64,000 bases of DNA from the NCBI GenBank assembly GCA_045863395.1, contig BTVJ01000032.1:1-64000 (forward strand), read 5' to 3'. Shown one piece after another: positions 1-64,000 of the stretch (within the stretch, counting starts at the first letter, position 1; each line of letters starts with the position of its first letter). Source of the stretch: Myxococcales bacterium. Lineage in GTDB: Bacteria; Myxococcota_A; UBA9042; JABWCM01; BTVJ01. The translations under genes were made by a program, and so were the position numbers. The notes under the pieces are model-generated. The model saw only the letters and a program-made list of their open reading frames with translations. It did no database searches and had not been told where the DNA came from.

Positions 1-74
1 CCCCGTCGGACGGGGGGCGCGCGGCGGACGGCGCGGCGCTCGCTCTGCGCTCCGAACGGAGGCGGGGGCGGCCC

Positions 75-106
75 AAGGGAACAAGGGACCTAGGGCACCA
101 GGGACC
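75..106 (-). repeat. Four degenerate 8-nt tandem repeats spanning the FGE gene stop codon (IMH-like)
   Basis: Minus strand reads GGTCCCTG GTGCCCTA GGTCCCTT GTTCCCTT, followed by short hairpins CTCC-GAAC-GGAG (50-61) and CCCCGT-CGG-ACGGGG (1-15), both given on the + strand. Confidence 0.7.
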
Positions 107-2639
107 TGGAGCAGCGGAAGCCGAGGCCGGCGCCCGCGTCGGACGGGACGTGGCCGCCGCGATAGGACGCCCGCAGGAGAGAGGCGTCGTAGTAGAAGCC
201 GCCGCCGCGCCTGACCCGGTCGGAGCCGCTCCCCGGGCCCTGCGGATCGCTCGCCGGGCTGCTCCCGTACGAGCCTTTCCAGTCCGCCACCCACTCCCAC
301 ACGTTACCCGCCAGGTCGCAGAGGCCATGGGCGCTGTCACCCCCGGTCTTGGAGCACACCGGCCAGGTGCTGTTGCGGCCACAGCCGTTGCCTCCGTCGT
401 CCATGACCGCCCGCGCGCAGGTCGCCTTCTCATTCCCCCACGGGTAGCTCTGCGCTCGCCCCCCACTCCGCGCCGCGTACTCCCACTCCGCCTCCGTCGG
501 AAGCCGGCCCCCAGCCCACGCGCAGAACGCCTTCGCCTGGTTCCAGTCCACGCAGTTCACCGGGTGATCCTCCCGGCCTGACTTGCCCCAGTTGCAGTAG
601 GTGCCCGTCTCCGGCGCCGAGCACTTCCCCGCGTCCACGCACTTCCGGTACTCCCCCACCGTCGTCTCCGTCTTCGCCATCTGGAAGCCGCGCACCGTCA
701 CCGAATGCACCGGGCGCTCGTCGCTGTCGCCCTCGTTCGACCCCATCTGGAACGTGCCGCCGGGGATGCTCACCCACTGCGCGCCGCCCTTCGCCACCTC
801 CAGCGTCACGGTCCGCTTCTCGTTGTGGGCCAACGTCACCTGCGTCGTCGCCATGCCGTCCGGGCAGCGCACCTCCACCGCGTGGGCCGTCGCGATGACC
901 TCCACCTTCGCCGGGGTCTCGCCCACCTCGCGGCCGTCCACGAAGAGCTTGCCCTGGCACGGGGTGCCGCCCGCGTAGGACGACAGCACCGAGAGGAGCG
1001 CCAGCTTCGGCGCGAGGGACGCGCGCACCGTCGCCCGGCCCAGGCGGTCCACCGTGCCGCGCTCCACGGCCTCCCCGTGGCCGTCGAGCGCCAGGCGCAC
1101 CACGTAGACGCCCGGCTGGAGCGCCTCGAAGGTGTGGGGAGTCGTCTTGCCCGTCGGCGCGTCGTTGAGGGTGATCGCCGCGCCCCGGGGCTCGCTGTCC
1201 ACCACCAGCGCGCCGAAGTTCGCGTCCAGCTTCACGTGCCGGCGGGTGGTCTGGCCGTCCTGCACCGCCACCTGCTCCGTGTGCGGCAGGTAGCTCCCGT
1301 GGACCACGCGCAGCTCGTAGCCGCCCGACGCCTTCCTGTCCAACGACCACGGCGTCGTCCCCACCCGCTCGCCGTCGAGGCTCACCTCGGCTCCGCTCGG
1401 CTCGCTGGTCACCTCCAGCCGCCCGAAGGCCGGCGGCAGCTCCAGGTGGAGCTTCGAGCCCTTGGTCGTCAGCGCCACCTCCATGCGCGCCTTGTGGTAG
1501 AGCTTGCCCGCGTCCGCCACCACCACGTACCGGCCCGCCATCAGCTCCACCTGCAGCGGCGTCACGCCCGAGCGCTTGCCGTTGAGCAAGACCTCAGCCC
1601 CCGGCGGGGTCGACTCCACGAACAGGAAGCCCGTGTCGTCCGTCAGCGCGTTGGTGATGGTCTCCCCCAGGTCGAGGCCCACCCCCTCCTGGACCCTGCC
1701 TCCACCCACGCGGCCCGGCACGACCGGCGCGGGAACGGTCGTGCTCGACAGCACGAGCCGCGCCAGGTCGGGGCCCGCCTCGGCTCCGCGCCCGGGGCGC
1801 GACAGGGCGACGGTCGCGCTGCCGCCGCGCAGCTCCGGCGTCTGCGCCCGGTCGCGCACCATGGCAGACAGCACGCCCTTCGCGTAGTCCACCGCCTCGC
1901 GCGCCGTCACCTGCCCGTCGCCGCTCGTGTCGCCCCAGCCCCGCAGCGCGCCGAGCACCAGGTAGCTGAACGCCGGGCGGTCCGCGCCGGGCAGCGGCCC
2001 CGCGAACTCGTTGGCCTGGCCCGCCGAGAGCACCGTCGCCGCCGGGGCCACCGACAGCGCCACGGGCAGCAGCGGCTGGAGGCCGGGCGCCAGGGACGCC
2101 CCGGCCCCCGTGCGCCCGCTGAAGCACGCGTCGATGACCATGACCGTCTCCGCCTGCCGCCCCGCCGCCAGCACCCTGGTCAGCGCCCCCTGCGGCACGC
2201 TCCGCGCCTGGAGGCTCTCCGCCGTCTGCTGCGCGTCCACCCCGACCAGGAGCCCGTCCCGCCCGTCCCGCGACGGCGCCCCGTGGCCCACGAACACGAA
2301 CCACACCGTGCCGCCCGGCTCCGCCAGCTCCGCCACCTCGCCCGCCGCCTTGAGCAGCCCCTCGAAGGACGCCTGCTCGTTGCGCAACAGCCGCACCCGC
2401 GCCACGGGCACCCCGCGGGTCCGCGTCAGGAAGGAGTACCACGCCTGCGCGTTGTCCACCGCCCCGGCCACCGGCGGCACGAACGCGTACCGCTCGACGC
2501 CAACCACCAGCGCCGCGTCCCGCTCGCCGCCCCCTTGCGGCGGCGGCGGCTCCCCGAGGTCGGGCCAGCCCTGCGCCTTCACCGAGCCCGTCAGAGTCAG
2601 CACCGCGCCAAGCACCAGCCCCGCAAGCAGTCTCCGCAT
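90..2639 (-). CDS. Secreted caspase-like (peptidase C14) + PEGA repeats + C-terminal FGE-sulfatase/C-type lectin domain protein; candidate DGR target
   Basis: ATG 2639 follows GGAGGAG and begins a signal peptide (MRRLLAGLVLGAVLTL..AQG). Caspase dyad motifs FVFVGHG and IDACFSG; PEGA repeats (VESTPPGAEV, VTSEPSGAEV, VDSEPRGAAI); FGE motifs FQMGS, HPVNCVDW, RLPTEAEWEYAAR, DLAGNVWEW, GFRC. About 849 aa. Confidence 0.9.
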   Translation of the reverse strand: MRRLLAGLVLGAVLTLTGSVKAQGWPDLGEPPPPQGGGERDAALVVGVERYAFVPPVAGAVDNAQAWYSFLTRTRGVPVARVRLLRNEQASFEGLLKAAGEVAELAEPGGTVWFVFVGHGAPSRDGRDGLLVGVDAQQTAESLQARSVPQGALTRVLAAGRQAETVMVIDACFSGRTGAGASLAPGLQPLLPVALSVAPAATVLSAGQANEFAGPLPGADRPAFSYLVLGALRGWGDTSGDGQVTAREAVDYAKGVLSAMVRDRAQTPELRGGSATVALSRPGRGAEAGPDLARLVLSSTTVPAPVVPGRVGGGRVQEGVGLDLGETITNALTDDTGFLFVESTPPGAEVLLNGKRSGVTPLQVELMAGRYVVVADAGKLYHKARMEVALTTKGSKLHLELPPAFGRLEVTSEPSGAEVSLDGERVGTTPWSLDRKASGGYELRVVHGSYLPHTEQVAVQDGQTTRRHVKLDANFGALVVDSEPRGAAITLNDAPTGKTTPHTFEALQPGVYVVRLALDGHGEAVERGTVDRLGRATVRASLAPKLALLSVLSSYAGGTPCQGKLFVDGREVGETPAKVEVIATAHAVEVRCPDGMATTQVTLAHNEKRTVTLEVAKGGAQWVSIPGGTFQMGSNEGDSDERPVHSVTVRGFQMAKTETTVGEYRKCVDAGKCSAPETGTYCNWGKSGREDHPVNCVDWNQAKAFCAWAGGRLPTEAEWEYAARSGGRAQSYPWGNEKATCARAVMDDGGNGCGRNSTWPVCSKTGGDSAHGLCDLAGNVWEWVADWKGSYGSSPASDPQGPGSGSDRVRRGGGFYYDASLLRASYRGGHVPSDAGAGLGFRCSRSLVP

Positions 2640-2787
2640 CGCGCTCCTCCCCGTCATCGAGGGTCGTTCGTGCCCCATTCAATCACAGAGGGGGCGCGGT
2701 GGGAAGGGGGCGCGAGGGGCTCCGCGGTCCTGCCGCGCGCGCCAGAGGGCAGCGTCATGGCCGAGGTGCTTGCAGGTCACGGGGCCC

Positions 2788-2818
2788 GCAATTGACAAAT
2801 TGTTGCAGCAATTGCAAA
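2788..2818 (+). promoter_or_regulatory. AT-rich putative promoter/operator upstream of the AAA ATPase
   Basis: TTGACA at 2792-2797; GCAATTG repeated at 2788 and 2808; near-palindrome AATTGTTGCAGCAATT at 2798-2813 in a GC-rich background. Confidence 0.5.
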
Positions 2819-2847
2819 GTCTGACCTCGCAACCGGAGCCAATCTGC

Positions 2848-4296
2848 ATGGACGAGGACCTGCGAGAGCTGGTGTGGAGCGGAACGGCGGAGGCGAACCC
2901 GTGGTGGCGCACCGGGCTCGTGCCTCCCGAGCGCGGGGCCGTCTTTCGGCGCCACGCCTTCGACGCGATCTTCGCCACCCTGCGCGGCGCGGAGCGCGGT
3001 CGCGGGGTCGTGGTGCTGGGGCCGCGGCGCGTGGGGAAGACCGTGCTCGTCCACCAGCTCGCGGAGCAGCTCCTGCGCGAAGGCGTCCCGCCGAGGGACG
3101 TGTGGCTCCTGCCCCTCGACGACGTGGCGCTGCGAGATCGCGACATCGGGGAGCTGCTGGAGCTGATCCGGGCGCGGCTCGGAGAGACGGAGCGCGTGCG
3201 ATACCTGCTGCTCGACGAGGTCCAGCGCTCCCGCGACTGGTCCGGGTGGCTCAAGCGCATCGCAGACCGCCGGGACCCCTTCGTCTTCTTCGCGACCGGG
3301 AGCAGCGCCACAGCGTTGCGCCGCGGCGGCCAGGACGCCGGTCTCGGGCGGTGGAGGGAGATGACCCTCTTCCCGTGGTCTTTTCGCGAGCACGTCCATC
3401 TCCGGGGATTGAGCTCGTGGACCTTCACGCTGCAAGACGATCTGGAGGCCGTCGAGACCCCAGAGGAGCGGGACGCCGTGCTGAGGCGTCTGGGGCCGCC
3501 CCCGCCGGTTGAGATGGAGCGGCTCGAGGGCGCGCTCGTCGACTACTTGATTCGAGGCGGCTTCCCAGAGGCCGCTACAGCAGCGGACCCGGCAGAGGCG
3601 CGGCGGCGCCTGCGCCAGGACATCCTGGACCGCTCCCTGGGCAGGGACGTGCTCGACGTGGCGGACGCCGACCCGCGGACCCTGGAGCGGCTGTTCCTGC
3701 GGATCTGCCTCACGCCGGGCGGGCTCTGGAACGAGAGCGAGGTCTCCCGCGAGCTCCAGGTCTCGCGGCCGACCGTCGCACGCTATCTGCGCATCCTGGA
3801 GGAGGCCTTCCTGGTGTTCCGCTTCCCCAACCTGGCCAGCCCGGTGAAAGGGCAGCCCAAGGTCTATCTGGTGGCCCCGTCCCTCCGGCAGGCGCTGCTC
3901 GGCTCCACGGAGGACGACGTCCGCAAGCCCGAGGAGTGGGGGCGCCTCGTAGAGAACGCCATCGCCGCCGCGGTGACCGGCACACGCCCCGACGCAGCGC
4001 AGATCGGCTTCTGGCGACGGGGGGCCGACGAATGCGACGTCGTGGTCGTCGACCCCAGGAGCTCCGAGTACATCGAGGTGAAGCGCTCCGCCTCGCGGCG
4101 GGTGCGCGGCCCCGAGAGGGCCGCCGAGGCGCTCGGGTTCCCGGGCGTGGCGTCCATCCTCGGACGGGACCAGCGGTTCTCGTTCGTGCCCTCGACCGGC
4201 GGGACCGTCCGCTTCACCCAGCGGCTCCCCGCGGCCGCCTGGCTCTATGGCCAGCGCGCCGCCGCCGGGGGGACTCTGCGGCTGCGGCCGAGCTGA
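2848..4296 (+). CDS. AAA+ ATPase, AAA_14 + wHTH/DUF4143 type
   Basis: Walker A GPRRVGKT, Walker B LLLDEVQ, ATGSS, GGFPE, HTH (EVSRELQVSRPTVARYLRILEE) and a C-terminal ECD..IEVK nuclease-like motif. Start moved from ORF 2011 to ATG 2848. Confidence 0.85.
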   Translation: MDEDLRELVWSGTAEANPWWRTGLVPPERGAVFRRHAFDAIFATLRGAERGRGVVVLGPRRVGKTVLVHQLAEQLLREGVPPRDVWLLPLDDVALRDRDIGELLELIRARLGETERVRYLLLDEVQRSRDWSGWLKRIADRRDPFVFFATGSSATALRRGGQDAGLGRWREMTLFPWSFREHVHLRGLSSWTFTLQDDLEAVETPEERDAVLRRLGPPPPVEMERLEGALVDYLIRGGFPEAATAADPAEARRRLRQDILDRSLGRDVLDVADADPRTLERLFLRICLTPGGLWNESEVSRELQVSRPTVARYLRILEEAFLVFRFPNLASPVKGQPKVYLVAPSLRQALLGSTEDDVRKPEEWGRLVENAIAAAVTGTRPDAAQIGFWRRGADECDVVVVDPRSSEYIEVKRSASRRVRGPERAAEALGFPGVASILGRDQRFSFVPSTGGTVRFTQRLPAAAWLYGQRAAAGGTLRLRPS

Positions 4297-4360
4297 CGGC
4301 GGGTCCGGGACATCGGCGGGGAGCTGTGGGGTTTGGACGCAGGGCGCGCCAGGGCAAGGG

Positions 4361-5344
4361 TCAGCGGGTCGTGCAGCAGCGGTAGGGGAACTTGGTCGTG
4401 GTGGTGCCGGGGGAGGTCTTGTAGACGCCAGCGGAGCTGACGTACTCGCACCACGCGCCGCCGATCGCTGCAAAGAGCACCTCGTGCTGTCCGTCCGGAC
4501 TGCCGAACTTTGGGAGGGTGTCTGCCACGGACCCCGACCACTCCGGCTGCAGCGACACGTAGAAATCGAGGCCATCCTCCTTGGCGATCAGGCAGGCATG
4601 GAGAAGCTCCTGGCCAGTACACAGGCGCCTCCCCGCGCCGGCGCAGTCTCGCACTGCGTCAAAGATGTCGTCCTCGGCGCGCAGCGCCGGCTCCATGCAC
4701 GTCCCCGCGGACGCCTCCTTCATTCCTGGCGGGCATGGGCGCGGGGCCGCCCACTTGGCGTCGAGGTCCTTCGCCAGAGAGGCCAGGGCCGCCTCCCGAG
4801 CCGTGCCCCCCTGAACGGCTGCGGCAAGCTGCTCGGCCACTTCAGCGACCTTGGCCTCCGTGTCGGCCTGCCTGGCCTCGGCCGCCGCCCGCTTCGCCTC
4901 GGCCTCCTGCAGGGCTCCTTTCAGGGCCTCGACCTGCGCCGCCAGGGCCGCCAGCGCGGCGCCGGACTCGTCCAGCGCGCCCTGGACCGTGCCCGCGCCG
5001 GACGGGCCGGTGGTCGCCACGTCGGCCGCCGTCGGGGCGGGCGCATGCTCCAGCGTCTCCAGCCGCTCCGGCAGGCCGTCGAGCGTCTCACCGTGCGCCT
5101 TCACCTGCTCGTCGAGGCCGCCCACCGCATGCTCCAGGGCGTCGACGCGCCCGGACACCCCGGCGCTCCCCTGGCCCGCTGCCAGCTCGTCCAGCGCCTG
5201 CTGCACCGACGTCCCCGCGAGGCCGCTCAACGCCGGGTCGTAGGCCACCTCCGCCGCCTTGGGGCGCGAGCCGCCCTCTCCGTTGCAGCCCGGCGCGGCG
5301 GCCAGCGCTGCCACGGTCCACACCCATGAGACTCGTCGCATCAT
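4361..5344 (-). CDS. Lipoprotein with coiled coil and Cys-rich C-terminal lectin-like domain
   Basis: Lipobox-like AAPGC; repeated V.Y..SGL..VQ.ALDE motif; Ala/Glu-rich coiled coil; C-terminal CPPGM..C..GRRLC..EW..YRCC. Confidence 0.65.
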   Translation of the reverse strand: MMRRVSWVWTVAALAAAPGCNGEGGSRPKAAEVAYDPALSGLAGTSVQQALDELAAGQGSAGVSGRVDALEHAVGGLDEQVKAHGETLDGLPERLETLEHAPAPTAADVATTGPSGAGTVQGALDESGAALAALAAQVEALKGALQEAEAKRAAAEARQADTEAKVAEVAEQLAAAVQGGTAREAALASLAKDLDAKWAAPRPCPPGMKEASAGTCMEPALRAEDDIFDAVRDCAGAGRRLCTGQELLHACLIAKEDGLDFYVSLQPEWSGSVADTLPKFGSPDGQHEVLFAAIGGAWCEYVSSAGVYKTSPGTTTTKFPYRCCTTR

Positions 5345-5370
5345 GTCTTCTCACTCCGTTGCCCCGCTGC

Positions 5371-8300
5371 TCACCAGTGGGGGAAGGGCGCGGCCTCCCC
5401 GGCCGTCGCCGTCACCGCTGCGTCCACCACGAGCCCGAGCAGGTTCGCTGTCCAGGGGATGGGCGTCGCGCCGTCCGCCGCCACGGAGACCCCGAGCGTG
5501 ATCGTCTGCCCAGGCGGCGTCCACAGACGCACCTTGCGGACCAGCGACAGCCACGGCCGCACGAAGGCGGTCTTCTGGCACGCCGAGCACGGCGCCGGAC
5601 CCCCGACCGGGCAGTCGAAGCCGCACTTCTCCTGGTACCAGCACGTGGCGCGATCATCCAAGGGGTGCGGCGTCGCTGAGGCGCAGCCGTCACCGTCCGG
5701 ACGCACGTAGATGAGCCCTGTCCCGTAGGGCGCGTAGGGGAAGGGGTCGAGCAGGGGGCACGTCCCCGCGTAGCTGACGAGCACGTCGAGCCAGACGCTG
5801 GCGCCGGGGGCGAGCGACTGACTCCCAGCAAGGGGAGTGGGCACGCCCGCCGGAGCCGCCCGCACGGCCAGCGAGTACGCCGGAGACTTCACGTCCCGGC
5901 TCCAGGCCGCCGCAGAGGACGCGAGGTCGGCGCAGGTCCCGCCGTAGGAGGCCTCCCCGGCGTACAGCGTGGGCTCGTAGAGGCAGCCGTCGCTGGCGCA
6001 CAGCGCCGGCCCCGTGACGGGCGTCTTCGCGCCGTAGACCCGCTCGCCGGACACCGTGGCCCACAGCGGGCTCGTCAGCGCCTGGGGCGTCAGCACTCCC
6101 ACCTGGAGCGCCATGGGGTACGGGTTCCACAGCCGCACCTGGCGCACACGCACCGCGGTCGGGCTCGCACGAAACGGCTGGTGGGCAGTGCCCTCCGTGA
6201 GCGAAAACTCGAGCCCGGACTGCAACTGGAGCGCGGCCGCCACAGGCTCCACGATCACCGGCGGCGTGACCAGCTCCAGGGTGAAGGTCGCCGCCAAGGG
6301 GTCGCTGGCGTTGCCCGCCGCGTCCAGCGCGCGCACCTGCACGCCCGAGGGCAGCACGGTGGTCGCGCCGGGGACGCCCGGGCCCATGAAGAGGGCCGAC
6401 GCGAGCGGGAGCACGGTCCCCGGCAGGGACGCCCACGGGCTCTGCGCCTTGCCCGAGCCCGCGGGCCACAGGAAGCGGTACTGGAGCTCGAGCGGAGGCG
6501 CGCCCGGGACGGCCTCCGGGTCGGTGGCCTCGACGACGAAGGTGGGGACGTTCTGCTCGGTCAGCAGAGTCCCGTTCCAGAAGTCGATCCCCTGCGCCAG
6601 GCGGTGGGGGAACTTCTTGAGGGTGCCGCAGCTCGGCGAACACTTGATGCCCAGAATGTGGTCCTTCTTGACGTCCGGGCACGTATACGAGACCCCCTCC
6701 CCCACCACCACGACCTTGCACAGATCCTCCGGAACATACCCTTCGTCGAGCCCCCACTTCACCACCGGCTTCACCGTGTCGAGCAGCAGCTCCCGCACCA
6801 GGTCGTCGCTCTGGTTGCCCGCCCCGTCCACCGCCCGGACGCGGACCGTGTGAAGCCCCTGCACCGGCTTGCCGGCGTCGGTCAGGAACACCGCCGCGGT
6901 CCACTCCCACACGCCGGGCTGGGCGCCCGGCAGGAAGCCCGCGGGCATCCAGGACCCCCCGTCGATCTGCACGTGCACCTGCGCCACGCCGGACACGAGG
7001 TCCGTCGCCGTGCCGGCGAGGGTGACGCCCGGGCTGTTGAACCAGACCTGGTCCGCGGGCGGGGCCAGCAGGGAAAGCACAGGAGGCTCCAGGTCGCTCG
7101 TCACCACGAGCGGGAGCGCCTTCGAGACGTTGCCCGCCACGTCCCGCGCGCTGACTTCGACGACCGTCGGCACGCCGCTCGGAGCCAGGGGGAGCTCCGC
7201 CGTCCACCCGCCCGCTAGCCCGGAGGGCACCTCGATGAGCGAGCCTCCCTCTACCGCGAGCCGCACCGCCGCCACGCCGCTCGTGGCGTCGCTGGCCGTT
7301 CCCTGCACGGAGATCGCCGTCGATGGGTAGAACCCGCCCGCGATGCCCGGGGCCACCGTGACCACCGGCGCCACCGTGTCCACCCCGAAGGCGCGCTCCA
7401 GCGCAGCCTCATTGCCCAGCGTGTCCGCGGCCCGCACGGTCAGCGTCCGCCACCCGTCGGGGACCACCGCGAGGGTGGCGTGCCATACCCCATCGCCCAC
7501 CACGGCGGACACCTGCGGACCCCCGGAGACCTGGGCCCACACGGCGGCGATCCCCACGCCGTCGTCGCTGGCCGTCCCGGTGGCCAGCACCTCCGTCTCT
7601 GTGAGCCAGGCGTCCGAGGCGGGGGCGTCCACCCCGAGGGAGGGCGGGTCGGGGTCGTAGACCACCGCGCCGCTCACCTCCGCGGTGTTTCCCAAGCCGT
7701 CGGTGGCGCGGAAGGTCCAGGCGTGGGCGGCCGGCGCGGCATACGTCGCAGCAGCGCTGTACGAAGACCCCTCTGCGGCCACCTCCAGCGCCTCCCCGTC
7801 GAGGAGCACCTCCACTGTCGCCACGCCCGCCGCCAGGCCGCTCGACGGGAGCGGGTCGCTCACCTCCAGCAATACGCCGGCCTCTGCGACATTCGTCGCC
7901 CCCACCGCGGGGGCCACCACGACGAGCGAGGGCGCCGTCCGGTCCACGTGGATGCCAAGCGACACCGTGGCCACGTTGCCGTCCGGGTCCGACGCGCTCA
8001 CGGTGACCAGCGCCGCGCCATCCGGCAGCGCGTCGAGAGGGACCGTCCCTGCCTCCACCCGCTCCGTGGGCTCCACCACCACCGGGCTGAGCACCAGCGG
8101 CACCTCCACGGCCCCACCGCTCACCGTCCCCCACACCTCGGCCACGCCGCTCGCGTCGCTCGCCCGGACCCGCACCTGGGGCGCTGCGGCCAGCAGCGCG
8201 TTCGGCTCCGGCGTGGGCGGCTCCCAGACGAGGATTGGCGCCACCGGATCGAACGGGCGCGCCGGCTGCGTGGGCGGGTAGAGGGGGCCGTCGTCCAGCG

Positions 8301-9318
8301 CGAGGTCTTCGTAGAGCCCGCCGACAGCGAGCAGCGGCCCCTGGTCCAGCCCGGGAGTCAGCGCAAAGATCGCGCTCGCCAGCTCCCAGCGCGTCGAGTC
8401 GGCGGTCACGGGCTTGCCTCCGGCGACATGCACCGCCACCTGGCTCCCGTCCGCGCCCGGCCAGAGCCCGTCGAAGAGACCATCCCGCAGGTCGTAGGAC
8501 AGCGCCGTCACCACGTCCACCACCTTGACGTCGAGGCCGATGCTCGCAGACCACTGCTGCGCGAGCCCCATGAGCCCGAGGTGCGTGAGCCCGAGCACGG
8601 CCTGCGCCCCCACGAAGCTGCTCTCGCCAGGAAGCACCACCTCGAAGTTGTCGATGGCGTGGGGAGCCGGGCGCCACAGGTGGTCCCCGATGCGCACCCG
8701 CGCCATCTCGACGGCGAGGCTGGCGTCGTGCCCCTTCAGCACATAGCCCCGCGCGAGGCTCCGGGCCATGGTCGTCCACGCGTTGACGTTGAGCTGCTCG
8801 GGCAGCTTGGTCCCCGTGTCCGCGAGCGCCGAGAGGGCGTCGTCCACGTCGAACTTCTCGCTCACCTCGCCCGCCTGGTAGCGGGCCTGCACCCCCCGAA
8901 CCCGCACCTCCACCCGGCCGGGCGGCACCTCCAGCGCGAAGGTCCCGTCAGTGCCCGTCTTCCCGGTGGCGACCAGGTCGCGCGCCTCGAGAGTCGGGCT
9001 CAGCGTCCAGGCCTCCACCTCCGCCCCGGTGACGGGCCCGGTGAGCGCGGCGCGCCCGACGATGGTCACGGCAGGGCCAGCAAGGTCCGCCACGTCGCCG
9101 GCAGAGACGTCCACTGACGCGTCGCCCGCCGCGTCGCCCGCCGCGTGCCCATCGCCAGCGGCGACGTCCAGCAGCGGCACGTCGGCGGAACCGCCGGAGA
9201 CCGCGCCGTCCGCGCACGCGCCGCACAGCGCCAGCGCGAACACCGCCCGCCGTCTGCTTCGCGGCACGCAACCACGCCACATCACGATGGCCTCCGCTGG
9301 CCCGAGAGCCCCGCTCAC
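5371..9318 (-). CDS. Large surface lipoprotein with multiple bacterial Ig-like repeats
   Basis: Lipobox-like LCGAC; repeated D.T.P..V...G.A.D..SGVA.V...VRA.D.AGN units; Cys-rich C-terminus. Start could be GTG 9318 or ATG 9282. Confidence 0.75.
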   Translation of the reverse strand: MSGALGPAEAIVMWRGCVPRSRRRAVFALALCGACADGAVSGGSADVPLLDVAAGDGHAAGDAAGDASVDVSAGDVADLAGPAVTIVGRAALTGPVTGAEVEAWTLSPTLEARDLVATGKTGTDGTFALEVPPGRVEVRVRGVQARYQAGEVSEKFDVDDALSALADTGTKLPEQLNVNAWTTMARSLARGYVLKGHDASLAVEMARVRIGDHLWRPAPHAIDNFEVVLPGESSFVGAQAVLGLTHLGLMGLAQQWSASIGLDVKVVDVVTALSYDLRDGLFDGLWPGADGSQVAVHVAGGKPVTADSTRWELASAIFALTPGLDQGPLLAVGGLYEDLALDDGPLYPPTQPARPFDPVAPILVWEPPTPEPNALLAAAPQVRVRASDASGVAEVWGTVSGGAVEVPLVLSPVVVEPTERVEAGTVPLDALPDGAALVTVSASDPDGNVATVSLGIHVDRTAPSLVVVAPAVGATNVAEAGVLLEVSDPLPSSGLAAGVATVEVLLDGEALEVAAEGSSYSAAATYAAPAAHAWTFRATDGLGNTAEVSGAVVYDPDPPSLGVDAPASDAWLTETEVLATGTASDDGVGIAAVWAQVSGGPQVSAVVGDGVWHATLAVVPDGWRTLTVRAADTLGNEAALERAFGVDTVAPVVTVAPGIAGGFYPSTAISVQGTASDATSGVAAVRLAVEGGSLIEVPSGLAGGWTAELPLAPSGVPTVVEVSARDVAGNVSKALPLVVTSDLEPPVLSLLAPPADQVWFNSPGVTLAGTATDLVSGVAQVHVQIDGGSWMPAGFLPGAQPGVWEWTAAVFLTDAGKPVQGLHTVRVRAVDGAGNQSDDLVRELLLDTVKPVVKWGLDEGYVPEDLCKVVVVGEGVSYTCPDVKKDHILGIKCSPSCGTLKKFPHRLAQGIDFWNGTLLTEQNVPTFVVEATDPEAVPGAPPLELQYRFLWPAGSGKAQSPWASLPGTVLPLASALFMGPGVPGATTVLPSGVQVRALDAAGNASDPLAATFTLELVTPPVIVEPVAAALQLQSGLEFSLTEGTAHQPFRASPTAVRVRQVRLWNPYPMALQVGVLTPQALTSPLWATVSGERVYGAKTPVTGPALCASDGCLYEPTLYAGEASYGGTCADLASSAAAWSRDVKSPAYSLAVRAAPAGVPTPLAGSQSLAPGASVWLDVLVSYAGTCPLLDPFPYAPYGTGLIYVRPDGDGCASATPHPLDDRATCWYQEKCGFDCPVGGPAPCSACQKTAFVRPWLSLVRKVRLWTPPGQTITLGVSVAADGATPIPWTANLLGLVVDAAVTATAGEAAPFPHW

Positions 9319-9367
9319 GCGCCGTTCCTGTTGGTGCCTCCGATTCTCTGCTACTCCGGCGACCGGG

Positions 9368-9937
9368 TCAACCTCCGTGCCGTGCTCCCAGCGACGCGCG
9401 ATGCGTCAGCCGCTCCAGCTCCTCCCGCTCCACCACCTCGCCGACCCACGGGTCGTCGAGGTCCACGAGGCGCCCGAGGGTCGGCTCCCCGGCGCCAATG
9501 GGGGGCCACGGTGGGGGCGGGTGGCGCCAGCCCCGGGCCGTGCGCATGTGGGAGCGGTCGCTGACCAGGACGTCCCGGTAGGCGGCGGCTGCCACCAGCC
9601 GGAAGCGCGGCGCGAAGGCGCGGGGGAGCCAGCCCACGGGTCCGAAGGTGGCGTCCAGCCAGCGAGTCGCCTCCACCGGAGCGCCGAGGAGCGTGTCCAG
9701 GTCCCAGACCTCCCAAGGGCCGGCCACGCCGTCCCACCGATGGAACAGCACCACGTGGTAGTCCCAGAGCACCGGGTCGCCCAGCTCCAGGCTCGCCCGC
9801 TGGCGGAAGCAGGCCACGCCGCCGATGGCGTTGCTCAGGATGGCGACCACCCGCTCACCGTCGCCCACCCGCGGGTCCCCCGCCAGGTGCCAGATGTTCT
9901 CTTCGCAGTAGTAGGGGGTGTACTGCGGGGCGGGCAA
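9368..9937 (-). CDS. Protein N-terminal glutamine amidohydrolase (NTAQ1/WDYHV1 family)
   Basis: Family motifs appear in order: YYCEENIW (Cys), WDYHVV (His), WDLDT (Asp), SDRSHM, W..PPPPWPPI. 189 aa with TTG start, 5 bp after the upstream stop. Confidence 0.9.
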   Translation of the reverse strand: MPAPQYTPYYCEENIWHLAGDPRVGDGERVVAILSNAIGGVACFRQRASLELGDPVLWDYHVVLFHRWDGVAGPWEVWDLDTLLGAPVEATRWLDATFGPVGWLPRAFAPRFRLVAAAAYRDVLVSDRSHMRTARGWRHPPPPWPPIGAGEPTLGRLVDLDDPWVGEVVEREELERLTHRASLGARHGG

Positions 9938-9942
9938 GGGGG

Positions 9943-10929
9943 TCAGGCCCTCACCACCAGCGACTGGAGCGCACGGCGCGCAATGACGCGGACCATGGCC
10001 CGGCGCCAGGCGGGGTCACCACCAATGTTGGTCTGCGGGTGGCACTGGCGGTGGGCCCGGTCGGCGATCTCGTCGATGAGCGGTCCATCGAGAGGGCGCC
10101 CGAGCGCGAGGGCGTCGAGCCCCCCTACCCTCCGCGGCGCAGCGCCGAGGCCCGTGACCACCACCGAGAGCGCGGTGATGCCCCCGCCCGCATCGCGATC
10201 CACGGCAGCCGCCAGCGCCAGGAGCGGGAAGTCCACCGCCTTGCGCTCGCGGAGCTTGAGGAAGGCAGCGCGCGCCAGTGGCCCCGGCCGCGGCACCCGG
10301 ACCCGCACCAGCAGCTCGCCGGGGCGCCGCACCGTGTTGGCCGTGCCGTCGGCGACGAAGAACGCGCCCAGCGGCACCGTGCGCTGACCCTCGGCGGAGA
10401 CCAGATCCACCACCGCCCCGAGCGCCATGAGCACCGGCGCCGTGTCCGCGCTGTGGGCGGCGACGCAGCGGGTGCCGCCCGGGACCACGTGGCAGACCGT
10501 GCCGTCCTTCTTGAGGCAGAAGCCCAAGGCGCCGCGCCAGAACTGCGTCTGGTTGTAGTAGACGCAGCGGGTGTCGAGGCAGAGGTTGCCCCCAATCGTC
10601 GCCTGGTTGCGGATCATGGGGTGGGCGACCTGGGAGGCAGCCGCCGCCAGCGACGGGAGCAGCTCGCGCACGAAGGGCGACGCGGCGACGGCTGTCAGGG
10701 TCTCGCCGGCGCCGATCACCACCTCGTCCCCACCGTCGATGCCCCGCAGGTCCCCAACACCCCGCAGCGACACCAGGTGTCCCGGCGTGAACAGGCGGTG
10801 CTTCATGTTGGGCACTAGATCGGTGCCGCCCGCGATGGGCATGACGTCGCCGGCGTGCTCGGCGAGCAGCCCGATGGCCTCGTCCAGCGTCCGTGGGCGG
10901 TGGTAGCGGTAGGGGTGGAGCCTCAGCAT
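9943..10929 (-). CDS. hcrB: FAD-binding subunit with [4Fe-4S] insert, 4-hydroxybenzoyl-CoA reductase beta-like
   Basis: AGGTDL and IRNQATIGGN, plus the Cys insert CLDTRCVYYNQ..WR..FCLK..G..C..C. ATG 10929 overlaps the upstream gene end. Confidence 0.75.
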   Translation of the reverse strand: MLRLHPYRYHRPRTLDEAIGLLAEHAGDVMPIAGGTDLVPNMKHRLFTPGHLVSLRGVGDLRGIDGGDEVVIGAGETLTAVAASPFVRELLPSLAAAASQVAHPMIRNQATIGGNLCLDTRCVYYNQTQFWRGALGFCLKKDGTVCHVVPGGTRCVAAHSADTAPVLMALGAVVDLVSAEGQRTVPLGAFFVADGTANTVRRPGELLVRVRVPRPGPLARAAFLKLRERKAVDFPLLALAAAVDRDAGGGITALSVVVTGLGAAPRRVGGLDALALGRPLDGPLIDEIADRAHRQCHPQTNIGGDPAWRRAMVRVIARRALQSLVVRA

Positions 10930-13307
10930 GGACCCCCCTTCCACGGAGCGAGCCCTCTTGCCCGTCTCTCCTCCAGCGCCGCCCACACCGCCGCTGGCGT
11001 GAACGGGAGCCGGTCGAGGCGCACCCCCACCGCGTCGTAGATGGCGTTGGCGATGGCGGGGATCGCCGGGTGGAGCGGCCCCTCGCCGGCCTCCTTGGCG
11101 CCGTAGGGGCCTTCGGGATCCACCGACTCGACGATCAGGGAGTGGAGCTCGGGGGTGTCCAGCGAGGTGGGGATCCTGTAGTCGAGGAGCGAGGGCCCCA
11201 GGTGGAGGCCGTCGGCGCGAAAAGCGTGGCGCTCCATCAACGCCTCTCCGAACCCCATATACGCGGAGCCCTCCATCTGCCCCTCCACCAGCGTGGGGTT
11301 CAAGGCGCGACCGCAGTCGTGGGCGACCCAGATGGCCCCCACCTCCACCTGGCCCGTCTCCGCATCCACCACCACCTCCGCGACGTGCGCAGTGAACGAG
11401 TAGGCGGGCGACGCGCCGATGGTGGCGCCCCGGTAGGTGCCGTGGACGTCCTTGGGGGTGTTGTACGATCCCGTCGCCCCGAGCGCCCCCCACCGCGCCT
11501 CCGCCAGGTTGAAGGCCTCGGAGATCGCCATCCGGTGGGCCGTGTCGTGGGCCAGGAACGCGAGGCCCCCGGCAAGCAGCACGTCGCCAGGCTCGCACCC
11601 CCACGCAGGGGCCACTGCCTCCTGGACGAGCCTGCGGGCCTTGCGCGCCGCGTCGAGGCAGGCGTTTCCGGCCATGAAGGTGATGCGCGACGAGTAGGCA
11701 CCGAGATCCACCGGCGTGAGATCCGTGTCGGCGCTCACCACCCGCACGTACTCCATGGGCACACCAAGCTCCTCGGCCACCACCATGGCGAGGACCGTGT
11801 CCGAGCCCTGGCCGATCTCGGACGCCCCGCAGAGCACCGTCACGCGCCCCGAGCGGTCGAGCTGGAGCTGCACCGCCGACTGGGGCATGTCGTTCGGGTA
11901 GATGGGGTAGTTGGTGCCCGAGATGTAGCAGGAGCCCGCCACTCCGACTCCGCGCCCATGGGGGAGGCGCCTGTGTTTGTGCGAGAACTCGCTCGCCCGC
12001 TCCACCGCGTCCAGGCAGGCGACAAACCCGTTGGACGTCACCCGCAGCCCATTGATGGTGCGGGTGTGCTCCCCGAGGGCGTTCTGCCGGCGCAGCGCGA
12101 TGGGGTCCACGCCGAGAGTCTCAGCCAGCTTGTCGAGCTGCACCTCGACAGCGAAGCGGGGCTGCACCGACCCGTGGCCGCGCTTCGGGCCGCAGCAGGG
12201 CTTGTTGGTGTGCACCCGCGTCGAGTCGAAGCGGTAGGCGTCCATGGCGTAGGGCATGGCGGCGAGCTGCCCGGAGTAATAGGCGGTGACCAGGCCGAAG
12301 GACGTGTAGCCGCCCCCGTCGAGGATCGATCGGGCGTCGATGCCCAAGAGCCGCCCGTCGCGGGTCGCCGCCGTGCGGAAGCGCATGTGGGTGGGGTGGC
12401 GGCCGCGGTGGGAGTAGAACACCTCCTCGCGTGTATAGAGGATCTTCACGGGGCGCCCCGTCCGTCTGGACAGCAGCGCCACGCAGAACTCCAAATCGAA
12501 AGGCTCGGACTTGCCGCCGAAGGCGCCCCCCACAGCCGGCTGCACCACCCGCACGCAGGCGACGTCCAGATCGAGCACCCGCGCCAGCTCGCGGTGGAGG
12601 TAGTGGGGGACCTGGGTCGCGGACCACACGGTCAGGCGCCCCGACCCATCGAACAGGCCGATGGCGCAGTGGGGCTCGATGGCCGCGTGGGTGGTGCCCT
12701 CGAAGAAGTAGTCTCCCTCCACCACCACATCCGCAGCGGCGAAGGTTGCGTCCACCTCCCCGAAGGACAGGTGGACGTGCTTGCTCACGTTGCCGTTGGC
12801 GCCGGGCTTGGGGGGGGGATGAATCGGCTCGCTCGGGTCCGCCAGCGCCTCGTGGGGGTCCACCCTTGCGGGGAGCACCTCGTAGTCCACCACGATGAGA
12901 TCGAGGGCCGCCGTCGCCGTCTCCTCGTCGAGGGCGGCGACGGCGGCGACCGCGTCCCCGACATACCGGGCCTTGTCGAGGCACAGCGCGTGCTCGTCGC
13001 GGGTCCAGGGGATGATCCCGTAGGGGGTCGGCATGTCGCGGCCAGTGATGACCGCGCGGACACCTGGCAGCGCGAGCGCCGCACTTGAGTCGATGGACCG
13101 GATGCGCGCGTGGGCGTGGGGGCTCCGCAGGATCTTGCCGTGCAGCATCCCAGGGAGGACCATGTCATCTGTATAGACCGCTCGCCCCGTGCAGCGGTCG
13201 AGGGCGCCCACCTTCGGGACGCGGCGGCCCACCACCCCCGGAGCGGCCCCCTCGGAGACAGGCTCGGCGTCGCGGAGCTGGCGCTCCCGGAAGTCCTCCA
13301 GCTTCAT
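10923..13307 (-). CDS. hcrA: Molybdopterin-binding subunit, xanthine oxidase family (4-HBCR alpha-like)
   Basis: LRSPHAHA, GGAFGGK, RGRHP, KRGHG, EIGQG, GQMEG, YGAKEAGEG; ATGA overlap with the upstream 2Fe-2S gene. Confidence 0.75.
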   Translation of the reverse strand: MKLEDFRERQLRDAEPVSEGAAPGVVGRRVPKVGALDRCTGRAVYTDDMVLPGMLHGKILRSPHAHARIRSIDSSAALALPGVRAVITGRDMPTPYGIIPWTRDEHALCLDKARYVGDAVAAVAALDEETATAALDLIVVDYEVLPARVDPHEALADPSEPIHPPPKPGANGNVSKHVHLSFGEVDATFAAADVVVEGDYFFEGTTHAAIEPHCAIGLFDGSGRLTVWSATQVPHYLHRELARVLDLDVACVRVVQPAVGGAFGGKSEPFDLEFCVALLSRRTGRPVKILYTREEVFYSHRGRHPTHMRFRTAATRDGRLLGIDARSILDGGGYTSFGLVTAYYSGQLAAMPYAMDAYRFDSTRVHTNKPCCGPKRGHGSVQPRFAVEVQLDKLAETLGVDPIALRRQNALGEHTRTINGLRVTSNGFVACLDAVERASEFSHKHRRLPHGRGVGVAGSCYISGTNYPIYPNDMPQSAVQLQLDRSGRVTVLCGASEIGQGSDTVLAMVVAEELGVPMEYVRVVSADTDLTPVDLGAYSSRITFMAGNACLDAARKARRLVQEAVAPAWGCEPGDVLLAGGLAFLAHDTAHRMAISEAFNLAEARWGALGATGSYNTPKDVHGTYRGATIGASPAYSFTAHVAEVVVDAETGQVEVGAIWVAHDCGRALNPTLVEGQMEGSAYMGFGEALMERHAFRADGLHLGPSLLDYRIPTSLDTPELHSLIVESVDPEGPYGAKEAGEGPLHPAIPAIANAIYDAVGVRLDRLPFTPAAVWAALEERRARGLAPWKGGPC

Positions 13308-13795
13308 GGCGCGGGCTCCTCGCGGCGCTGGCAAAGGACGCCCGCTGCCTGCTCCACCGCCTCGATGATCTTCGTGTAGCCCGTACAGCGGCAGAGGTTG
13401 CCGGAGAGCGCCTCTCGGATCTCCGAGCGGGTGGGCGCCGCATTGGCGTCGAGGAGCGCACTTGCGCTCATCAGGATGCCGGACGTGCAGAAGCCGCACT
13501 GCGCGGCGCCCTTCTGCGCGAACGCCACCTGGAGCGGGTGGGGCCCATCCGCCGAGCCCAACCCCATCACGGTCGTGACGCTGCGCCCGTCCGCCTCCTG
13601 GGCGGGGAGGATGCACGAGAGCACCGGCACCCCGTCGAGCAGCACGGTGCACGCACCGCAGTCGCCCTTGTCGCATCCCTGCTTGGTGTCCGTGAGGCCG
13701 AGTGTGAGCCGCAGCGCCTCCAGCAGCGTGTAGTGGCTCGGGACACCCACCTCGCGAGTGTCTCCGTTGACCGTCAAGGTGAGCACTTCGAGCAT
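13304..13795 (-). CDS. hcrC: 2x[2Fe-2S] subunit (4-HBCR gamma/CoxS-like)
   Basis: TKQGCDKGDCGACTV, QCGFCTSG and NLCRCTGY; ATG 13795 follows GGAGG. Confidence 0.8.
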   Translation of the reverse strand: MLEVLTLTVNGDTREVGVPSHYTLLEALRLTLGLTDTKQGCDKGDCGACTVLLDGVPVLSCILPAQEADGRSVTTVMGLGSADGPHPLQVAFAQKGAAQCGFCTSGILMSASALLDANAAPTRSEIREALSGNLCRCTGYTKIIEAVEQAAGVLCQRREEPAP

Positions 13796-14119
13796 CGCGC
13801 CTCCGTGGTCCAGGCCCGTGGATGCTACCCGCCCCACGGAAGCCCCGTCAACGTGCCCGTCGCGCGGTGCCGTCGGGATCTGGACACCTCGACGCGGCCC
13901 GAGCACGGCGGCGCTCCCTGCACCGACTCCGAATCAGCCGTTGATCCATGCACTTCCACGAAGTGTGCAGAAAACTTGCGCGCCCGCGAAACCCGTCATA
14001 GCGTCGTCCCGGGCCCGTCTTCGAGCATTGCTGGCGCTCCGGCGACCGCCGCAGCGCAAAGCCTCCGGGCATGACGCCCGACGGCGCCCTCCCCAGCCCC
14101 GCCCCGGCAGGAGGTCCGC

Positions 14120-15118
14120 ATGAAGCCCAGAGTTCCGAAGGTGCAGCGCCCCGCGCCCCGCGTGTTCATCCTTCCCGGCGTCTTCCTGGTCGGGGTGATC
14201 ACTGGCGGCCTGCTGTTCGGCGGCTCGTCGGAGGCAGCGGCACCGGAGCCGGAGGAACCGCCGCCCCTCTCCATGACACGCCTGTGGAGCCAACGCGAGG
14301 CCGCGGCCCCTGCTGCGGCCCCACGGGCCCCGGCGCCCGCCGGAGTCAAGGTCGTGTCTGTCGCCATCGACGGCACCGTCCCCAAGAGCCTGGCCCCCCA
14401 CCTTGGGCCGCTGACCGACGCCCTGAGCGCCGAGGTCTCCCGCCTGCTCGTGTGGGACCTGGACATGCGCCGTGACCTGCGCGCGGGCGACCGCCTGGAC
14501 GTGGTCTACGAGGGAGACTCCGCCGAGACCATCGAGGTGCTGGCGCTGCGGCTCCGCTCGGGCAAGCTCGGGCGCGACCTCGAGGCCTACCACTTCAAAG
14601 CCAGTGGCGACGCGTACCCGAGCTGGTGGACCCCCGGCGGCACGGAGGTGCCGAAGCGGCTCGAGAACGGCCCCATCGAGGACTATGAGCAGATCACCAG
14701 CCTGCTGAAGGACCGCCCCAAGCACAAGGGCATGGACTTCAAGGCGCCGGTCGGGGCGGCGGTCACGACTCCACGGGACGGCGTGGTCACCCGCACCAAC
14801 TGGAAGCACACGGCAAACGGAAACTGCGTCGAGGTACGGCACACCGACGGCGTCATCGCCAAGTACCTGCACCTCTCCCGCACGGACGTCCAGCCCGGCC
14901 AGACCCTGACCGCGGGCACGGTGGTGGGGCTGTCTGGAAACACCGGCCGCTCCACGGGGCCCCACCTTCACTACCAGCTCGAGCGCGGCAAGAGCATCGT
15001 CGACCCGCTGGACTATCACGGGACGACCCGCCGCGAGCTGCCCGCCGCCGATCTCGCCGGCCTCAAGGCCGCCGTAGACCGCCTCCAGAAGCTCCTGCCC
15101 TCGGACCCGAGCTCCTGA
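14120..15118 (+). CDS. M23 family metallopeptidase (peptidoglycan hydrolase-like)
   Basis: N-terminal TM segment; HKGMDF, YLHLS, GNTGRSTGPHLHY. Confidence 0.9.
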   Translation: MKPRVPKVQRPAPRVFILPGVFLVGVITGGLLFGGSSEAAAPEPEEPPPLSMTRLWSQREAAAPAAAPRAPAPAGVKVVSVAIDGTVPKSLAPHLGPLTDALSAEVSRLLVWDLDMRRDLRAGDRLDVVYEGDSAETIEVLALRLRSGKLGRDLEAYHFKASGDAYPSWWTPGGTEVPKRLENGPIEDYEQITSLLKDRPKHKGMDFKAPVGAAVTTPRDGVVTRTNWKHTANGNCVEVRHTDGVIAKYLHLSRTDVQPGQTLTAGTVVGLSGNTGRSTGPHLHYQLERGKSIVDPLDYHGTTRRELPAADLAGLKAAVDRLQKLLPSDPSS

Positions 15119-15975
15119 ACCCCCGAATAGCCATCGCCACGAGCAATCCCCTGCCGGAGCCGGACCCGGACGAGGAGCTGCTCGTCTGTGCCCTGCGGGA
15201 GGCGGGGCTGTCTCCGCGGGTCCTGCCGTGGGACGCCGCCGGAGTCTCCTGGGGTGACTTCGCGCTGGTCGTGATTCGCTCCACCTGGGACTACCACCAC
15301 CGCGCGGACGACTTCGTGCGCTGGGCCGAGGCGGTCGGCGCCATGACGCGCCTGCACAATCCCGCCCCAGTGGTGCGGTGGAATGCGCACAAGCGATATC
15401 TCCTCGATCTCGAGGCCCGGGGAGTCTCCGTCGTGCCGTCCGCGCTCCTCTTGCGCGGTTGGAGCGGCTCCCTCGAAGCGGTGGTCGACTCCCGGGGCTG
15501 GCACGACATCGTCATCAAGCCCGCGGTCTCCGCCGGTTCGCACATGACGCTGCGCTCCCGCGGCGCTGGCGCGGAGGCCGAGGCCCACTTGAGGAGCGTG
15601 GTCGCAACGCGCGACGCCCTCGTGCAGCCCTATCTGCCCGAGGTCGAGGCGAGCGGCGAGCGCGCGGTGGTCTGCATTGGCGGCGCGGTGACCCACGCGG
15701 TGCGCAAGAGCCCACGGTTCCTACACGACGACGAGTCTGTCTCCGGCGCCTTGCAGGTGAGCCCGGCCGAGACCGCGCTGGCCCGTGCGGCCCTGGACGC
15801 GGCGGGCTTCGGCCCCCTCCTCTACGCCCGCGTGGACATGGTGCGCGACGGTGACTCGATGCGACTCATGGAGCTGGAGCTGATCGAGCCGTCTCTCTTC
15901 CTGCGCCAGCACCCGCCCGCGCTGGAGGCGCTGGTCACGGGGATCACAGGGGCGCTGGGGTCAGTGCCGAGCTGA
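15115..15975 (+). CDS. RimK/glutathione-synthetase-like ATP-grasp protein
   Basis: IRSTWDY, WNAHKRYL, VIKPAVSAGS, LVQPYL, YARVD, LMELELIEPSL. The conserved-looking N-terminus (RIAIAT..PEPDPDE..L..AL) lies upstream of the first canonical start (GTG 15271). CTG 15115, overlapping the M23 TGA, is the likely start. Confidence 0.8.
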   Translation: MNPRIAIATSNPLPEPDPDEELLVCALREAGLSPRVLPWDAAGVSWGDFALVVIRSTWDYHHRADDFVRWAEAVGAMTRLHNPAPVVRWNAHKRYLLDLEARGVSVVPSALLLRGWSGSLEAVVDSRGWHDIVIKPAVSAGSHMTLRSRGAGAEAEAHLRSVVATRDALVQPYLPEVEASGERAVVCIGGAVTHAVRKSPRFLHDDESVSGALQVSPAETALARAALDAAGFGPLLYARVDMVRDGDSMRLMELELIEPSLFLRQHPPALEALVTGITGALGSVPS

Positions 15976-18900
15976 AGACGGTCGGCGCGACCTCTTCCTC
16001 CTCGTCCACGTCGCCGGAGGATCCCGAGACCAGGAGCCGCATCATCTCGTCCAGGCTCAGGGAGGCTGCCGCCCCGGTGCCCTCCAGCACCGCGTCCACC
16101 AGCTCTCGCTTGTCGGCGTGGAGCGCGAGGATCCCCTCCTCCACGGTGCCGGTCGCCACCAGGCGAATCACCGTGACGGGGCGGTCCTGGCCGATGCGGT
16201 GGGCGCGATCCGTCGCCTGATCCTCGACGGCGGGATTCCACCAGGGATCGAGATGGATCACGTAGTCTGCGGCGGTCAGGTTGAGCCCCGTGCCGCCCGC
16301 CTTCAGCGAGAGCAGGAACACGTCCGCCTCGCCCCGCTGGAAGGCGTCCACCTCGGCGCGGCGCTGGAGGGCCGGCGTGGCACCGTCCAGGTACCGGAGC
16401 CGGGCCCCATCCTGCTCCAGGGCCTCCCGCACCAGCGCCAGGAGGCTCGTGAACTGGCTGAACACCAGCGCCTTGTGGCCCCCCTCCCGCAGCTCGGCGA
16501 CGGTCTCCCGCAGCACCTGGAGCTTGGACGACGTGGCGCGCGTGTTGGGGTCCACGAGGCGCGGGTGGCACGCGAGCTGGCGCAGGCGGGTCAACGCCGC
16601 CAGGATCTGGAACCGGCGCTTCTCCACCGGAGTGCCCGGGTCGTCCCCAGCCAGCGCGGCCAGCGCCGAGGCCCGCAGCGTGTCGTAGAGGCGCCGCTCC
16701 GCCGCGGACAGCTCCACGTCGACGCGGACGTCCGTGCGAGGCGGAAGCTCCGGCGCCACCTCCGCCTTCATGCGCCGCAGCACGAAGGGCCGCGCCAGGT
16801 GCGCCAGGGAGCGGCGAGCCCGCGCGCTCTTGTACCGCTCGATGGGCACGGCGAAGCGGCGCTGGAACGTCTCCTGCGAGCCGAGCAGGCCCGGGGCGAC
16901 CGCCCGGAACAGGCTCCACAGCTCGCCGGTGTGGTTCTCGAGCGGGGTGCCCGTCAGCGCCAGCACGAAGGCCGTGTCGAGGCCGTAGGCCGCGCGGGCG
17001 CGCTGCGTCGCCGGGTTCTTGATCGCCTGCGCCTCGTCCAGGACGACGGTCGCGAAGGGCAGCGCGTGCAGGATCTCGTCGTAGCGCGCCAGCAGGTCGT
17101 AGCTGGTCACGATGACGTCGCCGGCCTCCGCGTGCTCGATGACGTCAAGGCTGTCCCGCCCGCGAAACGCCGAGACCCGCAGCGTCGGCGCAAACGTCGC
17201 GGCCTCCCGCGCCCAGTTGAAGCCCACCGACGTCGGCGCGACGACGAGGGCGGGCCCCAGCGCTGCCCGGTCCAGCAGCACGGCCAGCGCCTGCACCGTC
17301 TTGCCGAGCCCCATGTCGTCGGCGAGGCATGCCCCCTTCGCCCAGCGGCTCAGGCGCAGGATCCACCGCACACCGGCCTCTTGATACGGGCGGAGCGTGG
17401 CGCGCAGGTCCGGCGAGATCGCGGGCTCCTCGGTCGACGCAGTGCGCATGGCCTCCACGAGGGCGAGCCACGACCCGTCGGCGTCCACCTGGGCTCCGTC
17501 CTCCCGCAGGGCGTCGACCAGCGGCGCCGCGAGGGTCGGGAGCCTCAGGTCGTCGGCCAGGGCCGCCGCCCCCTCGAGCTGCTGCCGGAGCGCGTCCCCG
17601 ATGCGCACCCACGCGCGGTCCCCGACACGCACGAACCGGTGCTCGTCGCGGACGGCGGCCAGCAGCTCCGAGAGCGGCACGACGCCCGCGGTGGTCTGGA
17701 GGGAGCCGCCCAGGGAGAACCACGTCGCCCCGCTGCCGACGGTCACCTTGAGCTGCGCCGCCGTCGCGTCGGCAACGACTGGGCGCCGCTCGTCGGCCCA
17801 CAGGACCTCGGTGTCCAGCTCCTGCGCCGCCGCCACCACCTCCAACGCCAGCTCCGACGGCGGCAGCGACCACGAGTGGGGCGCGACGGCTGCCTCCTCG
17901 GGGAGCTCGAGGCGGGCGGCCAGCGCGCGGGCGGCGGCGCCTTCGAGGGCCAGGTCCCGCACCCCGCAGACCGTGCCATCGTCCCGGTGGACGAAGACCT
18001 CTGGGTAGCCGATGCCCGGCATCACGGGCAGCGCGTCGGGCAGCGGGCGCACGCGCACCTGCACGTCGAGGCGGCCGTCCGCGGCCAGGGCGAGGCGCAC
18101 GTGGGGCGTGGTCGAGGCGGGCACCTCCCTCCCCCGCAGCGACGGGTCCACCTGCACCCCGACCCGCTCGGCGAGGCGCGGCAAGCGCTCGATGAGCGGC
18201 GCCGCGGCCTCGGGGGGCAGCTCGTGGGGTCGAGTCGCCAGCTCCCGGACCAACCGGACGAGCACGGGAGGCACGCGAAGCAGCACCACGCGGTCTCCCC
18301 CCTCGGGCAGCCACAGGGCCCGCCCGCTGTCCGCACGGGAGAGCGGCTCCCAGGCCTCCCGGGGAGTGACCACGGTGTCGCCCAGGCGCACCAGGATGCG
18401 GATGGCCTCCCCATCCCGCTCCGTGACAAGGGACGCGTCCTCGCGGACCAGGGGGACGGGCGCTTTCCCCTTGTGGCGGAAGATCATGGGATGGCCGACC
18501 AGCAGATCGACGGCGTGGAGCGTCGCCCCGAGTCCGCAGTCGAAGGGACCCGCGGCGCCGCGTGGCAGCACCAGGTCCAGCGCGTGGGCCTCGGCGGGGG
18601 TGAGCTCGACTCCGCCAAGCTCCGTGCGCCCCACCCGGGACACCTTGTAGCCCCCGCCCTTCTTCGCAGGACTTGCGAGGGCCGGTCGCACCCGCGGCTG
18701 GACGCCCGAGTCGTCGACGATGAAGGCCATACGCCCCTCGGCCACCGCAGGGGCCTTGGCGTCCAGGCAGCGGTCCAGCGCGGCCAGCGTCCGCTCCCAG
18801 ACGGGGGCCCCGACGGCTGCGAAGAACTTCACGGCGAGGTCCGGGTTGTCGGGGCCGCCCGCCAGGATCAGGGCAGACTCCACGGCGCCCAGCAGCACCT

Positions 18901-19885
18901 GGCACTTGCGCTCCTGACTCTGGCAGCCACACTGAAGCACAGGGAACGCCCCGGCCTCGCCAAACGTGAAGTACGCGCGCCCTCCAGGGTGCCCGGCGCA
19001 GCCACGCTCGCGGCTCGACTCGTAGCTGAGGCGCGGGGGATCCAGCTCGATGGTGAGGCGACCGGCGGGGGCGCTAGGGAGCGGGGGGAGGAGCGCCCGC
19101 AGCCGCGCCCGCTCCGCCTCCAGCGCGTCGTAGATGCGCGCCCCCACGGGATCCGCGGGCCTCGCGAGCCGCGCCAGGCGCTCCCGCTCGGCGTCCTCGA
19201 CGGCCCGCCGCATGGTGGGCCGCGCGACGAGCCACTTGCAGACCGCCGCCTGGACCTCCTTCAGGTCGCGCGTCGTGGCGTTCGGCAGCGCGATGATCTC
19301 GATGACCGTCCGGGAGTCGTAGGCGGCAAACCAATGGGCGCTGCCCGCGAGGCCCAGCTCGCTGGCGATGTGGCGCACGGACCGCTCCGCCTCCTCGCTG
19401 ACCCCGGCCCAGCGCGCCCAGGCTCCCGTGGCCGCCTGGGACGTGCCCGGCAACGGTGGGGTCGGCGGAGCCGCGGCCACCACGGCGGCCCAGCGCCCGA
19501 GGAATTCTCCGTTCAAGGTCGCCCCCGCAGCACGCCGCGGCCCGAGGGCCACCGTCCCCCCATCGCGCACGATGTCGCGACCAAGCGCCTCCCACAGGAG
19601 GAGGGTCGCCGCCGCGTGGGCGCAGGGCGCCGCACCGCAGTCGCAGGCCGCGGCCAGCGCCAGGCCCGGCCGGAGCCCCACGGAGCACCGGTAGACGCGC
19701 CGATTCTGCGCCGCGACCACCCCGACGAGCCGAAACCGCTCGGTCGTGACGGTCTGCACCGCGCCATCCAGCGCCAGCCGAGCCGCAGCCGCGAGCACGG
19801 CGGCCCCCACGGAGGGCGCGAGGTCCTCCGCCAGCTCCATCAAGCGCTCCTGCACCGCCCGCATCGCCTCTTCTTTAGTCGCCAT
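15944..19885 (-). CDS. SWIM zinc finger + SNF2/SWI2 helicase
   Basis: CDC..PCAH SWIM motif; [62 protein letters not shown]. Confidence 0.92.
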   Translation of the reverse strand: [1313 protein letters not shown]

Positions 19886-19999
19886 GGGCGCAACCCATGG
19901 CACAGCGGCAGGGGCGGGGTCAATGGGAAATGCAGGTGGTCGGGGGCACACGCCGCAGGCATGAGCGCCGACCCGACCCTGAGCGACCGCCTCGCCGGA

Positions 20000-22900
20000 T
20001 CAGGGACCCTGGTCTGAAGGCCCCTCCTCGTCCGCCCCCCGTTCGTCGGGGGGCTCCCCCTCCCCCACGTCGAACGCCGAGTACCGCCCCGTCGTCGCCT
20101 GCGCCATGAGGCCCGCGGCCTCCAGCGCCTGTGTCAAGGTGAAGGGCCAGGCGAGGTCCGTGGTGCGGCACTCGATGGGGCCGCCGGGGTCGTCCAGCCT
20201 CCCCTCGAGCCATGCGTAGAGCCCCCGCCGCCCGACCCGGCGCTCGATGGCGTCCATCAGCATGTAGCCGACCTTGTACTCGTTCCAGGGGCGACCATCG
20301 TCGGGCTGCATGGTCCCGCTGAGGCGGCGGGACAGGAGAAACTGATGGTCCGCCCAGGTGGCGTGGCCTTCGATGACGAGCTTCCCCTCGAAGTACCGCT
20401 GGGCCTCCGGCGACTCGACGTGGCGCCCGCGGTCGAACAGCCCGGCCTGATGCTGCCAGTTGTGGGTGTACTCGTGGAGGATGACCTCGCAGATCCAGTC
20501 GTCGGAGGGGTGGGGGCGCACGACCACGCGGTTGTCCGTCGGGTAGTAGTAGCCCCAGACCGAGCCGGGAAAGTCGGGCGCGGCGCCCCAGGTGGCGGGA
20601 CCCACCCAGGCCGGGTCCAGCACCATCTCGGGCGCGAGCAGGCGGGTCCACTCGCCGTCCGCATACCCACCGGCCTCCGTGCCGATCATCAAGGCCCGCA
20701 GGCGCTCCAGCCGGTGGGGGGCCGCCAGGGTCGGGTCATCGTCGGCGAGGGTCCGAGCCTCGCGGAGCAGCTCCTCCGTGACGGAGGTCGGGTCCCGCCC
20801 GAGCAGCCCGCAGACCAGCTCGAAGGCCGCCCAGCGCGAGACCACGTCCGCCTCGGTGAAGGTGCGGCGGTCTCCCGCGCCCCACGCCAGGAGCGAGATG
20901 GTCCCGAGGCCGCCACAGCACGCGGCGCAGCCGTCGGCGCACGCACAGGTCGCGAGCCTCCGGGCCATCCACCACAGCAGGTCGTCGACGGCGCCGGCGT
21001 CACCGAAGACGTCCCGCTCCAGGGAGTCGGCGGCGCCCCAATCGTCCGCCCAGAGGGGGTAGATCAGGATGCGAGCGCCGGCGCCCGACACCGCGACCAC
21101 CCGGAGGGTGTCGTCGAAGAGCAGGTACTCGCGGCGAAGCCGGGCGGCCAGCAGGCGTGCCAGGCCGCGGACGCCGGCGGCGCTCCGGGCGGGATCGCCC
21201 GGGAGGTCCACCCCGCCGAGGAAGAGGTGCAGCGCTGGCGTGGACACGGTCCGGGACGGCGGCGCGTCGGCCAGCCCACTGTGGCGCATGAAGCCGTCGT
21301 CCTCCACGAGCCGCTCCGTGGTGGAGACCACGTCCCGAAGCGCTTCCGAGAGCCGGACGGGCCACCGCCCCACGGCGAGCGTCACGGACGGGTCCGCCTC
21401 GGGGGCGGCGACCGTGAGGCGCCAGGCACGGGCGGGTCGCGCGGAGACTCCACTGGCGGGGAGGAGCCCCTCCAGGGGGACCGCCGCGAGCGCGTCCGGC
21501 TCGACCACATCGGCGCGCAGCGTCGTCTCGACGCGGGCGAGGCGCCGGTCCACCTCCAGGTCGAGCTTCATGGTCTGGCTGGCGACCAGGAGCCGCCCCA
21601 CCGCGCCGGGCCGCGGTGCGGGCAGAGGCTCCCGGCGCCGCACCCGCACCGAGTTTGGCGCGTAGCGGAGCACGACGCCCGGGTGCAGATCGATGAACAC
21701 GCGCGCCGCGTCCACGTGGTCGGCGAGCCGCGGAGTGCGCGCCGCGGGACCGCCCGCCGTCTCGTCCCAGACCTCCAGGGTCTCCGCCGTCGAGCAGGAC
21801 CAGGGGACGGGCCACGCGTCGCCCGTCAGCGCCGGGTCCCGGCGCACGTAGGAAGCGACGAGGCGCGGCTCAGCGACGGTGGGGCCTGGCTCGAAGACCT
21901 GCACGAGGGCGATGCGCCCCTCGCGCACCCACCGCTCCAGAACCGGCGCCGCCACCTCCCGCGTGAACGCCGCGAGCAGCCGGTCCGCCGGGATGGGGTG
22001 CCCGCCGAAGTCGCCGAACAGCCTGCCCAGCTCGTGCAGGACCAGGTCGGCGCCCGGGGTAGGCAAGAGCGCGCTCGGCCCGCGGAGCGCGTCCGACGGG
22101 GAGCCCGGCCAGGTCCCGTCCCCCATCTCCCGCAAGGTCTCCAGGTCGTCGGGGGACGGCGTGGCGAGCAGGATCAGGGCGCCACCGTCCACCAGCGCCG
22201 CCCGGAGCGGAGCCAGGGTGGCCTCCGGGATGGGGCCCGCGCCGAGCAGGATGACCACGTCCCACTGGGCGGCCCGATCGACGGCCACGTGCGCGCTGGA
22301 GAGGAAGTCCCAGGCGAGGGAGGGCGCCACACCGGCTCCGCTGGCCACGGCCTCCACGACCTGGTCGCGCAGGCGGCTGCGGGCCTCGGGGCCGAGCAGG
22401 GGCAACGGATCCACGAGGGCCAGGCGCGGCGGCCGCTGGTCTTCCGCGTGGAGGCGGCTCCAGCAGCGCCCGATCTCGACGAGGACGGAGTGGACCTCGC
22501 CCATGTAGCTGCCCCGCGCGAACGTAGGACGCTCCGCAGCGGAGTCCACCAGCTCCATGGGCGCCATCCAGCCGACGACCGTGCTCGCGCCCACCCAGGA
22601 GAGCAGAGAGACCGTCTCCACGTGGGCCTCGCCCAGCAGGTACTTGGCGAAGGCGTCCTGGTTCTGCATGGGCGGCAGGATCAGGACCACCGTCGGGTTG
22701 GCTCCGAGGGCCGCTGCGGTGATCCGTAGCCGCGCGAGGGCCACCCGCAGGCGGAGGAGCTCGTGGCGAGGCAGGCGCTCCGGGTGGTCGACGACGACGA
22801 ACCGGAGGCGCCGCAGGAAGGCGGCCGCCGCCCCGTTGGCGTGGGCGAGGACCCCCCGGCTGAGCATCAGGGCGTCTGCGTAGAGCACGTCGACGCCCGT

Positions 22901-24025
22901 GAGCTCCACGCTCGAGGCTGCCCCGTAGAGGGCCCTGTCGCACACGTGGCCATCGAGCCCCGCCGCCGACAGCAGCCGCCGGAGGACGACCCGCGGGTGC
23001 CTCACGGCGCCGCGACCACGCAGCCGCGTGTCGGCGTCCACGCCATCGTCGGGCCCCGATGGCGTCACGCAGAACAGCGCGCCTTCCCGGTGCAGGATCG
23101 CGCCGAGGGCCACGAGGCAGGCGACCGTGGTCCGCCCCGAGCCCACGTCGCCCATGAGGATGACGTCTCGCGCGTCGCGGTGCTGGTCGGCCGCGAGCAG
23201 GGCGTCGACGGCCCGCCCCTGCCCCTCGGTGAGCGCAAGGCCTGCGGCGCGCACCACCTGGTCGAGGCGCGGCCACCTCCGTAAGAGCGCAGCGAGGGGC
23301 TCCCCGGAGGCCTCGGCGACCCGCTGCACCGCGCTGAGGTGGCGCTCCACCACGACCTGCCGCCGGTAGAGGCTCGACGCCCGGAGCAGGCGCAGGAGCT
23401 CCTCCGCCGTGGCCTGGCGGGGCGGATCCGGCACCGTGGGGGTCACCGCCGTGGCAGCGGCGGGCTCCTCCAGCACCCGCGGCAGCGGGATGAGCGTAGC
23501 GATCCCCAGCGCCCCGAAGAACAGCGCCACCCCGAACACCAAGGGCGCCGCGGCGAGCGTCACCAGGCTCGTCAAGAGGATGGGGACGCTGAGGGCGCCG
23601 GCGAGCGCGAGGGCGAAGCCGGCTAAGAGGTGCAGCAGCGCGGCTCCGGCGGTACCGTGGGACGCGCGGCGGCAGAAGCGCCCGAAGCCCGAGGTCTCGC
23701 CACGGGTGAGCGCGAGGGAGCTCGCGGCCGGGGCGGCGGCCATCCACCCGAGGCCGATGGCGAGTATGAAGAGCGCTGCGCAGAGGAATCCCGCCCACAG
23801 GATCCGCGCCCCGCGTGCGACGTCCCCCGCCTGGGACCGGGAGCCGACGAAGCCCTCGAGCGCCGCGCGCGCCCACTCGGGGAGCAGCGACGCCAGCGCC
23901 GCGTCCGCCTCCGCCAGCACGGCGACGGCGAGCAGGACCCCGATGGCCAGCGCGAACAGACCGCTGCCCACCAGCACGACCTTCGCGCGCCAGGCCCGGA
24001 CCGAGGCGTCGAGGGTGGCGCTCAT
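20000..24025 (-). CDS. Membrane-anchored degenerate SF2 (YprA/MrfA-like) helicase + DUF1998-like Zn motif + C-terminal zinc metallopeptidase
   Basis: About 4-5 hydrophobic helices at the N-terminus; Q-motif-like LTEGQ; Walker A GDVGSGRTT (K>R); motif II LRFVVVDHPE in place of DEAH; CACADGCAAC; HEYTH...IEGHA. ATGA overlap with the upstream gene. Confidence 0.7.
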   Translation of the reverse strand: MSATLDASVRAWRAKVVLVGSGLFALAIGVLLAVAVLAEADAALASLLPEWARAALEGFVGSRSQAGDVARGARILWAGFLCAALFILAIGLGWMAAAPAASSLALTRGETSGFGRFCRRASHGTAGAALLHLLAGFALALAGALSVPILLTSLVTLAAAPLVFGVALFFGALGIATLIPLPRVLEEPAAATAVTPTVPDPPRQATAEELLRLLRASSLYRRQVVVERHLSAVQRVAEASGEPLAALLRRWPRLDQVVRAAGLALTEGQGRAVDALLAADQHRDARDVILMGDVGSGRTTVACLVALGAILHREGALFCVTPSGPDDGVDADTRLRGRGAVRHPRVVLRRLLSAAGLDGHVCDRALYGAASSVELTGVDVLYADALMLSRGVLAHANGAAAAFLRRLRFVVVDHPERLPRHELLRLRVALARLRITAAALGANPTVVLILPPMQNQDAFAKYLLGEAHVETVSLLSWVGASTVVGWMAPMELVDSAAERPTFARGSYMGEVHSVLVEIGRCWSRLHAEDQRPPRLALVDPLPLLGPEARSRLRDQVVEAVASGAGVAPSLAWDFLSSAHVAVDRAAQWDVVILLGAGPIPEATLAPLRAALVDGGALILLATPSPDDLETLREMGDGTWPGSPSDALRGPSALLPTPGADLVLHELGRLFGDFGGHPIPADRLLAAFTREVAAPVLERWVREGRIALVQVFEPGPTVAEPRLVASYVRRDPALTGDAWPVPWSCSTAETLEVWDETAGGPAARTPRLADHVDAARVFIDLHPGVVLRYAPNSVRVRRREPLPAPRPGAVGRLLVASQTMKLDLEVDRRLARVETTLRADVVEPDALAAVPLEGLLPASGVSARPARAWRLTVAAPEADPSVTLAVGRWPVRLSEALRDVVSTTERLVEDDGFMRHSGLADAPPSRTVSTPALHLFLGGVDLPGDPARSAAGVRGLARLLAARLRREYLLFDDTLRVVAVSGAGARILIYPLWADDWGAADSLERDVFGDAGAVDDLLWWMARRLATCACADGCAACCGGLGTISLLAWGAGDRRTFTEADVVSRWAAFELVCGLLGRDPTSVTEELLREARTLADDDPTLAAPHRLERLRALMIGTEAGGYADGEWTRLLAPEMVLDPAWVGPATWGAAPDFPGSVWGYYYPTDNRVVVRPHPSDDWICEVILHEYTHNWQHQAGLFDRGRHVESPEAQRYFEGKLVIEGHATWADHQFLLSRRLSGTMQPDDGRPWNEYKVGYMLMDAIERRVGRRGLYAWLEGRLDDPGGPIECRTTDLAWPFTLTQALEAAGLMAQATTGRYSAFDVGEGEPPDERGADEEGPSDQGP

Positions 24026-26211
24026 AGAGCCTCCGGTGCGGGACGGGCGGCGCGGTGTCGGACCTGCACGACCAGGAGGCAGCCCGGGGAGACGGCACCC
24101 TCCAGCGGGAGGACCTCGGGAAGCTCGACGTCGCCGAGGGCCGGAGCCACCAGGACGCCTGCGATGGCGTACGTGTGGGGGGAACCACCGGGGCCCCCGG
24201 GCAGCCGGTGCGAGTCGCTCGCCCACCGGACGGCCCGCCTGGCTCTCTCGCACAACGCCGCACGAAGCACGGCGACCCGCCTGCCCTCGACCACGAGGTC
24301 CGCGAGCAGGGGCCGCACGAGCGCCAGGTGTTCGTCACGGGTGATGCGCGTGGGGGGCTCGGACAGGGTGACGCACCGGTCGAGGCGCCGGAGCCAGGCG
24401 TCCAGAGGCGGCGCGTCCGCCTCGCCGATGAGCTCTGGACCAACGGCGAGAGAGAAGCGCCCCGCCTCCTCATCGTCGTGGGCCCGCACGTGCAGGGCGG
24501 AGTCCAGCGCCAGGTGCTCCTGCTGGAGGATGCGCCGGAGCCCGGCCACCTCGGCGATCAGGCGCGAGCGGGCGTGGGCCACGTCGCGGAGCAGCGCGCC
24601 CGCGGCAGCATAGCGGACCTCATGAGCGACGGCCTCCGCGCCACGCACCAGGACCCCACCCACGGTCTCCGTGGCGTCGCGCACCCCGGGCTCCTCGACC
24701 TCCTTCGTCCAGCGCTCACCCCACTCGCGCTGCTGTGCGCCCCGGGACCGGAGCTGAAACACCCCCACCAGCGCCCCGAGGAGCGTCACGCCGCCGACGA
24801 TGGCCGCGGCCGTCCCCGCCGTCTGCACTCCGGCCACCAGGGTCCCGACCCAGGCGGCGGCGGCGAAGCCCAGGACGGCAGCGGCGACCTCCAAGCGCGC
24901 GGCGAGGCGCGTGGGGACCGTCGCCACCGCGCTCAGGACGCCACCTTCATTGCCGAGCCACGACGGCTGGAGCTGCCGCGCCGTCCGGGCGGCGTCCGGC
25001 ACCCCGAAGCGGGGCGGGGGCGGCGAGGTCGGGCGCCGGCGCCGCACGGCCTCGGCGAGCCCGTCGAGCAGCGCCAGGGCCTCGCCGATGGCCTCGCGCG
25101 GGACGCCGGCGAGCCGGATGTCCTTGTCCACGTCCTTCGCGAGCGCCCCAAAGGCGCCCGTGGCCTGCGTGACGGCCGCGGCGACCACCTGGTCGAGCAC
25201 CTGCGGGGCCCCCGCCTCCACGGACTGCGCGAGATCCTCCGTCCAGAACGCGGCGTTGTGGGGTAGCACCAGGTTGGCGGCGCCGGGATCGCGGGGGTCG
25301 TCGACGGCGGCGCCGGGGCGGAGCCACCCCCCCGACCGCCCTCGAAACGCCCGCAGCGTCTTGGTCTCCACCTCGGCGTCGAACACGGCGCCGATGGCGC
25401 GGCGGTGCGTGTCCTGGCGCGTCGCCACGGCCTTCGCGATCACCCCCATCGCGTCCTCCCCGAGGGGCTGGCTCGGGTCGGGGACGCCGCGCTTGCCCGC
25501 CAGGAGCGCAGCGATTCGCGCGCGGGCCAGGGCCTCGTGGACGGGCGCGTCGAGCAGCGCGCACGCGGCCTCCACGGCCTCGACGCCGGTGCCTGGCGCG
25601 CCGAGCAGCTTGTCCGCCTCTCCCCCGCTCGCGGAGACGGCGTGGACCGCCGCCATGGTGGCGACGAGCGAGGCGAGGCCGTGGCGCTCGAAGGTCCGCG
25701 CCCGCGCCGCCCCGTCCCGGGTCCCCTCCAAGAGCGGGATCGCGCGGCGCCCGGGCCCGGCGAACAACGAGGGCGCGGTGACCGGGGTTTCGGGCTGCTC
25801 CGTGAAGGCCCATGGAACGAGACGCAGGGTGCCCTGACCGAGGCCCGGCCCCACATGGTCGAGCCAGGCCTCGAGCGTCCGCCAGACCTCGTCCAGCTCT
25901 GCGAGCGCTCCGTCACGCTCGTCGCCAGCGCGAGGGAGCCTCAGCGCCGGTGACACGACGATGATGGCGCCCCACTCCGTGCCACGCCGCAGCGCGCGCT
26001 CCATGGCCCCAGTCAGGCGGTCGGCCAGAGGGGCCTCACCCTCGAAGGGCACCACCAGGAGCGGCTCGGGGCGCACCTCCAGCTCGCCCGCCCTGGAGAG
26101 ATCCCCGCCGATCCGGCGCGGCTCGAACGAGGCGAGCGAGACGAGCTCCTCGACGGCGCGCTGGGCGCGCTGGCCCGCGAGGCCGCGGAGTGGGATGAGG
26201 ACCAGCGCCAC
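24022..26211 (-). CDS. Hypothetical membrane protein (two central TM helices) in the tubulin-like operon
   Basis: 729 aa ORF between operon neighbours (15 bp gap upstream, ATGA overlap downstream); hydrophobic hairpin VAAAVLGFAAAAWVG..IVGGVTLLGALVGVF. Confidence 0.7.
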   Translation of the reverse strand: MALVLIPLRGLAGQRAQRAVEELVSLASFEPRRIGGDLSRAGELEVRPEPLLVVPFEGEAPLADRLTGAMERALRRGTEWGAIIVVSPALRLPRAGDERDGALAELDEVWRTLEAWLDHVGPGLGQGTLRLVPWAFTEQPETPVTAPSLFAGPGRRAIPLLEGTRDGAARARTFERHGLASLVATMAAVHAVSASGGEADKLLGAPGTGVEAVEAACALLDAPVHEALARARIAALLAGKRGVPDPSQPLGEDAMGVIAKAVATRQDTHRRAIGAVFDAEVETKTLRAFRGRSGGWLRPGAAVDDPRDPGAANLVLPHNAAFWTEDLAQSVEAGAPQVLDQVVAAAVTQATGAFGALAKDVDKDIRLAGVPREAIGEALALLDGLAEAVRRRRPTSPPPPRFGVPDAARTARQLQPSWLGNEGGVLSAVATVPTRLAARLEVAAAVLGFAAAAWVGTLVAGVQTAGTAAAIVGGVTLLGALVGVFQLRSRGAQQREWGERWTKEVEEPGVRDATETVGGVLVRGAEAVAHEVRYAAAGALLRDVAHARSRLIAEVAGLRRILQQEHLALDSALHVRAHDDEEAGRFSLAVGPELIGEADAPPLDAWLRRLDRCVTLSEPPTRITRDEHLALVRPLLADLVVEGRRVAVLRAALCERARRAVRWASDSHRLPGGPGGSPHTYAIAGVLVAPALGDVELPEVLPLEGAVSPGCLLVVQVRHRAARPAPEAL

Positions 26212-26226
26212 GGCGCCCCTCCGCGC

Positions 26227-29200
26227 TCAGCCTGCCCCGACGCGCAGCACGGCGGGGATCTCCGCGCCGGCGAGGTTCACGAGCTCCCGCGCCAGGTCGT
26301 CCATGGCGCGCGCCTGCCGGTCCAGCGCCTGGCGGTGGAGCGGGTCCACGACGGCGCTCGCTCGCTGGCGCAGAGCGGCGGCCAGATCCTGGAGCGTGTC
26401 GGCGGGGGCACCCCACCCGGCGCTGGCCGCCTGGGCCCGCAGCGATTCCCAGAGCAGCCCCCGGAGCCCGTCGCGCAGGTTGGTGGCCTCGGTCGTGCTC
26501 CCGCCGAGCCAGTCCAGGAGCTCGACCTCGCCGGCCGGACCGACCTGACCCGCGGCAAACGCCCGCCGCCCCGCAGCGGCGTCGCCCGGGATGCGCCGCG
26601 TCAAGGTCCACGGCCCGCCCTCGCTCCGCGCCAGGATCCCCTGGCCCTCTGCCAGGGCGAGCAGCGGGGCTCCCCAGTCGGTGGTGCTCCCCGTGCCGTG
26701 CAGCATGCTGCGCGCCGCCTGGGAGTACTCCCGCGTCGTGTGGGGCCAGTAGGTCTGGTCGGCGGCCGGCATGCGCTCGTAGAGGTCGTGCTCGCTCTGG
26801 AGGTTGAGATCGAAGAGGGACGCCCCGACGTGGGCCTGCGCGACGAACACCGTGCGGGGATCGATGGTGGCGCTGGCCGTCGCGTGGATGGTCGGCAGGT
26901 CGGCCCCGGCCATGTGCTGGCCATGGGCCTGGATGGCCGGCCCGATGAGGGTTGCCTCCTTCGGATAGATGACGAAGCAGTAGCGGGTCGGGACACCGCG
27001 GGCCTGCGGCCGGAGCGACCAGAACGGGGTCGCGAACGAGATCGCCTGCCCGATGCGACCGGCGAGGTACAGGTTGCGGGCCGTGAGGCGGTCCGCCTCG
27101 GCGTCCGCGAAGGTGAGGTGCCCCATGGCCGCGGCGGCCGCCCGCCCGGCGCGCCCCTCGACCTCCTGCTCCCAGGTGGTCCGCTCCTTGCGGTCGATGG
27201 CGTCCCGCTCCGCCGTCTGAATCTGCTCGAGCCGCCGGACGAGCGCGGACGCCTCTTCGAAGAGCAGGGCGTCGATGCGGGTCTCGCTGCGCAAGGTCGC
27301 GTCGGCCCGGGCCGCGATCACACCCTCCAGGGTCTCCCGGAGGCGGTTGGCCGAGTCCGAGGCCACCTGATCCAGCGGAGTGACGCCCTGTCGCCGCCAG
27401 GCGACCAGCTCCTCCTGCTCCGCGCGCGGCAGCGCGAGGAGCGCAGCCGCGAACCGCTCGCGCAGGGGCTCCGACAGGGACCGGAGCACGGCCTCCGCCG
27501 AGGTGGAGGCGCCGCTGGCCACCCGCGCGAGGAGGCGCCGCCGCGTGGTCTCGCCCCCGCCCACGGGGATCACGGGCCGCACGGCGTTGCGGCCCGTGTC
27601 CCGGGCGCCCCTGTCCGCGCCATCGAGGGCGCTGGCCTCGGTCTCGGCCACTGCCTGGAGCTGCCCGAGCAGGCGCGGCGCCCGGAGCAGGGCGCCGAGC
27701 TGATCCGCTGCGCTCCCGAGGGCCCGCAGATAGCCGATGGCCCGGTCGTAGAGGTTGGTCACGGCGCCGATCTTTGTGTCCCACAGGTGGAAGGTGAAGA
27801 AGCGCCGGGCGTCGTCCTTCACCTCGGCGCCCAACTCCACGATCTTGCCGCGGCGGAACAGCGACCAGAAGCCCTCGGCCTCCCGGCGGAGCGTCGTCAG
27901 CCGGGCCTGGAGGTCCAGGTTTCCGTCCTGCGGCCGGTTCAGCCACGCGCGCGTCTCGTGGATGGCGATGGAGTCCCGGTTGCGGGCCAGCTCGTCGCAC
28001 AGCTCCCGGATCCACACCTGGAGCACCCCGATGGCGCCGGCGTCCACGAAGCGGCCGACGCGCTGGTCGATGAGCCACCGGAGCCCGGCGTCCGCGGGGT
28101 TGTCAAGGTTGGGCGGGACCCGGCTCCACCGGCTCCGGGTGCCATCCAGCAGGGCGGCCGTCCGCGCCGCCGCGAGCCCCTTGACGTTGCGCTCCACCCA
28201 GTCGACGAGCTGCGAGGCGGCGGCGACGGCGTCGTCGGGCTTCTCCGCCCCGGCCAGGTTGCTCGTGACCCGGTCGAGCCCCTTCTTGAGGGCCTCGTCG
28301 TCGGGCCCGAACAGCTCGAAGACCTGGTTGAACTGGTTGCCGCCGTCCGGGCCCACCTCGCGCATGCGGAGCACGTGCTCCAGGAAGAAGTCCACGCTCG
28401 CGTCGACCGTCGCGGCCTCGGGGAGCAGCCGCTTGGTGCCGTCCGGCGCGACGTCGGCGAGGACCGCCCTCCACGGCCCGTCGGCGGCGGACAGCGCGGT
28501 GCCGGCGACCTGGGCACCCCACTCCGCGACCAGCCACTTGGTCAACTGCTGCGCGGGCACGGCGAGGGTGACGCCGGCGAGGCTCCCGAGGCGCCGCGGG
28601 CTCGGGCTGGCGGCCCAGGAGTCGAGGAGGCGCTGGGCGTCGTCCACGCCGGCCACCAGGTTGGCGAGCCCGTGGGCCGCCATGTGGATGAGGCTCGGGT
28701 AGTCCAGGGTCTGGCCCGCCAGGTTGCGCCCCTCCAGCAGATAGGCGCCGTGCAGGGGCGGGTCGTCGGGCGACGGCGAGAAGGACCAGGTGCCCTCCGC
28801 GGCGCGGAGGGTCCGCGGCGACCGGGGACGGACTCCCGCGGCCCCGTAGCGGTTGAACTCGTACTGGAGCTCCAGCAGGGCGCCATAGCCGTTGGCCCCC
28901 ACCCGGTCCGCGAGGCGCCCCGAGTTGCCACCCCGGGTCACCGAGCCGGCGATGAACACGCCGGTCCCGTGGACCTGGACGTTGGGCATGTGGCGCGTCA
29001 CCTCGGCCCGAGCGATGGTGGCCACGTCGAGGAAGCTCCCGCCGCAGGTGCCGTTGCCCAGGCTCCCGACGACGAACACCCGCCAGTCTCCCCCCAGGGC
29101 GCCCACGCTGCGGATGTTGAGGGCGGTCACGTCGTCGAGCATGGCGCGGACGGTCGCCGCGACGTGGTCGGCGTAGCGAAAGGCATAGTAGCGACCGAAG

Positions 29201-29502
29201 GCCCGGATGGCGCCGCACCCCGAGCTGAAGTCGGTGTCGCCGCTGGGCATGAGCGTCTCGGGCCACCAGTCCAGGAGCCCCGCGACCCGCTTCTCGTGGA
29301 AGTCGTCCACGAAGCGGATCGCGTAGTTGGGGCGGAAGTGCAGGCCCGGCACCCGCCCCCCCTCCGGGGCATCCACCTTGGCGTCGATGACGCCGAGGGC
29401 CACGTGGGCGGGGACCCTGCCCCTCCACTCCTCCAGCAGGGACTTCACCCCCTTCACGATCTGGGTCCCGGTCCCGCCCACTCCTAGAATCAAGACTGGC
29501 AT
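26227..29502 (-). CDS. Tubulin/FtsZ-like GTPase domain protein (Tubulin_2/FtsZl type) with long helical C-terminus
   Basis: MPVLILGVGGTG (T1 loop), GCGAIRAFGR, variant signature GSLGNGTCGGS, ANGYGALLEL; GGAGG RBS; about 1091 aa. Confidence 0.85.
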   Translation of the reverse strand: MPVLILGVGGTGTQIVKGVKSLLEEWRGRVPAHVALGVIDAKVDAPEGGRVPGLHFRPNYAIRFVDDFHEKRVAGLLDWWPETLMPSGDTDFSSGCGAIRAFGRYYAFRYADHVAATVRAMLDDVTALNIRSVGALGGDWRVFVVGSLGNGTCGGSFLDVATIARAEVTRHMPNVQVHGTGVFIAGSVTRGGNSGRLADRVGANGYGALLELQYEFNRYGAAGVRPRSPRTLRAAEGTWSFSPSPDDPPLHGAYLLEGRNLAGQTLDYPSLIHMAAHGLANLVAGVDDAQRLLDSWAASPSPRRLGSLAGVTLAVPAQQLTKWLVAEWGAQVAGTALSAADGPWRAVLADVAPDGTKRLLPEAATVDASVDFFLEHVLRMREVGPDGGNQFNQVFELFGPDDEALKKGLDRVTSNLAGAEKPDDAVAAASQLVDWVERNVKGLAAARTAALLDGTRSRWSRVPPNLDNPADAGLRWLIDQRVGRFVDAGAIGVLQVWIRELCDELARNRDSIAIHETRAWLNRPQDGNLDLQARLTTLRREAEGFWSLFRRGKIVELGAEVKDDARRFFTFHLWDTKIGAVTNLYDRAIGYLRALGSAADQLGALLRAPRLLGQLQAVAETEASALDGADRGARDTGRNAVRPVIPVGGGETTRRRLLARVASGASTSAEAVLRSLSEPLRERFAAALLALPRAEQEELVAWRRQGVTPLDQVASDSANRLRETLEGVIAARADATLRSETRIDALLFEEASALVRRLEQIQTAERDAIDRKERTTWEQEVEGRAGRAAAAAMGHLTFADAEADRLTARNLYLAGRIGQAISFATPFWSLRPQARGVPTRYCFVIYPKEATLIGPAIQAHGQHMAGADLPTIHATASATIDPRTVFVAQAHVGASLFDLNLQSEHDLYERMPAADQTYWPHTTREYSQAARSMLHGTGSTTDWGAPLLALAEGQGILARSEGGPWTLTRRIPGDAAAGRRAFAAGQVGPAGEVELLDWLGGSTTEATNLRDGLRGLLWESLRAQAASAGWGAPADTLQDLAAALRQRASAVVDPLHRQALDRQARAMDDLARELVNLAGAEIPAVLRVGAG

Positions 29503-29516
29503 GACGCCCTCCGGTG

Positions 29517-31892
29517 TCAGTGTTCCTCGACTCGAATCGGGTACGCGGTGGTGTCGACCACCGACCCGCCCTGCAATTCGCGCAGCATGATCGAGCGCCC
29601 GCCGTGGCGAGCCTCGTCCAGGGTGATCACCCGCGCCTCCCGCTGGATCCGGCGCCGAGACGGGCGCCGAAGCCGCGGCAGGGGGTCCGTGTCCCCATCC
29701 AGGGACGCCTCCCGATCCAGCTCCCCTTCCCCCGCGGGCAGCGTCGCGTCCCACAGGCGGAAGGTGCCGGGCATGGACCCGGGCAGCACCCCGAGCACGG
29801 GCATGCCGCGGGCCAGGTCGCTGCCGGTGAACGCCTCGCGGGTGGCCTGGGTGAACCCGCCGGCCTGGAGGTGCACGAAGAGCGGCTGGCGGCGGATCAG
29901 CGCCCAGGCGCCCTTGAGGCCGGCGCCGTGGGCGGTGCGCAGGTCCCGATTGTCCGTCGAGGTCCCGATGAAGAGCCCCGGTGGGAGCTGCGGGCGCGTC
30001 GCCCACAGGACCGCGAGCACCAGGAGGAGGACTCCCGCGATGCCGATTGCCACCCACCACAGCCAGAAGAGCGGCGGGGACTCGATGACCAGCGGGATCT
30101 CCACGCAGTGCTCGCCGGCGCTCGCCGCCGGAGGGACGCAGTCCGGGCAGCGCACGAGGACGGGGCGCGCGGGCATCGGGGGAGCCGCAAGCTCGGGGCG
30201 GAAGCAGGCGCGGGCGACGTAGCTGCCCGGCGGCGGGTCGAAGCCGAGGCCGAAGGCGCGCTCCCAGTGGTCTTGTCGCTCCGCGGGAGACACGACGTGG
30301 AGGTCACCGCCGCACGCCAGGTCGATGACCCCGGAGCGGGGGCCGCCAGGCACGGCGATGATCCGGGCGGCGTCGGCCACGTCCTTGCCCGTCTCGTCGG
30401 TCAGGGTCACCCGCGTGGGGATCGTGGCGGGGCCACAGCGCTCGTCACAGGACACGCCGAGGCGGCGGCTCGCCTGCTCGTAGACGTGGAGCCAGTCTGC
30501 CCGGAGGGGGCCGAGAGGGGCGTCGGGGCGCATGGAGTCTCCGCCGACGACCGTGTAGAGGCACGGCGGAGGCGGAGGCGGAGGCGGGACATACACCTTG
30601 ACGGAGACGTCGCCGAGGCGCAGGAGCCCCCCGTCGTCGTCCTGGGGCAGCACGAAGGAACTCCCTGGCCACGCGCGCTTGAGCTCGGCGCAGAGCGCGT
30701 CATGGACCAGCCGGACGGGCGCGGCGCCCTCCGGCACGTCGCCCGCGGGGAGCACCGCGGTGGTCGCGCCCTCGATGCGCGGGCGCAGGGAGCCACGCTC
30801 GAAGCGGAGTGTCTTCCGCTCGCCCTCTACTCTGCGGGGCGGAGCGGTGATCGACCACTCGGCGGTCCGGGTGGTCCCGACCCGGACGTCCCACCGGACC
30901 TCCGCCTGGACGGCCAGGGTCGATCGGGGAGACGGGGCCGGGTCGGCAGGCTCTCCGCGACACACGAGCAGACTCGCGGCCTCGTCTGATCGAAGCCCAG
31001 CGCCGTGCCCCCGCGCCACGAGCCGCAGCGTCCGGGGCACCTCCAGCTCCACCTTGTGCCCCTCGGGCGGCTTGGTGGGGTCGTAGACCGCCGCCAACGT
31101 TGGGAGGCCAAAGAGGACGTCGTAGACCACGTGGTCGGGCGGCGGGGTGGTGCAGGCCGGATGGTCCGCGCAGTCTGGATCGTCACAGTCGGCGCGCCCG
31201 TCCCGGTCCTCGTCGATGCCGCCGGTGCAGATCTCGGGCGGCGGTGGCACGTAGACGTCGCAACGATCCCACCGCAGGCGCAGGCGCCGCTGCTGGCGTT
31301 CGACCCACTCCACGTAGGGGCGGTTGTCGAAGCCGCGCCGCACCTCTTCTTCACCGTCGGTGACCACGCAGATGTCGAAGAGGCTCGCGTCGTCGGGGAT
31401 GTCCTTGTCGGTCGTGAACTCGGCGCCCAGCTCCAGCTCCGTCTTGATGACCTGGAAGATGGAGTAGGAGATGTAGCTCTTCGGCGCGTTGTAGAGGCGC
31501 GCGTCGTCGCTGAAGGCGGCGTCGACGCGCGAGGCGGCCTCGTCGGGCAGGAGCCCCACGGCCCCGCCGATGGGCGCGTGCTGGTCCTTGTCACCGAGCT
31601 GCCAGAAGCTCACGCGGACGTCGTCCCGCCCCCGGTGCCCAGCGAGCAGGTCCCGCGCCCGCCGTCGCGCCCCCTCCATGGCCTGCGTGAACGAGAAGGC
31701 CCGCGGCTGCCCGGTGGCGGGGTCCTTGGCCCACGACATGGAGCCGCTGCGGTCGACGAGGAAGAGGACGCGGCGCTCGGGCGCGGCGTCAGCCACGGCG
31801 GGCGCGAGGAGGGTGGACAGCACGAGGGAGGCACAGACGAGCGCCACGCGCGGCCAGCCCAGAACCCTCAGGTGTGCACCCCGCTCGACCAT
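29517..31892 (-). CDS. Exported vWA-domain protein with Cys/Asp metal-binding repeat and C-terminal TM
   Basis: Signal-like N-terminus; MIDAS FLVDRSGSM and VVTDG; EICTGGIDEDRDGRADCDDPDC; TM LFWLWWVAIGIAGVLLLVLAVLW followed by a ~170 aa tail. Confidence 0.8.
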   Translation of the reverse strand: MVERGAHLRVLGWPRVALVCASLVLSTLLAPAVADAAPERRVLFLVDRSGSMSWAKDPATGQPRAFSFTQAMEGARRRARDLLAGHRGRDDVRVSFWQLGDKDQHAPIGGAVGLLPDEAASRVDAAFSDDARLYNAPKSYISYSIFQVIKTELELGAEFTTDKDIPDDASLFDICVVTDGEEEVRRGFDNRPYVEWVERQQRRLRLRWDRCDVYVPPPPEICTGGIDEDRDGRADCDDPDCADHPACTTPPPDHVVYDVLFGLPTLAAVYDPTKPPEGHKVELEVPRTLRLVARGHGAGLRSDEAASLLVCRGEPADPAPSPRSTLAVQAEVRWDVRVGTTRTAEWSITAPPRRVEGERKTLRFERGSLRPRIEGATTAVLPAGDVPEGAAPVRLVHDALCAELKRAWPGSSFVLPQDDDGGLLRLGDVSVKVYVPPPPPPPPCLYTVVGGDSMRPDAPLGPLRADWLHVYEQASRRLGVSCDERCGPATIPTRVTLTDETGKDVADAARIIAVPGGPRSGVIDLACGGDLHVVSPAERQDHWERAFGLGFDPPPGSYVARACFRPELAAPPMPARPVLVRCPDCVPPAASAGEHCVEIPLVIESPPLFWLWWVAIGIAGVLLLVLAVLWATRPQLPPGLFIGTSTDNRDLRTAHGAGLKGAWALIRRQPLFVHLQAGGFTQATREAFTGSDLARGMPVLGVLPGSMPGTFRLWDATLPAGEGELDREASLDGDTDPLPRLRRPSRRRIQREARVITLDEARHGGRSIMLRELQGGSVVDTTAYPIRVEEH

Positions 31893-32001
31893 GGCCGCGA
31901 CGGTAGACCACCACGGCCAATCTGGCAAGGCGCAAGTGGCATAGAGACACAACGAGGCACTCCTCCCGCACGGCAGCACTGTGAGCGGTTTCTGGGCGCG
32001 A

Positions 32002-35000
32002 TCATCCTCCCTCGCCCGCTGCGCCGCGGCCCTGGGCGATCAGTCCAAGGAAGATGCCACCGAAGACCGACATGGCCGTCCACATGACGACCGCAGCGAA
32101 CCAGACGTCGGACCCAAGTTGCAGCGCCCCGGCACCGGCACCGGAGAGCAAGGCGGCGTCCGTGTCACCCATCGCCACGAGGAGTCCTGCACTCTCGAGC
32201 GCCGCGATCACGACCGCAACGCCATAGACGGGAAGGATGCGCCGACCGACCAGGCCCCACGTTCCACCGGTGGGCGACTGCACGCGCTTGCGCAGGTCGA
32301 AGGCCAGGAAGGCCAGCCCCCCAAAGAGCGCCAGCACGACCACGGAGACATAGGAGATGCCTCCGGTCGCCGCCAGGTCGTTCCAGGTCTTTGCCAGGCT
32401 CAGCGTGAACATGCCGCCACCCAGCACGCCGGACCACAGGGGTGAAAAGCGCGCCAGCATACCCGGCGCGTTGACCTCGGGCCGCTCCTTCTTCAGTCGC
32501 TGCTTCAGGAGGCCCGCCATGTCGAAGCGGAGCTGACGCAGCAGGAAGCCGTGGGCCTCGACCAGGAGCCTCGGGGACGCCGCTCGAAGTGCGTCTGCGG
32601 ACCTGTTGTCGTTGGTTGACGGGTCGCCCACTCCCAGCACCGCACACAGCGCTGCCTCGTCGAGTGACGCGAGGGCACGCTCCAGGTCTTTGTCCGCGTT
32701 TCTGCGAACCATGACGGAATCGCGCACGGATGTCGCCCACCCGTCGAGGTCGCCCACCATGGTCTCGAAGAGGGCCATCTCCGGCCACGCAAGCCCCGCC
32801 GAACGAAGCGCCGCGAAAAACCGCGGCAGCTCCTCCCGCATCGACTCAAGCTCGCCCGCATCCAGACGGTCCGCTTCACCTCGGGCAACGACGACCCTGA
32901 GTCTTGAAACGATATCCCTCCCCGCGGCCCGGGCATCCGCAGTGTCACCACCGAGCGCGGCTGCCCAACCCAACAACCCGGGCTCCTTGTCGGGACTCAC
33001 TCCCAGAAGCCGCTCCAAGTCCCATGCCCAGTCACTGACACGGGCCCAGGTCGCGGGATGTGCCGTCACGTCCGGGAGAGTGGGTCTTGTCTCCGGTATG
33101 GTCTGGATGGCCTCACCCAGATCGACCGCCCCCATCATGGCAAGTGCGTCGGCAACGGCGTGCAGCCGAGCGCGAAGTCGCACCCAGGCCCCTTCTGTTC
33201 CGCCCGGTCCGCCGCGGACACGCGCGGCGTCCAGCGCCCTCATCGCTCCGAGCAGCACGTGCATCCGGGTCCCGCTCCAGGGTAGGACACTCTCTGCCTC
33301 CTCCCAGAACGAGTCGGGCGGGTCGAGGCGAAGCAACGCCCACAGGAGCCGCACACTCTGCACCACGTCGGGGACCAGCACCTCCGCGTTCTGCGGCAAA
33401 CCTTCCAGGAGTGACGCGAGCCCGATTGCCGCCTGATCGATCAGGAACTTGTCGCCATCGTCCCCTGCGTCCGCCCTCTCGCATCCCTTCGCAAGCACCG
33501 CGTGAACCGTCGCAGCCGTGACCTGGTGGTCGTGCAGGAGCCACCGGAGCCCTCCAACACCCGCGCTCGTGAGCCGCACTGCCAGGTCGGCGCGTCCCAC
33601 CCGTCCAGCGGTCGCGTCAGGCGTGCCCCCAAGGTGCCACACATCCGGGAGCCCCGCCTCCTCCAGCAAGGCGCCCCACGGCAGATCGCGCGTCGCTGGG
33701 GCCTCGAGGAGCAACACGAGCTCCGCCACCCTCGCCGCGAGCCACAGAGGGTCGCGCAGCGCAACCACCGATGAGCGACACAGCCGGAGACGCTCGATGA
33801 CCGCGTCCGCGTCTACCCGGGCCACGGCGGGCAGCCCGCGTCCGAGAGCGAGCGACGCTGCCACGTCGAACGGGGCGAGCGCCGCCACAGCGGCATCCAC
33901 GTCAGGGACCGCCTCGGGGGCGTGAGCGACGACGAACGCCAGACTCACTGCGGCGGAGCACCCGAGGTCCGCCGCCGGCCCGAGACGACCCCCATGCCTG
34001 GCGAGGAGCCCGGGGCTCAGCATCGCGTCCACGACGAGCTGGCGAGCACGGGGATAGGCGGTCAACGCACGCACGAGCGCGCGCAGACCCATGTGGTGCT
34101 GGTAGCCTGGCGTGCCCTTGTGCATCAGAGTGCGGCTGAGGGCAGTGATGGCGGCAATCCAGGGAGCCTCCCCCAGTGGACGCGTGGCAAGCTCGGCGAA
34201 ACCATGGAGTGCCGCGGACTGGTCGAATGGATCCTCGGGCAGCGGTGCCGCGAGCAGGACCTCCGCGTCCAAGCCCGGCAACGGCACACCTCGCCCAGCG
34301 AGGGCGCAACGCAGGTGGATGAAGTGACGTCTCACGTGCTTGCGGCGGAGCGGGTCATCACCAAACCACCTCTCCACCAGCGGATCGGGGTGAGCGCCAG
34401 CGCTCAAGCGCTCGTTGGCGGCGGCGAGCTCTTCGTGGAGACTCGGGGAACGACTCGCCAGCGCAGCAAGGGCGCAGGATGCTGGAATCCACGTAGAGCG
34501 GACACGCGCGTGGAACGCCTCGCGGACGAAAGTGACAATCGGCTCAGTCGGCGGAGCCCAGCACAGCGCCAGGAGGGTCGGGGCCCATGTGAGATCTTCT
34601 CCGTCGCTCCTGCGTGGGCGCGGGACGCCCCGTGCACCAGCCGAATTGCCCTCGTCGACCGGTCCGCGCCTGCTCACAGGCGCCGCCTGGGCGTCCGCTC
34701 CTCGGGGAGCGAACACCCACGGAAGCAGGCTCGGGTCGTCGAGCAGAACGCCGGCCCAACTCTGCGTCACAGGGTCGAGCGTGGGCCACTGCGCCACGAG
34801 CGCTGCTCCGCTCTTTCCGACGAGCCGTACGAGCTGGGCTACGCGCCGCACGGCCTCGGACGCCGGCTTCCCGCGCAGCGGCGGTAGAGTGCGCAGCGCC
34901 GCGCGGATTCGCGACGCCCCCTCGCCCGACCCGTCCCAGCCGTCCAGCAGCGCTGCGGCGGCCTCGTATTCCTCAGAAGCGTCGGATATCGCGACCATGT

Positions 35001-35070
35001 CTGCCCTCATCTGGTCCCAACTCGCCTTTGCCTGGGTGCCGACGGTGCCACTCCCGAGTCGACGGGTCAA
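32002..35070 (-). CDS. Large helical hypothetical protein with ~4 C-terminal TM helices
   Basis: 1022 aa ORF, co-oriented with and ~110 bp upstream of the vWA gene. Hydrophobic C-terminal segments. Visibly more A/T-ending codons than its neighbours. Start uncertain. Confidence 0.65.
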   Translation of the reverse strand: MTRRLGSGTVGTQAKASWDQMRADMVAISDASEEYEAAAALLDGWDGSGEGASRIRAALRTLPPLRGKPASEAVRRVAQLVRLVGKSGAALVAQWPTLDPVTQSWAGVLLDDPSLLPWVFAPRGADAQAAPVSRRGPVDEGNSAGARGVPRPRRSDGEDLTWAPTLLALCWAPPTEPIVTFVREAFHARVRSTWIPASCALAALASRSPSLHEELAAANERLSAGAHPDPLVERWFGDDPLRRKHVRRHFIHLRCALAGRGVPLPGLDAEVLLAAPLPEDPFDQSAALHGFAELATRPLGEAPWIAAITALSRTLMHKGTPGYQHHMGLRALVRALTAYPRARQLVVDAMLSPGLLARHGGRLGPAADLGCSAAVSLAFVVAHAPEAVPDVDAAVAALAPFDVAASLALGRGLPAVARVDADAVIERLRLCRSSVVALRDPLWLAARVAELVLLLEAPATRDLPWGALLEEAGLPDVWHLGGTPDATAGRVGRADLAVRLTSAGVGGLRWLLHDHQVTAATVHAVLAKGCERADAGDDGDKFLIDQAAIGLASLLEGLPQNAEVLVPDVVQSVRLLWALLRLDPPDSFWEEAESVLPWSGTRMHVLLGAMRALDAARVRGGPGGTEGAWVRLRARLHAVADALAMMGAVDLGEAIQTIPETRPTLPDVTAHPATWARVSDWAWDLERLLGVSPDKEPGLLGWAAALGGDTADARAAGRDIVSRLRVVVARGEADRLDAGELESMREELPRFFAALRSAGLAWPEMALFETMVGDLDGWATSVRDSVMVRRNADKDLERALASLDEAALCAVLGVGDPSTNDNRSADALRAASPRLLVEAHGFLLRQLRFDMAGLLKQRLKKERPEVNAPGMLARFSPLWSGVLGGGMFTLSLAKTWNDLAATGGISYVSVVVLALFGGLAFLAFDLRKRVQSPTGGTWGLVGRRILPVYGVAVVIAALESAGLLVAMGDTDAALLSGAGAGALQLGSDVWFAAVVMWTAMSVFGGIFLGLIAQGRGAAGEGG

Positions 35071-35097
35071 CCCTCGTGGGTGTACTGCGGCCTCTTA

Positions 35098-35273
35098 GAG
35101 GGTGTATTCAAAATGGCCCGTCGCGAGCGCGTGGGCGCGCCCGCATGGCAAGGAGCGGGCTTCCCGACGAGGGGGCGCGTACTCGTGGTACTCGTCCCCT
35201 CGTCGGGAGGCCCGCGACGCGGCCAAGCGGGATGCGACCGCGCGCGTAGCAGGGCCATTTTGAATACACCCTC
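35098..35273. mobile_element. MITE-like fold-back element A (176 bp)
   Basis: Perfect 22-bp terminal inverted repeats GAGGGTGTATTCAAAATGGCCC (35098-35119 / 35252-35273), flanked by TTA on both sides; internal hairpin GGGCTTCCCGACGAGGGG..CCCCTCGTCGGGAGGCCC. Confidence 0.75.
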
Positions 35274-35276
35274 TTA

Positions 35277-35436
35277 GGCGCCGGTGCATAATAACCTGAT
35301 CCATCGAGGGCCCCGATGCGCCCCGCTGGCAGTCTGGCGGGACCGCAGGCAGGGCCAGGTCCTTCCAAGGTCTCGCCAGGCTGTCAGCGGGGATGCAGCG
35401 GGGGCCGAATGGCACAGGTTATTGTGCACCGGCGCC
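35277..35436. mobile_element. MITE-like fold-back element B (160 bp)
   Basis: 22-bp terminal inverted repeats GGCGCCGGTGCA(T/C)AATAACCTG with 1 mismatch (35277-35298 / 35415-35436), flanked by TTA; internal hairpin CCCCGCTGGCAGTCTGGCGGGACC..GGTCTCGCCAGGCTGTCAGCGGGG. Confidence 0.75.
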
Positions 35437-36089
35437 TTAGTCGTAGCGCACCTCCCCGAGGCACCTCCAGGCCCAAAGCTCCCGGGGGCCCAACGCGTGC
35501 GGGGACCACCAATCGCCAGGACCACCAGCGCACTCCCACCACCGGACCCGGGCTTGACAGGAACGCCGTGGATGAAGCACCGTAGCGCAGTCGGCACCGT
35601 AAGCGCCCGTGCAGTAATGGCCGGTCCATTCTGCCCCTCCTGCATCCCCGCTGCAACCTGGCGATACCCTGGAAGGACGCGGCCCTGCCTGTGGATTTCC
35701 GAGGCTGCCTGCTGGGCGCGTCGAGGCTCTCGATCAATCAGGTTGTCATTTACCGGCGGCTGATTGGTCTTCGGGACCGTGTCTCAATCATGTCGGCAGA
35801 GAGGGGTCAGACCCGACGCCGGGAGCGTTCACCACGCTGGTCCGGCAAGCACATCGGACCCCGGGCGAGGGTCCCGTGTCAGAACCGAGGTTCCGAGCGC
35901 TCTACGGAAGCGGTCTGAGCAACGGCGCTGAGCCCACGAGCGGCGGGGGGAACACACCACGAAGAAACGGGGAGGCGACTCAGGCAGTCACGGCGCGTGA
36001 GAGACGTGTCAGACGCGGCGTCGAGATGACTCTACCGTGGAGTCATCGACGGGGCGGCCGTCGGACGGTGACCCACTCGGAGGTGTCCC

Positions 36090-36875
36090 ATGAGCAAGGG
36101 TGCAGTGGTCGGGGTGGTGATGGCGCAGGTGGTGGTGGTCGGGGGCCTGGGGATCTGGATGTTCCAGCGGGGCCAGGAGCAGGCGGAGCGGCAGGAGCAG
36201 CGCCTCGCAGATCTGGAGGCGGTGACCTCCGAGCGCGTCGCGGCGCTGGAGGAGACCGTCGAGCAGCAGGGCCACGCCATCGTCGCGCTGGAGGTGGCGG
36301 TCCGGGCGGGGAGCGCGGCCCTCGCCGCGCGCGTCGACGCGGTGGAGTCTTCGGTGGCGAAGCTCGACGCGGAGCGCGTGGCGCCGCTGGAGCGCCGGGC
36401 GTCGGGCATCGAGAAGGGGCAGTTGCAGCTCGCCGAGCGCGTCGACCACAACGACGCGGCGCAGGCCGCGAAGGCGGAGCAGGTGGTCGCCGAGATCTCC
36501 TCGGTGAAGGAGGACATGGCGGCCCTGAAGGAGCGCGTGGTCTCCGTGGAGCGGAGCGCGACCTCGACCGGAGTGGACCTGGCGAAGCTCGCTGCGCTCA
36601 CGGGGAAGAACGACCGCCGCATCCGCGACCTGGTGGACGAGCACGCGGCCCTGGTCGCCACCGTGGAGCAGGTGCGGAAGAGCGGCACCCAGGACTCGCG
36701 TGAAGCAATCGAGGCCATGGAGCGCAAGCTCGCGAGCCTGGACGCCGCCGTGCGCCTGGCCGCCGAGCAGGTCACGAAGGAGTACCTGGAGTCGCATCAG
36801 GATGACTCCAAGGCGGACATGGCGCGGGAGATTGCTGCCCGCACGCGCTTCGAGGTGCTGGAGGGGGCGCGGTGA
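36090..36875 (+). CDS. Membrane-anchored coiled-coil protein
   Basis: GGAGG RBS; N-terminal TM segment; heptad-rich E/A/K/L sequence. Confidence 0.8.
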   Translation: MSKGAVVGVVMAQVVVVGGLGIWMFQRGQEQAERQEQRLADLEAVTSERVAALEETVEQQGHAIVALEVAVRAGSAALAARVDAVESSVAKLDAERVAPLERRASGIEKGQLQLAERVDHNDAAQAAKAEQVVAEISSVKEDMAALKERVVSVERSATSTGVDLAKLAALTGKNDRRIRDLVDEHAALVATVEQVRKSGTQDSREAIEAMERKLASLDAAVRLAAEQVTKEYLESHQDDSKADMAREIAARTRFEVLEGAR

Positions 36876-36989
36876 CGGGTGCGGGCGGTGGCGCCGCGGC
36901 CGCCCGCGGCTCCACCTCTCCGAGGCTGCGCGACGACGACCCTGGTCCGCGGGGCGATGGCAGCAGAGAGCCCTGCAGGAGGAGTGGCG

Positions 36990-37451
36990 ATGAGGGTGAC
37001 AATCCTGGCTCTGGCGATCATCGTCGGCGGATGTGCGACATCGAGACGGCACGCTCCGGCGACACCGCAAGCTACGTCAGCGAGCTTCCCCGGAGGCGCA
37101 TCAGCGCAGGGCGGCGGCTGGGCCACGAGCCCCGTCGGGACCTCCACCCCCGACGTGGAGGTCCTGTGCGACGGCGCAAGGCCGCAGATCCGGTTCGACG
37201 ACGCCGCGCGCCAGCGTCTCTTCCCGAAGCACGAGGTCGTGTGGGTCCTGAGCCCCTTCGAGGGAGGCGGAAAGTGCCGGCTCTACGGCCTCGTGCGGAG
37301 GCCCCACCGGGGAGCGACGTTCCCCGACGACGTGCGCCTTCGGGCGACCGCCACGTTCCCGGACGACGGCGACCGGTGCCGCTGCGTCCCGACCAAGGCG
37401 CGGGCCCACGAGGGGTGGTTCCCGTCGGCGATCTCGGAGGTGAACCCATGA
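36990..37451 (+). CDS. Small lipoprotein
   Basis: AGGAGGAG RBS; MRVTILALAIIVGGC lipobox; ATGA overlap with the next gene. Confidence 0.7.
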   Translation: MRVTILALAIIVGGCATSRRHAPATPQATSASFPGGASAQGGGWATSPVGTSTPDVEVLCDGARPQIRFDDAARQRLFPKHEVVWVLSPFEGGGKCRLYGLVRRPHRGATFPDDVRLRATATFPDDGDRCRCVPTKARAHEGWFPSAISEVNP

Positions 37452-38662
37452 GCTTGACAGGGCCCCGTGCCCCCGAGGGGGGAGCCGCGCAGCTCGACGG
37501 CCCGGACGCGACCGGCGGGCTGCGCGAGCGCCTCGGGTGGGTGCGCCTCGGTTCGGAGGCCGAGGTCCGCGACCTGCTCACGTCACACCCGGCCTGGGAG
37601 GCGCTGGCGCCCATCCGGCAGAGCGCCACGGACGCCCGGGGGGCCATCGCCGACCAGGGCTTCGAGGTGGATCCCGGCGCGCTGGGCCTCACCCCCATCC
37701 TTGCCGAGGCCCGAGAGCGGTGGGGGCTCGCGCTGGACCTGCGCCTCTTGATGGTGCCGCGGCCGGAGTACAACGCCTTCGTGCTGGCAAACCCCTTCGA
37801 CGGAGAGGTCGTGCTCGGGGCGTCGTGCTCGCTGGTGGAGGACTTCGAGCCCCGGGAGCTGGCCTTCGTCATCGGGCACGAGCTCGGCCACCACGCCCTC
37901 GGGCACACGGCCATCGCCGGCCGCCGCCGGCAGCTCGCGGATCACGTGGCGCCCCACCACCCGCTGCGGCTCCTGGACGCGTCACTGGGGCGGCGGCAGG
38001 AGATCAGCGCGGACCGGGCAGGCCTCGTGGTCTGCGGCTCGGCCGCCGCTGCGCGCACCGCGCTGCTCAAGGCCGCGACCCAGACGCCAAACCGCCGCCT
38101 CGCGGCCGCCGTGCTCGCGGGCGGGCCCGACTGGGCCTTCGTGGACCCGGAGCTGGATGGGTTCGCCCCCTGGGCTCAGTCCCACCCGCCAGCGCGGGTG
38201 CGCGTCCGCGCCCTGGAGGGCTTCGCGCGGGACGCTGACGGCCACTCCCTCGCCGACCTGGACGCCCGCTGCGACGGGTGGCTCGATGCGCTGGAGGCCG
38301 ACGCCCTCAAACGGGATCGGGCCACCGTGGAGCGATTCGCCGCGGCGGTCGGGGCCGTCGTCGGGGCGACCGCAGGCGTGGCGGAGATTCCGGCGCTCTT
38401 CGCGGCCCATGCAGGCCCCTGGCTGGGCCAGGCAGGCGACCTGGAGGACGCCTGCGCCACCCTCCGCGAGCTGGCGAGCCCGGGGCGCCGCCTGCGCGTG
38501 CTCGCGGCGGCCATCAGCGTGCTGTCCGCGGACCTGCGCCTCGGGGCCGAGGCGGGCGCCCGGACCCGCGCGCTGGCGACGCGCCTGGGGCTGCCACCGG
38601 AGGCAGCGGACCGGCGCCTCGCCGCGGCCCGGGAGTCTTTGGCCCTGCGAGGGACGGAGTGA
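37448..38662 (+). CDS. M48 (HtpX/Ste24-like) zinc metallopeptidase
   Basis: YNAF, ELAFVIGHELGH, QEISADRAG, SHP..RV. Confidence 0.85.
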   Translation: MSLTGPRAPEGGAAQLDGPDATGGLRERLGWVRLGSEAEVRDLLTSHPAWEALAPIRQSATDARGAIADQGFEVDPGALGLTPILAEARERWGLALDLRLLMVPRPEYNAFVLANPFDGEVVLGASCSLVEDFEPRELAFVIGHELGHHALGHTAIAGRRRQLADHVAPHHPLRLLDASLGRRQEISADRAGLVVCGSAAAARTALLKAATQTPNRRLAAAVLAGGPDWAFVDPELDGFAPWAQSHPPARVRVRALEGFARDADGHSLADLDARCDGWLDALEADALKRDRATVERFAAAVGAVVGATAGVAEIPALFAAHAGPWLGQAGDLEDACATLRELASPGRRLRVLAAAISVLSADLRLGAEAGARTRALATRLGLPPEAADRRLAAARESLALRGTE

Positions 38663-38751
38663 ACCGCGGAGGCACCCGAACGGCCCCGCAATCCAGGGAC
38701 TCTCAGACACCCGATGGACTCGTCATCGCACCACGACGCGGAGGAGCACCC

Positions 38752-41034
38752 ATGAGGCGCCGTACACGCCCGACCCCGACCGCAACCATCACACGCCGCG
38801 TGGCATGGTTCCGCCTGATGCGGCCCGGCGCCACGCTGGACGACGTGCCCGCCGCCATCGTGCGGGCGTTGCGTGAGCTGGGGGACGCGCACCCGCTGCG
38901 CCTCGCCGTCACGACCCTCACCGGGACAGACAGCCCGACGGTGGACACATGGGTGTCCATCACCTCCGACCAGGAGGCTGCCTCCGCTGCGCTGAGCACG
39001 CTGCAGGAGGCGCTGGGGTGGTTCTCTCTCGGGACGGCCGACTGCTCCGCCGCGCTCCACGAGCACCGGGAGCGCCTCCCGGAGCAGCTCGCCCTCGTGC
39101 CCCACCCCGCCGATGGGAGCCTGCTGCTACCACGAGGGCCCGCTGCGGTTCAGCCCCTGCCCGCGCTGCTGGCGCACCTGGCTCGGCAGGGCACGCCCAC
39201 CATGGTCCAGGTGGAGGCGAGCACCGTGGGCCGGGACGAGGCCCTCGCGGTCGTCCCGGCGCTGCGCACGGCCCGCGCCGTCGCCGACGCCCTGGCTCCG
39301 CACCGCCTGGACGTGGCCTCACCGCAGGACCTGCTCGCGCCCCCGATGGCCCTGCGCGGGGCCGACCCGGAGCGTCTCATCGCCGACGTGGTGGGAAACC
39401 TGTGGCGGGTCCGCGTCGCGGTGCGCTCCGCGCGTCCCCTGCCCGAGCGCGTCACCACGGCCATCCGCCTGGCCTTGGAGGAAGGCGGCGTGCGGCTCGC
39501 GCAGGAGGCGACTTCCCCTGCCACGGGCGCCGGCATCGTACACACCACGGTCCTGCCGGCGGTGTGGCAGGTCCCCGTCGTCACAGCCCCGTGCGGCCAC
39601 CTGCGCGTCGAGGACCTGCCGCGCCTGCCTGCCCCCGTCGGGGCGCTGGACAAGGGCTTCCTCCTCGGCGAGACCGACGACGGCCCGCGCACCCGGGAGC
39701 TGCGCCTGGACCCGGAGGTCCTCGGACGCCACGCCTACGTGGTGGGCAAGACGGGCACCGGCAAGACCACCCTGCTGGAGTCTCTGGTGGCCAGCGCCAT
39801 CGAGCGCGGCGACCAGGCGGTCATCGTCGTCGACCCCCATGGCGACATGACCGAGAAGCTCCTGCGTTGGCTCCCCCGGGAGCACGCGGACCGCGCCTTG
39901 GCCATCGACTTCGGTGACCCGGAGCGGCTGCCGTCCCTCAACCTCCTCGAGGCCCGCGACGAGCAGGAGCGCGAGTTCGCCATCGGCGAGCTGGACGCGC
40001 TCTTCCTCGACATGTACGGCCCGGAGATCTGGGGGCCGCGCCTCCAGGACACCTTCCGCAACCTGGCGTCGCTGCTGAGCATCGACCCGGAAGGTCCCGG
40101 CACCCTCGTCGACCTGCTGTGGGCGGCCAACCTGCGCCACGACCCCATCCGGCACCGCCTGGAGGCCATCGCCGAGTCGTCCGGCTCCATCTCACACCGG
40201 ATCTTCCTGGAGCAGATCCAGCAACGACAGTACGGCGACGGGTCCCTGCAGGAGCTGGTGGCCTACTACCGCTCCAAGTTCTCGCCCTTCGTGGACAACA
40301 AGACGCTGCGCCTCGTGCTCGGGCGCCCCAAGTCCACCCTGGACATCGCCCGGTTCATCCGCGAGCGCCGCGTCTGCCTGTTCAACCTCAACAAGGGCCG
40401 CATCTCGTCCCGCTACGCGAGCCTCATCGGGCGCATCCTGACCGCGCGCATCTTCCAGGCGGCCCTCGCAAACGGACGCCTCCCCCCGGCCGAGCGCCCA
40501 CCGGCCCTGCTCGTGCTGGACGAGTTCCAGAACCTCGTGTCCCCCACCGTCGAGGACATCCTGGCCGAGGCGCGCAAGTACCGCCTCAGCGTCGTCCTCG
40601 CCAACCAGCACCTGGCCCAGGTGCGCAGGAGCCGCACCGACGTGCGGGGAGACCGCTCGTCCATGCTGGACGCCATCTTGGGCAACGTAGGGACGCTCGT
40701 CGCGTTTCGGCTCTCCGGGCTCGACGCGACACAGCTCGCCGCGGAGCTGGGGGGCCACGTACCGGCCGAGACCCTCTCGTCGCTGCCGGCGTGGCACGCG
40801 GTCTGCCAGGTGAGCGAGAGCCATCGGTGCGTGCCCCCGTTCCTGGCGCGGACGCGCCCGATTGGCGCGTGTGGAGACCCGAGCGTCGCGCGATCTGTCA
40901 GAAGCCGCAGCCGGCGGACTCTCTGTACCCGGCTGGACGACGCGGAGCGGGCGATCCGCCAACGCGTGCTCAGCCGCATGGGCATCGTGGACGTGCCGGA
41001 CGACCCCGTCGGGCACCTGCTGGAGAGGCTGTGA
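38752..41034 (+). CDS. VirD4/TraD-HerA-like P-loop ATPase
   Basis: RHAYVVGKTGTGKT, VVDPHGD, LVLDEFQN, EARKYRLS..ANQ, AILGNVGT; GGAGGAG before ATG 38752 (alternative start GTG 38659). Confidence 0.85.
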   Translation: MRRRTRPTPTATITRRVAWFRLMRPGATLDDVPAAIVRALRELGDAHPLRLAVTTLTGTDSPTVDTWVSITSDQEAASAALSTLQEALGWFSLGTADCSAALHEHRERLPEQLALVPHPADGSLLLPRGPAAVQPLPALLAHLARQGTPTMVQVEASTVGRDEALAVVPALRTARAVADALAPHRLDVASPQDLLAPPMALRGADPERLIADVVGNLWRVRVAVRSARPLPERVTTAIRLALEEGGVRLAQEATSPATGAGIVHTTVLPAVWQVPVVTAPCGHLRVEDLPRLPAPVGALDKGFLLGETDDGPRTRELRLDPEVLGRHAYVVGKTGTGKTTLLESLVASAIERGDQAVIVVDPHGDMTEKLLRWLPREHADRALAIDFGDPERLPSLNLLEARDEQEREFAIGELDALFLDMYGPEIWGPRLQDTFRNLASLLSIDPEGPGTLVDLLWAANLRHDPIRHRLEAIAESSGSISHRIFLEQIQQRQYGDGSLQELVAYYRSKFSPFVDNKTLRLVLGRPKSTLDIARFIRERRVCLFNLNKGRISSRYASLIGRILTARIFQAALANGRLPPAERPPALLVLDEFQNLVSPTVEDILAEARKYRLSVVLANQHLAQVRRSRTDVRGDRSSMLDAILGNVGTLVAFRLSGLDATQLAAELGGHVPAETLSSLPAWHAVCQVSESHRCVPPFLARTRPIGACGDPSVARSVRSRSRRTLCTRLDDAERAIRQRVLSRMGIVDVPDDPVGHLLERL

Positions 41035-41849
41035 TGAGCAGCGAGCCAGTTGACCGGGCCAGGCGCCGGGCGCTCCCGCTCCTGCCCGCGGCGCTGTGCG
41101 CCATCGCCGACGGCGCGCCCACCGCCGCGCGCCGGGTGGCGTTGCTCCGGGCGATCCGCGCCATGGGAACGCCGTGGGAGGCGACGGCGCTCCTGCTCAC
41201 CATCCTCGAAGAGCGGGCGGTCCGCCCGGAGCACATCCGCTCCCTCTATGCCCTGCGGGCGCTCCTGGTCGAAGAGAGTGCCACGGAGGCCCGCACAGAG
41301 GAGGCGCTCGGCTACGCCGCCGATGTGGCGCTCGCGGGCGGGCCGGGCGTGGACCAGCTCGCGGTGCTGGCGGCGGCCACCAGCGCGCTGGATGGGGACT
41401 GGGAGGTGCTCTCCAGGCGCGGGATCCCTGGCCGCCCGACCTCCGAGGATACGCGCGCCACGATGCGGAGCATCCTCGCGCGGGAGGTGACGCCGCCCCA
41501 CGAGAACCCCATCGACCTGTTCCGCGGCGCCCTCCCCATCGCGGGCCTCCCGACCCCGGGCAGCGCGGACCCTGTGCGCTTCTACGACGGCCTGGCCGGG
41601 TCCATCTCTCTGGCTCCACAGGAGCGGATCGCCGTCGTGGAGAGGCTCGGGAGCCTCACCCAAGTCCAGATCGACGCCCTGGTCGGGATCTTCGAGGAGG
41701 AGCGCGTCAAGTTCCTGTCGCTGGACGAGACGCACTACCCCCAGCTCCGCAGGCTGGCCGTCGAGTTCGGGGTGCAGTGGATCGAGGTCTACGAGGGCCT
41801 CACGGGGCGGCACGTCGTCACGCCCCGGCGGCGCGCAGGCGACGCTTGA
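41034..41849 (+). CDS. Hypothetical protein coupled to the VirD4-like ATPase
   Basis: TGATG overlap; helical C-terminal domain LAGSISL..ER..V..L..L.Q.QID.L..IFEEER.KF. Confidence 0.75.
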   Translation: MSSEPVDRARRRALPLLPAALCAIADGAPTAARRVALLRAIRAMGTPWEATALLLTILEERAVRPEHIRSLYALRALLVEESATEARTEEALGYAADVALAGGPGVDQLAVLAAATSALDGDWEVLSRRGIPGRPTSEDTRATMRSILAREVTPPHENPIDLFRGALPIAGLPTPGSADPVRFYDGLAGSISLAPQERIAVVERLGSLTQVQIDALVGIFEEERVKFLSLDETHYPQLRRLAVEFGVQWIEVYEGLTGRHVVTPRRRAGDA

Positions 41850-41874
41850 CAAGAAACGACGCGAGCGCTGTGAT
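41846..41874 (+). promoter_or_regulatory. Putative sigma70-type promoter
   Basis: TTGACA-17 nt-TGTGAT, about 65 bp upstream of ATG 41939. Confidence 0.45.
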
Positions 41875-41938
41875 GCGCGGCGGTGGTCTGCCTCTTGACG
41901 CCGAAGGGAGACAACCGCCGGACGCAGAGGAGTCGGGG

Positions 41939-44020
41939 ATGGCGACAGACCGCGCAGACAAGGAAGAGGTCACGCAGGATATCCAAGACGAGGCGCAGCG
42001 CGCCGTCGCGGAGCGCCTCGTGGAGCTCAGCTCGCGGGGGACTGAGCTCCCCAAGAACCACGGGACGGTGATGAAGCTCGTCGTCACTCGGCTCCGCAGA
42101 GCGCTCAAGCAAAGCAAGGTGCAGGAGGACCGCTCGTCGATCAGTGCGTGGTGCCGCGCGGACACCTGCGCCACCGCGCTGCGCGTGCGCTACATGGAGG
42201 ATACGGGCACCGACCTCAGGGACGCTGCCAGACGACGGTACACCGGGCTCGGGTTCAGCCCGGAGGACGCGGAAGAGTGGGCGGGCCGCATTGAGATTCG
42301 GTACTATGAGTCGGGGCCCAGCACACAGTTGGGGGAGCACTCGACAGAGTCCGACGTCTCGTACGTGACGCTTGCGTGGCTGAAGACGGTCACCCTGAAC
42401 GACGCCCTCAACCGTCGGCGCAGGGGGTGGAGGGTCACGGCCTGGGACGACGCGGACTGCCCGGCCGATGAGGTCACCGCGGCCGGAGGCCCGCAGGGTG
42501 CCCCACCGCCGGCACCGGACAAGCTGGTGGAAGCCCGTAACATGCTGGACCGCATTGCAGACCTCGTTCCCACGCTCCAACGCCGCGTCGCGCTCGTCGC
42601 GTCCGACATGCTGGCCCACCCGGACGACGAGCCGGCCGAGAGGGCGCTGCGACTGAACCTGACACCAGGGAACATCCACACGCAGACCTATCGGTTCAGG
42701 CAGGCGCTGGCCGCGGCCGACCTCTGCCGGCGGTCCAGTACAGCAGCAGTGACACCCGAGGATCCGGACGACGGCCCCGGGGGAGCGGGGAGAGGAAGGA
42801 AGACCATGAGCGCGCGAGACACGGTCGGAAAGGACCGCGCAGCGAAGAGCCAGCGCACGGCTCCACGGACCCAGACACCAGGCGGAGCCACGGGACCAGG
42901 CCCGGCGGTCGACTCCGCCACGGGTCAGGCCCCGCTCCTCGCGGAGGCTGCCCGAGTGGTCGGGGACCTCGTGCTGAGCGGCCAGCGGGTCGACGCGGAG
43001 GCGCTGGCCTCGGAGGCGCGCGGCGCCCGGGGAGCCGTCGAGGCGGCGCTGGAGGCCACGGACGGCGCGCTGATCGACGAGGCCATGCCCGGGCTCGCGG
43101 AGACCGGCGCCTGGCTGGCCGCGCACCCGGACCCCGCCACGCTACCGAACGAGGTCGCTGAGGCTTCCCTCGCGGTCCTCGAACGGCGACACCATGTGGA
43201 GGCGCTGCTTCTGGGGGCCGAGCAGATCGTGGGACGCCGCGTCGCGAGCATGGACCTCGCGACGTCCCTGGAGGCCTTCGACACGGCGGGACGCGAGACC
43301 CTCTGGGCCTTCGTGCCCTTGAACAGTGCGCGACGCGCGCGCGCCGCGGCGCTCGACCCGGAGGCGCGCGAGAGGTGCTGGTGGTGGTCCGAGGGGGCAG
43401 ACCTCGCAGAGGACTCCGTGCTCGCGCTGCGCAAGGCAGCTCGACTCATCGCGGTGTTCCCGGCGGCGCAGGGGGAGCTGGACGCGCTGATCGCGGCGGC
43501 CCGCGAGACCCGCGCCGAGGCCATGCGGACCACGAAGGGACACTCCGCCAGGCGGATGGCGAGCCGCGGGAGCCCGGAGAGGAGCGCACCGGGCGACAAA
43601 CGTCTCAGGGTGGGAGACATGAGAGTGACCACCGCCGCGGGGGCGCCGGACAACGACGCCGAACGGCTGGGCGTCGTGTACTTCCTGCAGTTCCGCGCGG
43701 TGCCAGGGCACGACAATGAGCGCCTGGTCGCCCACGGCAGCGAGGAGGAGGTCGTTGTCAGACCGCTCGACGGAGTCACTCTCTCCGTGGACGACGACGC
43801 GCTGATCATCGACTATGAGATGTCCTGCGACCCCGACCCGAGCAGACCTCCGGTGCTGGAGCCGGAGCGAGGAGCGATCATCGTGGCGACAGAGCCGTTC
43901 ACTGGGCGCTTCGTGCTGCCATTCCAGTCCATGGACACGGCCAGCACGACCGCGATACTCCGCGTGCCCCGGCGCGACCAGCCGGACCTGGTCGTGCAGA
44001 TCCCCTGGGAGGTGCCATGA
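41939..44020 (+). CDS. ECF-sigma-like N-terminal domain fused to a ~400 aa C-terminal (anti-sigma-like?) region
   Basis: GAGGAG RBS; region-2-like AWLKTVTLNDALNRRRR; region-4 HTH-like PAERALRLNLTPGNIHTQTYRFRQAL; low-complexity linker with an in-frame ATG at 42806 behind AGAGGAAGGAAG. Confidence 0.55.
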   Translation: MATDRADKEEVTQDIQDEAQRAVAERLVELSSRGTELPKNHGTVMKLVVTRLRRALKQSKVQEDRSSISAWCRADTCATALRVRYMEDTGTDLRDAARRRYTGLGFSPEDAEEWAGRIEIRYYESGPSTQLGEHSTESDVSYVTLAWLKTVTLNDALNRRRRGWRVTAWDDADCPADEVTAAGGPQGAPPPAPDKLVEARNMLDRIADLVPTLQRRVALVASDMLAHPDDEPAERALRLNLTPGNIHTQTYRFRQALAAADLCRRSSTAAVTPEDPDDGPGGAGRGRKTMSARDTVGKDRAAKSQRTAPRTQTPGGATGPGPAVDSATGQAPLLAEAARVVGDLVLSGQRVDAEALASEARGARGAVEAALEATDGALIDEAMPGLAETGAWLAAHPDPATLPNEVAEASLAVLERRHHVEALLLGAEQIVGRRVASMDLATSLEAFDTAGRETLWAFVPLNSARRARAAALDPEARERCWWWSEGADLAEDSVLALRKAARLIAVFPAAQGELDALIAAARETRAEAMRTTKGHSARRMASRGSPERSAPGDKRLRVGDMRVTTAAGAPDNDAERLGVVYFLQFRAVPGHDNERLVAHGSEEEVVVRPLDGVTLSVDDDALIIDYEMSCDPDPSRPPVLEPERGAIIVATEPFTGRFVLPFQSMDTASTTAILRVPRRDQPDLVVQIPWEVP

Positions 44021-45747
44021 CCCTGCCGCTCGCAGCCAGGGCGCTGCTCGACCTGGGAGTCCCGCGGTCCGCGGCGGCGCTGCTCGCCTCGACCAGTGAC
44101 CGGGGGCACGAGATCGGCGCGCTCCGCTCTCAGGCTTACAAGCGGCGGATGAGGCGGCTTGCCGCGGGCTTCTATGGGGTCGTCGTGCATGCAGACGTGG
44201 GACTGGTCCTTCCGCTGCACGTCGAGCGAGGAGTGGCGCGGGGCGCCCGGGACGACGCAAGCCTCGCCGCCTCCCAGCGGCTGGCCAACCAGCACGCGCG
44301 AGCGCTCTTCTCGGATTCGTCACGGCTCCCATCACTCATCGTTCGCCTGCCCGAGGACCTCGGTATCCAGGGAAGCTCCCTCGGCCTCGCGTCCTTCCTC
44401 GCGTTCGTCGCGCGCCTGGCTGGCATCGAGCCACGGCAGCCCATCGCGGCGCTCGGCGACCTGTGCTCGGGGGACACAGTCGGCTCCGTGGGCAGAGACG
44501 GGCCCAAGCTCGCGGCCATATCGCGCGACCTCACCGGCCAGGATGGCCTCGTGCTCGTGACTCCGGAGGACTCCTCTGCGATCCCCCGTGACATCCGGAC
44601 CATCCAGATTGAGACCCTCGGCGACGCCTTGCGCGCGGTCTTCGGCCGGACGAAGTTCAGGGCGGCGTTCGAGGTCGTGTCGCTGGAGGACATGCTTCGG
44701 ACCTGTCGCAGAGAGACCGACTCGGAGCGGGTAGTGAAGCATCTGGGCGGGATCCGCACCGACACCCTCCCGGTCGCCGATCAAGCCGAGGTCTTGATGC
44801 TCCTCGGGACTCACATGCGACACTTGGGCCGGACGGACGAAGCCCGAAGCTGCCACGAGGAGGCCGCGACGCTCCTCGAGGAGGCGGAGCCCGCACTGGG
44901 CGCCGCTCACATCGAGGACCTGCGCATGGAGTGCCTGGCCACCGAGGTCGACCGCTTCGAGCTGGAGGATCTCGAGTCCCGGCTGCGGGCGCGCCTCGCC
45001 GAGCCCTTCGCGACGCTCCACAACCGGGTCCGGTGCGCGGGAATGCTCTCCCAGGTCGTCTCCATGCGCGGGCGCCCCGATGAGGCGCTGCGGATCCGAG
45101 AGCCAAACCTGGAGATTCAGACTCGGCACGCCGGCATGCGGGACGAGATCCCGTGGACGTTGTGTGCCCTGGTGCTGGAGGCCGCGAGGGCCAGGAAGAC
45201 CGAGGCGTTCCGCCGCTTCGGGGTGCGGCTCCTCGAGGAGACGAGCGCGGGCGACGCGCACCAGGAAGGCTTCAACACGGCGGCACTCTCCCGCGGCCTG
45301 GCGTTGCTGGACCCTGCCGCGCTGGTCGCATGGGCGGACGGCGGCGACCTCTGGTCCCACGCGGCACCCCTGCACCTCCAGGCTCTGGCCAGCGGGCACC
45401 CCGTCGATGGCAACCCGGGCCTCTCGACTGCGAGGGCGCTGGTCCGGGCGCTTCGGGTCAACGGGCAGCCGCACCGCGCGGTCGCTGTCGCCCGCTCCGT
45501 CGCCCTGCCCGCGCACCCGCTGGCGCGATGGGTGGGGGCGCTCGCGCTGATCGAGGGGGCGCTCGCAGCCGCAGAGTCAGGCACAGACCCACTTCCCCTG
45601 TGGACGGCGGGGCGCCGGACGCTGGAGTCAGCCCACCCCGCCGCCGCGCGATTCCACGCGGAGCTGGGGATGCTGGACGCGGCGCCGCCGGCGCGGGAGG
45701 CGGACGTCGCAGCGCTGGAGTCACACATCGACCACGTGTGGTACTGA
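44017..45747 (+). CDS. Lon/S16-type Ser-Lys protease domain + TPR-like helical domain (no AAA module)
   Basis: IQGSSLGLA..IAALGDL..VGSVG..PKLAA..VLVTPED aligns by eye with the Lon motifs DGPSAG..AMTGEI..IGG..EK. Ser (codon 44377) to Lys (codon 44506) is 43 residues, as in E. coli Lon S679/K722. ATGA overlap. Confidence 0.75.
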   Translation: MTLPLAARALLDLGVPRSAAALLASTSDRGHEIGALRSQAYKRRMRRLAAGFYGVVVHADVGLVLPLHVERGVARGARDDASLAASQRLANQHARALFSDSSRLPSLIVRLPEDLGIQGSSLGLASFLAFVARLAGIEPRQPIAALGDLCSGDTVGSVGRDGPKLAAISRDLTGQDGLVLVTPEDSSAIPRDIRTIQIETLGDALRAVFGRTKFRAAFEVVSLEDMLRTCRRETDSERVVKHLGGIRTDTLPVADQAEVLMLLGTHMRHLGRTDEARSCHEEAATLLEEAEPALGAAHIEDLRMECLATEVDRFELEDLESRLRARLAEPFATLHNRVRCAGMLSQVVSMRGRPDEALRIREPNLEIQTRHAGMRDEIPWTLCALVLEAARARKTEAFRRFGVRLLEETSAGDAHQEGFNTAALSRGLALLDPAALVAWADGGDLWSHAAPLHLQALASGHPVDGNPGLSTARALVRALRVNGQPHRAVAVARSVALPAHPLARWVGALALIEGALAAAESGTDPLPLWTAGRRTLESAHPAAARFHAELGMLDAAPPAREADVAALESHIDHVWY

Positions 45748-45763
45748 GGGGGAGAGGCTCACC

Positions 45764-46534
45764 ATGTCCACCGGAAGGACCATCATCATCGGAGACGTCC
45801 ACGGCTGCATCGACGAGCTGGAGGCGCTGCTCCGCCACGTGTGCCTGGAGCCCCGAGACCGCCTCGTGTTCGCCGGCGATCTCGTGGATCGTGGGCCAGC
45901 CTCGGTGGGAGTCGTCCGGAGGACCAGGGAGCTCCTGGCGCGGCACCCGGGGAGCGTCTGTGTGGCGGGAAACCACGAGACGAAGGCGCTGCGATGGCGG
46001 GATCGAGGCGCGCCGAGGGAGTGGGAGCAGCCCATGCGCGAAGACGACTGGACGTTCCTCGACTCCCTCCCGCTGGTCATGCGCCTGCCCGAGCACGGCG
46101 CCACCGTCGTGCATGGCGGAGTCTTCCCGGCGTTCTTTGAGCGGTACGGGCGCATCGGCGAGGTCCCTCCTGACTGGCGCACGAGCCGCGACAAGCGCTG
46201 CGACCGTCTCCGCCGCTTCGTCCTGGTCCGGCACGTGGACTTGCGGGGAGAGATGACGGCGCTGGGATCGGAAGGGCCCGACACGGTCCACTGGACGGCA
46301 CGCTACGACGGCCGGGAGGGCCACGTCTTCTTCGGCCACGACCCGCAGCTCGGCGGAGAGCCACTACAGACGCCGAGCGCGACGGGGCTCGACACCGCCT
46401 GCTGCTTCGGGGGCCGCCTGACCGCAGCGGTGCTGCACCCGGGGCAAACCGCGGCGGAGGCCGAGTTCGCGAGCGTCCCCGGCACCCGCTACGCCGAGCC
46501 GCGGTGCATGCTCGACGAGACCGGCGCGCTCTGA
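45764..46534 (+). CDS. Calcineurin-like metallophosphoesterase (PPP/ApaH-like)
   Basis: GDVHG, GDLVDRG, GNHE, VHGG, FGH, GLDTAC..GG.LTA. Confidence 0.92.
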   Translation: MSTGRTIIIGDVHGCIDELEALLRHVCLEPRDRLVFAGDLVDRGPASVGVVRRTRELLARHPGSVCVAGNHETKALRWRDRGAPREWEQPMREDDWTFLDSLPLVMRLPEHGATVVHGGVFPAFFERYGRIGEVPPDWRTSRDKRCDRLRRFVLVRHVDLRGEMTALGSEGPDTVHWTARYDGREGHVFFGHDPQLGGEPLQTPSATGLDTACCFGGRLTAAVLHPGQTAAEAEFASVPGTRYAEPRCMLDETGAL

Positions 46535-46599
46535 TCACGAGGGGGGCCCAAGGTGGGGCCCTCGTCAAGCGCGGGGACACCCCCCGCACGGAGGAAACC

Positions 46600-46788
46600 A
46601 TGGGAAGCCTGACCGCCTGTCCGCGCTGCGGACGCACACTGACCAAGTCACTTCTGGGAGGGGCCTTCTTCCCGGTCTCCAAGTGCCTCAAGTGCGGCAC
46701 GAAGTACTGCAAGGACTGCGGCGGCACGAAGTGCCCGAAGTGTGGGGCCTCCGACCGCATGGAGACCGACAAGGTCTACGCGCGCTGA
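46600..46788 (+). CDS. Small double zinc-ribbon protein
   Basis: GGAGG RBS; CPRC, CLKC, CKDC and CPKC in 62 aa. Confidence 0.75.
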   Translation: MGSLTACPRCGRTLTKSLLGGAFFPVSKCLKCGTKYCKDCGGTKCPKCGASDRMETDKVYAR

Positions 46789-48596
46789 CCCGTCAGGGTC
46801 TCGGCGGTGACGGGCAGCTCGATGCGCGTCCGGCAGCCCTCGGTGCAGTCGAGCGTGAGCGTGGAGGAATCGGGGTCCCAGCCGCGGTATAGGAAGAGCC
46901 GCTCGGTGCCACAACCGCGGCAGTGAGCGGACAGCGCGAAGGGACCCGCCGAGAGCGGTGACGCGCCGCCGCGCAGATACACGTAGGTCAGCTCTTCGTC
47001 GCCGAGCCAGAGCCCCGTCTCCAGAGACTCGGCGCTGAAGACGACCCCACGCTCCTCACGCCGCGCCAGATCCGTGAAGCGATAGACGTGGAGGGTCGTG
47101 GCCGCGTCGTGCCCGAGCTGGTCGATGACCGCCAGGTCCACCGCGCGGAGCGCCGGCAGGGCCTCGACGAGGCCCACCCAAGCGGCCCGCAACTGCTCGA
47201 CCTGCCGCGGATCCGTGATGGGGCGTCCGTGGGCCTCGTCGTTGCGGGCATCGCGCAGGGAGCGGAGCGCATCCGAGGAGAGCACCGGACCCAGCTCCGC
47301 CGCGAGCCGGACCGGGAGGGCGGGGGAGGCATCCCGTACGGCTCGGCCCAACGCCCGCTGGAAGGACGTTCGGATCCGCGCGACGTCCATGAGTCCTCGG
47401 CGACCGCGGCTCAGGTGCTCCATCACGCCGTCTCCACCTCCTGGAAGCCGCCGGAGCCCGAGGATCAGGACCAGCTCGATGAAGGCCAGGAGCTGCTCCA
47501 AGTGAGTCACGACGGCCCGGACGACCGCCCCGGAGCGAGCGCGTGGTGAGGCCGCGATCACCGCCTGGCGACGAAGAGGCCAGGGAAGCGCGGCCGCGCA
47601 CCAGGCTCTGCGAGCTGCCTCCCAGGACGTGGCAGCAACGGTCTCCAGCTCCTCCCGAAGGCGCGCAGGAGCGCCTGCAACGACCCCATGCAGCGCGGCC
47701 AGACCCCACGCCAGCTCGATGAAGTGCCAGGCCCGCACCTCTGGGAAGTCGGGGCACGGCCGCCGCGTCTCCCGCACCTGGAGGATGTGACGCGCCAGGT
47801 CCAACAGGACGACCCGGGTCTCCTCCGTGACGGCGCCGCCATCGATCGAGAGATCCAGCAGGGTCGCGAGGCACGCCAGCCGGGGCGCGTAGACGAAGGA
47901 GAGCTTGTATCCCTCGGCCGTGAAGAAGGAGTCCTCCTCGGCGAAGCGAGGAGACACCAGCTCCGCCATGAGCCACCGGCGCGCCCGAGCCTGGGACTCG
48001 GGTGGGATCGCGCCTCGCAGCGACGTGAGGGCGAGGGACGTGCCGAGGCGACTCGGAGGACCGCCCGGGCGAAAGGGCCAGGCACCGGTGTCGAGCTGCA
48101 GAGAAAGTAGCCGCGCATGGTCTGGAGTCACGTCACACGTGTTGGAGAGCGCGAGGATGGAGTAGGCCGTGCTGTAGGTGCGGACGTCTGGACTATCGTC
48201 ACTGACGCCCCAGCCTCCATCGGGGAGCCGCGCACCTTGGAGCCACGAGCGCGCTCGCTCGATCACAGACGATCCGCGGCCGCGGGCCCCCGCGCCGAGC
48301 AAGAAGGCCGCGGTGGCGTCCACGATGGAGACCGGTCTCCCACACGCGGGCTCGGCATAGGGGAGACCGGCCTGGCTTCGCTCCAGAGCGGCCTCCAGGA
48401 ACCGTTCAGATGTCTCCAGCGCGAAGTTCAGAGTGTCCGAGAGCCGGGGAAGCGCCGCGAGGGCCCCATAGATCTCTGCCGTGGTCCAGCAGCCGCTCCG
48501 GTCCCCTGCGTAGGTCTCGGGAAAACCCCCGTCCGGGTTCTGCCACGATGCCACGTCGTCGAGGGCGGTCAGCCCCACGCGCAGCAGCTCGTTCAC
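46776..48596 (-). CDS. Prenyltransferase/squalene-cyclase-type repeat domain + HEPN-like domain
   Basis: QNPDGGF, LPDGGWG and QLDTGAW repeats; then HLEQLL..RNDEAHG (RxxxxH, 47229-47246) and a C-terminal PF..CRGC..LFLY domain. Confidence 0.65.
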   Translation of the reverse strand: MNELLRVGLTALDDVASWQNPDGGFPETYAGDRSGCWTTAEIYGALAALPRLSDTLNFALETSERFLEAALERSQAGLPYAEPACGRPVSIVDATAAFLLGAGARGRGSSVIERARSWLQGARLPDGGWGVSDDSPDVRTYSTAYSILALSNTCDVTPDHARLLSLQLDTGAWPFRPGGPPSRLGTSLALTSLRGAIPPESQARARRWLMAELVSPRFAEEDSFFTAEGYKLSFVYAPRLACLATLLDLSIDGGAVTEETRVVLLDLARHILQVRETRRPCPDFPEVRAWHFIELAWGLAALHGVVAGAPARLREELETVAATSWEAARRAWCAAALPWPLRRQAVIAASPRARSGAVVRAVVTHLEQLLAFIELVLILGLRRLPGGGDGVMEHLSRGRRGLMDVARIRTSFQRALGRAVRDASPALPVRLAAELGPVLSSDALRSLRDARNDEAHGRPITDPRQVEQLRAAWVGLVEALPALRAVDLAVIDQLGHDAATTLHVYRFTDLARREERGVVFSAESLETGLWLGDEELTYVYLRGGASPLSAGPFALSAHCRGCGTERLFLYRGWDPDSSTLTLDCTEGCRTRIELPVTAETLTGQRA

Positions 48597-48668
48597 ATGG
48601 TCACCGATTGGCCGAAGGGCCGGAGATGCCCCAGGACTGAACCTCGAGAGTCGCTCGTCGATGGATGC

Positions 48669-49025
48669 TCAATGGACCACCCGGTCGGTCTGGCAGATCA
48701 CGTAGGCCTCAAGCGGGGAGCTACACTCCTTGCCGCGCACGAACCGGCCCTTGACGGTCACGCGCGTGCCGGTGGGAGGGGGCGATGCCCCTTGGACCCA
48801 CACGCTCCCCTCGTCCTTGACCACCTTGTACCAGTCGAGATCCACCACGGGCGTGTCCAGGCGCAGGCTGACGACGCCGCTGACACACACCTCCTTGCCG
48901 AGGAAGGCCGCCGGATTCCCAGCCAGCTTCGCTGGGTCCTCGCAGGCAGCCTCGTAGAGGTCGCTGCAGCGGCAGCCCGCCACCCAGATCAGAACCACGC
49001 CCAGCGCCAACACCATCCACTTCAT
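48669..49025 (-). CDS. Small lipoprotein, possible OB-fold
   Basis: AAGGAGG RBS; MKWMVLALGVVLIWVAGC lipobox; GKEVCVSGVV..YKV.D.GSVWV..G..VTVKG. Confidence 0.7.
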   Translation of the reverse strand: MKWMVLALGVVLIWVAGCRCSDLYEAACEDPAKLAGNPAAFLGKEVCVSGVVSLRLDTPVVDLDWYKVVKDEGSVWVQGASPPPTGTRVTVKGRFVRGKECSSPLEAYVICQTDRVVH

Positions 49026-49140
49026 GGGCTCGCCTCCTTGGTCATGAGAGCCCCACGCCGAGGCGATCTGACAGACAGACGCCTGCCACCGGCGAACCCA
49101 TCGTTCCAGGAACGTGGGACGCGACAGGCACCATGGGCCC

Positions 49141-50121
49141 TCACGAAGACACCGGCGATGATCGGACCATGCGGAAGCCCGACGTGTCGTCGTGCCAGTC
49201 CGGCGTCGAGTAGTGGCGGAGCGATGCACGGAGCGAAGCCGCGGTCGAGACCCAGGATCCGCCCCGCGACACGCGGCCCGTGCCCTGGGCCGGGCCCGTG
49301 GGGTCGTCCACGGCTCCCGCGGGATACTCACCATAGCGATCCCAGCACCACTCCCAGACGTTGCCCAGTACGTCGTGGAGACCCCACGCGTTGGCCGCTC
49401 GCTCCGCAACGCGCTGAGGTGCGCGGACTGCGTCCGCACGGCTCCAGGCAATCGCCGGAACTGCCCCATAGGTAGGGCCGGTCGAGCCAGCCCGGCAGGC
49501 GTACTCCCACTCCGCCTCGGTGGGGAGCCGGTAGCCCCCCGTGTGGTGGGCGGCGAGGACCCTGTCACACCGGAAACCGGCTCCCGCCGCGCGACCGTTG
49601 CTCCCAAAGTAGGCGTAGCACGGCGTCAGGCCCTCCTTCAACGACAGGGCGTTGCAGTACCACACGGCGTCATACCAGCTCACGTTGACCACCGGAGCCA
49701 GGGGATCTCCACCCCTTGCCCCGCCCGGGAGGCTCTGTAGCAGCCCCGCCCACTCTCCGTTGGTGACGGGGCACACCTGAATCAGGAACGGGCGCGTGAG
49801 GGTGACGACGTGCTGGCGCTCGTCCCCGAAGCGACCGGGCTCGTCCCTGGGCGCCCCCATCGGGAACTGGCCAGGCTCGACCCGCACCCAGCCAGGCGGA
49901 ACGGAAGGAGGCTGCGGGCCAGGGCCGCCCGGATCGACCGGGTACCCGTCCAGCACCGCCTCCACATCGTCAGGGTGGACGCCCACGGCCACACCGCGCT
50001 CCGCGAGGACCGCGCGCGCCCGAGGCGTGATGGCACCGTAGGCGCATACTGCGAGGTCAACCGCGTCGCGAAACCTGGCGAGAGCCTCTGGGTCCGAGAG
50101 AACGAACGTGAGGTCGGACAC
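49141..50121 (-). CDS. FGE-sulfatase (SUMF1-like) domain protein
   Basis: AAGGAGG before GTG 50121; FPMG, PVVNVSWYDA, YRLPTEAEWEYACRAG, NAWGLHDVLGNVWEW, RGGSW, GFR. Confidence 0.88.
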   Translation of the reverse strand: MSDLTFVLSDPEALARFRDAVDLAVCAYGAITPRARAVLAERGVAVGVHPDDVEAVLDGYPVDPGGPGPQPPSVPPGWVRVEPGQFPMGAPRDEPGRFGDERQHVVTLTRPFLIQVCPVTNGEWAGLLQSLPGGARGGDPLAPVVNVSWYDAVWYCNALSLKEGLTPCYAYFGSNGRAAGAGFRCDRVLAAHHTGGYRLPTEAEWEYACRAGSTGPTYGAVPAIAWSRADAVRAPQRVAERAANAWGLHDVLGNVWEWCWDRYGEYPAGAVDDPTGPAQGTGRVSRGGSWVSTAASLRASLRHYSTPDWHDDTSGFRMVRSSPVSS

Positions 50122-50214
50122 ACGCACCTCCTTGCGGGCGGCGAGTCTACTCGACTTGTGGGGAGCTGGGAACCCGCCGTGCACATGGGACCGCAGCACC
50201 GGGAATGAGCGGCG

Positions 50215-50856
50215 TCAGGACGCGGTCGCCCACCACAGGGCGAGCGCCGCCAGGGTGAAGCCGCAGAAGACATCGCCCCGGCGCACGGCCCCGCGGACCT
50301 CCTCCTCGGTCAACGCGAGGCGCCGGACGATGCGCTCGTCGGGCTCTTCGTGGTCCCGCGCCCGCTCCGAGCCCAGGCGCACCAGCACGACTCGGATGGG
50401 GTGCATGCAGAACGTCGTGTTGGGGTTGCACCAGCCGATGGGAGTGGCCAGGTGTGGCTCCATGCCCGTCTCCTCCCGTGCCTCCCGAAGCGCCGCGTCC
50501 TCGCAGGACTCCCCGGGCTCCGGGAACCCTCGCGGGAGCTCCAGGCTCATCGCGCCCAGGTTCGACAGGTCCCCGGGAGGATACTGAGGAGTGCCTCCCG
50601 GGGTCAGGGCGGCGGGGCGCCACTGCTCGACGAGGACGAGGCGCCCATCCGGGAGCACGGGCACGACGACCGCCCCGCTCGGCGGGTCCGCCCAGAGCGG
50701 GAGGTCGTAGCGAGGCTCCCCAGCCTCGTCGCAGGCAACGGCGTGGACGATGGTGCCGTAGGTCGGGTTCGCGAGCACGGCGTCTGGCGGGCTCGGGCGC
50801 CACCCAGGGTGAAATGGCGTGCGCTCCACCAGGGTCGACAGGGGACGGACCTTCAC
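50215..50856 (-). CDS. Nudix hydrolase (ADP-ribose pyrophosphatase-like)
   Basis: LVEQWRP and the Nudix box ELPRGFPEPGESCEDAALREAREETG. Confidence 0.88.
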   Translation of the reverse strand: MKVRPLSTLVERTPFHPGWRPSPPDAVLANPTYGTIVHAVACDEAGEPRYDLPLWADPPSGAVVVPVLPDGRLVLVEQWRPAALTPGGTPQYPPGDLSNLGAMSLELPRGFPEPGESCEDAALREAREETGMEPHLATPIGWCNPNTTFCMHPIRVVLVRLGSERARDHEEPDERIVRRLALTEEEVRGAVRRGDVFCGFTLAALALWWATAS

Positions 50857-50883
50857 GGGACCTCCCGGCGCCCCGCGGGCGCC

Positions 50884-53800
50884 TCACAGGTACAGGACCA
50901 GCGGGCAGGCCTCGATCCGCTCCTGCGCCGACTCCTTCGACTTGCAGCGGGCGAGGTGCGCCTCGTAGACGGCCCGCGGCAGGTCGATGGGGCGGCCGAT
51001 GGACGCGCGGACCCTCCGCAGGAGGCTTCCTGCCACATTCACCATCTCGGCGTCCAGCACGGACCAGAGGGTCACGACCAGCGCGCCGCTCCCGGCCGCG
51101 ATGAAGGCGCGTAGGAAACCGGACACTTCGCCACCGGGCGCGTCGGCTCCCTGGCCCGTGACGCACGCACCGAGGACCGTGAGCTTGTTGCGGGCGAGGC
51201 GCAGAGACGCGGCGATGTCGAACTGCGTGAGCACGTCTCCCTCCAACGCCAGGGCTGGGCCCAGGGCGTCGAGGCGGCGGTCCCAGAGGCCGTGGCCGGT
51301 GTAGACGAAGACCTCGGGGCGGGGAGCGGTGAGCCGTCCCAGGGTCGCTCGGCTGGCGGGACCGACGGGCCTGACTCGTGGCGCCCACTCCGGGAGGGTC
51401 CCCGCCCAGTGGAGGTCCTCCCGAGGCCAGTCGAGGCCCTTCAGCTCGCGCCCCGTGGTGTTCTCGTCGAGGAGCGCCAGCACGCACAGGTCGTCGCCCG
51501 GCTCGATGGTCTGCACACGGAGCAGGTGGCGGGACCGGCTCACGAAGGCGGCCGCGCTCACGGAGAAGCAACAGGGGAGGGATGCCGCCAGGGGCCACCT
51601 CGTCTTCGGCTCGAAGGCGACATGGAGCGGATAGCGGAACAGCTCGCCACAGGGGATGATCACGAGCAGCTCCGGCGGAGCGGCACCTCCGCACACGTGC
51701 TTCCAGAGCGGCGCCAGCAGGTGATCGCTCATGGCCTGCGCGAGCTCGACCGTCGGACCCGTGTCAGGGTCCGCCTGGAGGCGGCCCTGGTAGGCATCCC
51801 ATGCGAATCTGACTGGTGCGAGCTGCAGGTCGTCCACAAACTCCATGCGGGCACCGCGGAACACGAAGGCACCCAGCGCAACTCGCTCTCCCTCGACATG
51901 CTCGAAGTAGCGGATCACTGCGACATCCGGGTGGTTCGTCGTGAAGCCGCGCACCGTCCGGCCCAGGTCTTCGTCATGGCCGCTGGTCGGGATGGGGTGG
52001 TTCAGCATCCACTGCTCATAGAAGGTACGGCGTTGCCCGATGGCTGCGTCGACGCCCGAGCCCGACACCCCGTCGGTCCGGCGCATGGTTCCCCGGCGCC
52101 GCACGCGCATTCCCTTCCTCTTCCTGGCGGGCTGCGAGACCTGGATGTCCGCGAAGAGAGGCACCTCCGGCAGCGCCGCGATGCCCTCGGCGGGCGCACG
52201 GCGAGAGGCTCCCTGCATGAGGTCAAGCAGCTCCCGGGCGCTGGCCTCCTCCACATAGGCGAGGGCGTCCTCCCGGCTCTCACCCACGGAGGGGACGCGC
52301 TCCGACCTGAGGGGGGCCCGGCGGAGGCTGGCCGCGACGGCCTCTCGATACACCGGCGCCACGTGGCTCGCGAGGGCGGCCTTGTGCTGGCCGACGGTGA
52401 CGACCTTCCGCTGCGACTCGACCGTGCGCAGCCGCTCTCGCAGCCAGCGGATGCGGGCACTGGAAACGTCATCGCCTTGTCGCTCCATCTCGGTGATCAC
52501 CTTGTGGTAAGCCGCCAGCGCGAAGGTCTGGCGGTCCAGATCGAAGCCAGCCTGGGCTGAGGGCCGGGCGCGCGCCTCCTCGAGCTCATCCACGAGTCCC
52601 TCCACCAGCGCCCGCGCTTCACCGACATCGCCTTGAAGCAGCCGGATCTCCGCCAGGTTCTGTCGAGCGATGAGGCGCCCCCGGACCCAGGGGAGCACGT
52701 CGATGGACTCCCTGCACAGCCCTGCCGCCTGATCGAGGTGGCGGGACCTCTCTTCGCCGGACGACTTCTCCGCCCTCGACTTGTGCAGCCGCGTCTGATG
52801 GCCGAGCGCCTGCGCGAGCCGGTACGCATCTCCGTTGGCGCGAGCGATGACCTCTGACCCCCGGGACCACGAGAGCGACAGCTCCTCGTCCGACGACGAC
52901 AGCTCGTCGGACCCGTTGTGGTACAGGCTGCACAGGCCCCGGAGATGCTCGCGGTCCCTCGGAGACTCGGGGGGAGTGACCTCGCCGACTCGCAGCGCGG
53001 CAATTCCATGGAGATTGGCCACCCTGATCGCATCCTCGATGAGCGGTCGGTAGCGCTCCTCGGGCGGGCCAGGCGCGGTGCCGACCGTCCGCTTCTCCTG
53101 CGTGGCACCGCGCTCCAGGTTGCTCCTCAGGTCCGCCAGGCACCACCACAGGTCGTGCTCGACGGCGACCGTCACGGCACGCTCGAACGACCGCCGCCCC
53201 TCCGTATGGTCCCCGGCCCGGTAGCTGGCCTTGCCCGCGCCGTCGAACCACCGGGCCGCCGCGTAGGCGTGCCACTGGACGTCGGGATGCTTCGTATCCA
53301 GACGCTGTTCGAGGGACTCGGCCAGCGCCCGGGAGCGGTCGGCGAGCTGGAGCGCCTCGTGGTACTCGTAGGCGACGTCCGCGCTAACGATGCGGCACCA
53401 CCACGCGCCCACCGCGCAGGCGAGCTGCTCCACGGGGTCCGACGGAGACCGAGGCAGGAAGGCGCCAAGCGATTCGAGGTGGCCAAGGCAGACGTGGTGG
53501 CGGTACTCCGTGTCGTAGACCGCGTCGAAGAGCTCGACCAGGCCTCGCACCCTGTCGCGCACGCCGGGGTCTCCGAGGTCGGTTCGGGCGGTACCAGCCA
53601 AAGCAACCGCTGGCGCGCTCGGGGGGAGAGGCGGCTGTCTGCGCGCATCCGCCCGCGCCGGCGGCTGCGTGAGCACGGAGGGAGACGACGAAGCCGCGTC
53701 GAGCGTGTCGACCACGGGGGCGCCGCTGGGGGGGGTCACGACGGCCCCCTGGTTCATGGCCACCGGGGGCTCGGGAAGCATCGGCTGCTCCTGTCCCGGC

Positions 53801-54657
53801 GACTTGCCCGGACGCGGCGTCTTCGGGCGGGCGCCGGCGACGGTCGGACCACGCGACGAACCCGGAGGTGTCGGTCCGCACCAGGCGTCCAGATGCTCCG
53901 GAATCAGCGCCGGCCCCGGACGCCCCTTCTCCACGTCGCCATCTCGCCACTGACTCACGGTGGGTGCGCCGAAGAGGGAGCGCGCCAGAGACTCGTAGAG
54001 CTCATGGGACCAGCCGCCGACGTTGCCGTGCACCAGGTCGTTGCGGCGATTGCGGAAGGTCGCGATCACCTCGCTGCGTCGCTGAACGGATCGCGGCCGG
54101 GCGAAGAAGTCGCGACGAAACCACTGCTCCAGGGCAGCCAACTGCTCCGCGGTGCCCTTCTTGCGGACGGCCCCGTAGGCGATCTGGAGGGACTGACAGG
54201 ACCCGAGCGTGGGTCTGACCCGGCCCTCAGCGAGAGCCAGGAGCTCCCTGCGGTGTATGTCCTTGATCGGAGCCTCGGCGAGCAACCTGCCGTGCTCCAA
54301 CGCGGCGGGGACGAGCATGTCTCGAAGCTGCCTCTCGGTGGCGGCGCAGAGGAACATGGCGCACGCCATACGGAGCGGATCGAGGCTCGCAGCGGAGGCG
54401 GGCTGTCTCATCAGCCCCTCCAGGGCGACGACCACACCGAGGTGACTCACGACGTCCTCGGAGAGCTCCTTTGGGAAGGGCGCGGCCGGGGCCCCCCGTC
54501 GGGTGAGGCGCCTTCGGCTCGCTTTCCCCATCAGCACGGCGTTTTTCGCGCGAAACGCGGCGAACGCCTCCTCGAACTGGCGATCCTCCTCCTCGGCTGC
54601 TTGCGCCTCGCGCAGCAATCGAGCGTCGAGGTCTTCGCGGTCTCCTCTCCGGCTCAT
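50884..54657 (-). CDS. HEPN-like + Pro-rich linker + TPR-like + CHAT (caspase-like) protease
   Basis: N-terminal ERQLR..TLG..RNDLVHG (54028-54045); TPR-like helices; EEASARELLD; CHAT motifs LVIIPCGELFRYPLH, YTGHG (His), VLGAC.TG (Cys), GFLRAFIAAG..VVTLWSV. Confidence 0.85.
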   Translation of the reverse strand: MSRRGDREDLDARLLREAQAAEEEDRQFEEAFAAFRAKNAVLMGKASRRRLTRRGAPAAPFPKELSEDVVSHLGVVVALEGLMRQPASAASLDPLRMACAMFLCAATERQLRDMLVPAALEHGRLLAEAPIKDIHRRELLALAEGRVRPTLGSCQSLQIAYGAVRKKGTAEQLAALEQWFRRDFFARPRSVQRRSEVIATFRNRRNDLVHGNVGGWSHELYESLARSLFGAPTVSQWRDGDVEKGRPGPALIPEHLDAWCGPTPPGSSRGPTVAGARPKTPRPGKSPGQEQPMLPEPPVAMNQGAVVTPPSGAPVVDTLDAASSSPSVLTQPPARADARRQPPLPPSAPAVALAGTARTDLGDPGVRDRVRGLVELFDAVYDTEYRHHVCLGHLESLGAFLPRSPSDPVEQLACAVGAWWCRIVSADVAYEYHEALQLADRSRALAESLEQRLDTKHPDVQWHAYAAARWFDGAGKASYRAGDHTEGRRSFERAVTVAVEHDLWWCLADLRSNLERGATQEKRTVGTAPGPPEERYRPLIEDAIRVANLHGIAALRVGEVTPPESPRDREHLRGLCSLYHNGSDELSSSDEELSLSWSRGSEVIARANGDAYRLAQALGHQTRLHKSRAEKSSGEERSRHLDQAAGLCRESIDVLPWVRGRLIARQNLAEIRLLQGDVGEARALVEGLVDELEEARARPSAQAGFDLDRQTFALAAYHKVITEMERQGDDVSSARIRWLRERLRTVESQRKVVTVGQHKAALASHVAPVYREAVAASLRRAPLRSERVPSVGESREDALAYVEEASARELLDLMQGASRRAPAEGIAALPEVPLFADIQVSQPARKRKGMRVRRRGTMRRTDGVSGSGVDAAIGQRRTFYEQWMLNHPIPTSGHDEDLGRTVRGFTTNHPDVAVIRYFEHVEGERVALGAFVFRGARMEFVDDLQLAPVRFAWDAYQGRLQADPDTGPTVELAQAMSDHLLAPLWKHVCGGAAPPELLVIIPCGELFRYPLHVAFEPKTRWPLAASLPCCFSVSAAAFVSRSRHLLRVQTIEPGDDLCVLALLDENTTGRELKGLDWPREDLHWAGTLPEWAPRVRPVGPASRATLGRLTAPRPEVFVYTGHGLWDRRLDALGPALALEGDVLTQFDIAASLRLARNKLTVLGACVTGQGADAPGGEVSGFLRAFIAAGSGALVVTLWSVLDAEMVNVAGSLLRRVRASIGRPIDLPRAVYEAHLARCKSKESAQERIEACPLVLYL

Positions 54658-54770
54658 CTTCCAGTCTCCCCAGGATCTGCGGATGCGGTGGCGGAGTCTC
54701 GGACCTCGATCCTCCCTGCCGCACCACCTTACGTCTTCGCCCCCACTTCCGGCAATCACCCCGCTCCTGC

Positions 54771-57428
54771 CTATGCCCCGTCCCCATCCGTCACGCCGGG
54801 CCGCAGCGCGCCCGGGTCGTCGCGCACAGTGGCCGCCACGAGGTCGAAGAGTCGGTCGCTGCCGCCGGACACCGCGCGGAGCAGGAAGCGTCTGAACGCG
54901 CCTCGCTCAGCCGCGCGGCGCACCTTCTCCATGGACACACCCTGGTCGAGCAGCGCTCGCAGGGCCGGCCTGAGCAAGTGACGCGCGAGGCGCCGGGAAC
55001 CGGCGGCGTGCGCATGCTCCAGCAAGGTGGTCAGGCCAGCCTCTCCGCGCACGCTCAAGTCGCGCGCGTCGATGCGGTCGAGGAGGTCCGCGTCCACCTG
55101 GAGCCGGGGCATTGCCAGGAGGAGACGCACCAGCGCCGCCGGCGCCACGCGCCCGAGGGCCGCGCGCTCGATGGCGTCCACTTCACCCGCGTGCTCTCCG
55201 GCGACCAGGCGCCAGCCCTCGGCCTTGGGCCAGCGGCTGGCCCTCGCACGCCACGCCGGGTCCGTGGAGGTGAGCAGGACGGCGAGAGGCACCACATCGA
55301 GCGGCGGGGGATCCGCCTCTCCCCACAGCTTCAGGGCGAGCCAGACGTGGGCTTCAGTGGACGCCGCCCGGAAGAGGTCGGACGCCGTGTGCGCCGCGCT
55401 GCCGCGGAGGGCGAGGAGCGGAGCCAGGATGCCTCTCGCGTCGTCCATGTCGAGACGAGGCAGAGCGGCGCCCCGCAGGCAGGCGACAAGGTAGGAGAGT
55501 CCCGGGTCCCCCACCACGCTCGCCGGGTCCACCTGCCTCGCCCAGTCGCGCGCACAGAGCAGGAGCTCCCGTCCACCGTCGGCCGCGGCGAGCAGATCCC
55601 GCGCCACTCCGCGATCCGCTTTGGCCCGCTCCAGGGTCCACTTGCGGCCGACGTCCGACGCCGGGGCGCCACGCGATGCCCGCTCGCGCAGGAGGAGCCG
55701 GGCCCACGGATCACCGACCTCCGCGGCCACGCGGGCGCGCAGATCCCACACGTCCAGCTCACGCTCCACTGTGTGCCAGTCGCGCAGGAGGGCATCGATC
55801 ATGGTCGCCGAGACGGGACCGGCCACACTCCGGGCCAAGGCGACGGCCGCCCGCGCCCCGTGGCGCTCCGGCAGCCGCGCGGCGAGCGCGCCCAGACCCA
55901 CCGCCTCCGCCAGGCGCCAGGCACCCGTGAGGGACCCGCGCGACACGCCCAGGTCCAGCAACCGCGTGACCGTCTCCTCGTCTTCCGGGGCGAAGCACCG
56001 CGCCAGCTCCACGAGGTCTTCGGCGGCGGGCTCGCCATGCGTCAGCGCGCGCGCCGCTCGCCACGCCCCCGTGTCCAGCTCCGCGGCCCACGCCCGGTCG
56101 CTCCGCCGCCCGTGCTGGGACCGCAGCGCCGCCCACGCGAGGCGCCCCTGGGCCAGCTCTCTCCACCGCCGCACCCACTCCGCGTCCCCCGCGGCGGGCG
56201 CGGCGAGACCCTCCACCTGCCCCGGCGGCACGCGGTCCAGGAGCCGCGCCACGCGCTGCGCGGCCTCCTCCGCCGCGTCCAGGTGCTCGCTCCGGACGTC
56301 GTCGAGTAGCTCCGGCGCAGCGCCCGCGTGCACCTGCACCGTCCCCAGGAGCACGCCCAGCGCGCGCACGGACCGAGAGGTCTCCGCCGCACGGCGCCAC
56401 GCCTCGGCCCACTCGGGTCCCCGCGTGCCAGCGAGCGCGGCCGCTCGCTGACCCCGGGGCGCAGTCGCCACCGCGTGGAGCGCGTCCAGGTGCAGCATGG
56501 TCACCTCGACGCGCGCCGCCGCTCCGCAATGGAGCGACCTGCGGAGCCCATCGATGTGGTCCAGGTCCTGGGCCAGCTCCGCGGCGCGCCTCGCGGCGAC
56601 GGGCCATGGGTCGCCAGGCGAGAGCCGGAGCCCCCCCAGGGCAGCGTCGACGCGCTCGCACAGCTCCCGCAGGGTCGTCGCGCCCGCACCGATCCGTGCG
56701 ACGTGCTCCGCGTAAGCAAGCCCTGGGAGCGCCGCCTCGTCCGCCCCGCGCAGCACACCGTCGACGATGGATACTCCGGTGGCCACCGCCTCCCCGAACC
56801 CGATTGCCACCGCGTCCGTGACCCGCGCGAGACCAGCCCCGAAGGGCACCCTCCACGCCACTTCCCGGGGGAGGCAGGCGAGCACCACCGCCGTGCGCTC
56901 CAACTGCGCCTCGACCGCGCCCCGGTCCCGGATCCCCACGGCAAGCCCCGACGCCACCACCGCCAGCAGCAGGCGCACCTGCTCCGCCCACCCATCGGGC
57001 AGCGCGATGTCGGTGGGGGACACCACCAGCGGGGGTGCGGCGGGGTCCACCACAACCGGAGGCTCCGGCGACAGCGGGACCGCGGGCAGCAGGGCGCGGT
57101 CCCACGCATCAGGCCGGCACACGCCGTAGTGCGCCTCCGTGTAGAGGCGTCCCGGCGCGCCCTCTCCGGCCTCCGAGCGCCCTCGGATGCGCCCCACCAC
57201 CACCACACCCTCCACCGCGGCACCCACCACCCCACCGTCCGGCCACCGGTAGTGGTCCCACGTGAAGCCCGCCCCACCACCGAGGCCCAGGCGGTCGGGG
57301 CGGCACCACCGCACCACCTCTGCGGTCACGCCCGGGGACCGGACCGTGCAGCCGTGGTCGCACCCCGGGACGATGGGTCCCCGAGGGCTCTGCACCAGCT
57401 TTCCGTAGCGGACTTGCAGGAGCTCCAT
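54771..57428 (-). CDS. GTPase-associated (GAP1-N-like) large helical protein
   Basis: Directly downstream of the GTPase (7 bp). The N-terminal Q..YG..SPG..GR.Y.EAHY pattern resembles GAP1-N domains by eye; the rest is Ala/Arg-rich helical sequence. Confidence 0.55.
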   Translation of the reverse strand: MELLQVRYGKLVQSPRGPIVPGCDHGCTVRSPGVTAEVVRWCRPDRLGLGGGAGFTWDHYRWPDGGVVGAAVEGVVVVGRIRGRSEAGEGAPGRLYTEAHYGVCRPDAWDRALLPAVPLSPEPPVVVDPAAPPLVVSPTDIALPDGWAEQVRLLLAVVASGLAVGIRDRGAVEAQLERTAVVLACLPREVAWRVPFGAGLARVTDAVAIGFGEAVATGVSIVDGVLRGADEAALPGLAYAEHVARIGAGATTLRELCERVDAALGGLRLSPGDPWPVAARRAAELAQDLDHIDGLRRSLHCGAAARVEVTMLHLDALHAVATAPRGQRAAALAGTRGPEWAEAWRRAAETSRSVRALGVLLGTVQVHAGAAPELLDDVRSEHLDAAEEAAQRVARLLDRVPPGQVEGLAAPAAGDAEWVRRWRELAQGRLAWAALRSQHGRRSDRAWAAELDTGAWRAARALTHGEPAAEDLVELARCFAPEDEETVTRLLDLGVSRGSLTGAWRLAEAVGLGALAARLPERHGARAAVALARSVAGPVSATMIDALLRDWHTVERELDVWDLRARVAAEVGDPWARLLLRERASRGAPASDVGRKWTLERAKADRGVARDLLAAADGGRELLLCARDWARQVDPASVVGDPGLSYLVACLRGAALPRLDMDDARGILAPLLALRGSAAHTASDLFRAASTEAHVWLALKLWGEADPPPLDVVPLAVLLTSTDPAWRARASRWPKAEGWRLVAGEHAGEVDAIERAALGRVAPAALVRLLLAMPRLQVDADLLDRIDARDLSVRGEAGLTTLLEHAHAAGSRRLARHLLRPALRALLDQGVSMEKVRRAAERGAFRRFLLRAVSGGSDRLFDLVAATVRDDPGALRPGVTDGDGA

Positions 57429-57435
57429 GGGCACC

Positions 57436-58326
57436 TCACGCCGGCATGCAGAAGACGCCCTCGGCCTTGCCCGTGGCGGCGAACACGAAGGGGTCGAGCA
57501 CCTGGAAGGGCTGCCAGAGAGCAGCCGCTTTGGGGAACCCGCAGGAGGGCGCGGTGTGCCTGAGACCGCCGGTCTGCGGGTTGAAGTTGGGCGCGCCCTC
57601 GGCGAACCCGAACACGGAGGTCCAGCAGACCCCGAGCAGGGTGGGCTTGCGGCAGAGCAGCTCCAGGGATCGGAGCCCGGCGGGCGCCATCAGGCTGCGC
57701 AGCACCGAGACGGGGTCACTGGAGCGCGCCTGGGAGAGCGCGCGTGGTCCGTGCGCCTGGAAGTGCTTGTCCGCCTTGGTCAGGCACACCACCACGCGCT
57801 CGAGGGGGGACTGGCGGCGCTGGATCACCTCCTCGAGCAGCGCCGGCAGCTCCACGAAGAACGTGGGCAGGTCCTCCGGGTTGGTCGGATCCACGCACAG
57901 GATGAAGCCCCGCGCGCGGGACAGCTCGGACAAGAGCCGCTCCCGGTGGGCGTCCTCCACGTCGGCGTCCAGGGACGCACGGCCCACCTGAGGGAGCAGG
58001 CTCGCCCCCGGCCCATCCAGCAGCTCGAAGCGCGTCTCCGATGCGTCGGTCCTGCCGAACAGCCGCCGGCGCGTCGTGCGCAGCGAGAAGGAGTACCGGC
58101 ACACGTCGAGGGTGCCGTCGACCGGCGGCAATCCCTCCTGGCGCGTCAGCCCCACGCCATAGGTCCGCAGGAGCTGCATCATCTCCTTGTTGGGCGTCAC
58201 GATGTCGTGGGACAGGTCTCCTTCCTGCGCCACGTTGCGCGCGGCGATCTGCAGCGCGCCCACCATCATGGTCTTGCCCGACTTGGACGGGCCGAGCACT
58301 CCGTATCCGCGCGACTCCAGCGCCAT
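57436..58326 (-). CDS. TRAFAC-class P-loop GTPase
   Basis: G1 GPSKSGKT, G2 DGT, G3 LLDGPG, G4 LTKAD, G5-like TSVFG, C-terminal WQPFQVLDPF; GGAGGAGG RBS. Confidence 0.85.
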   Translation of the reverse strand: MALESRGYGVLGPSKSGKTMMVGALQIAARNVAQEGDLSHDIVTPNKEMMQLLRTYGVGLTRQEGLPPVDGTLDVCRYSFSLRTTRRRLFGRTDASETRFELLDGPGASLLPQVGRASLDADVEDAHRERLLSELSRARGFILCVDPTNPEDLPTFFVELPALLEEVIQRRQSPLERVVVCLTKADKHFQAHGPRALSQARSSDPVSVLRSLMAPAGLRSLELLCRKPTLLGVCWTSVFGFAEGAPNFNPQTGGLRHTAPSCGFPKAAALWQPFQVLDPFVFAATGKAEGVFCMPA

Positions 58327-58356
58327 GGGGCCTCCTCCGTGGGTCAGGGGTGGGGG

Positions 58357-59112
58357 TCAGCGACGGTCCAGCGACCGCAACGACCGCTTGATCTCCTCCA
58401 GCAGGTCGATGGCCCGGGAGAGACCATCGTCGATGACGGCCTCGTCGCCGCCCTCCGCCGGAAGGAGGCGGGGAACGAGGTCCTCCACGACCTCGCCTAT
58501 TCGCAGAAGCTCCGCCCGGGTCATGTCCACGCTCCCTGGCACTCCCCGGCGACGCCTGAGCGCGGCGGTGACGTCTCCGCGCAGGCGGTGCATTCGCCGG
58601 TGGCACAGATCGCGGATCCCCATCAAGTGCGTTCGGACCGGGTGCTGGAGGCTCAGACTCGCCCGCGCCGCCAGCAGGGCGTCGTCCACGCGCAGCCATG
58701 TGCGTACGAGCGCGCCCAGCTCAGTGCGGAGGCCCTGCTGGTCACGCCACCACGGCGGAAAGAAGATCACCCAGGCGACCGCCCGATCCTCCTCGGAGTC
58801 TCGCGGGCTCGTGCGGGTGGTCAGCGCCGCCCAGGTGATCAGGCCGGCGCACAGCGTGACGCCAGCGAGCCAGACCCAGGGCCACTCGCCGATGAGGCCC
58901 ACCGACACGAGGACGACGCCCGGAGACAGCCCGACGAGGATGCGCCCGAGCAGATATCCGAGGAGCATCGCCTTGAACCCCGCGTCGCGTGCCGCGCGGC
59001 TCAGCTCCCGCCACGCGGTCTCGATACCTGCCGAGACCTGCGCGAGCACGGTCATCAGCCGCGCGGCCAGGTCGTTTGCCAGCCTCACCAGCGATCCGAG
59101 CCAGTCTCCCAT
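58357..59112 (-). CDS. Membrane protein (2 TM) between the PspA-like gene and the GTPase
   Basis: AGGAG before ATG 59112; hydrophobic hairpin LLGYLLG..VGLIG / WVWLAGVTLCAGLITWAAL. Confidence 0.7.
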   Translation of the reverse strand: MGDWLGSLVRLANDLAARLMTVLAQVSAGIETAWRELSRAARDAGFKAMLLGYLLGRILVGLSPGVVLVSVGLIGEWPWVWLAGVTLCAGLITWAALTTRTSPRDSEEDRAVAWVIFFPPWWRDQQGLRTELGALVRTWLRVDDALLAARASLSLQHPVRTHLMGIRDLCHRRMHRLRGDVTAALRRRRGVPGSVDMTRAELLRIGEVVEDLVPRLLPAEGGDEAVIDDGLSRAIDLLEEIKRSLRSLDRR

Positions 59113-59166
59113 CGGTAACTCCTGTCCTGTGAGCATCGCTGTCGGTCTCGCCCACCGCCGTGCCAG

Positions 59167-59856
59167 CTACTTCTCTCGCCTCTGCGCCCTGTCGAGGATG
59201 GCGCTCAGCGGATCCGCCGCCAGGGACCCGCGTTCCCCGGCCAGCTCCGCCAGCAGCGCGTCGGCCTCGTCTCCGCCGCCACTCTCGCCCGGGAACGCCC
59301 AGGGGTCGGCGTCCAGGTCTCGCCACGCCTCCTCTTGAGACTCCAGCCGCTCCACCCCTTCGAGGAGCGGGCCCCTCCAGTCCGCCTCGCCGACCCGCCC
59401 CAGGCCGTCCGCGGACTCACGCAGGTGGAACGCGGCGCCGGCCCGCGCCTCTCGCGCGTCCGCCCACGCCACCTCCAGCTCCGCCTGCCGCGCCTCCGCG
59501 TCCAGCGCGTCGAGCTGCCGCTCCAGGTCTGCGACCCGGGCCCGATGCTCCCGGGCCCGCGCCGCCAGCTCCGCCGCGCGCCTCCGGTGCACGACGGCCC
59601 GCTCCGCGGCCAGGCGGGCCGCCACGGCGTCTCCTTGGTCAAGAGCGGTGCCCGCCGCGGTCCGCTGAACCCCCTCCTTGTGGCGTTCCGCGTCCAAGTC
59701 CCGCTCCACCAACGCCAGGTGCGCCATGGCCACGGCCACATGCTGGGACCCGTCGCGGTGCCGCCCCCTCACCTCCTCGACGAAGCGCCGCGCCCGCTCC
59801 CGCGGGTCCACCACGGCCTTCCTCCGTCTCCACCACGCGGCGACTCGCCTCCACAT
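59167..59856 (-). CDS. PspA/IM30 (ESCRT-III-like) family protein, divergent
   Basis: AGGAGG RBS; amphipathic N-terminus MWRRVAAWW; DP motif; long coiled coil with A..AL..GD..AAR.A hairpin; C-terminal DALLAEL; 229 aa. Confidence 0.7.
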   Translation of the reverse strand: MWRRVAAWWRRRKAVVDPRERARRFVEEVRGRHRDGSQHVAVAMAHLALVERDLDAERHKEGVQRTAAGTALDQGDAVAARLAAERAVVHRRRAAELAARAREHRARVADLERQLDALDAEARQAELEVAWADAREARAGAAFHLRESADGLGRVGEADWRGPLLEGVERLESQEEAWRDLDADPWAFPGESGGGDEADALLAELAGERGSLAADPLSAILDRAQRREK

Positions 59857-60047
59857 GGGTCGTCCTCCTGGGTCACGGCTATCGGAGAGACTCGACCGCA
59901 GCGCATCTGACACGAGTCTCACGTTCCGACCGGGAAGGCGGACATCTCCGTCGGCACCGGGCCGGACGGCACTGAGCCGAACACTCCGGACGAAGGAGAG
60001 CCCTGGTCCCGGCTGCGCTGACAGCGTTCGGCGAACGAACTTCACGG

Positions 60048-60076
60048 TTGACAATCCGAGCCAATCGCGCTGTGCT
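60048..60076 (+). promoter_or_regulatory. Putative sigma70-type promoter in the divergent intergenic region
   Basis: TTGACA-17 nt-TGTGCT, about 60 bp upstream of ATG 60137. Confidence 0.4.
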
Positions 60077-60136
60077 ACGGCTCCGACGAACCCACCCCGG
60101 GGGACTCAGCAGCCTACTTGCATGGAGGGAACCACC

Positions 60137-60793
60137 ATGGCGACGACAGTCCGCGAGATCGCAGGCTTCCTGGACGAACGCGGGATCAAGTACGACATCA
60201 AGGGAGACTCCCGCATCGTGACCGGCTTCCGCACCAAGTCCTTCACCAACGTGGAGGGCGAGAAGTCCATCGTGGTCGTGATCCTGCTCCAGGAAGATGG
60301 CCGATACTTCCAGGTGTACGCGCCTCTGGCCATGCGCGCGGAGGGGCCCCACCAGGAGGCCTTCATGAAGGCCTGCATGGCCGTGCAGTGGAAGACCAAG
60401 CTCATCCAGTTCGAGATGGATCCCCAGGACGGCGAGATCCGCCCGACCGTGGAGTTCCCCCTGGAGGATGCGCCCCTCACGGCGGCCCAGCTCCACCGGA
60501 GCATCGGGGGCCTGATCACGCTGCTGGAGGAGTACTACCCGGTGCTGGAGAAGGCCCTGAAGACCGGGCAGGTCGAGTTCCCCGAGGAACCCCAGGACCG
60601 CATGATGCGCATGCTCCAGGAGATGATGAGGACGGTGGACCCCCTCCGGATGCAGCTCGCGGCGACGGTGGCGCGCATCACGGAGCTTCGTGAGACCGGC
60701 GGAGATGCCGTGACCATCGGAGTGCTGGAGCGGGAGGCGCAGCGGCTCCAGGCGGCCATCGCTGCCTCGTCGGGGGGACCAACGGAGCTATAG
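60137..60793 (+). CDS. YbjN/type III secretion chaperone-like protein
   Basis: GGAGG RBS; I..FLD..G..Y, I.L.EDG.Y, K.IQFE.D..DGEIR..VEFPLEDA.LT..Q pattern; helical tail. Confidence 0.7.
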   Translation: MATTVREIAGFLDERGIKYDIKGDSRIVTGFRTKSFTNVEGEKSIVVVILLQEDGRYFQVYAPLAMRAEGPHQEAFMKACMAVQWKTKLIQFEMDPQDGEIRPTVEFPLEDAPLTAAQLHRSIGGLITLLEEYYPVLEKALKTGQVEFPEEPQDRMMRMLQEMMRTVDPLRMQLAATVARITELRETGGDAVTIGVLEREAQRLQAAIAASSGGPTEL

Positions 60794-60844
60794 GGACGCC
60801 GGTGAAACCGGGGGGGGCATCCAACAGCATCGTGAGGAGTCCAC

Positions 60845-63800
60845 GTGGCCGAGATTCACGCAACGACCCGGAGCATCCTCGCCTGGGCCAAGCGCGCGGC
60901 GCTGGCCGCCAGGCGCGACTCGCTGACCCTACCCGACCTGCTGTGCGGCCTCTACGCCGTGCGGGAGGACACCACCGTGGCGCCGCTGCTCGCAGGGCGA
61001 GCGCAGCACTGGGCCGACCCAGTGGTCTCTGGGTGGGAGAGCGCGGCCGGAGTCGACGAGACGGACCGCAAGTTTCCCCTGGACGACGTGGTCCGAGACT
61101 TGGTGCGCCGGGTCCACGACAAGGACCCGGCGCTTCCCCCGGCGCTCCTGCTGGAGGAGCTGCTCAGGCACGGCGAGGCCTTCCAGCGGCCGGCGGAGCG
61201 GGCGCTCTCGCCCATGCTCCGGCGCCTGGACGAAGCTCGGGATCTGGCGGACCGTCTGGTCGCTGCGCTGAAGGAGCGCGTCTTCGGCCAGGACCAGGCG
61301 ATCCGCGCCCTGGGGGAGGCCGCCTTCCACGCGACCGTCTCACCACCTTCCCAGGGTCCCCGCGGCGTGCTCACCTTCCTCGGGCCCTCCGGCGTCGGCA
61401 AGACCTGGCTCGCCGAGTGCTTCGCCGAGGAGCTGGCGCGCATCCGGGGTGAAGCCATCGGCTTCCGCCGGTTCGACATGGGCACCTTCGGTGGCCCACA
61501 GAACTTCGAGCAGCTCTTCGGCACGGAGCAGTTCTACAAGGGGAGCCGCCCGGGGACCTTGACCGGGTTCGCGAAGGACACCCCCCGCGCCGTCATCGTC
61601 CTCGACGAGCTGGAGAAGGCCCACCCGACGACCCTGCAGGCGCTGTTGGCGGTGTTCGACAAAGGAGAGGTGGTCGACAAGGCGCTGGAGCGCCCCGTGG
61701 ACTTCCGCGGCACGTGGTTCATCGTGACGACCAACCTGGGGCAGCAGCTCTTCGCGGGCCCCAACAGCGCTGGCGTGCTCCACGCCGGCGGCGCGTCCCC
61801 GGAGCTGGTCTACGACATCCTGACCGCGCGGGGCGAGGCGGGCGCAGAGGGCTCTACGCCCGGCCTGCCGCCCGAGCTGGTCTCGCGGTTGGCGAAGGGA
61901 GGCGCCGTGGCGCTCGGTGCGCTGGAGACACGTCACACCTTGCGCATCGTGGGGCGGGCGTGCGAGACGGCGTCGGACACCCCCAGCGTCCGCCCGTCCC
62001 GCGATGCGGCGTTCATGCTCCTCCTGTCGCTGCTCCCCCAGCTCGACGCCCGCCGGGTGGCCGCCCGCACCTCCACCTGGGCCTCGGAGCTGGTGCGCGG
62101 GGCCCACCAGGTGTGTCGCAGCGAGCTGCACGCCGCCAACCCCGAGCGCCTGTCGGTGCGCGTGGAGGTGGTGGGCGAAGCCGCGGCGTGGCTGCGCGCG
62201 CGCCTGGAAGCCCCGAGGCTCCGGGTGCTGGTCGTCGACGACGGAGACGATGTGCGGCGCCTCGTCGCGGCGGAGCTGGGGGCAAGCGTCGAGGTGCAGC
62301 GAGCCACGTCCGGGGAGGCGGTTGCCCTGGCCCAGCGCCTGCGGCCCGATGTGGTGCTCCTGGACCTGTGCATCGACCAACCCCAGAGCAGCGCTGTGGT
62401 CACGGGCGGCGACGCCGTGCTGGAGGCGCTGCGCACAGCGCTGCCCTGGCTCCCCGTCGTGCTCTTCAGCGAGAACGTGGATGGGCGCGGCGCCTTCGAG
62501 TCAGTCGTCGCGCGCGTGCTCGCACGGGGCGGCGCCCGCGCCTTCATCCCGCTCCGCCGGGACCACACGGACCCGCTCGCCGCCGAGGATCTGGTCGCGC
62601 GGGTGCGGGCGGTGGTGGACGATGTGCTGCTCGACCGGGTCCTCCGCGAGCAGGTCCGGGCCCACAAGGCGGTGCGGCTTCGGACGGAGTTCGCGTGGGA
62701 CGCCGGGGCCACCGAGGTGGTCGCCCGCATCGTCGGGGTCTCCGAGCAGGTGGCCATCGCCGCTGCCGACCGCTCCGCGTCCATCCGCTTCGCCGGCATC
62801 CCCACCGACCGCCTCGACGACCTCGTCGGGCTGGAGCGCGCGCGGCGACGCCTGCGCCAGGTCGTGCGCTGGCTGTCCGACCCGAGCACCCTCGAAGCCT
62901 TCGGCGCACGCCCGCCGCGGGGCTTCTTGTTGGCAGGTCCTCCCGGGACGGGAAAGACGATGCTCGCCCGCGCCCTGGCCGGCGAGGCGGGGCTGCCGTT
63001 TCTGGCCATGTCGGCCGGCGAGCTCCAGTCCAAGTGGGTGGGGGAGTCGGAGGAGCGCATCCGCGAGCTCTTCCAACGCGCCCAGGCCTACGCCCCGGCC
63101 ATCGTGTTCATCGACGAGATCGACGCCGTGGCGGGGCGCCGGGGCGAGGTCGCGACCCACGCCCACTCGGTGCTCAACCAGCTCCTCGCGTGCATGGACG
63201 GCTTCCAGGTGGCCGACCGCTCGGTGTTCGTGCTCGCCGCCACCAACCACCCCGAGGGGCTCGACCCCGCCATCCGGCGCCCGGGGCGCTTCGACGAGGT
63301 CATCGCGGTGGAGCGACCCAACGCGGCCGCCCGGCAGACCTTCTTCGAGCGCCGCCTGGCCCCCCTCGACGTGAGCGGGGCCGATCTGCCCCGGCTGGTG
63401 CGTGCCACGGCCGGTTTGACTCCGGCGGAGCTGGACCGCATCGCCCGCGAGGCGGCCTACGCGGCGGCGGCCGACGGGCGGCAGAGACTGGAGGGAGCCG
63501 ACCTCCTCGACGCCGCCCGCCTGGTGCGCTTCGGCGCCGAGCGAGAGGACCTGCAGGTGCGCCCCGACGAGCTGCGCGTGACCGCCTGGCACGAGGCGGG
63601 CCACGCGGTAGCCCACCTGACCCTGCTCCCCGATGATCCCATCGAGCTCCTGACCATCGTTCCCAATGAGCGGGGCGCCCTCGGCTTCCTGGCATCGCAG
63701 CGGGACGAGGCACGGCACGACCTGACGCGGGACCGGGTCCGGCGTCAGCTGGTCGTCGCACTCGCTGGGCGCGAGGCCGAGCGCCGCCTGGGCGGCGACG

Positions 63801-64000
63801 ACGCATTGACCGCGGGCGCCCGCAGCGACCTGGAGCAAGCGACCCGCCTCGCGGCGGCGGCCGTCGGGGAGTGGGGCTTCGACGAGGCGGTGGGCCCCCT
63901 GTTCGCGCCGGCCCTCGGAGACCCGGCCCTGGTGCGACGCCGCGCCCGCGTGTGGCTCGCAGAGGCAGCCCAGGCGGCGAAGGCGCTCCTCGACGAGCGC
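60845..64000 (+). CDS. Fusion of ClpN-like, ClpB D2-type AAA+, receiver (REC), FtsH-type AAA+ and M41 peptidase domains (3' end beyond window)
   Basis: Absent from the ORF track because no stop lies in the window. GAGGAG then GTG 60845; one frame carries RVFGQDQAI, FLGPSGVGKT, LDELEKAHP, VLVVDD..PDVVLLDL, GPPGTGKTMLARALAGE, FIDEIDA, RPGRFD and AWHEAGH. No TM segment seen. Confidence 0.88.
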   Translation, partial: MAEIHATTRSILAWAKRAALAARRDSLTLPDLLCGLYAVREDTTVAPLLAGRAQHWADPVVSGWESAAGVDETDRKFPLDDVVRDLVRRVHDKDPALPPALLLEELLRHGEAFQRPAERALSPMLRRLDEARDLADRLVAALKERVFGQDQAIRALGEAAFHATVSPPSQGPRGVLTFLGPSGVGKTWLAECFAEELARIRGEAIGFRRFDMGTFGGPQNFEQLFGTEQFYKGSRPGTLTGFAKDTPRAVIVLDELEKAHPTTLQALLAVFDKGEVVDKALERPVDFRGTWFIVTTNLGQQLFAGPNSAGVLHAGGASPELVYDILTARGEAGAEGSTPGLPPELVSRLAKGGAVALGALETRHTLRIVGRACETASDTPSVRPSRDAAFMLLLSLLPQLDARRVAARTSTWASELVRGAHQVCRSELHAANPERLSVRVEVVGEAAAWLRARLEAPRLRVLVVDDGDDVRRLVAAELGASVEVQRATSGEAVALAQRLRPDVVLLDLCIDQPQSSAVVTGGDAVLEALRTALPWLPVVLFSENVDGRGAFESVVARVLARGGARAFIPLRRDHTDPLAAEDLVARVRAVVDDVLLDRVLREQVRAHKAVRLRTEFAWDAGATEVVARIVGVSEQVAIAAADRSASIRFAGIPTDRLDDLVGLERARRRLRQVVRWLSDPSTLEAFGARPPRGFLLAGPPGTGKTMLARALAGEAGLPFLAMSAGELQSKWVGESEERIRELFQRAQAYAPAIVFIDEIDAVAGRRGEVATHAHSVLNQLLACMDGFQVADRSVFVLAATNHPEGLDPAIRRPGRFDEVIAVERPNAAARQTFFERRLAPLDVSGADLPRLVRATAGLTPAELDRIAREAAYAAAADGRQRLEGADLLDAARLVRFGAEREDLQVRPDELRVTAWHEAGHAVAHLTLLPDDPIELLTIVPNERGALGFLASQRDEARHDLTRDRVRRQLVVALAGREAERRLGGDDALTAGARSDLEQATRLAAAAVGEWGFDEAVGPLFAPALGDPALVRRRARVWLAEAAQAAKALLDER

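Follow-up and report, generated by a model that had tools for sequence, protein, structure and literature searches.

The closest described counterparts of the locus examined here are the protease-controlled sigma factors of type III CRISPR systems. As outlined in the portions of the reports cited, CalpL cuts its partner CalpT within a poorly structured LAAA motif, and the C-terminal fragment of CalpT docks on CalpL (10.1101/2024.05.08.593097); in the type III-E Craspase, the TPR-bearing protease Csx29 (TPR-CHAT) is paired with CASP-sigma and the inhibitor Csx30 (PMC10028731). The present locus occupies positions 41939–46788 of a 64,000-nt stretch of DNA (the window) from a Myxococcales bacterium (an uncultured myxobacterium; GCA_045863395.1 BTVJ01000032.1:1-64000). 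Two of its genes, P0001 (a sigma-like domain, A, fused to a partner module, B) and P0002 (a Lon-TPR protease, C), may constitute a self-contained, CRISPR-independent transcription switch that works like CalpL/CalpT/CalpS: a Lon protease gated by its TPR would cut B and free the sigma; we put the probability of this reading at about 0.5.

Three features described for CalpL–CalpT–CalpS recur here: a Lon Ser/Lys protease that lacks an ATPase and carries a putative sensor domain; an ECF-like sigma encoded alongside the protease (sub-threshold in the window, upstream in 7/7 loci, and a canonical ECF in one relative, L004); and a two-part partner with a disordered Ala-rich linker, which holds the cut site in CalpT and a candidate cut site in B. 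The two systems differ in that the sensor is SAVED in CalpL but a TPR superhelix in P0002, which has no Pfam SAVED match; in that CalpL belongs to type III CRISPR, whereas the 64 kb examined here contain no cas gene and cyclic-oligoadenylate logic is lacking; in that B could not be related to any chain of solved structure; and in that sigma and partner form one chain in P0001. The 50 best structural matches of P0002 included LonA and LonB but not CalpL. Craspase, insofar as the cited text describes it, also combines a TPR-bearing protease with a sigma and an inhibitor (the latter proposed here), but its caspase-like CHAT protease is gated by Cas7-11 and target RNA, whereas P0002 is a Lon (S16) protease with no Cas partner.

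Individual parts of the locus have further counterparts. LonA and LonB (MEROPS S16) share the fold and catalytic dyad of P0002, which differs in having no AAA+ unfoldase, with three helices on its N-terminal side and the TPR on its C-terminal side. The best fold matches of P0002 residues 217–576 are RRNPP sensors (Rap, NprR, PlcR) and MalT domain III, superhelices that bind a ligand or peptide and switch an attached output; the likeness is of fold only, no peptide gene was identified, and P0002 has a protease as its output. ECF sigmas with fused regulatory C-terminal extensions likewise carry a sigma-like head with its own regulator in cis, and kinase-regulated ECFs are paralleled by kinase links in L004 and in the family members P0065 and P0066. 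Unlike those extensions, that of P0001 is a whole partner protein, which relatives encode separately, and a dedicated protease is coupled to it. In the ECF reclassification paper, a term search of the main text returned no named Lon or TPR context, and no paper on the cassette was found in the literature searched.

Gene organization

P0001 (41939–44020, + strand; 693 aa) was defined by ORF, translation and coding frame, and P0002 (44017–45747, + strand; 576 aa) by ORF, translation and an AF2 model. The original prediction that the sigma-like fusion gene is ATGA-coupled to the Lon-type gene is borne out at 44017–44020, where the stop of P0001 overlaps the start of P0002. After a gap of 16 nt follows P0003 (45764–46534, + strand; 256 aa), an ApaH/PP2A-like metallophosphoesterase, and then P0004, a small Zn-ribbon protein; the + strand frames of all four genes were fitted by codon-position GC. 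Upstream, a + strand gene at 41034–41849 precedes P0001 in the same, rather than a divergent, direction. A weak housekeeping-promoter-like site, TTGACA-N17-TGTGAT (41846–41874, + strand), lies 65 nt upstream of P0001; it was read by eye and was not called in a promoter scan.

Families of cas and SAVED proteins were absent from the 33 window ORFs scanned with Pfam, in line with the CRISPR-free setting originally described, and PADLOC gave no match for P0001 or P0002. A CHAT gene at 50884–54759 forms a separate unit on the strand opposite to P0001 and P0002.

An ATPase-less Lon domain with a TPR superhelix

The AF2 model of P0002 (pLDDT 94.5) contains a Lon (S16) proteolytic domain at residues 46–213 (44152–44655, + strand), assigned by both fold and profile matches (VIA Z 18.7, rmsd 2.5 Å over 161 residues). 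The top Foldseek matches were LonA and E. coli Lon proteolytic domains (TMt 0.69), and a search independent of Foldseek gave Z 17.8 against 1rr9. Pfam Lon_C (PF05362) did not match P0002 at E ≤ 1 and its gathering score was not reached, so that kinship to Lon is visible in sequence only via the family profile; in the latter's alignment to E. coli and Yersinia Lon (E 2.3e-13), the conserved Ser and Lys fall on the catalytic positions. The catalytic Ser and Lys of Lon are S679 and K722. Among the distant matches of the same profile, 6 of the 16 scanned were bona fide Lon_C proteins. The Ser-Lys dyad with 43-residue spacing that had been noticed in P0002 corresponds to S121 (44377–44379) and K164 (44506–44508), and sits within a true Lon fold; each residue is shared by 48 of 49 aligned C-family members, the sole exception being the kinase fusion P0065.

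Also upheld is the claim that the protease has no AAA module: P0002 matched no Pfam AAA family, and in the model only residues 1–45, forming three short helices, precede the Lon domain. Residues 217–576 (44665–45744, + strand) form the TPR-like superhelix. Its Pfam TPR matches all fell below the cut-offs (best E 9.7e-4), but the superhelix anticipated for the tail is clear from the predicted fold, with Z 17–20.5 to Rap, MalT domain III and LGN. The individual values (Z 20.5 to phage Rap, with rmsd 4.6 Å over 307 residues; 18.7 to MalT domain III; 18.3 to NprR) indicate likeness of fold alone; TPR solenoids match one another readily. The C-terminal tail is a conserved [IL]-D-x-V-[WYF]-Y, with Tyr as the final residue in 45 of 49 members. 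Overall, the model describes P0002 as an ATPase-less Lon (S16) domain joined to a Rap/NprR/MalT-like TPR superhelix.

A divergent sigma-like domain

The A domain (P0001 residues 1–260; 41939–42718, + strand) appears to be an ECF-like sigma of divergent sequence, parts of which resemble regions 2 and 4, on the strength of a chain of sub-threshold but mutually consistent sequence comparisons. In the window itself, the N-terminal domain had no Pfam match at E ≤ 1, and P0001 reached the NCBIfam sigma PRK11922 at E 4e-4 with 20 bits against a cut-off of 204; its sigma likeness falls below every curated cut-off. The connection runs through the A family of relatives, to which hhalign linked the N-domain with 69–77% probability (E 4e-5 to 2.1e-5). 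All six PDB matches of a 12-row A-family profile, and the best four of a 7-row profile, were ECF sigmas (E 7e-4 to 2.3e-3 for the family), Pfam Sigma70_r2 gave weak matches in four A proteins, and ESM Atlas features of the A domain scored 0.96–0.97 to sigma clusters. The A-family HMM did not reach P0001 at E ≤ 0.01, and a profile built from P0001 and its relative P0010 found no sigma in the PDB. The original description of an ECF-sigma-like N-domain thus receives support, through the A family (hhalign 77%) to ECF sigmas, that stays below formal thresholds.

A sequence-orphan partner module

Between A and B lies linker 1 (residues 261–335; 42719–42943, + strand), a Pro/Gly/Arg-rich tether with 73% disorder-prone residues that is poorly conserved relative to P0010 and is absent from relatives in which A and B are separate genes. 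B itself is a sequence-orphan in which a helical domain is followed by a disordered linker bearing an [LVI]AA[AS] motif and then by a beta-sandwich. The helical domain (residues 336–541; 42944–43561, + strand) carries a conserved [FC]WWW motif, is conserved in relatives in the gene preceding Lon-TPR, and was modelled by AF2 in blocks mostly of pLDDT >90; it had no PDB match with Z ≥ 8. Linker 2 (residues 544–603; 43568–43747, + strand), a candidate cleavage site, corresponds to residues 209–268 of the B model, where pLDDT is <50. The position of the relatives' [LVI]AA[AS] motif is occupied in the window by LVAH (43724–43735), not LAAA. The beta-sandwich (residues 604–689; 43748–44005, + strand), a candidate protease-docking module, was modelled as strands with pLDDT 70–87, and fold searches returned only generic Ig-like matches (Z 6.8, Foldseek E 0.02).

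B profiles found no chain of note in the PDB, and residues 336–693 showed no likeness in sequence or fold to any solved protein, anti-sigma factors included (best Z 7.3, generic). No solved anti-sigma was matched by either sequence profile or fold search.

The A-B-C unit in relatives

The set of sigma-like, partner and Lon-TPR genes is rare and conserved, and the named records among its loci are Myxococcota or "delta proteobacterium". In relatives the unit consists of three genes: A (divergent ECF-like sigma), B (partner) and C (Lon-TPR). In line with the original reading, the genes are linked elsewhere too: B immediately precedes C in 9 of the 11 loci having upstream sequence, with A upstream of B in all seven loci long enough to show it. 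L020, which did not contribute to the B model, scored E 2.7e-51. Fusion of A and B in one chain was found in the window and in one 57%-identical relative (P0010), and no indel interrupts the A-to-B junction in contigs from other runs that span it. Because B is a separate gene in relatives, the system is a true three-part set of sigma, partner and Lon-sensor, which strengthens the CalpL/CalpT/CalpS analogy in this one respect. In L004, a canonical ECF sigma abuts C (Pfam r2 E 1e-14, r4_2 E 1.4e-13) and B is absent; a kinase gene lies upstream of this sigma–C pair. Only L014 among the relatives has a Cas_GSU0053 gene adjoining C.

The relationship of C to the sigma–partner pair bears on the best-surviving alternative, in which A and B would be an ordinary sigma/partner pair under other control, with Lon-TPR acting as a defence-island effector (a sensor-protease) that cuts invader or host proteins once its TPR has bound a trigger and the sigma only driving its expression. 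Such an arrangement seems unlikely, yet several observations are consistent with it: STAND NTPases can carry a Lon domain as an effector-like N-terminal head (P0088, which is Lon-like + nSTAND1 + WD40), the surrounding genes are of kinds typically seen in conflict islands (CHAT, NUDIX, FGE-sulfatase, AbiEii-like, Cas_GSU0053), and A′-B′ pairs occur without C. Five such pairs, from genomes or loci without C, stop right after the B helical domain, whereas the linker and beta module is present in 10/10 C-linked B copies versus 3/8 C-less B-like genes, which points to a direct relation between B and C and argues against an independent effector, as does the translational coupling of C to A-B through ATGA. 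Besides L004, the exceptions to the linkage are L027, L031 and L032, which have two-domain B-like genes with no C nearby, in genomes where no C-family match was better than E 1.5e-4. All ten C-linked B proteins have an [LVI]AA[AS]-like motif ahead of the beta domain, counting LVAH of the window.

Proposed mechanism

What the analysis itself shows is how P0002 folds, that its dyad is conserved, that A, B and C are linked as genes, that A and B are fused, and that the modelled B has a disordered linker. Sigma activity, the binding of A to B and of B to C, the cleavage site, the trigger and the regulon are inferred, and the following steps of a protease-operated switch may be envisaged. B would be the cognate binding partner of A, most likely an anti-sigma-like inhibitor that keeps A inactive; in the window, the two are covalently tethered via the 75-residue disordered linker. 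P0002 would be an ATP-independent Ser/Lys protease gated by its TPR superhelix, the triggering ligand of which is probably a peptide or protein. On activation, P0002 might dock on the B beta-sandwich and then cut B in the disordered linker where the [LVI]AA[AS]-type motif lies. Once B had been removed or degraded further, the sigma domain would be free and could redirect RNA polymerase to a putative regulon. A cut at the conserved motif of the fused chain would leave the sigma joined to the B helical domain, and would not free it by itself.

This last consequence is easier to accommodate if B is an activator, adaptor or signalling substrate rather than an inhibitor, serving as a second subunit that sigma function requires or contributing a released beta domain as a signal matured, rather than removed, by Lon-TPR. 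The natural A-B fusion also fits cooperating partners more readily, and B has neither an anti-sigma-like fold nor a zinc motif. We nevertheless consider such roles improbable: the solved structures searched offer no precedent, and fused sigma–regulator chains are known as self-inhibited forms in the cited portion of PMC8999054.

Returning to the protease-operated switch, a more specific version is possible but somewhat doubtful. Here, P0001 would be a single-chain sigma 'zymogen', tethered to its own inhibitor and activated by a dedicated, ATP-independent Lon protease whose TPR directly senses a peptide or protein (e.g. from phage or kin). The pair would belong to a wider unnamed class of CRISPR-independent Lon-sensor/partner/sigma switches in defence islands, with B a new anti-sigma fold whose beta-sandwich and LAAA-type linker act as a portable 'cut-me' receiver. 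If the mechanism holds, protease-released sigmas are not confined to type III CRISPR (CalpLTS, Craspase) but reflect a general bacterial design with an exchangeable sensor domain (SAVED, TPR), and a function could be given to ~60 clusters of unannotated metagenomic proteins. The family supplies a new, sequence-orphan partner fold in B, as well as natural fused and natural split versions of one switch that are suited to dissection; such a compact ligand-gated protease/transcription module could become a synthetic-biology part.

Kinase links and downstream neighbours

Two family members combine the TPR with a Ser/Thr kinase, P0065 being kinase + dyad-less Lon + TPR and P0066 kinase + TPR only; since P0065 retains the TPR and has lost the dyad, the module can work without proteolysis. 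Taken with the kinase gene of L004 and the position of P0003 16 nt after P0002, these fusions could suggest that the TPR is a scaffold bringing a modifying enzyme to the sigma, with Lon secondary and with phosphorylation and dephosphorylation as the actual control, exerted by Ser/Thr kinases together with, in the window, the PP2A/ApaH-like phosphoesterase, but this is very improbable given retention of the dyad in 48/49 members, the lack of a kinase in the window's cluster and the absence of P0003 from L001–L006.

P0003 matched Pfam Metallophos (PF00149) above the cut-off (E 5.4e-17) and belongs to a widespread family (1341 matches). By tblastn, both the phosphoesterase and the Zn-ribbon genes were absent from L001–L006, and they are apparently retained only in the closest relative. 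The original prediction was thus correct in placing both downstream of P0002, but they are neighbours that lie outside the conserved unit. P0004 shows four CxxC pairs in its sequence, with Pfam matches all under the cut-offs; its ORF spans 46504–46788 (+ strand) from a GTG, and its true start is probably M33 at 46600, giving a gene of 46600–46788.

A fused member of a conserved triad of sigma-like, partner and protease genes

Four plus-strand open reading frames, every one backed by codon-position G+C in a window of ~72% G+C, occupy 41939-46788: P0001 (41939-44020, 693 aa), P0002 (44017-45747, 576 aa), P0003 (45764-46534, 256 aa) and P0004 (46504-46788; 94 aa from GTG, with a 62-aa product starting at M33 more likely). 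The stop codon of P0001 and the start codon of P0002 share an ATGA, in agreement with the original observation. Named relatives are Minicystis rosea and Polyangiaceae/Myxococcales MAGs. We examined 13 further loci with a gene of the P0002 family (C), two of which (L016, L021) lack upstream sequence. Pairwise BLAST and HMM searches revealed a separate gene, B, homologous to P0001 residues 336-693 and directly upstream of C, in nine of the remaining 11 loci (L001, L002, L003, L005, L014, L017, L018, L019 and L020); the B HMM was trained on eight of these, and recovered the B protein of L020, outside the training set, with E 2.7e-51. B is missing from L004 and from L006, in which C is reduced to a broken C-terminal piece. 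A third gene, A (~235 aa), lies upstream of B in all 7 loci with sufficient sequence on that side (L002, L003, L005, L017-L020), with one extra ORF separating A from B in L017. The linkage anticipated by the original prediction thus recurs, and the conserved unit is a triad, A-B-C, of which P0001 represents two genes fused: a sigma-like A part (residues 1-260), a disordered tether (261-335) and the B part (336-693). One P0001 relative of equal length, P0010, has the same layout at 57% identity. Contigs from other sequencing runs cross the junction without indels, so the fusion does not stem from misassembly.

The phosphoesterase and Zn-ribbon genes of the original observation follow downstream. 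P0003, a metallophosphoesterase of the common ApaH/PP2A type (Pfam E 5.4e-17), has 1341 relatives at E<=1e-20. Neither it nor the Zn-ribbon gene P0004 is present in L001-L006; P0003 seems to be retained only in the closest relative, as an 89%-identical protein. Judged by these neighbourhoods, P0003 and P0004 do not belong to the triad. PADLOC returned one weak match for P0003 (PDC-S10, E 0.005) and none for P0001, P0002 or P0004. As noted originally, the window is free of cas and SAVED genes (33 ORFs scanned). Among the loci examined, L014 provides the only CRISPR link, with a Cas_GSU0053 gene (type I-associated; L014:2684-3982) closely following its Lon-TPR gene.

P0002 is a Lon-type protease with a TPR superhelix

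Single-sequence searches with P0002 gave no match in the PDB and only sub-threshold TPR matches in Pfam. An AlphaFold2 model built from a 49-sequence alignment (mean pLDDT 94.5) matches residues 46-213 to the proteolytic domains of Lon (Foldseek TMt 0.69; VIA Z 18.7, rmsd 2.5 Å over 161 residues), and a Foldseek-independent search gave Z 17.8 for this likeness. The family profile also matches E. coli Lon (E 2.3e-13) and aligns the Ser and Lys of the family with its catalytic columns; Ser121 and Lys164 are each conserved in 48/49 members, the sole exception being the kinase fusion P0065. Neither Pfam nor the model shows an AAA+ module in P0002, as noted originally. The C-terminal residues 217-576 can be superposed on Rap (Z 20.5, rmsd 4.6 Å over 307 residues) and on MalT domain III (Z 18.7), as well as on NprR and LGN, which upholds the TPR-like tail; because TPR solenoids readily match one another, these similarities establish no more than the fold. 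Family members terminate in a conserved [IL]-D-x-V-[WYF]-Y sequence (45727-45744 in the window), with Tyr as the final residue in 45/49 members and an aromatic penultimate residue in 47/49. This tail could act as a plug for autoinhibition or as a peptide for docking.

The Lon-TPR family is rare. A word-index search found five proteins; searching 1.84 billion representatives with a profile gave 209 matches at E<=1e-3, of which 64 reach E<=1e-30. The distant matches cover just profile positions ~100-215, where Pfam Lon_C was found in 6/16 of those scanned; others include two fusions to Ser/Thr kinases and an nSTAND1-WD40 protein that bears a Lon-like head. At E<=1e-10, the family was not found in a sample of 400 other genomes of the same phylum (three candidates scored per genome), and it was found in neither of two genomes of the same order. 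Ser/Thr kinases are joined to the TPR module of the family or encoded next to it: P0065 combines a kinase with a dyad-less Lon domain and TPRs, P0066 comprises a kinase and TPRs only, and L004 (6676-9213) has consecutive genes for a kinase, a canonical ECF sigma and a Lon-TPR protein, with no B gene. Genome G000 also has a second Lon-like ORF (C7:89570-93073; L008), which is distant, at least 760 aa long and marked by a GSSLGL motif; it is preceded by a 399-aa ORF without known family, and the two may be another Lon-plus-partner pair.

Sigma likeness of A and the P0001 N-terminal domain

The A proteins resemble divergent ECF sigma factors. Matches to Pfam Sigma70_r2 are weak (E 4.9e-5 to 4.5e-3), and a search of the PDB with the A profile gave SigL as the best match (E 7e-4), with ECF sigmas as the four best of nine matches; with a 12-row A profile, all six matches were ECF sigmas. 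The family also aligns with the canonical ECF sigma abutting C in L004 (hhalign 63%, E 7e-5). For P0001 itself, residues 102-241 align with the A family at 77% probability (hhalign, E 2.1e-5; 69% with seven rows), an NCBIfam sigma model matches at E 4e-4, well under its cut-off, and the nearest ESM Atlas neighbours of the N-terminal domain are sigma clusters (0.96-0.97), which we treat as a lead only. However, the A HMM did not match P0001 at E<=0.01, a two-row P0001 profile found no sigma in the PDB, and a single-sequence PDB search with P0001 gave no match. MAFFT could not align the A family with the P0001 N-terminus in the presence of B rows, even with window-fragment guide rows, and alignments A4 and A8 were used for their B columns only or discarded. 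The predicted sigma character of this domain is retained as a likeness that lies under every curated cut-off.

The partner B and its candidate cleavage site

B has no Pfam family, its profiles found no relative in the PDB, and an ESM Atlas feature search gave no match. The AlphaFold2 model (18 rows, mean pLDDT 77.5) comprises a bundle of long helices containing a conserved [FC]WWW motif (P0001 residues 336-541, mostly pLDDT >90), a low-confidence stretch (544-603, pLDDT <50) and a beta-sandwich (604-689, pLDDT 70-87). Fold searches gave nothing above Z 7.3, the best matches being generic syntaxin-like three-helix bundles and Ig-like sandwiches, so B does not recognisably correspond to an anti-sigma domain of known type; a zinc motif is also absent. 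Within the disordered stretch, just N-terminal of the beta domain, an [LVI]AA[AS]-like motif occurs in 10/10 C-linked B proteins, as LAAA in five and as LVAH in the window.

Among 301 genomes of the order of Minicystis, a reciprocal search with the B profile matched 11, and the C profile matched three (few candidates scored). A further eight loci carry B-like genes and lack C within 1.5 kb, and a full search of five of their genomes gave no C-family match better than E 1.5e-4. Five of the eight (L025, L026, L028, L029 and L030) carry A'-B' pairs in which B' ends right after the helical domain, such that this domain accompanies a sigma-like gene regardless of C. A C-terminal domain is retained in the other three, one with LAAAG; the linker-plus-beta module occurs in 10/10 C-linked copies versus 3/8 C-less ones. 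This distribution is suggestive, though no proof, of a division of labour in which the helical domain binds the sigma and the linker with the beta domain receives the protease. The five A'-B' loci belong to Polyangiales genomes, and the Lon-TPR gene is missing from these loci and from the genomes checked; the stand-alone pairs may represent an unrecognised sigma/partner family.

Comparison with known proteolytic switches

CalpL is reported as a sensor-fused, ATPase-less Lon protease that cuts the anti-sigma CalpT at a poorly structured LAAA motif; the C-terminal CalpT fragment docks onto CalpL, and the remainder is degraded, freeing an ECF-like sigma (10.1101/2024.05.08.593097). By analogy, from which we infer each biochemical step, P0001 and P0002 would operate like CalpL/CalpT/CalpS, with the TPR superhelix of P0002 as the sensor. 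Of the CRISPR-free switch originally proposed, in which P0002 cuts the C-terminal part of P0001, the triad anatomy and the motif-bearing disordered linker are supportive, but no known anti-sigma domain is recognisable in B. The fused form presents a weak point: a cut at the candidate LVAH site would leave the sigma joined to the B helical domain, and its release would then depend either on continued degradation, as with CalpT, or on the tether being cut as well. CalpL is not among the 50 best matches listed in either VIA search, which is no evidence of a different fold. Overall, the reading of P0001/P0002 as a variant of the protease-released sigma factor, with a natural sigma-partner fusion as its special point, is partly supported.

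Caspase-based systems in which an ECF sigma and a TPR protein are encoded nearby have been described (Kaur et al. 2021); they are a parallel to the Lon-TPR/sigma cassette and not the same system. No paper on the cassette was found in the literature searched, and a term search of the paper that reclassifies the ECF sigmas (main text) gave no Lon or TPR context.

Genomic setting and occurrence

A 271-aa gene without Pfam family, supported by frame plot and translation, lies directly 5′ of P0001 on the plus strand (41034-41849), and P0001-P0002 therefore fall within a plus-strand row (36090-46788) that also holds, upstream, an M48 peptidase gene (36872-38662, +) and a TraD/VirD4/HerA-like ATPase gene (ending at 41034, +). 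None of these three genes recurs beside the triad in relatives. A promoter scan of 41500-47000 gave no credible promoter or terminator, and a motif upstream of A, CCTGACAAAAAAA, is common only to three closely related loci (L002, L003 and L018). An RNA ligase gene (PF09414) is divergent from A in L002 (7037-8482, −) and L003 (6999-8363, −), and the upstream DNA of L018 is similar.

Metagenomes of wastewater, sludge, bioreactors and aquatic sites from several studies contain the locus in near-identical form. Pieces of the locus also occur in metatranscriptome assemblies of two studies, whose contigs give neither strand nor level; because DNA carry-over is possible, they hint at expression weakly at best. 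Contigs from other runs differ from the window at only four positions in 3.4 kb over P0001-P0002, and at 32-33 positions in ~1 kb at 46025-47000 (from the second half of P0003 through P0004 into the gene after it), which may mark a strain-level recombination boundary.

Elsewhere in the window, very large minus-strand genes stand in a row at 15944-32039 (SNF2 helicase, 1351 aa; DUF6782 metallopeptidase-like, 1444 aa; tubulin-like, 1358 aa), and two proteins have FGE-sulfatase domains (90-2678, −, and 49141-50199), features typical for conflict-system islands. Third-position G+C is lower across about 32000-56000 (~0.78-0.87) than in the flanks (0.90-0.96), and this region, with the triad, a CHAT-NUDIX pair and an FGE gene, is by its composition consistent with a horizontally acquired island.

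Follow-up and report, generated by a model that had tools for sequence, protein, structure and literature searches.

The window, that is, the whole stretch of 64,000 nucleotides that was analysed, belongs to an uncultured myxobacterium from wastewater. According to the open reading frame listing and the codon-position GC, nine genes lie co-oriented on its minus strand between positions 46776 and 59856, and their coordinates, followed from the gene of a 606-aa protein to that of a PspA-like protein, leave intergenic gaps of 72, 115, 15, 27, 11, 1–7, 30 and 30 bp, six of which do not exceed 30 bp. Shine-Dalgarno-like AGGAGG/GGAGG motifs are located 5′ of six starts, and the search for terminator-like sites within the string gave none above shuffle expectation. 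The sequence-only reading of this DNA had described nine co-oriented genes with gaps of about 7–115 bp, which is confirmed here with gaps of 1–115 bp, and its statement that the string diverges from a YbjN-like gene and a ClpB/REC/FtsH fusion agrees with the coordinates: on the plus strand, the YbjN-like gene (60122..60793), after which the AAA fusion begins (60845), is separated from the PspA-like gene by a shared intergenic region of 265 bp. The flanks of the locus carry further conflict-type genes, namely an NYN RNase, a kinase-FGE fusion and a TraD/HerA-like ATPase.

One gene of the string encodes a TRAFAC GTPase of 296 aa (57436..58326, minus strand), recognised by its P-loop (GPSKSGKT), its G3 motif of the DxxG type (DGPGA) and its G4 motif (TKAD), the last of which is followed by a conserved C-terminal extension of ~100 aa. 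The protein is a distant DO-GTPase2 relative: it scores 21.5 bits with the Pfam profile DO-GTPase2 (PF19993), which is under the curated cut-off of 27, and a search of its own genome with PF19993 at E ≤ 0.01 gave no match. At the level of the family, which counts 555 representative clusters at E < 1e-3, 38 of 104 members match PF19993 at E < 1e-3 (best 3.8e-11), and the family aligns with the canonical myxobacterial DO-GTPase2 proteins at 94.4% and E 9.5e-8 in hhalign. The Walker-B glutamate that defines the DO-GTPases (PF19993/PF19975) is absent from all 22 aligned family members, which have DGPGG/A instead of the DxAGE motif with invariant D204, G207 and E208 found in canonical myxobacterial DO-GTPases, and the catalytic Gln after the DxxG motif is missing from the GTPase. 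The window contains one copy of the gene; two copies in tandem occur in six related loci (L001, L016/L021, L023, L026, L027 and L002), and excerpts of the survey of DO-GTPase systems give paralogous tandem GTPases in 38% of them (Kaur et al., 2020; PMC7159879).

Directly downstream lies the gene of a partner protein of 885 or 887 aa (54771..57428 or 57434, minus strand), called GAP1-like from its adjacency to the GTPase, the Atlas comparison and an AF2 model. Its ATG is found 7 nt past the GTPase stop codon, and the two genes are probably translationally coupled. They form a conserved pair: the partner adjoins the GTPase in nine of the ten related loci whose sequence continues past the last GTPase gene (L001; L016/L021, which are one sequence and are counted once; L022; L023; L024; L025; L032; L002; L020), and in L030 no partner match was present in the 370 nt downstream of the GTPase. 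The records P0002, with a GTPase 56% identical, and P0008, with a partner 41% identical, agree in the length of their longest contig, 53832 bp. The distribution of the pair is patchy, 7 of the 401 Myxococcota genomes having it. The window and the nine loci share a layout of the GAP1 type, with a partner of about 600–950 aa directly downstream of the GTPase and conservation at its N-terminus.

These two are the only members of the nine that are conserved together. None of the seven other minus-strand genes is conserved with the pair, and the PspA-like, 2-TM, CHAT, Nudix and 606-aa genes were not detected in any related locus by tblastn or by phmmer against 2454 ORFs of 29 loci, so the idea of one co-conserved locus is not supported. 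The neighbours of the pair vary: an FGE domain is encoded beside the GTPase in three of the seven loci with several kb of flank (the window, L023 and L020), relatives of the pair carry a SIR2-FGE fusion whose SIR2 part matches LmuA/ThsA, and FGS, AAA+/radical-SAM-like and mobile-element genes occur as well, one related locus abutting an integrase and a D5 primase. In L042, from the same phylum, a Peptidase_C14 (caspase) gene lies upstream of a canonical GAP1-N2 gene. The recurrence of caspase-fold proteases and FGE/FGS proteins beside such pairs is supported by L042, L023 and L020, and by the themes named in excerpts of the survey (Kaur et al., 2020). Relatives on viral contigs were not found. 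PADLOC holds no model even for the canonical DO-GTPase/GAP1 pair, and its silence on the locus is therefore uninformative.

The partner was compared with the GAP1 proteins by several routes. At the level of sequence profiles, none of seven members of the partner family matches Pfam GAP1-N1/N2/M/C (PF20012/PF20013/PF20014/PF20052) at E ≤ 1 to 10, whereas GAP1-N2 was matched in five of five canonical myxobacterial proteins (L040–L043) used as a positive control. PF20013 gave no match in the partner's own genome, and the profile-profile alignment of the partner family with canonical GAP1 was not significant (hhalign probability 0.5%, E 0.12). In the Atlas, by contrast, the top 30 clusters for the partner are all GAP1-N1/N2/M/C, with scores of 0.92–0.95 and 183–206 of 256 shared features, and these clusters superpose with TM by target of 0.66–0.71 over residues 3–424 and 6–313. 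The partner and canonical GAP1 both carry an R...GR..[YF]..H hairpin motif with secondary-structure elements in the same order, and models from two independent alignments yield an identical list of fold matches, although the canonical GAP1-N2 model is of low confidence (pLDDT only 53). The GAP1-like call stands on fold, motif and gene order, which support a distant relationship despite the failure of the Pfam profiles that had been set beforehand as a refuting result. Together with the adjacency in nine of ten loci, the Atlas matches and the hhalign value of 94.4% for the GTPase support the assignment of the two genes as a pair of the DO-GTPase/GAP1 kind, and the pair belongs to a rare branch that is sister to the DO-GTPase/GAP1 'GTPase-centric conflict systems'.

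In a confident model (pLDDT 84.5), the N-terminal ~300 aa of the partner form a longin domain with a DENN-like domain after it, and the remainder is predicted to be helical; conservation within the family is concentrated at residues 1–330. The fold list common to the partner and canonical GAP1-N2 models contains TagF, Asgard longin, GATOR1, FLCN-FNIP2, Lst4, DENND10 and DENND1A. Foldseek returned 6ekk_B (E 9.1e-4, prob 0.96) and 3tw8_C (E 1.2e-3, prob 0.97), and VIA-align gave DENND10 (Z 7.2, 215 aa, rmsd 5.1) and TagF (Z 7.1, 226 aa, rmsd 5.2), all Z scores of this fold search being below 8, a range that, as the tool warns, may mirror a common arrangement. The longin domain (1–139) with the next alpha/beta domain aligns to DENND1A/B and DENND10 over 215–224 residues at Z 6.9–7.2. 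The match covers the longin and DENN-like parts of the eukaryotic tripartite module, whose third part is d-DENN. An Arg-rich hairpin (R80, R82, G93-R94) is conserved, and the loop between beta1 and beta2 carries a Gly-Pro.

Upstream of the GTPase lie two genes of a membrane type. The PspA/IM30 (ESCRT-III-like) protein, a divergent paralog whose length is 229 aa from the ATG preceded by an AGGAGG motif (59167..59856, minus strand), reaches 42.2 bits with PspA_IM30 (PF04012) against a cut-off of 33.9 and 39.9 bits in the genome search, so that the PspA call passes the profile search. It matches Vipp1/PspA structures at E 0.012 over residues 27–206, with the Vipp1 alignment at 34–214. A second, canonical PspA is encoded elsewhere in the genome (contig C30), and no ortholog of the divergent copy was found in 400 other Myxococcota genomes. 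The next gene (58357..59136, minus strand) encodes an orphan protein of 251–259 aa, recognised by hydropathy as a 2-TM hairpin with hydrophobic spans at 57–85 and 87–106 and a predicted helical, cytoplasmic tail of about 150 aa. Its best family match is a weak Holin-X (E 0.016), and a search at word-level sensitivity among 5.8 billion proteins returned only the protein itself.

Downstream of the pair, a CHAT protein of 1291 aa (1257 aa from M35; 50884..54759, minus strand) has a HEPN-like region at its N-terminus and, beyond a helical central part, a CHAT caspase-like protease at its C-terminus (PF12770: 3e-18, 66.7 bits against a cut-off of 24, residues 1005–1275). The motifs YTGHG (H1156) and GACV (C1199) are intact, and we take H1156 and C1199 to be the catalytic pair. 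No match to PDB sequences was obtained for this protein. It is followed by a Nudix hydrolase of 213 aa (50215..50856, minus strand; Pfam NUDIX 1.4e-11) with an intact Nudix box and NCBIfam matches of the NudE/ADP-ribose type, and by an FGE-sulfatase (FGS, C-type-lectin-like) domain protein of 352 aa (49141..50199, minus strand; Pfam 2.8e-43), which has an N-terminal stretch of about 100 aa without assigned domain, a cysteine-free C-terminal stretch and 20 paralogs in the genome. A small lipoprotein of 118 aa (48669..49025, minus strand) has a signal peptide and a VAGC lipobox, and its gene is preceded by an AAGGAGG motif. The string ends with the 606-aa protein (46776..48596, minus strand), whose N-terminal terpene-cyclase/prenyltransferase-like repeats give only weak matches of the squalene-cyclase type (PDB 8paj, E 0.001; NCBIfam, 0.0015). 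RNxxxH motifs occur in the CHAT protein (RNDLVH, 239–244) and in the 606-aa protein (RNDEAH, 451–456). The HEPN calls made for these two proteins are backed by this motif and by a language-model lead, in which 17 of the 30 Atlas clusters nearest to the CHAT protein are HEPN_RiboL-PSP (score 0.91) with 143–153 shared features, short of the guide value of 170, but not by Pfam, which gave no HEPN match even for cut-out segments at E ≤ 10. Among the other domain calls, those for PspA, 2-TM, GTPase, CHAT, Nudix, FGE, lipoprotein and ClpB/REC/FtsH stood, and the TPR in the CHAT protein was unsupported (best TPR_12, E 0.29).

Comparison with the DNA of a related strain (run X2) gave a mosaic of divergence levels with a level shift near 56940–56953. 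The block from the PspA-like gene to the partner is nearly invariant, with 1 change in 4561 nt, and the downstream genes differ by 1.7–10%. In place of 48590–49140 the strain has 63 letters, and the lipoprotein gene is consequently missing; the 606-aa gene is the most variable of the string, with 127 differences over 1291 nt. Strain-variable distal genes beside a GTPase block that is not, and the patchy pair, have the flavour of a conflict system.

The divergent YbjN-like protein (type-III-chaperone-like) remains below the Pfam YbjN cut-off with 17.4 bits against 22, and an ortholog in L060 passes with 27.1; the gene occurs in 10 of 401 Myxococcota genomes. The AAA fusion (60845..64000, the window end, plus strand) is a soluble protein of 1082 aa in the contig, ending about 93 nt past the window, and joins a ClpB-D2-like AAA+ domain, a receiver, an FtsH-AAA domain and an M41 protease according to Pfam and NCBIfam. 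AAA_2, AAA and Peptidase_M41 are above their cut-offs, the protein has both Walker A/B pairs and a HEAGH motif, and the receiver reaches 25.2 bits against 30.2, with an NtrX-type receiver stretch at E 1e-10. In L056, L057 and L059, a YbjN-like gene is followed by a full-length ortholog of the fusion (42–48% identity). A GAF histidine kinase faces the two genes in relatives, and neither PspA nor GTPase is encoded in the vicinity. The YbjN-like gene and the AAA/REC/FtsH fusion are a separate conserved pair, and we infer a separate two-component-regulated proteolysis module outside the GTPase system.

Several known systems resemble parts of the locus. Like the DO-GTPase/GAP1 'GTPase-centric' conflict systems described by Kaur, Burroughs, Iyer and Aravind (Kaur et al., 2020, eLife 9:e52696; PMC7159879), it has a TRAFAC GTPase with a large partner (about 900 aa) encoded after it, tandem GTPase paralogs frequent in relatives, variable neighbours including caspase-fold peptidases, FGS, Nudix and TM proteins, and a patchy distribution, its host being a multicellular-type bacterium; excerpts of that paper name caspase-fold and FGS partners as a theme and TM components in 67% of the systems. 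Unlike them, it is without the Walker-B glutamate, the zinc ribbons and a Pfam-recognised GAP1-N1/N2/M/C, no third component, GASH in the N1 type or an FNIII-repeat protein in the N2 type, was found as a Pfam family in the window genes or the flanks of related loci, and the PspA-like and orphan 2-TM genes upstream and the HEPN-motif/CHAT fusion downstream differ from the themes in those excerpts. A literature search found no defence phenotype for any DO-GTPase/GAP1 system. In the PSP systems described by Ravi et al., PspA is accompanied by a membrane protein, a CesT/Tir-like chaperone or AAA+ ATPases, and the parts drawn on here report a DO-GTPase-family gene in some psp operons of the gammaproteobacterial pspF type (Ravi et al., 2024, mSystems; PMC11237479). 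The 2-TM protein encoded after the PspA homolog, comparable to PspM, and the nearby YbjN chaperone-like gene and double-AAA+ protein recall such systems as far as excerpted; in contrast to them, the PspA is a divergent second copy without orthologs found, and the YbjN/AAA pair is conserved independently.

For the partner itself, the predicted longin domain followed by an alpha/beta DENN-like fold, encoded beside its presumed GTPase, resembles the eukaryotic regulators, among which excerpts of the literature list the GEF DENND1 for Rab35 and the longin GAPs FLCN-FNIP2, GATOR1 and C9orf72-SMCR8 (PMC3521125, PMC12290439). Its conserved arginines and the Gly-Pro before beta2 may correspond to the Arg finger and the GP motif of the longin GAPs. 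Unlike these regulators, it is bacterial and placed in a conflict-type context rather than in vesicle trafficking, and the resemblance is structural (Z about 7), with identity about 10% and no match at sequence level. The myxobacterial pair MglA/MglB likewise has a small GTPase gene beside a regulator of the Roadblock/longin superfamily, and Roadblock domains appear lower in the partner fold list (Z 4.2–4.5), but MglB consists of one Roadblock domain (about 160 aa), MglA belongs to another GTPase family, and their function is polarity and motility. The best bacterial structural match is the T6SS accessory protein TagF (PDB 9t0n, 6iz8, 2qnu), also for canonical GAP1-N2 (Z 7.4, 224 aa, in the model with pLDDT 53); it differs in being a protein of about 220–320 aa from T6SS clusters. 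We know of no partner GTPase of TagF.

How far the system extends beyond the pair can be read in different ways. The pair alone might be the unit, the other seven genes being independent neighbours on a variable island of a tightly packed, gene-dense, high-GC genome. The lack of conservation of any of the seven with the pair fits this reading, as do the strain without lipoprotein gene, the divergence mosaic with its shift near 56940–56953, the commonness of FGE in the genome (20 paralogs) and the conflict-type genes in the flanks; we nevertheless regard it as rather unlikely, given nine genes on one strand with six gaps of ≤30 bp and no terminator-like sites above shuffle expectation, the FGE domain beside the GTPase in three of seven loci, and the caspase-fold and FGS theme in the excerpts of Kaur et al. 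(2020; PMC7159879). The tight upstream end, in which the PspA-like, 2-TM, GTPase and partner genes follow each other with gaps of 30, 30 and 7 bp and ribosome-binding motifs upstream, and its single change in 4561 nt against 1.7–10% downstream could point to another centre, a PspA-based membrane-remodelling or envelope-stress module rather than defence. The GTPase and its longin/DENN-like regulator might then steer the place and time of assembly of the divergent PspA on a 2-TM anchor, by analogy with eukaryotic GTPase/DENN/longin membrane control, and the coupling of the CHAT, Nudix and FGE genes to this module would be loose at most. The 67% of systems with TM components (Kaur et al., 2020; PMC7159879, as excerpted) agree with this, but PspA occurs in no related locus, the PspA-like and 2-TM proteins are lineage-specific orphans with the canonical PspA kept elsewhere in the genome, and the genes that accompany the pair elsewhere are of the SIR2, FGS, AAA+/radical-SAM-like and mobile-element kinds, which makes it an unlikely explanation.

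The most extensive proposal was the relay of the sequence-only reading, in which PspA would sense membrane damage and signal through the GTPase to CHAT/HEPN effectors, with a reset by the YbjN chaperone and the ClpB/REC/FtsH protease. Its divergent arrangement around a common 265-bp intergenic region is compatible with this, but three other genomes encode the YbjN/AAA pair at full length and 42–48% identity across from a GAF histidine kinase, where neither PspA nor the GTPase occurs, and the GTPase pair occurs in nine other loci without this dyad. Because the dyad is conserved separately, away from PspA and GTPase, the reset role receives no support, and we consider the relay as a whole highly improbable; a membrane-stress trigger of the locus is speculation.

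The reading we prefer, with somewhat better than even confidence, is a composite around a two-gene nucleotide switch, that is, a DO-GTPase/GAP1 variant with lineage-specific output modules and arrest or death as the outcome. The modules are best read as a membrane part (PspA/2-TM) and a protease/RNase/Nudix/FGS part; as none is conserved with the pair, their membership follows from spacing and co-orientation in one species. The longin domain would bind the GTPase and control its nucleotide state, most likely as an activator, since the Arg-rich hairpin and the Gly-Pro recall folliculin, NPRL2 and SMCR8 and the GTPase is without the catalytic Gln. Detection of an invader or of a damage signal may fall to the partner's helical C-terminal part of 550 aa, perhaps together with the FGS-domain protein. 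Thereupon the switch would release the outputs, namely the CHAT protease fused to a probable HEPN RNase, the Nudix hydrolase and the second HEPN-motif protein, and further the polymer of the divergent PspA together with the 2-TM protein as its own membrane partner, which might damage or reseal the membrane, so that the infected cell would stop growing or die. The packing of such a switch between a PspA-like gene and a caspase-like protease is unique to this locus, and what is new here is a divergent GTPase/GAP1-type switch whose partner is predicted to have a fold like that of the eukaryotic longin/DENN regulators.

The locus lies on a contig of 84 kb, of which the window is the first 64 kb, in a genome of 8.77 Mb that is 97% complete and has a G+C content of ~71%; near-identical DNA was found in metagenomes from wastewater, sludge and bioreactors (10 studies). 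The ORF listing and the codon-position G+C gave nine minus-strand genes in a row from 59856 to 46776, which encode a PspA-like protein, a 2-TM protein, a GTPase, its partner, a CHAT protein, a Nudix protein, an FGE protein, a small lipoprotein and a 606-aa protein. The intergenic gaps are 30, 30, 1–7, 11, 27, 15, 115 and 72 bp in this order, and Shine-Dalgarno-like motifs precede the genes of the PspA-like, 2-TM, GTPase, partner, Nudix and lipoprotein products. Upstream of the string and divergent from it, at a distance of 265 bp, are the YbjN-like gene (60122–60793, plus strand) and the gene of a 1082-aa AAA fusion, which starts at 60845 on the same strand and extends past the window end to ~64093 in the contig. 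The sequence-only reading had described this same anatomy, which was borne out by the ORF listing, the codon-position G+C and the domain searches. A scan for promoters and terminators was uninformative (0 promoters; 3 terminator-like sites vs 2.4 expected). In the flanks, conflict-type genes at 64266–69484 of the contig (266–5484 of the flank L004) and at 38278–41034 of the window encode an NYN-domain protein (NYN RNase), an unknown 737-aa protein, a protein kinase-FGE fusion and a TraD/TrwB/HerA-like ATPase of 918 aa.

In the Pfam searches, PspA_IM30 was found in the PspA-like protein (59167–59856) with 42.2 bits vs a curated cut-off of 33.9. The CHAT (50884–54759; 3e-18), NUDIX (50215–50856; 1.4e-11) and FGE-sulfatase (49141–50199; 2.8e-43) domains exceeded their curated thresholds, as did AAA, AAA_2 and Peptidase_M41 in the AAA fusion. 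The receiver domain of the fusion is under the threshold and is supported by an NtrX-type match; the YbjN-like protein is also under the threshold in the window, and an ortholog exceeds it. The GTPase carries the P-loop, DxxG and TKAD motifs, the His/Cys pair of the CHAT protein and the Nudix box are intact, the 2-TM protein (58357–59136) has two neighbouring hydrophobic spans, and the small ORF 3′ of the FGE gene encodes an N-terminal signal peptide with a lipobox. Catalysis by the formylglycine-generating enzyme uses two cysteines, and since the C-terminal stretch of the FGE protein contains zero cysteines, it is probably a non-catalytic FGS-type binding domain. The HEPN assignments made from the sequence are tentative: the CHAT protein has the motif RNDLVH and the 606-aa protein has RNDEAH, and the ESM Atlas gave a lead, with HEPN_RiboL-PSP on 17 of the 30 nearest clusters (score 0.91), but neither protein has a HEPN match in Pfam, even with cut-out segments. 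In BLASTP, the alignment between the two HEPN-motif regions is limited to the motif (E 0.042). Pfam on cut-out segments gave no TPR, which leaves this earlier call unsupported, and the prenyltransferase-like repeats of the 606-aa protein are weak matches. Sequence searches against the PDB gave no match for the CHAT protein and only P-loop-level matches for the GTPase. PADLOC returned no meaningful match for any of the nine genes, which says nothing about the locus because a canonical DO-GTPase/GAP1 pair was likewise unmatched.

The GTPase (57436–58326) reaches 21.5 bits on the Pfam model DO-GTPase2 vs a cut-off of 27, and this model matched 38 of 104 members of the GTPase family (best 3.8e-11). 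Compared profile to profile, the family and three canonical DO-GTPases from myxobacteria align with a probability of 94.4% and an E of 9.5e-8 over 132 columns. Ras-like GTPases have a catalytic Gln at a position that is occupied by Ala or Gly in this GTPase. Its family differs from canonical DO-GTPases in having DGPGG/A instead of DxAGE, without the Walker-B glutamate, which is given as the defining feature of DO-GTPases by Kaur (2020; PMC7159879), and in lacking the canonical N-terminal zinc ribbons.

For the GTPase, a word-indexed search found just 5 relatives; for the 887-aa partner it gave 3 matches, one of which was its own sequence. A HMMER scan with the GTPase profile returned 555 representative clusters at E<1e-3, 104 of them at <1e-30. 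The family is present in 7 of the 401 sampled Myxococcota genomes and is real yet rare; no relative was found in viral contigs. N-terminal extensions of 150–550 aa, unmatched by the GTPase profile, form fusions in some family members (P0030, P0057, P0071, P0079 and P0083). Loci gathered from genomes and metagenomes were compared with every window protein by tblastn. Of the 10 related loci with downstream sequence, 9 have the partner 3′ of their last GTPase gene; L016 and L021, which are the same in sequence, were entered once. In L020 the partner match is weak and a DUF4407 gene sits between GTPase and partner, and in L030, where the downstream sequence is just 370 nt, no partner match was found. 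Two GTPase paralogs stand in tandem in six related loci, and the closest non-identical pair (P0002 with P0008) is encoded on a contig of 53832 bp. Most relatives of the pair lie in a conserved cluster of ~10 genes (L001:762–15594, L021:3–15797, L024:1–13996), with the order ~900–1060 aa protein, three small proteins (one coiled-coil), ~480–570 aa coiled-coil protein, ~600 aa classical AAA+ ATPase, ~235 aa Fer4_12/NrdG-like protein, one or two GTPases, ~300 aa protein and partner. Only the Fer4_12 gene of this cluster was seen in L025 (687–1322, upstream of the GTPase), and the copy in L024 adjoins a phage-type integrase and a D5-like primase.

The sequence-only reading had joined the PspA-like protein, the GTPase, the GAP1-like partner, the CHAT protease and the HEPN proteins into one membrane-stress relay. 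This reading is supported in part: the GTPase/GAP1-like pair of the scheme is conserved, but the PspA-like and CHAT proteins are not conserved with it: both, together with the 2-TM, Nudix and 606-aa proteins, were absent from all related loci by tblastn and by phmmer against 2454 six-frame ORFs from 29 loci. The 2-TM protein has no relative beyond itself, and the PspA-like protein has no ortholog among 400 other Myxococcota genomes. A canonical PspA (178.9 bits) is encoded on another contig of the genome (C30:26026–26679), so that the PspA-like protein of the locus is a divergent second copy, an accessory paralog. The company of PspA and CHAT is unique to one species so far, and its functional coupling is putative. 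Among the accessory features, only the FGE domain recurs, in 3 of 7 loci with several kb of flank, namely the window, L023 with a SIR2-FGE fusion (5324–7069) that is divergent from a double-GTPase pair and whose SIR2 part matches LmuA/ThsA models, and L020 with a stand-alone FGE protein (4636–5718) immediately upstream of the GTPase. Since the source genome has 20 FGE paralogs, a chance adjacency is non-negligible in the window alone. DUF4407 membrane proteins and unknown proteins of 755–867 aa recur in L020, L023 and L032.

The partner (54771–57428/57434) belongs to a family invisible to the Pfam GAP1 models, which matched 0 of its 7 members and all 5 of the canonical GAP1 proteins taken from this phylum. 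The partner profile found no match in the PDB, and an hhalign comparison with canonical GAP1 was collinear and not significant. In the ESM Atlas, the language-model features place the partner among GAP1 clusters (scores 0.92–0.95, 183–206 of 256 features in common), and the structure models place it near GAP1 clusters with a target-normalised TM of 0.66–0.71 over the N-terminal 310–420 residues. AlphaFold2 modelled residues 1–328 with confidence on the basis of 10 aligned sequences (pLDDT 84.5, pTM 0.82). The only near-significant Foldseek matches were the GEF domains of DENND1A and DENND1B, from structures that include Rab35 (E 9.1e-4 and 1.2e-3, probability 0.96–0.97). A fold search independent of Foldseek listed DENND10 (Z 7.2, 215 aa, rmsd 5.1), TagF (Z 7.1, 226 aa), an Asgard Roadblock-longin domain (Z 7.1, 121 aa) and DENND1A (Z 6.9, 224 aa), all below the Z of 8 under which the tool cautions that a match may be a common arrangement; Lst4, GATOR1, C9orf72-SMCR8 and FLCN-FNIP2 follow lower in the list. 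Most of these are longin and DENN proteins, and the matches span both domains of the partner (1–139 and ~140–290). A canonical GAP1-N2 protein, modelled from an independent alignment of 5 sequences, gave a model of low confidence (pLDDT 53); the strand and helix order of this model over the first 120 residues is that of the partner, and its fold list begins with TagF (Z 7.4 over 224 aa) and the Asgard longin (7.0) and continues as that of the partner with GATOR1, FLCN-FNIP2, Lst4, DENND10 and DENND1A. The partner family and canonical GAP1 also have a hairpin motif R...GR..[YF]..H at an equivalent position. From the fold lists, the helix and strand order and this motif, we take the partner to be distantly homologous to GAP1, and the models suggest that the N and M region of GAP1 consists of a longin and a DENN-like (TagF-like) part. 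The firm result is that the DO-GTPase/GAP1 switch has a sister branch that Pfam does not see and whose partner is longin/DENN-like.

In FLCN, NPRL2 and SMCR8, the arginine finger of the longin domain and a GP motif just ahead of beta2 form the catalytic pocket, as described in PMC12290439. The partner resembles these eukaryotic longin GAPs, by sequence motif and loop position, in having candidate Arg-finger and GP motifs: Gly17 in the beta1-beta2 loop is invariant in the family, with Pro as the next residue in 7 of 10 members, and R80, R82 and G93-R94 are invariant in and past the third strand. In the simplest model, the partner would be a true GTPase-activating protein of its GTPase. Alternatively, it could be an exchange factor, as is DENND1, whose GEF domains were the Foldseek matches. 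For the remaining steps, the context and the published logic of such systems suggest that sensing may fall to the FGS protein or to the last 550 residues of the partner, which are helical, that the CHAT protease and the HEPN-like RNases would be released as output, that the Nudix protein may act on a nucleotide or ADP-ribose signal, and that the PspA-like and 2-TM pair would act on the membrane. A much bolder proposal, which we consider improbable, is that the divergent PspA (ESCRT-III family) and its 2-TM anchor are under direct control of the GTPase and its longin/DENN regulator and serve an abortive-infection system as its membrane arm, the second arm being the caspase-like protease/HEPN RNase. 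The proposal would also imply that GAP1 proteins, across the whole superfamily, are bacterial longin/DENN GTPase-activating proteins. If true, this would be a prokaryotic counterpart to the GTPase-regulated membrane remodelling of eukaryotes.

The YbjN-like protein and the soluble ClpB-D2/receiver/FtsH-M41 protease (~1080–1130 aa) are a separate pair, conserved in several Myxococcota genomes, and we know of no description of this architecture. Orthologs of the YbjN-like protein were found in 10 of 401 genomes. It is followed by a full-length ortholog of the AAA fusion in L057 (1740–7837) and L059 (5235–11534), with 48% identity over ~1060–1090 aa; in L056 the match to the fusion is 42% over 716 aa and the contig stops within the gene, and ClpB-like AAA proteins replace the fusion in two more YbjN-like loci. 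A GAF histidine kinase is the divergent neighbour of the pair in L057 and L059, which suits the receiver domain of the fusion. Because the YbjN-like/AAA loci of the relatives have neither PspA nor GTPase, the role of the fusion as a reset of the relay, as suggested earlier, finds no comparative support. The small lipoprotein has just one relative (L058:14365–14628, 52% identical over 88 aa), which is encoded in another myxobacterial genome at ~5 kb from a YbjN-like/ClpB-like pair; this proximity may be chance.

A related strain in the assembly of a second wastewater study (X2) differs from the window in 1 letter of 4561 over the PspA-to-YbjN block (56940–61500), in ~1.7–1.8% over the partner C-terminus and the CHAT and Nudix genes, and in ~10% over the 606-aa gene (47300–48590). 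The stretch 48590–49140 with the lipoprotein gene is swapped for 63 letters, and two patches of the same length inside the FGE gene are diverged (49205–49334 and 49394–49483). A DGR was considered as the source of these patches and rejected, as the genome contains no template-repeat-like copy, just short matches to conserved FGE motifs. Fast change of the distal genes beside a constant switch is compatible with a conflict system and, to the same degree, with simple mosaicism. Metatranscriptome contigs from three libraries of two studies span the locus and bridge the TM/GTPase, GTPase/partner, partner/CHAT, CHAT/Nudix and Nudix/FGE junctions; such contigs cannot prove a transcript, may stem from DNA carry-over and are not taken as support. 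Contigs of all three RNA libraries also contain a joint from 59242 to 61404 (2161 nt skipped) that is absent from the DNA run, and since one side is just 23 nt, the joint probably arose as an artefact of a repeat or of the assembly.

The DO-GTPase/GAP1 systems were described as a computational prediction (Kaur, 2020; PMC7159879), in a main text where longin, roadblock and DENN do not occur. In the literature searched, no experimental test of these systems was found and no fold has been given to GAP1, and a full-text search returned no paper that ties GAP1 or DO-GTPase partners to DENN. A preprint from 2026 refers to unpublished observations in which profilin-longin-like domains are frequent companions of TRAFAC and SIMIBI GTPases, in possible systems against selfish elements, and a gene of the DO-GTPase family is reported in some gammaproteobacterial psp operons (Ravi, 2024; PMC11237479). 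Among the loci examined, the window is the only one with such a switch packed beside a PspA/ESCRT-III-like gene. Conservation of the pair does not extend to the accessory genes, and the functions discussed here are predictions from sequence and models. The sister branch, with 555 representative clusters, is missed by curated profiles, so that censuses relying on these undercount such systems. The longin plus DENN-like model of the partner turns a ‘GTPase-associated protein’ into a testable GTPase-activator hypothesis. Eukaryotic GTPase regulators have been viewed as largely eukaryote-specific (Zhang, 2012; PMC3521125), and a longin/DENN-like partner in this bacterial family would bear on their origin.
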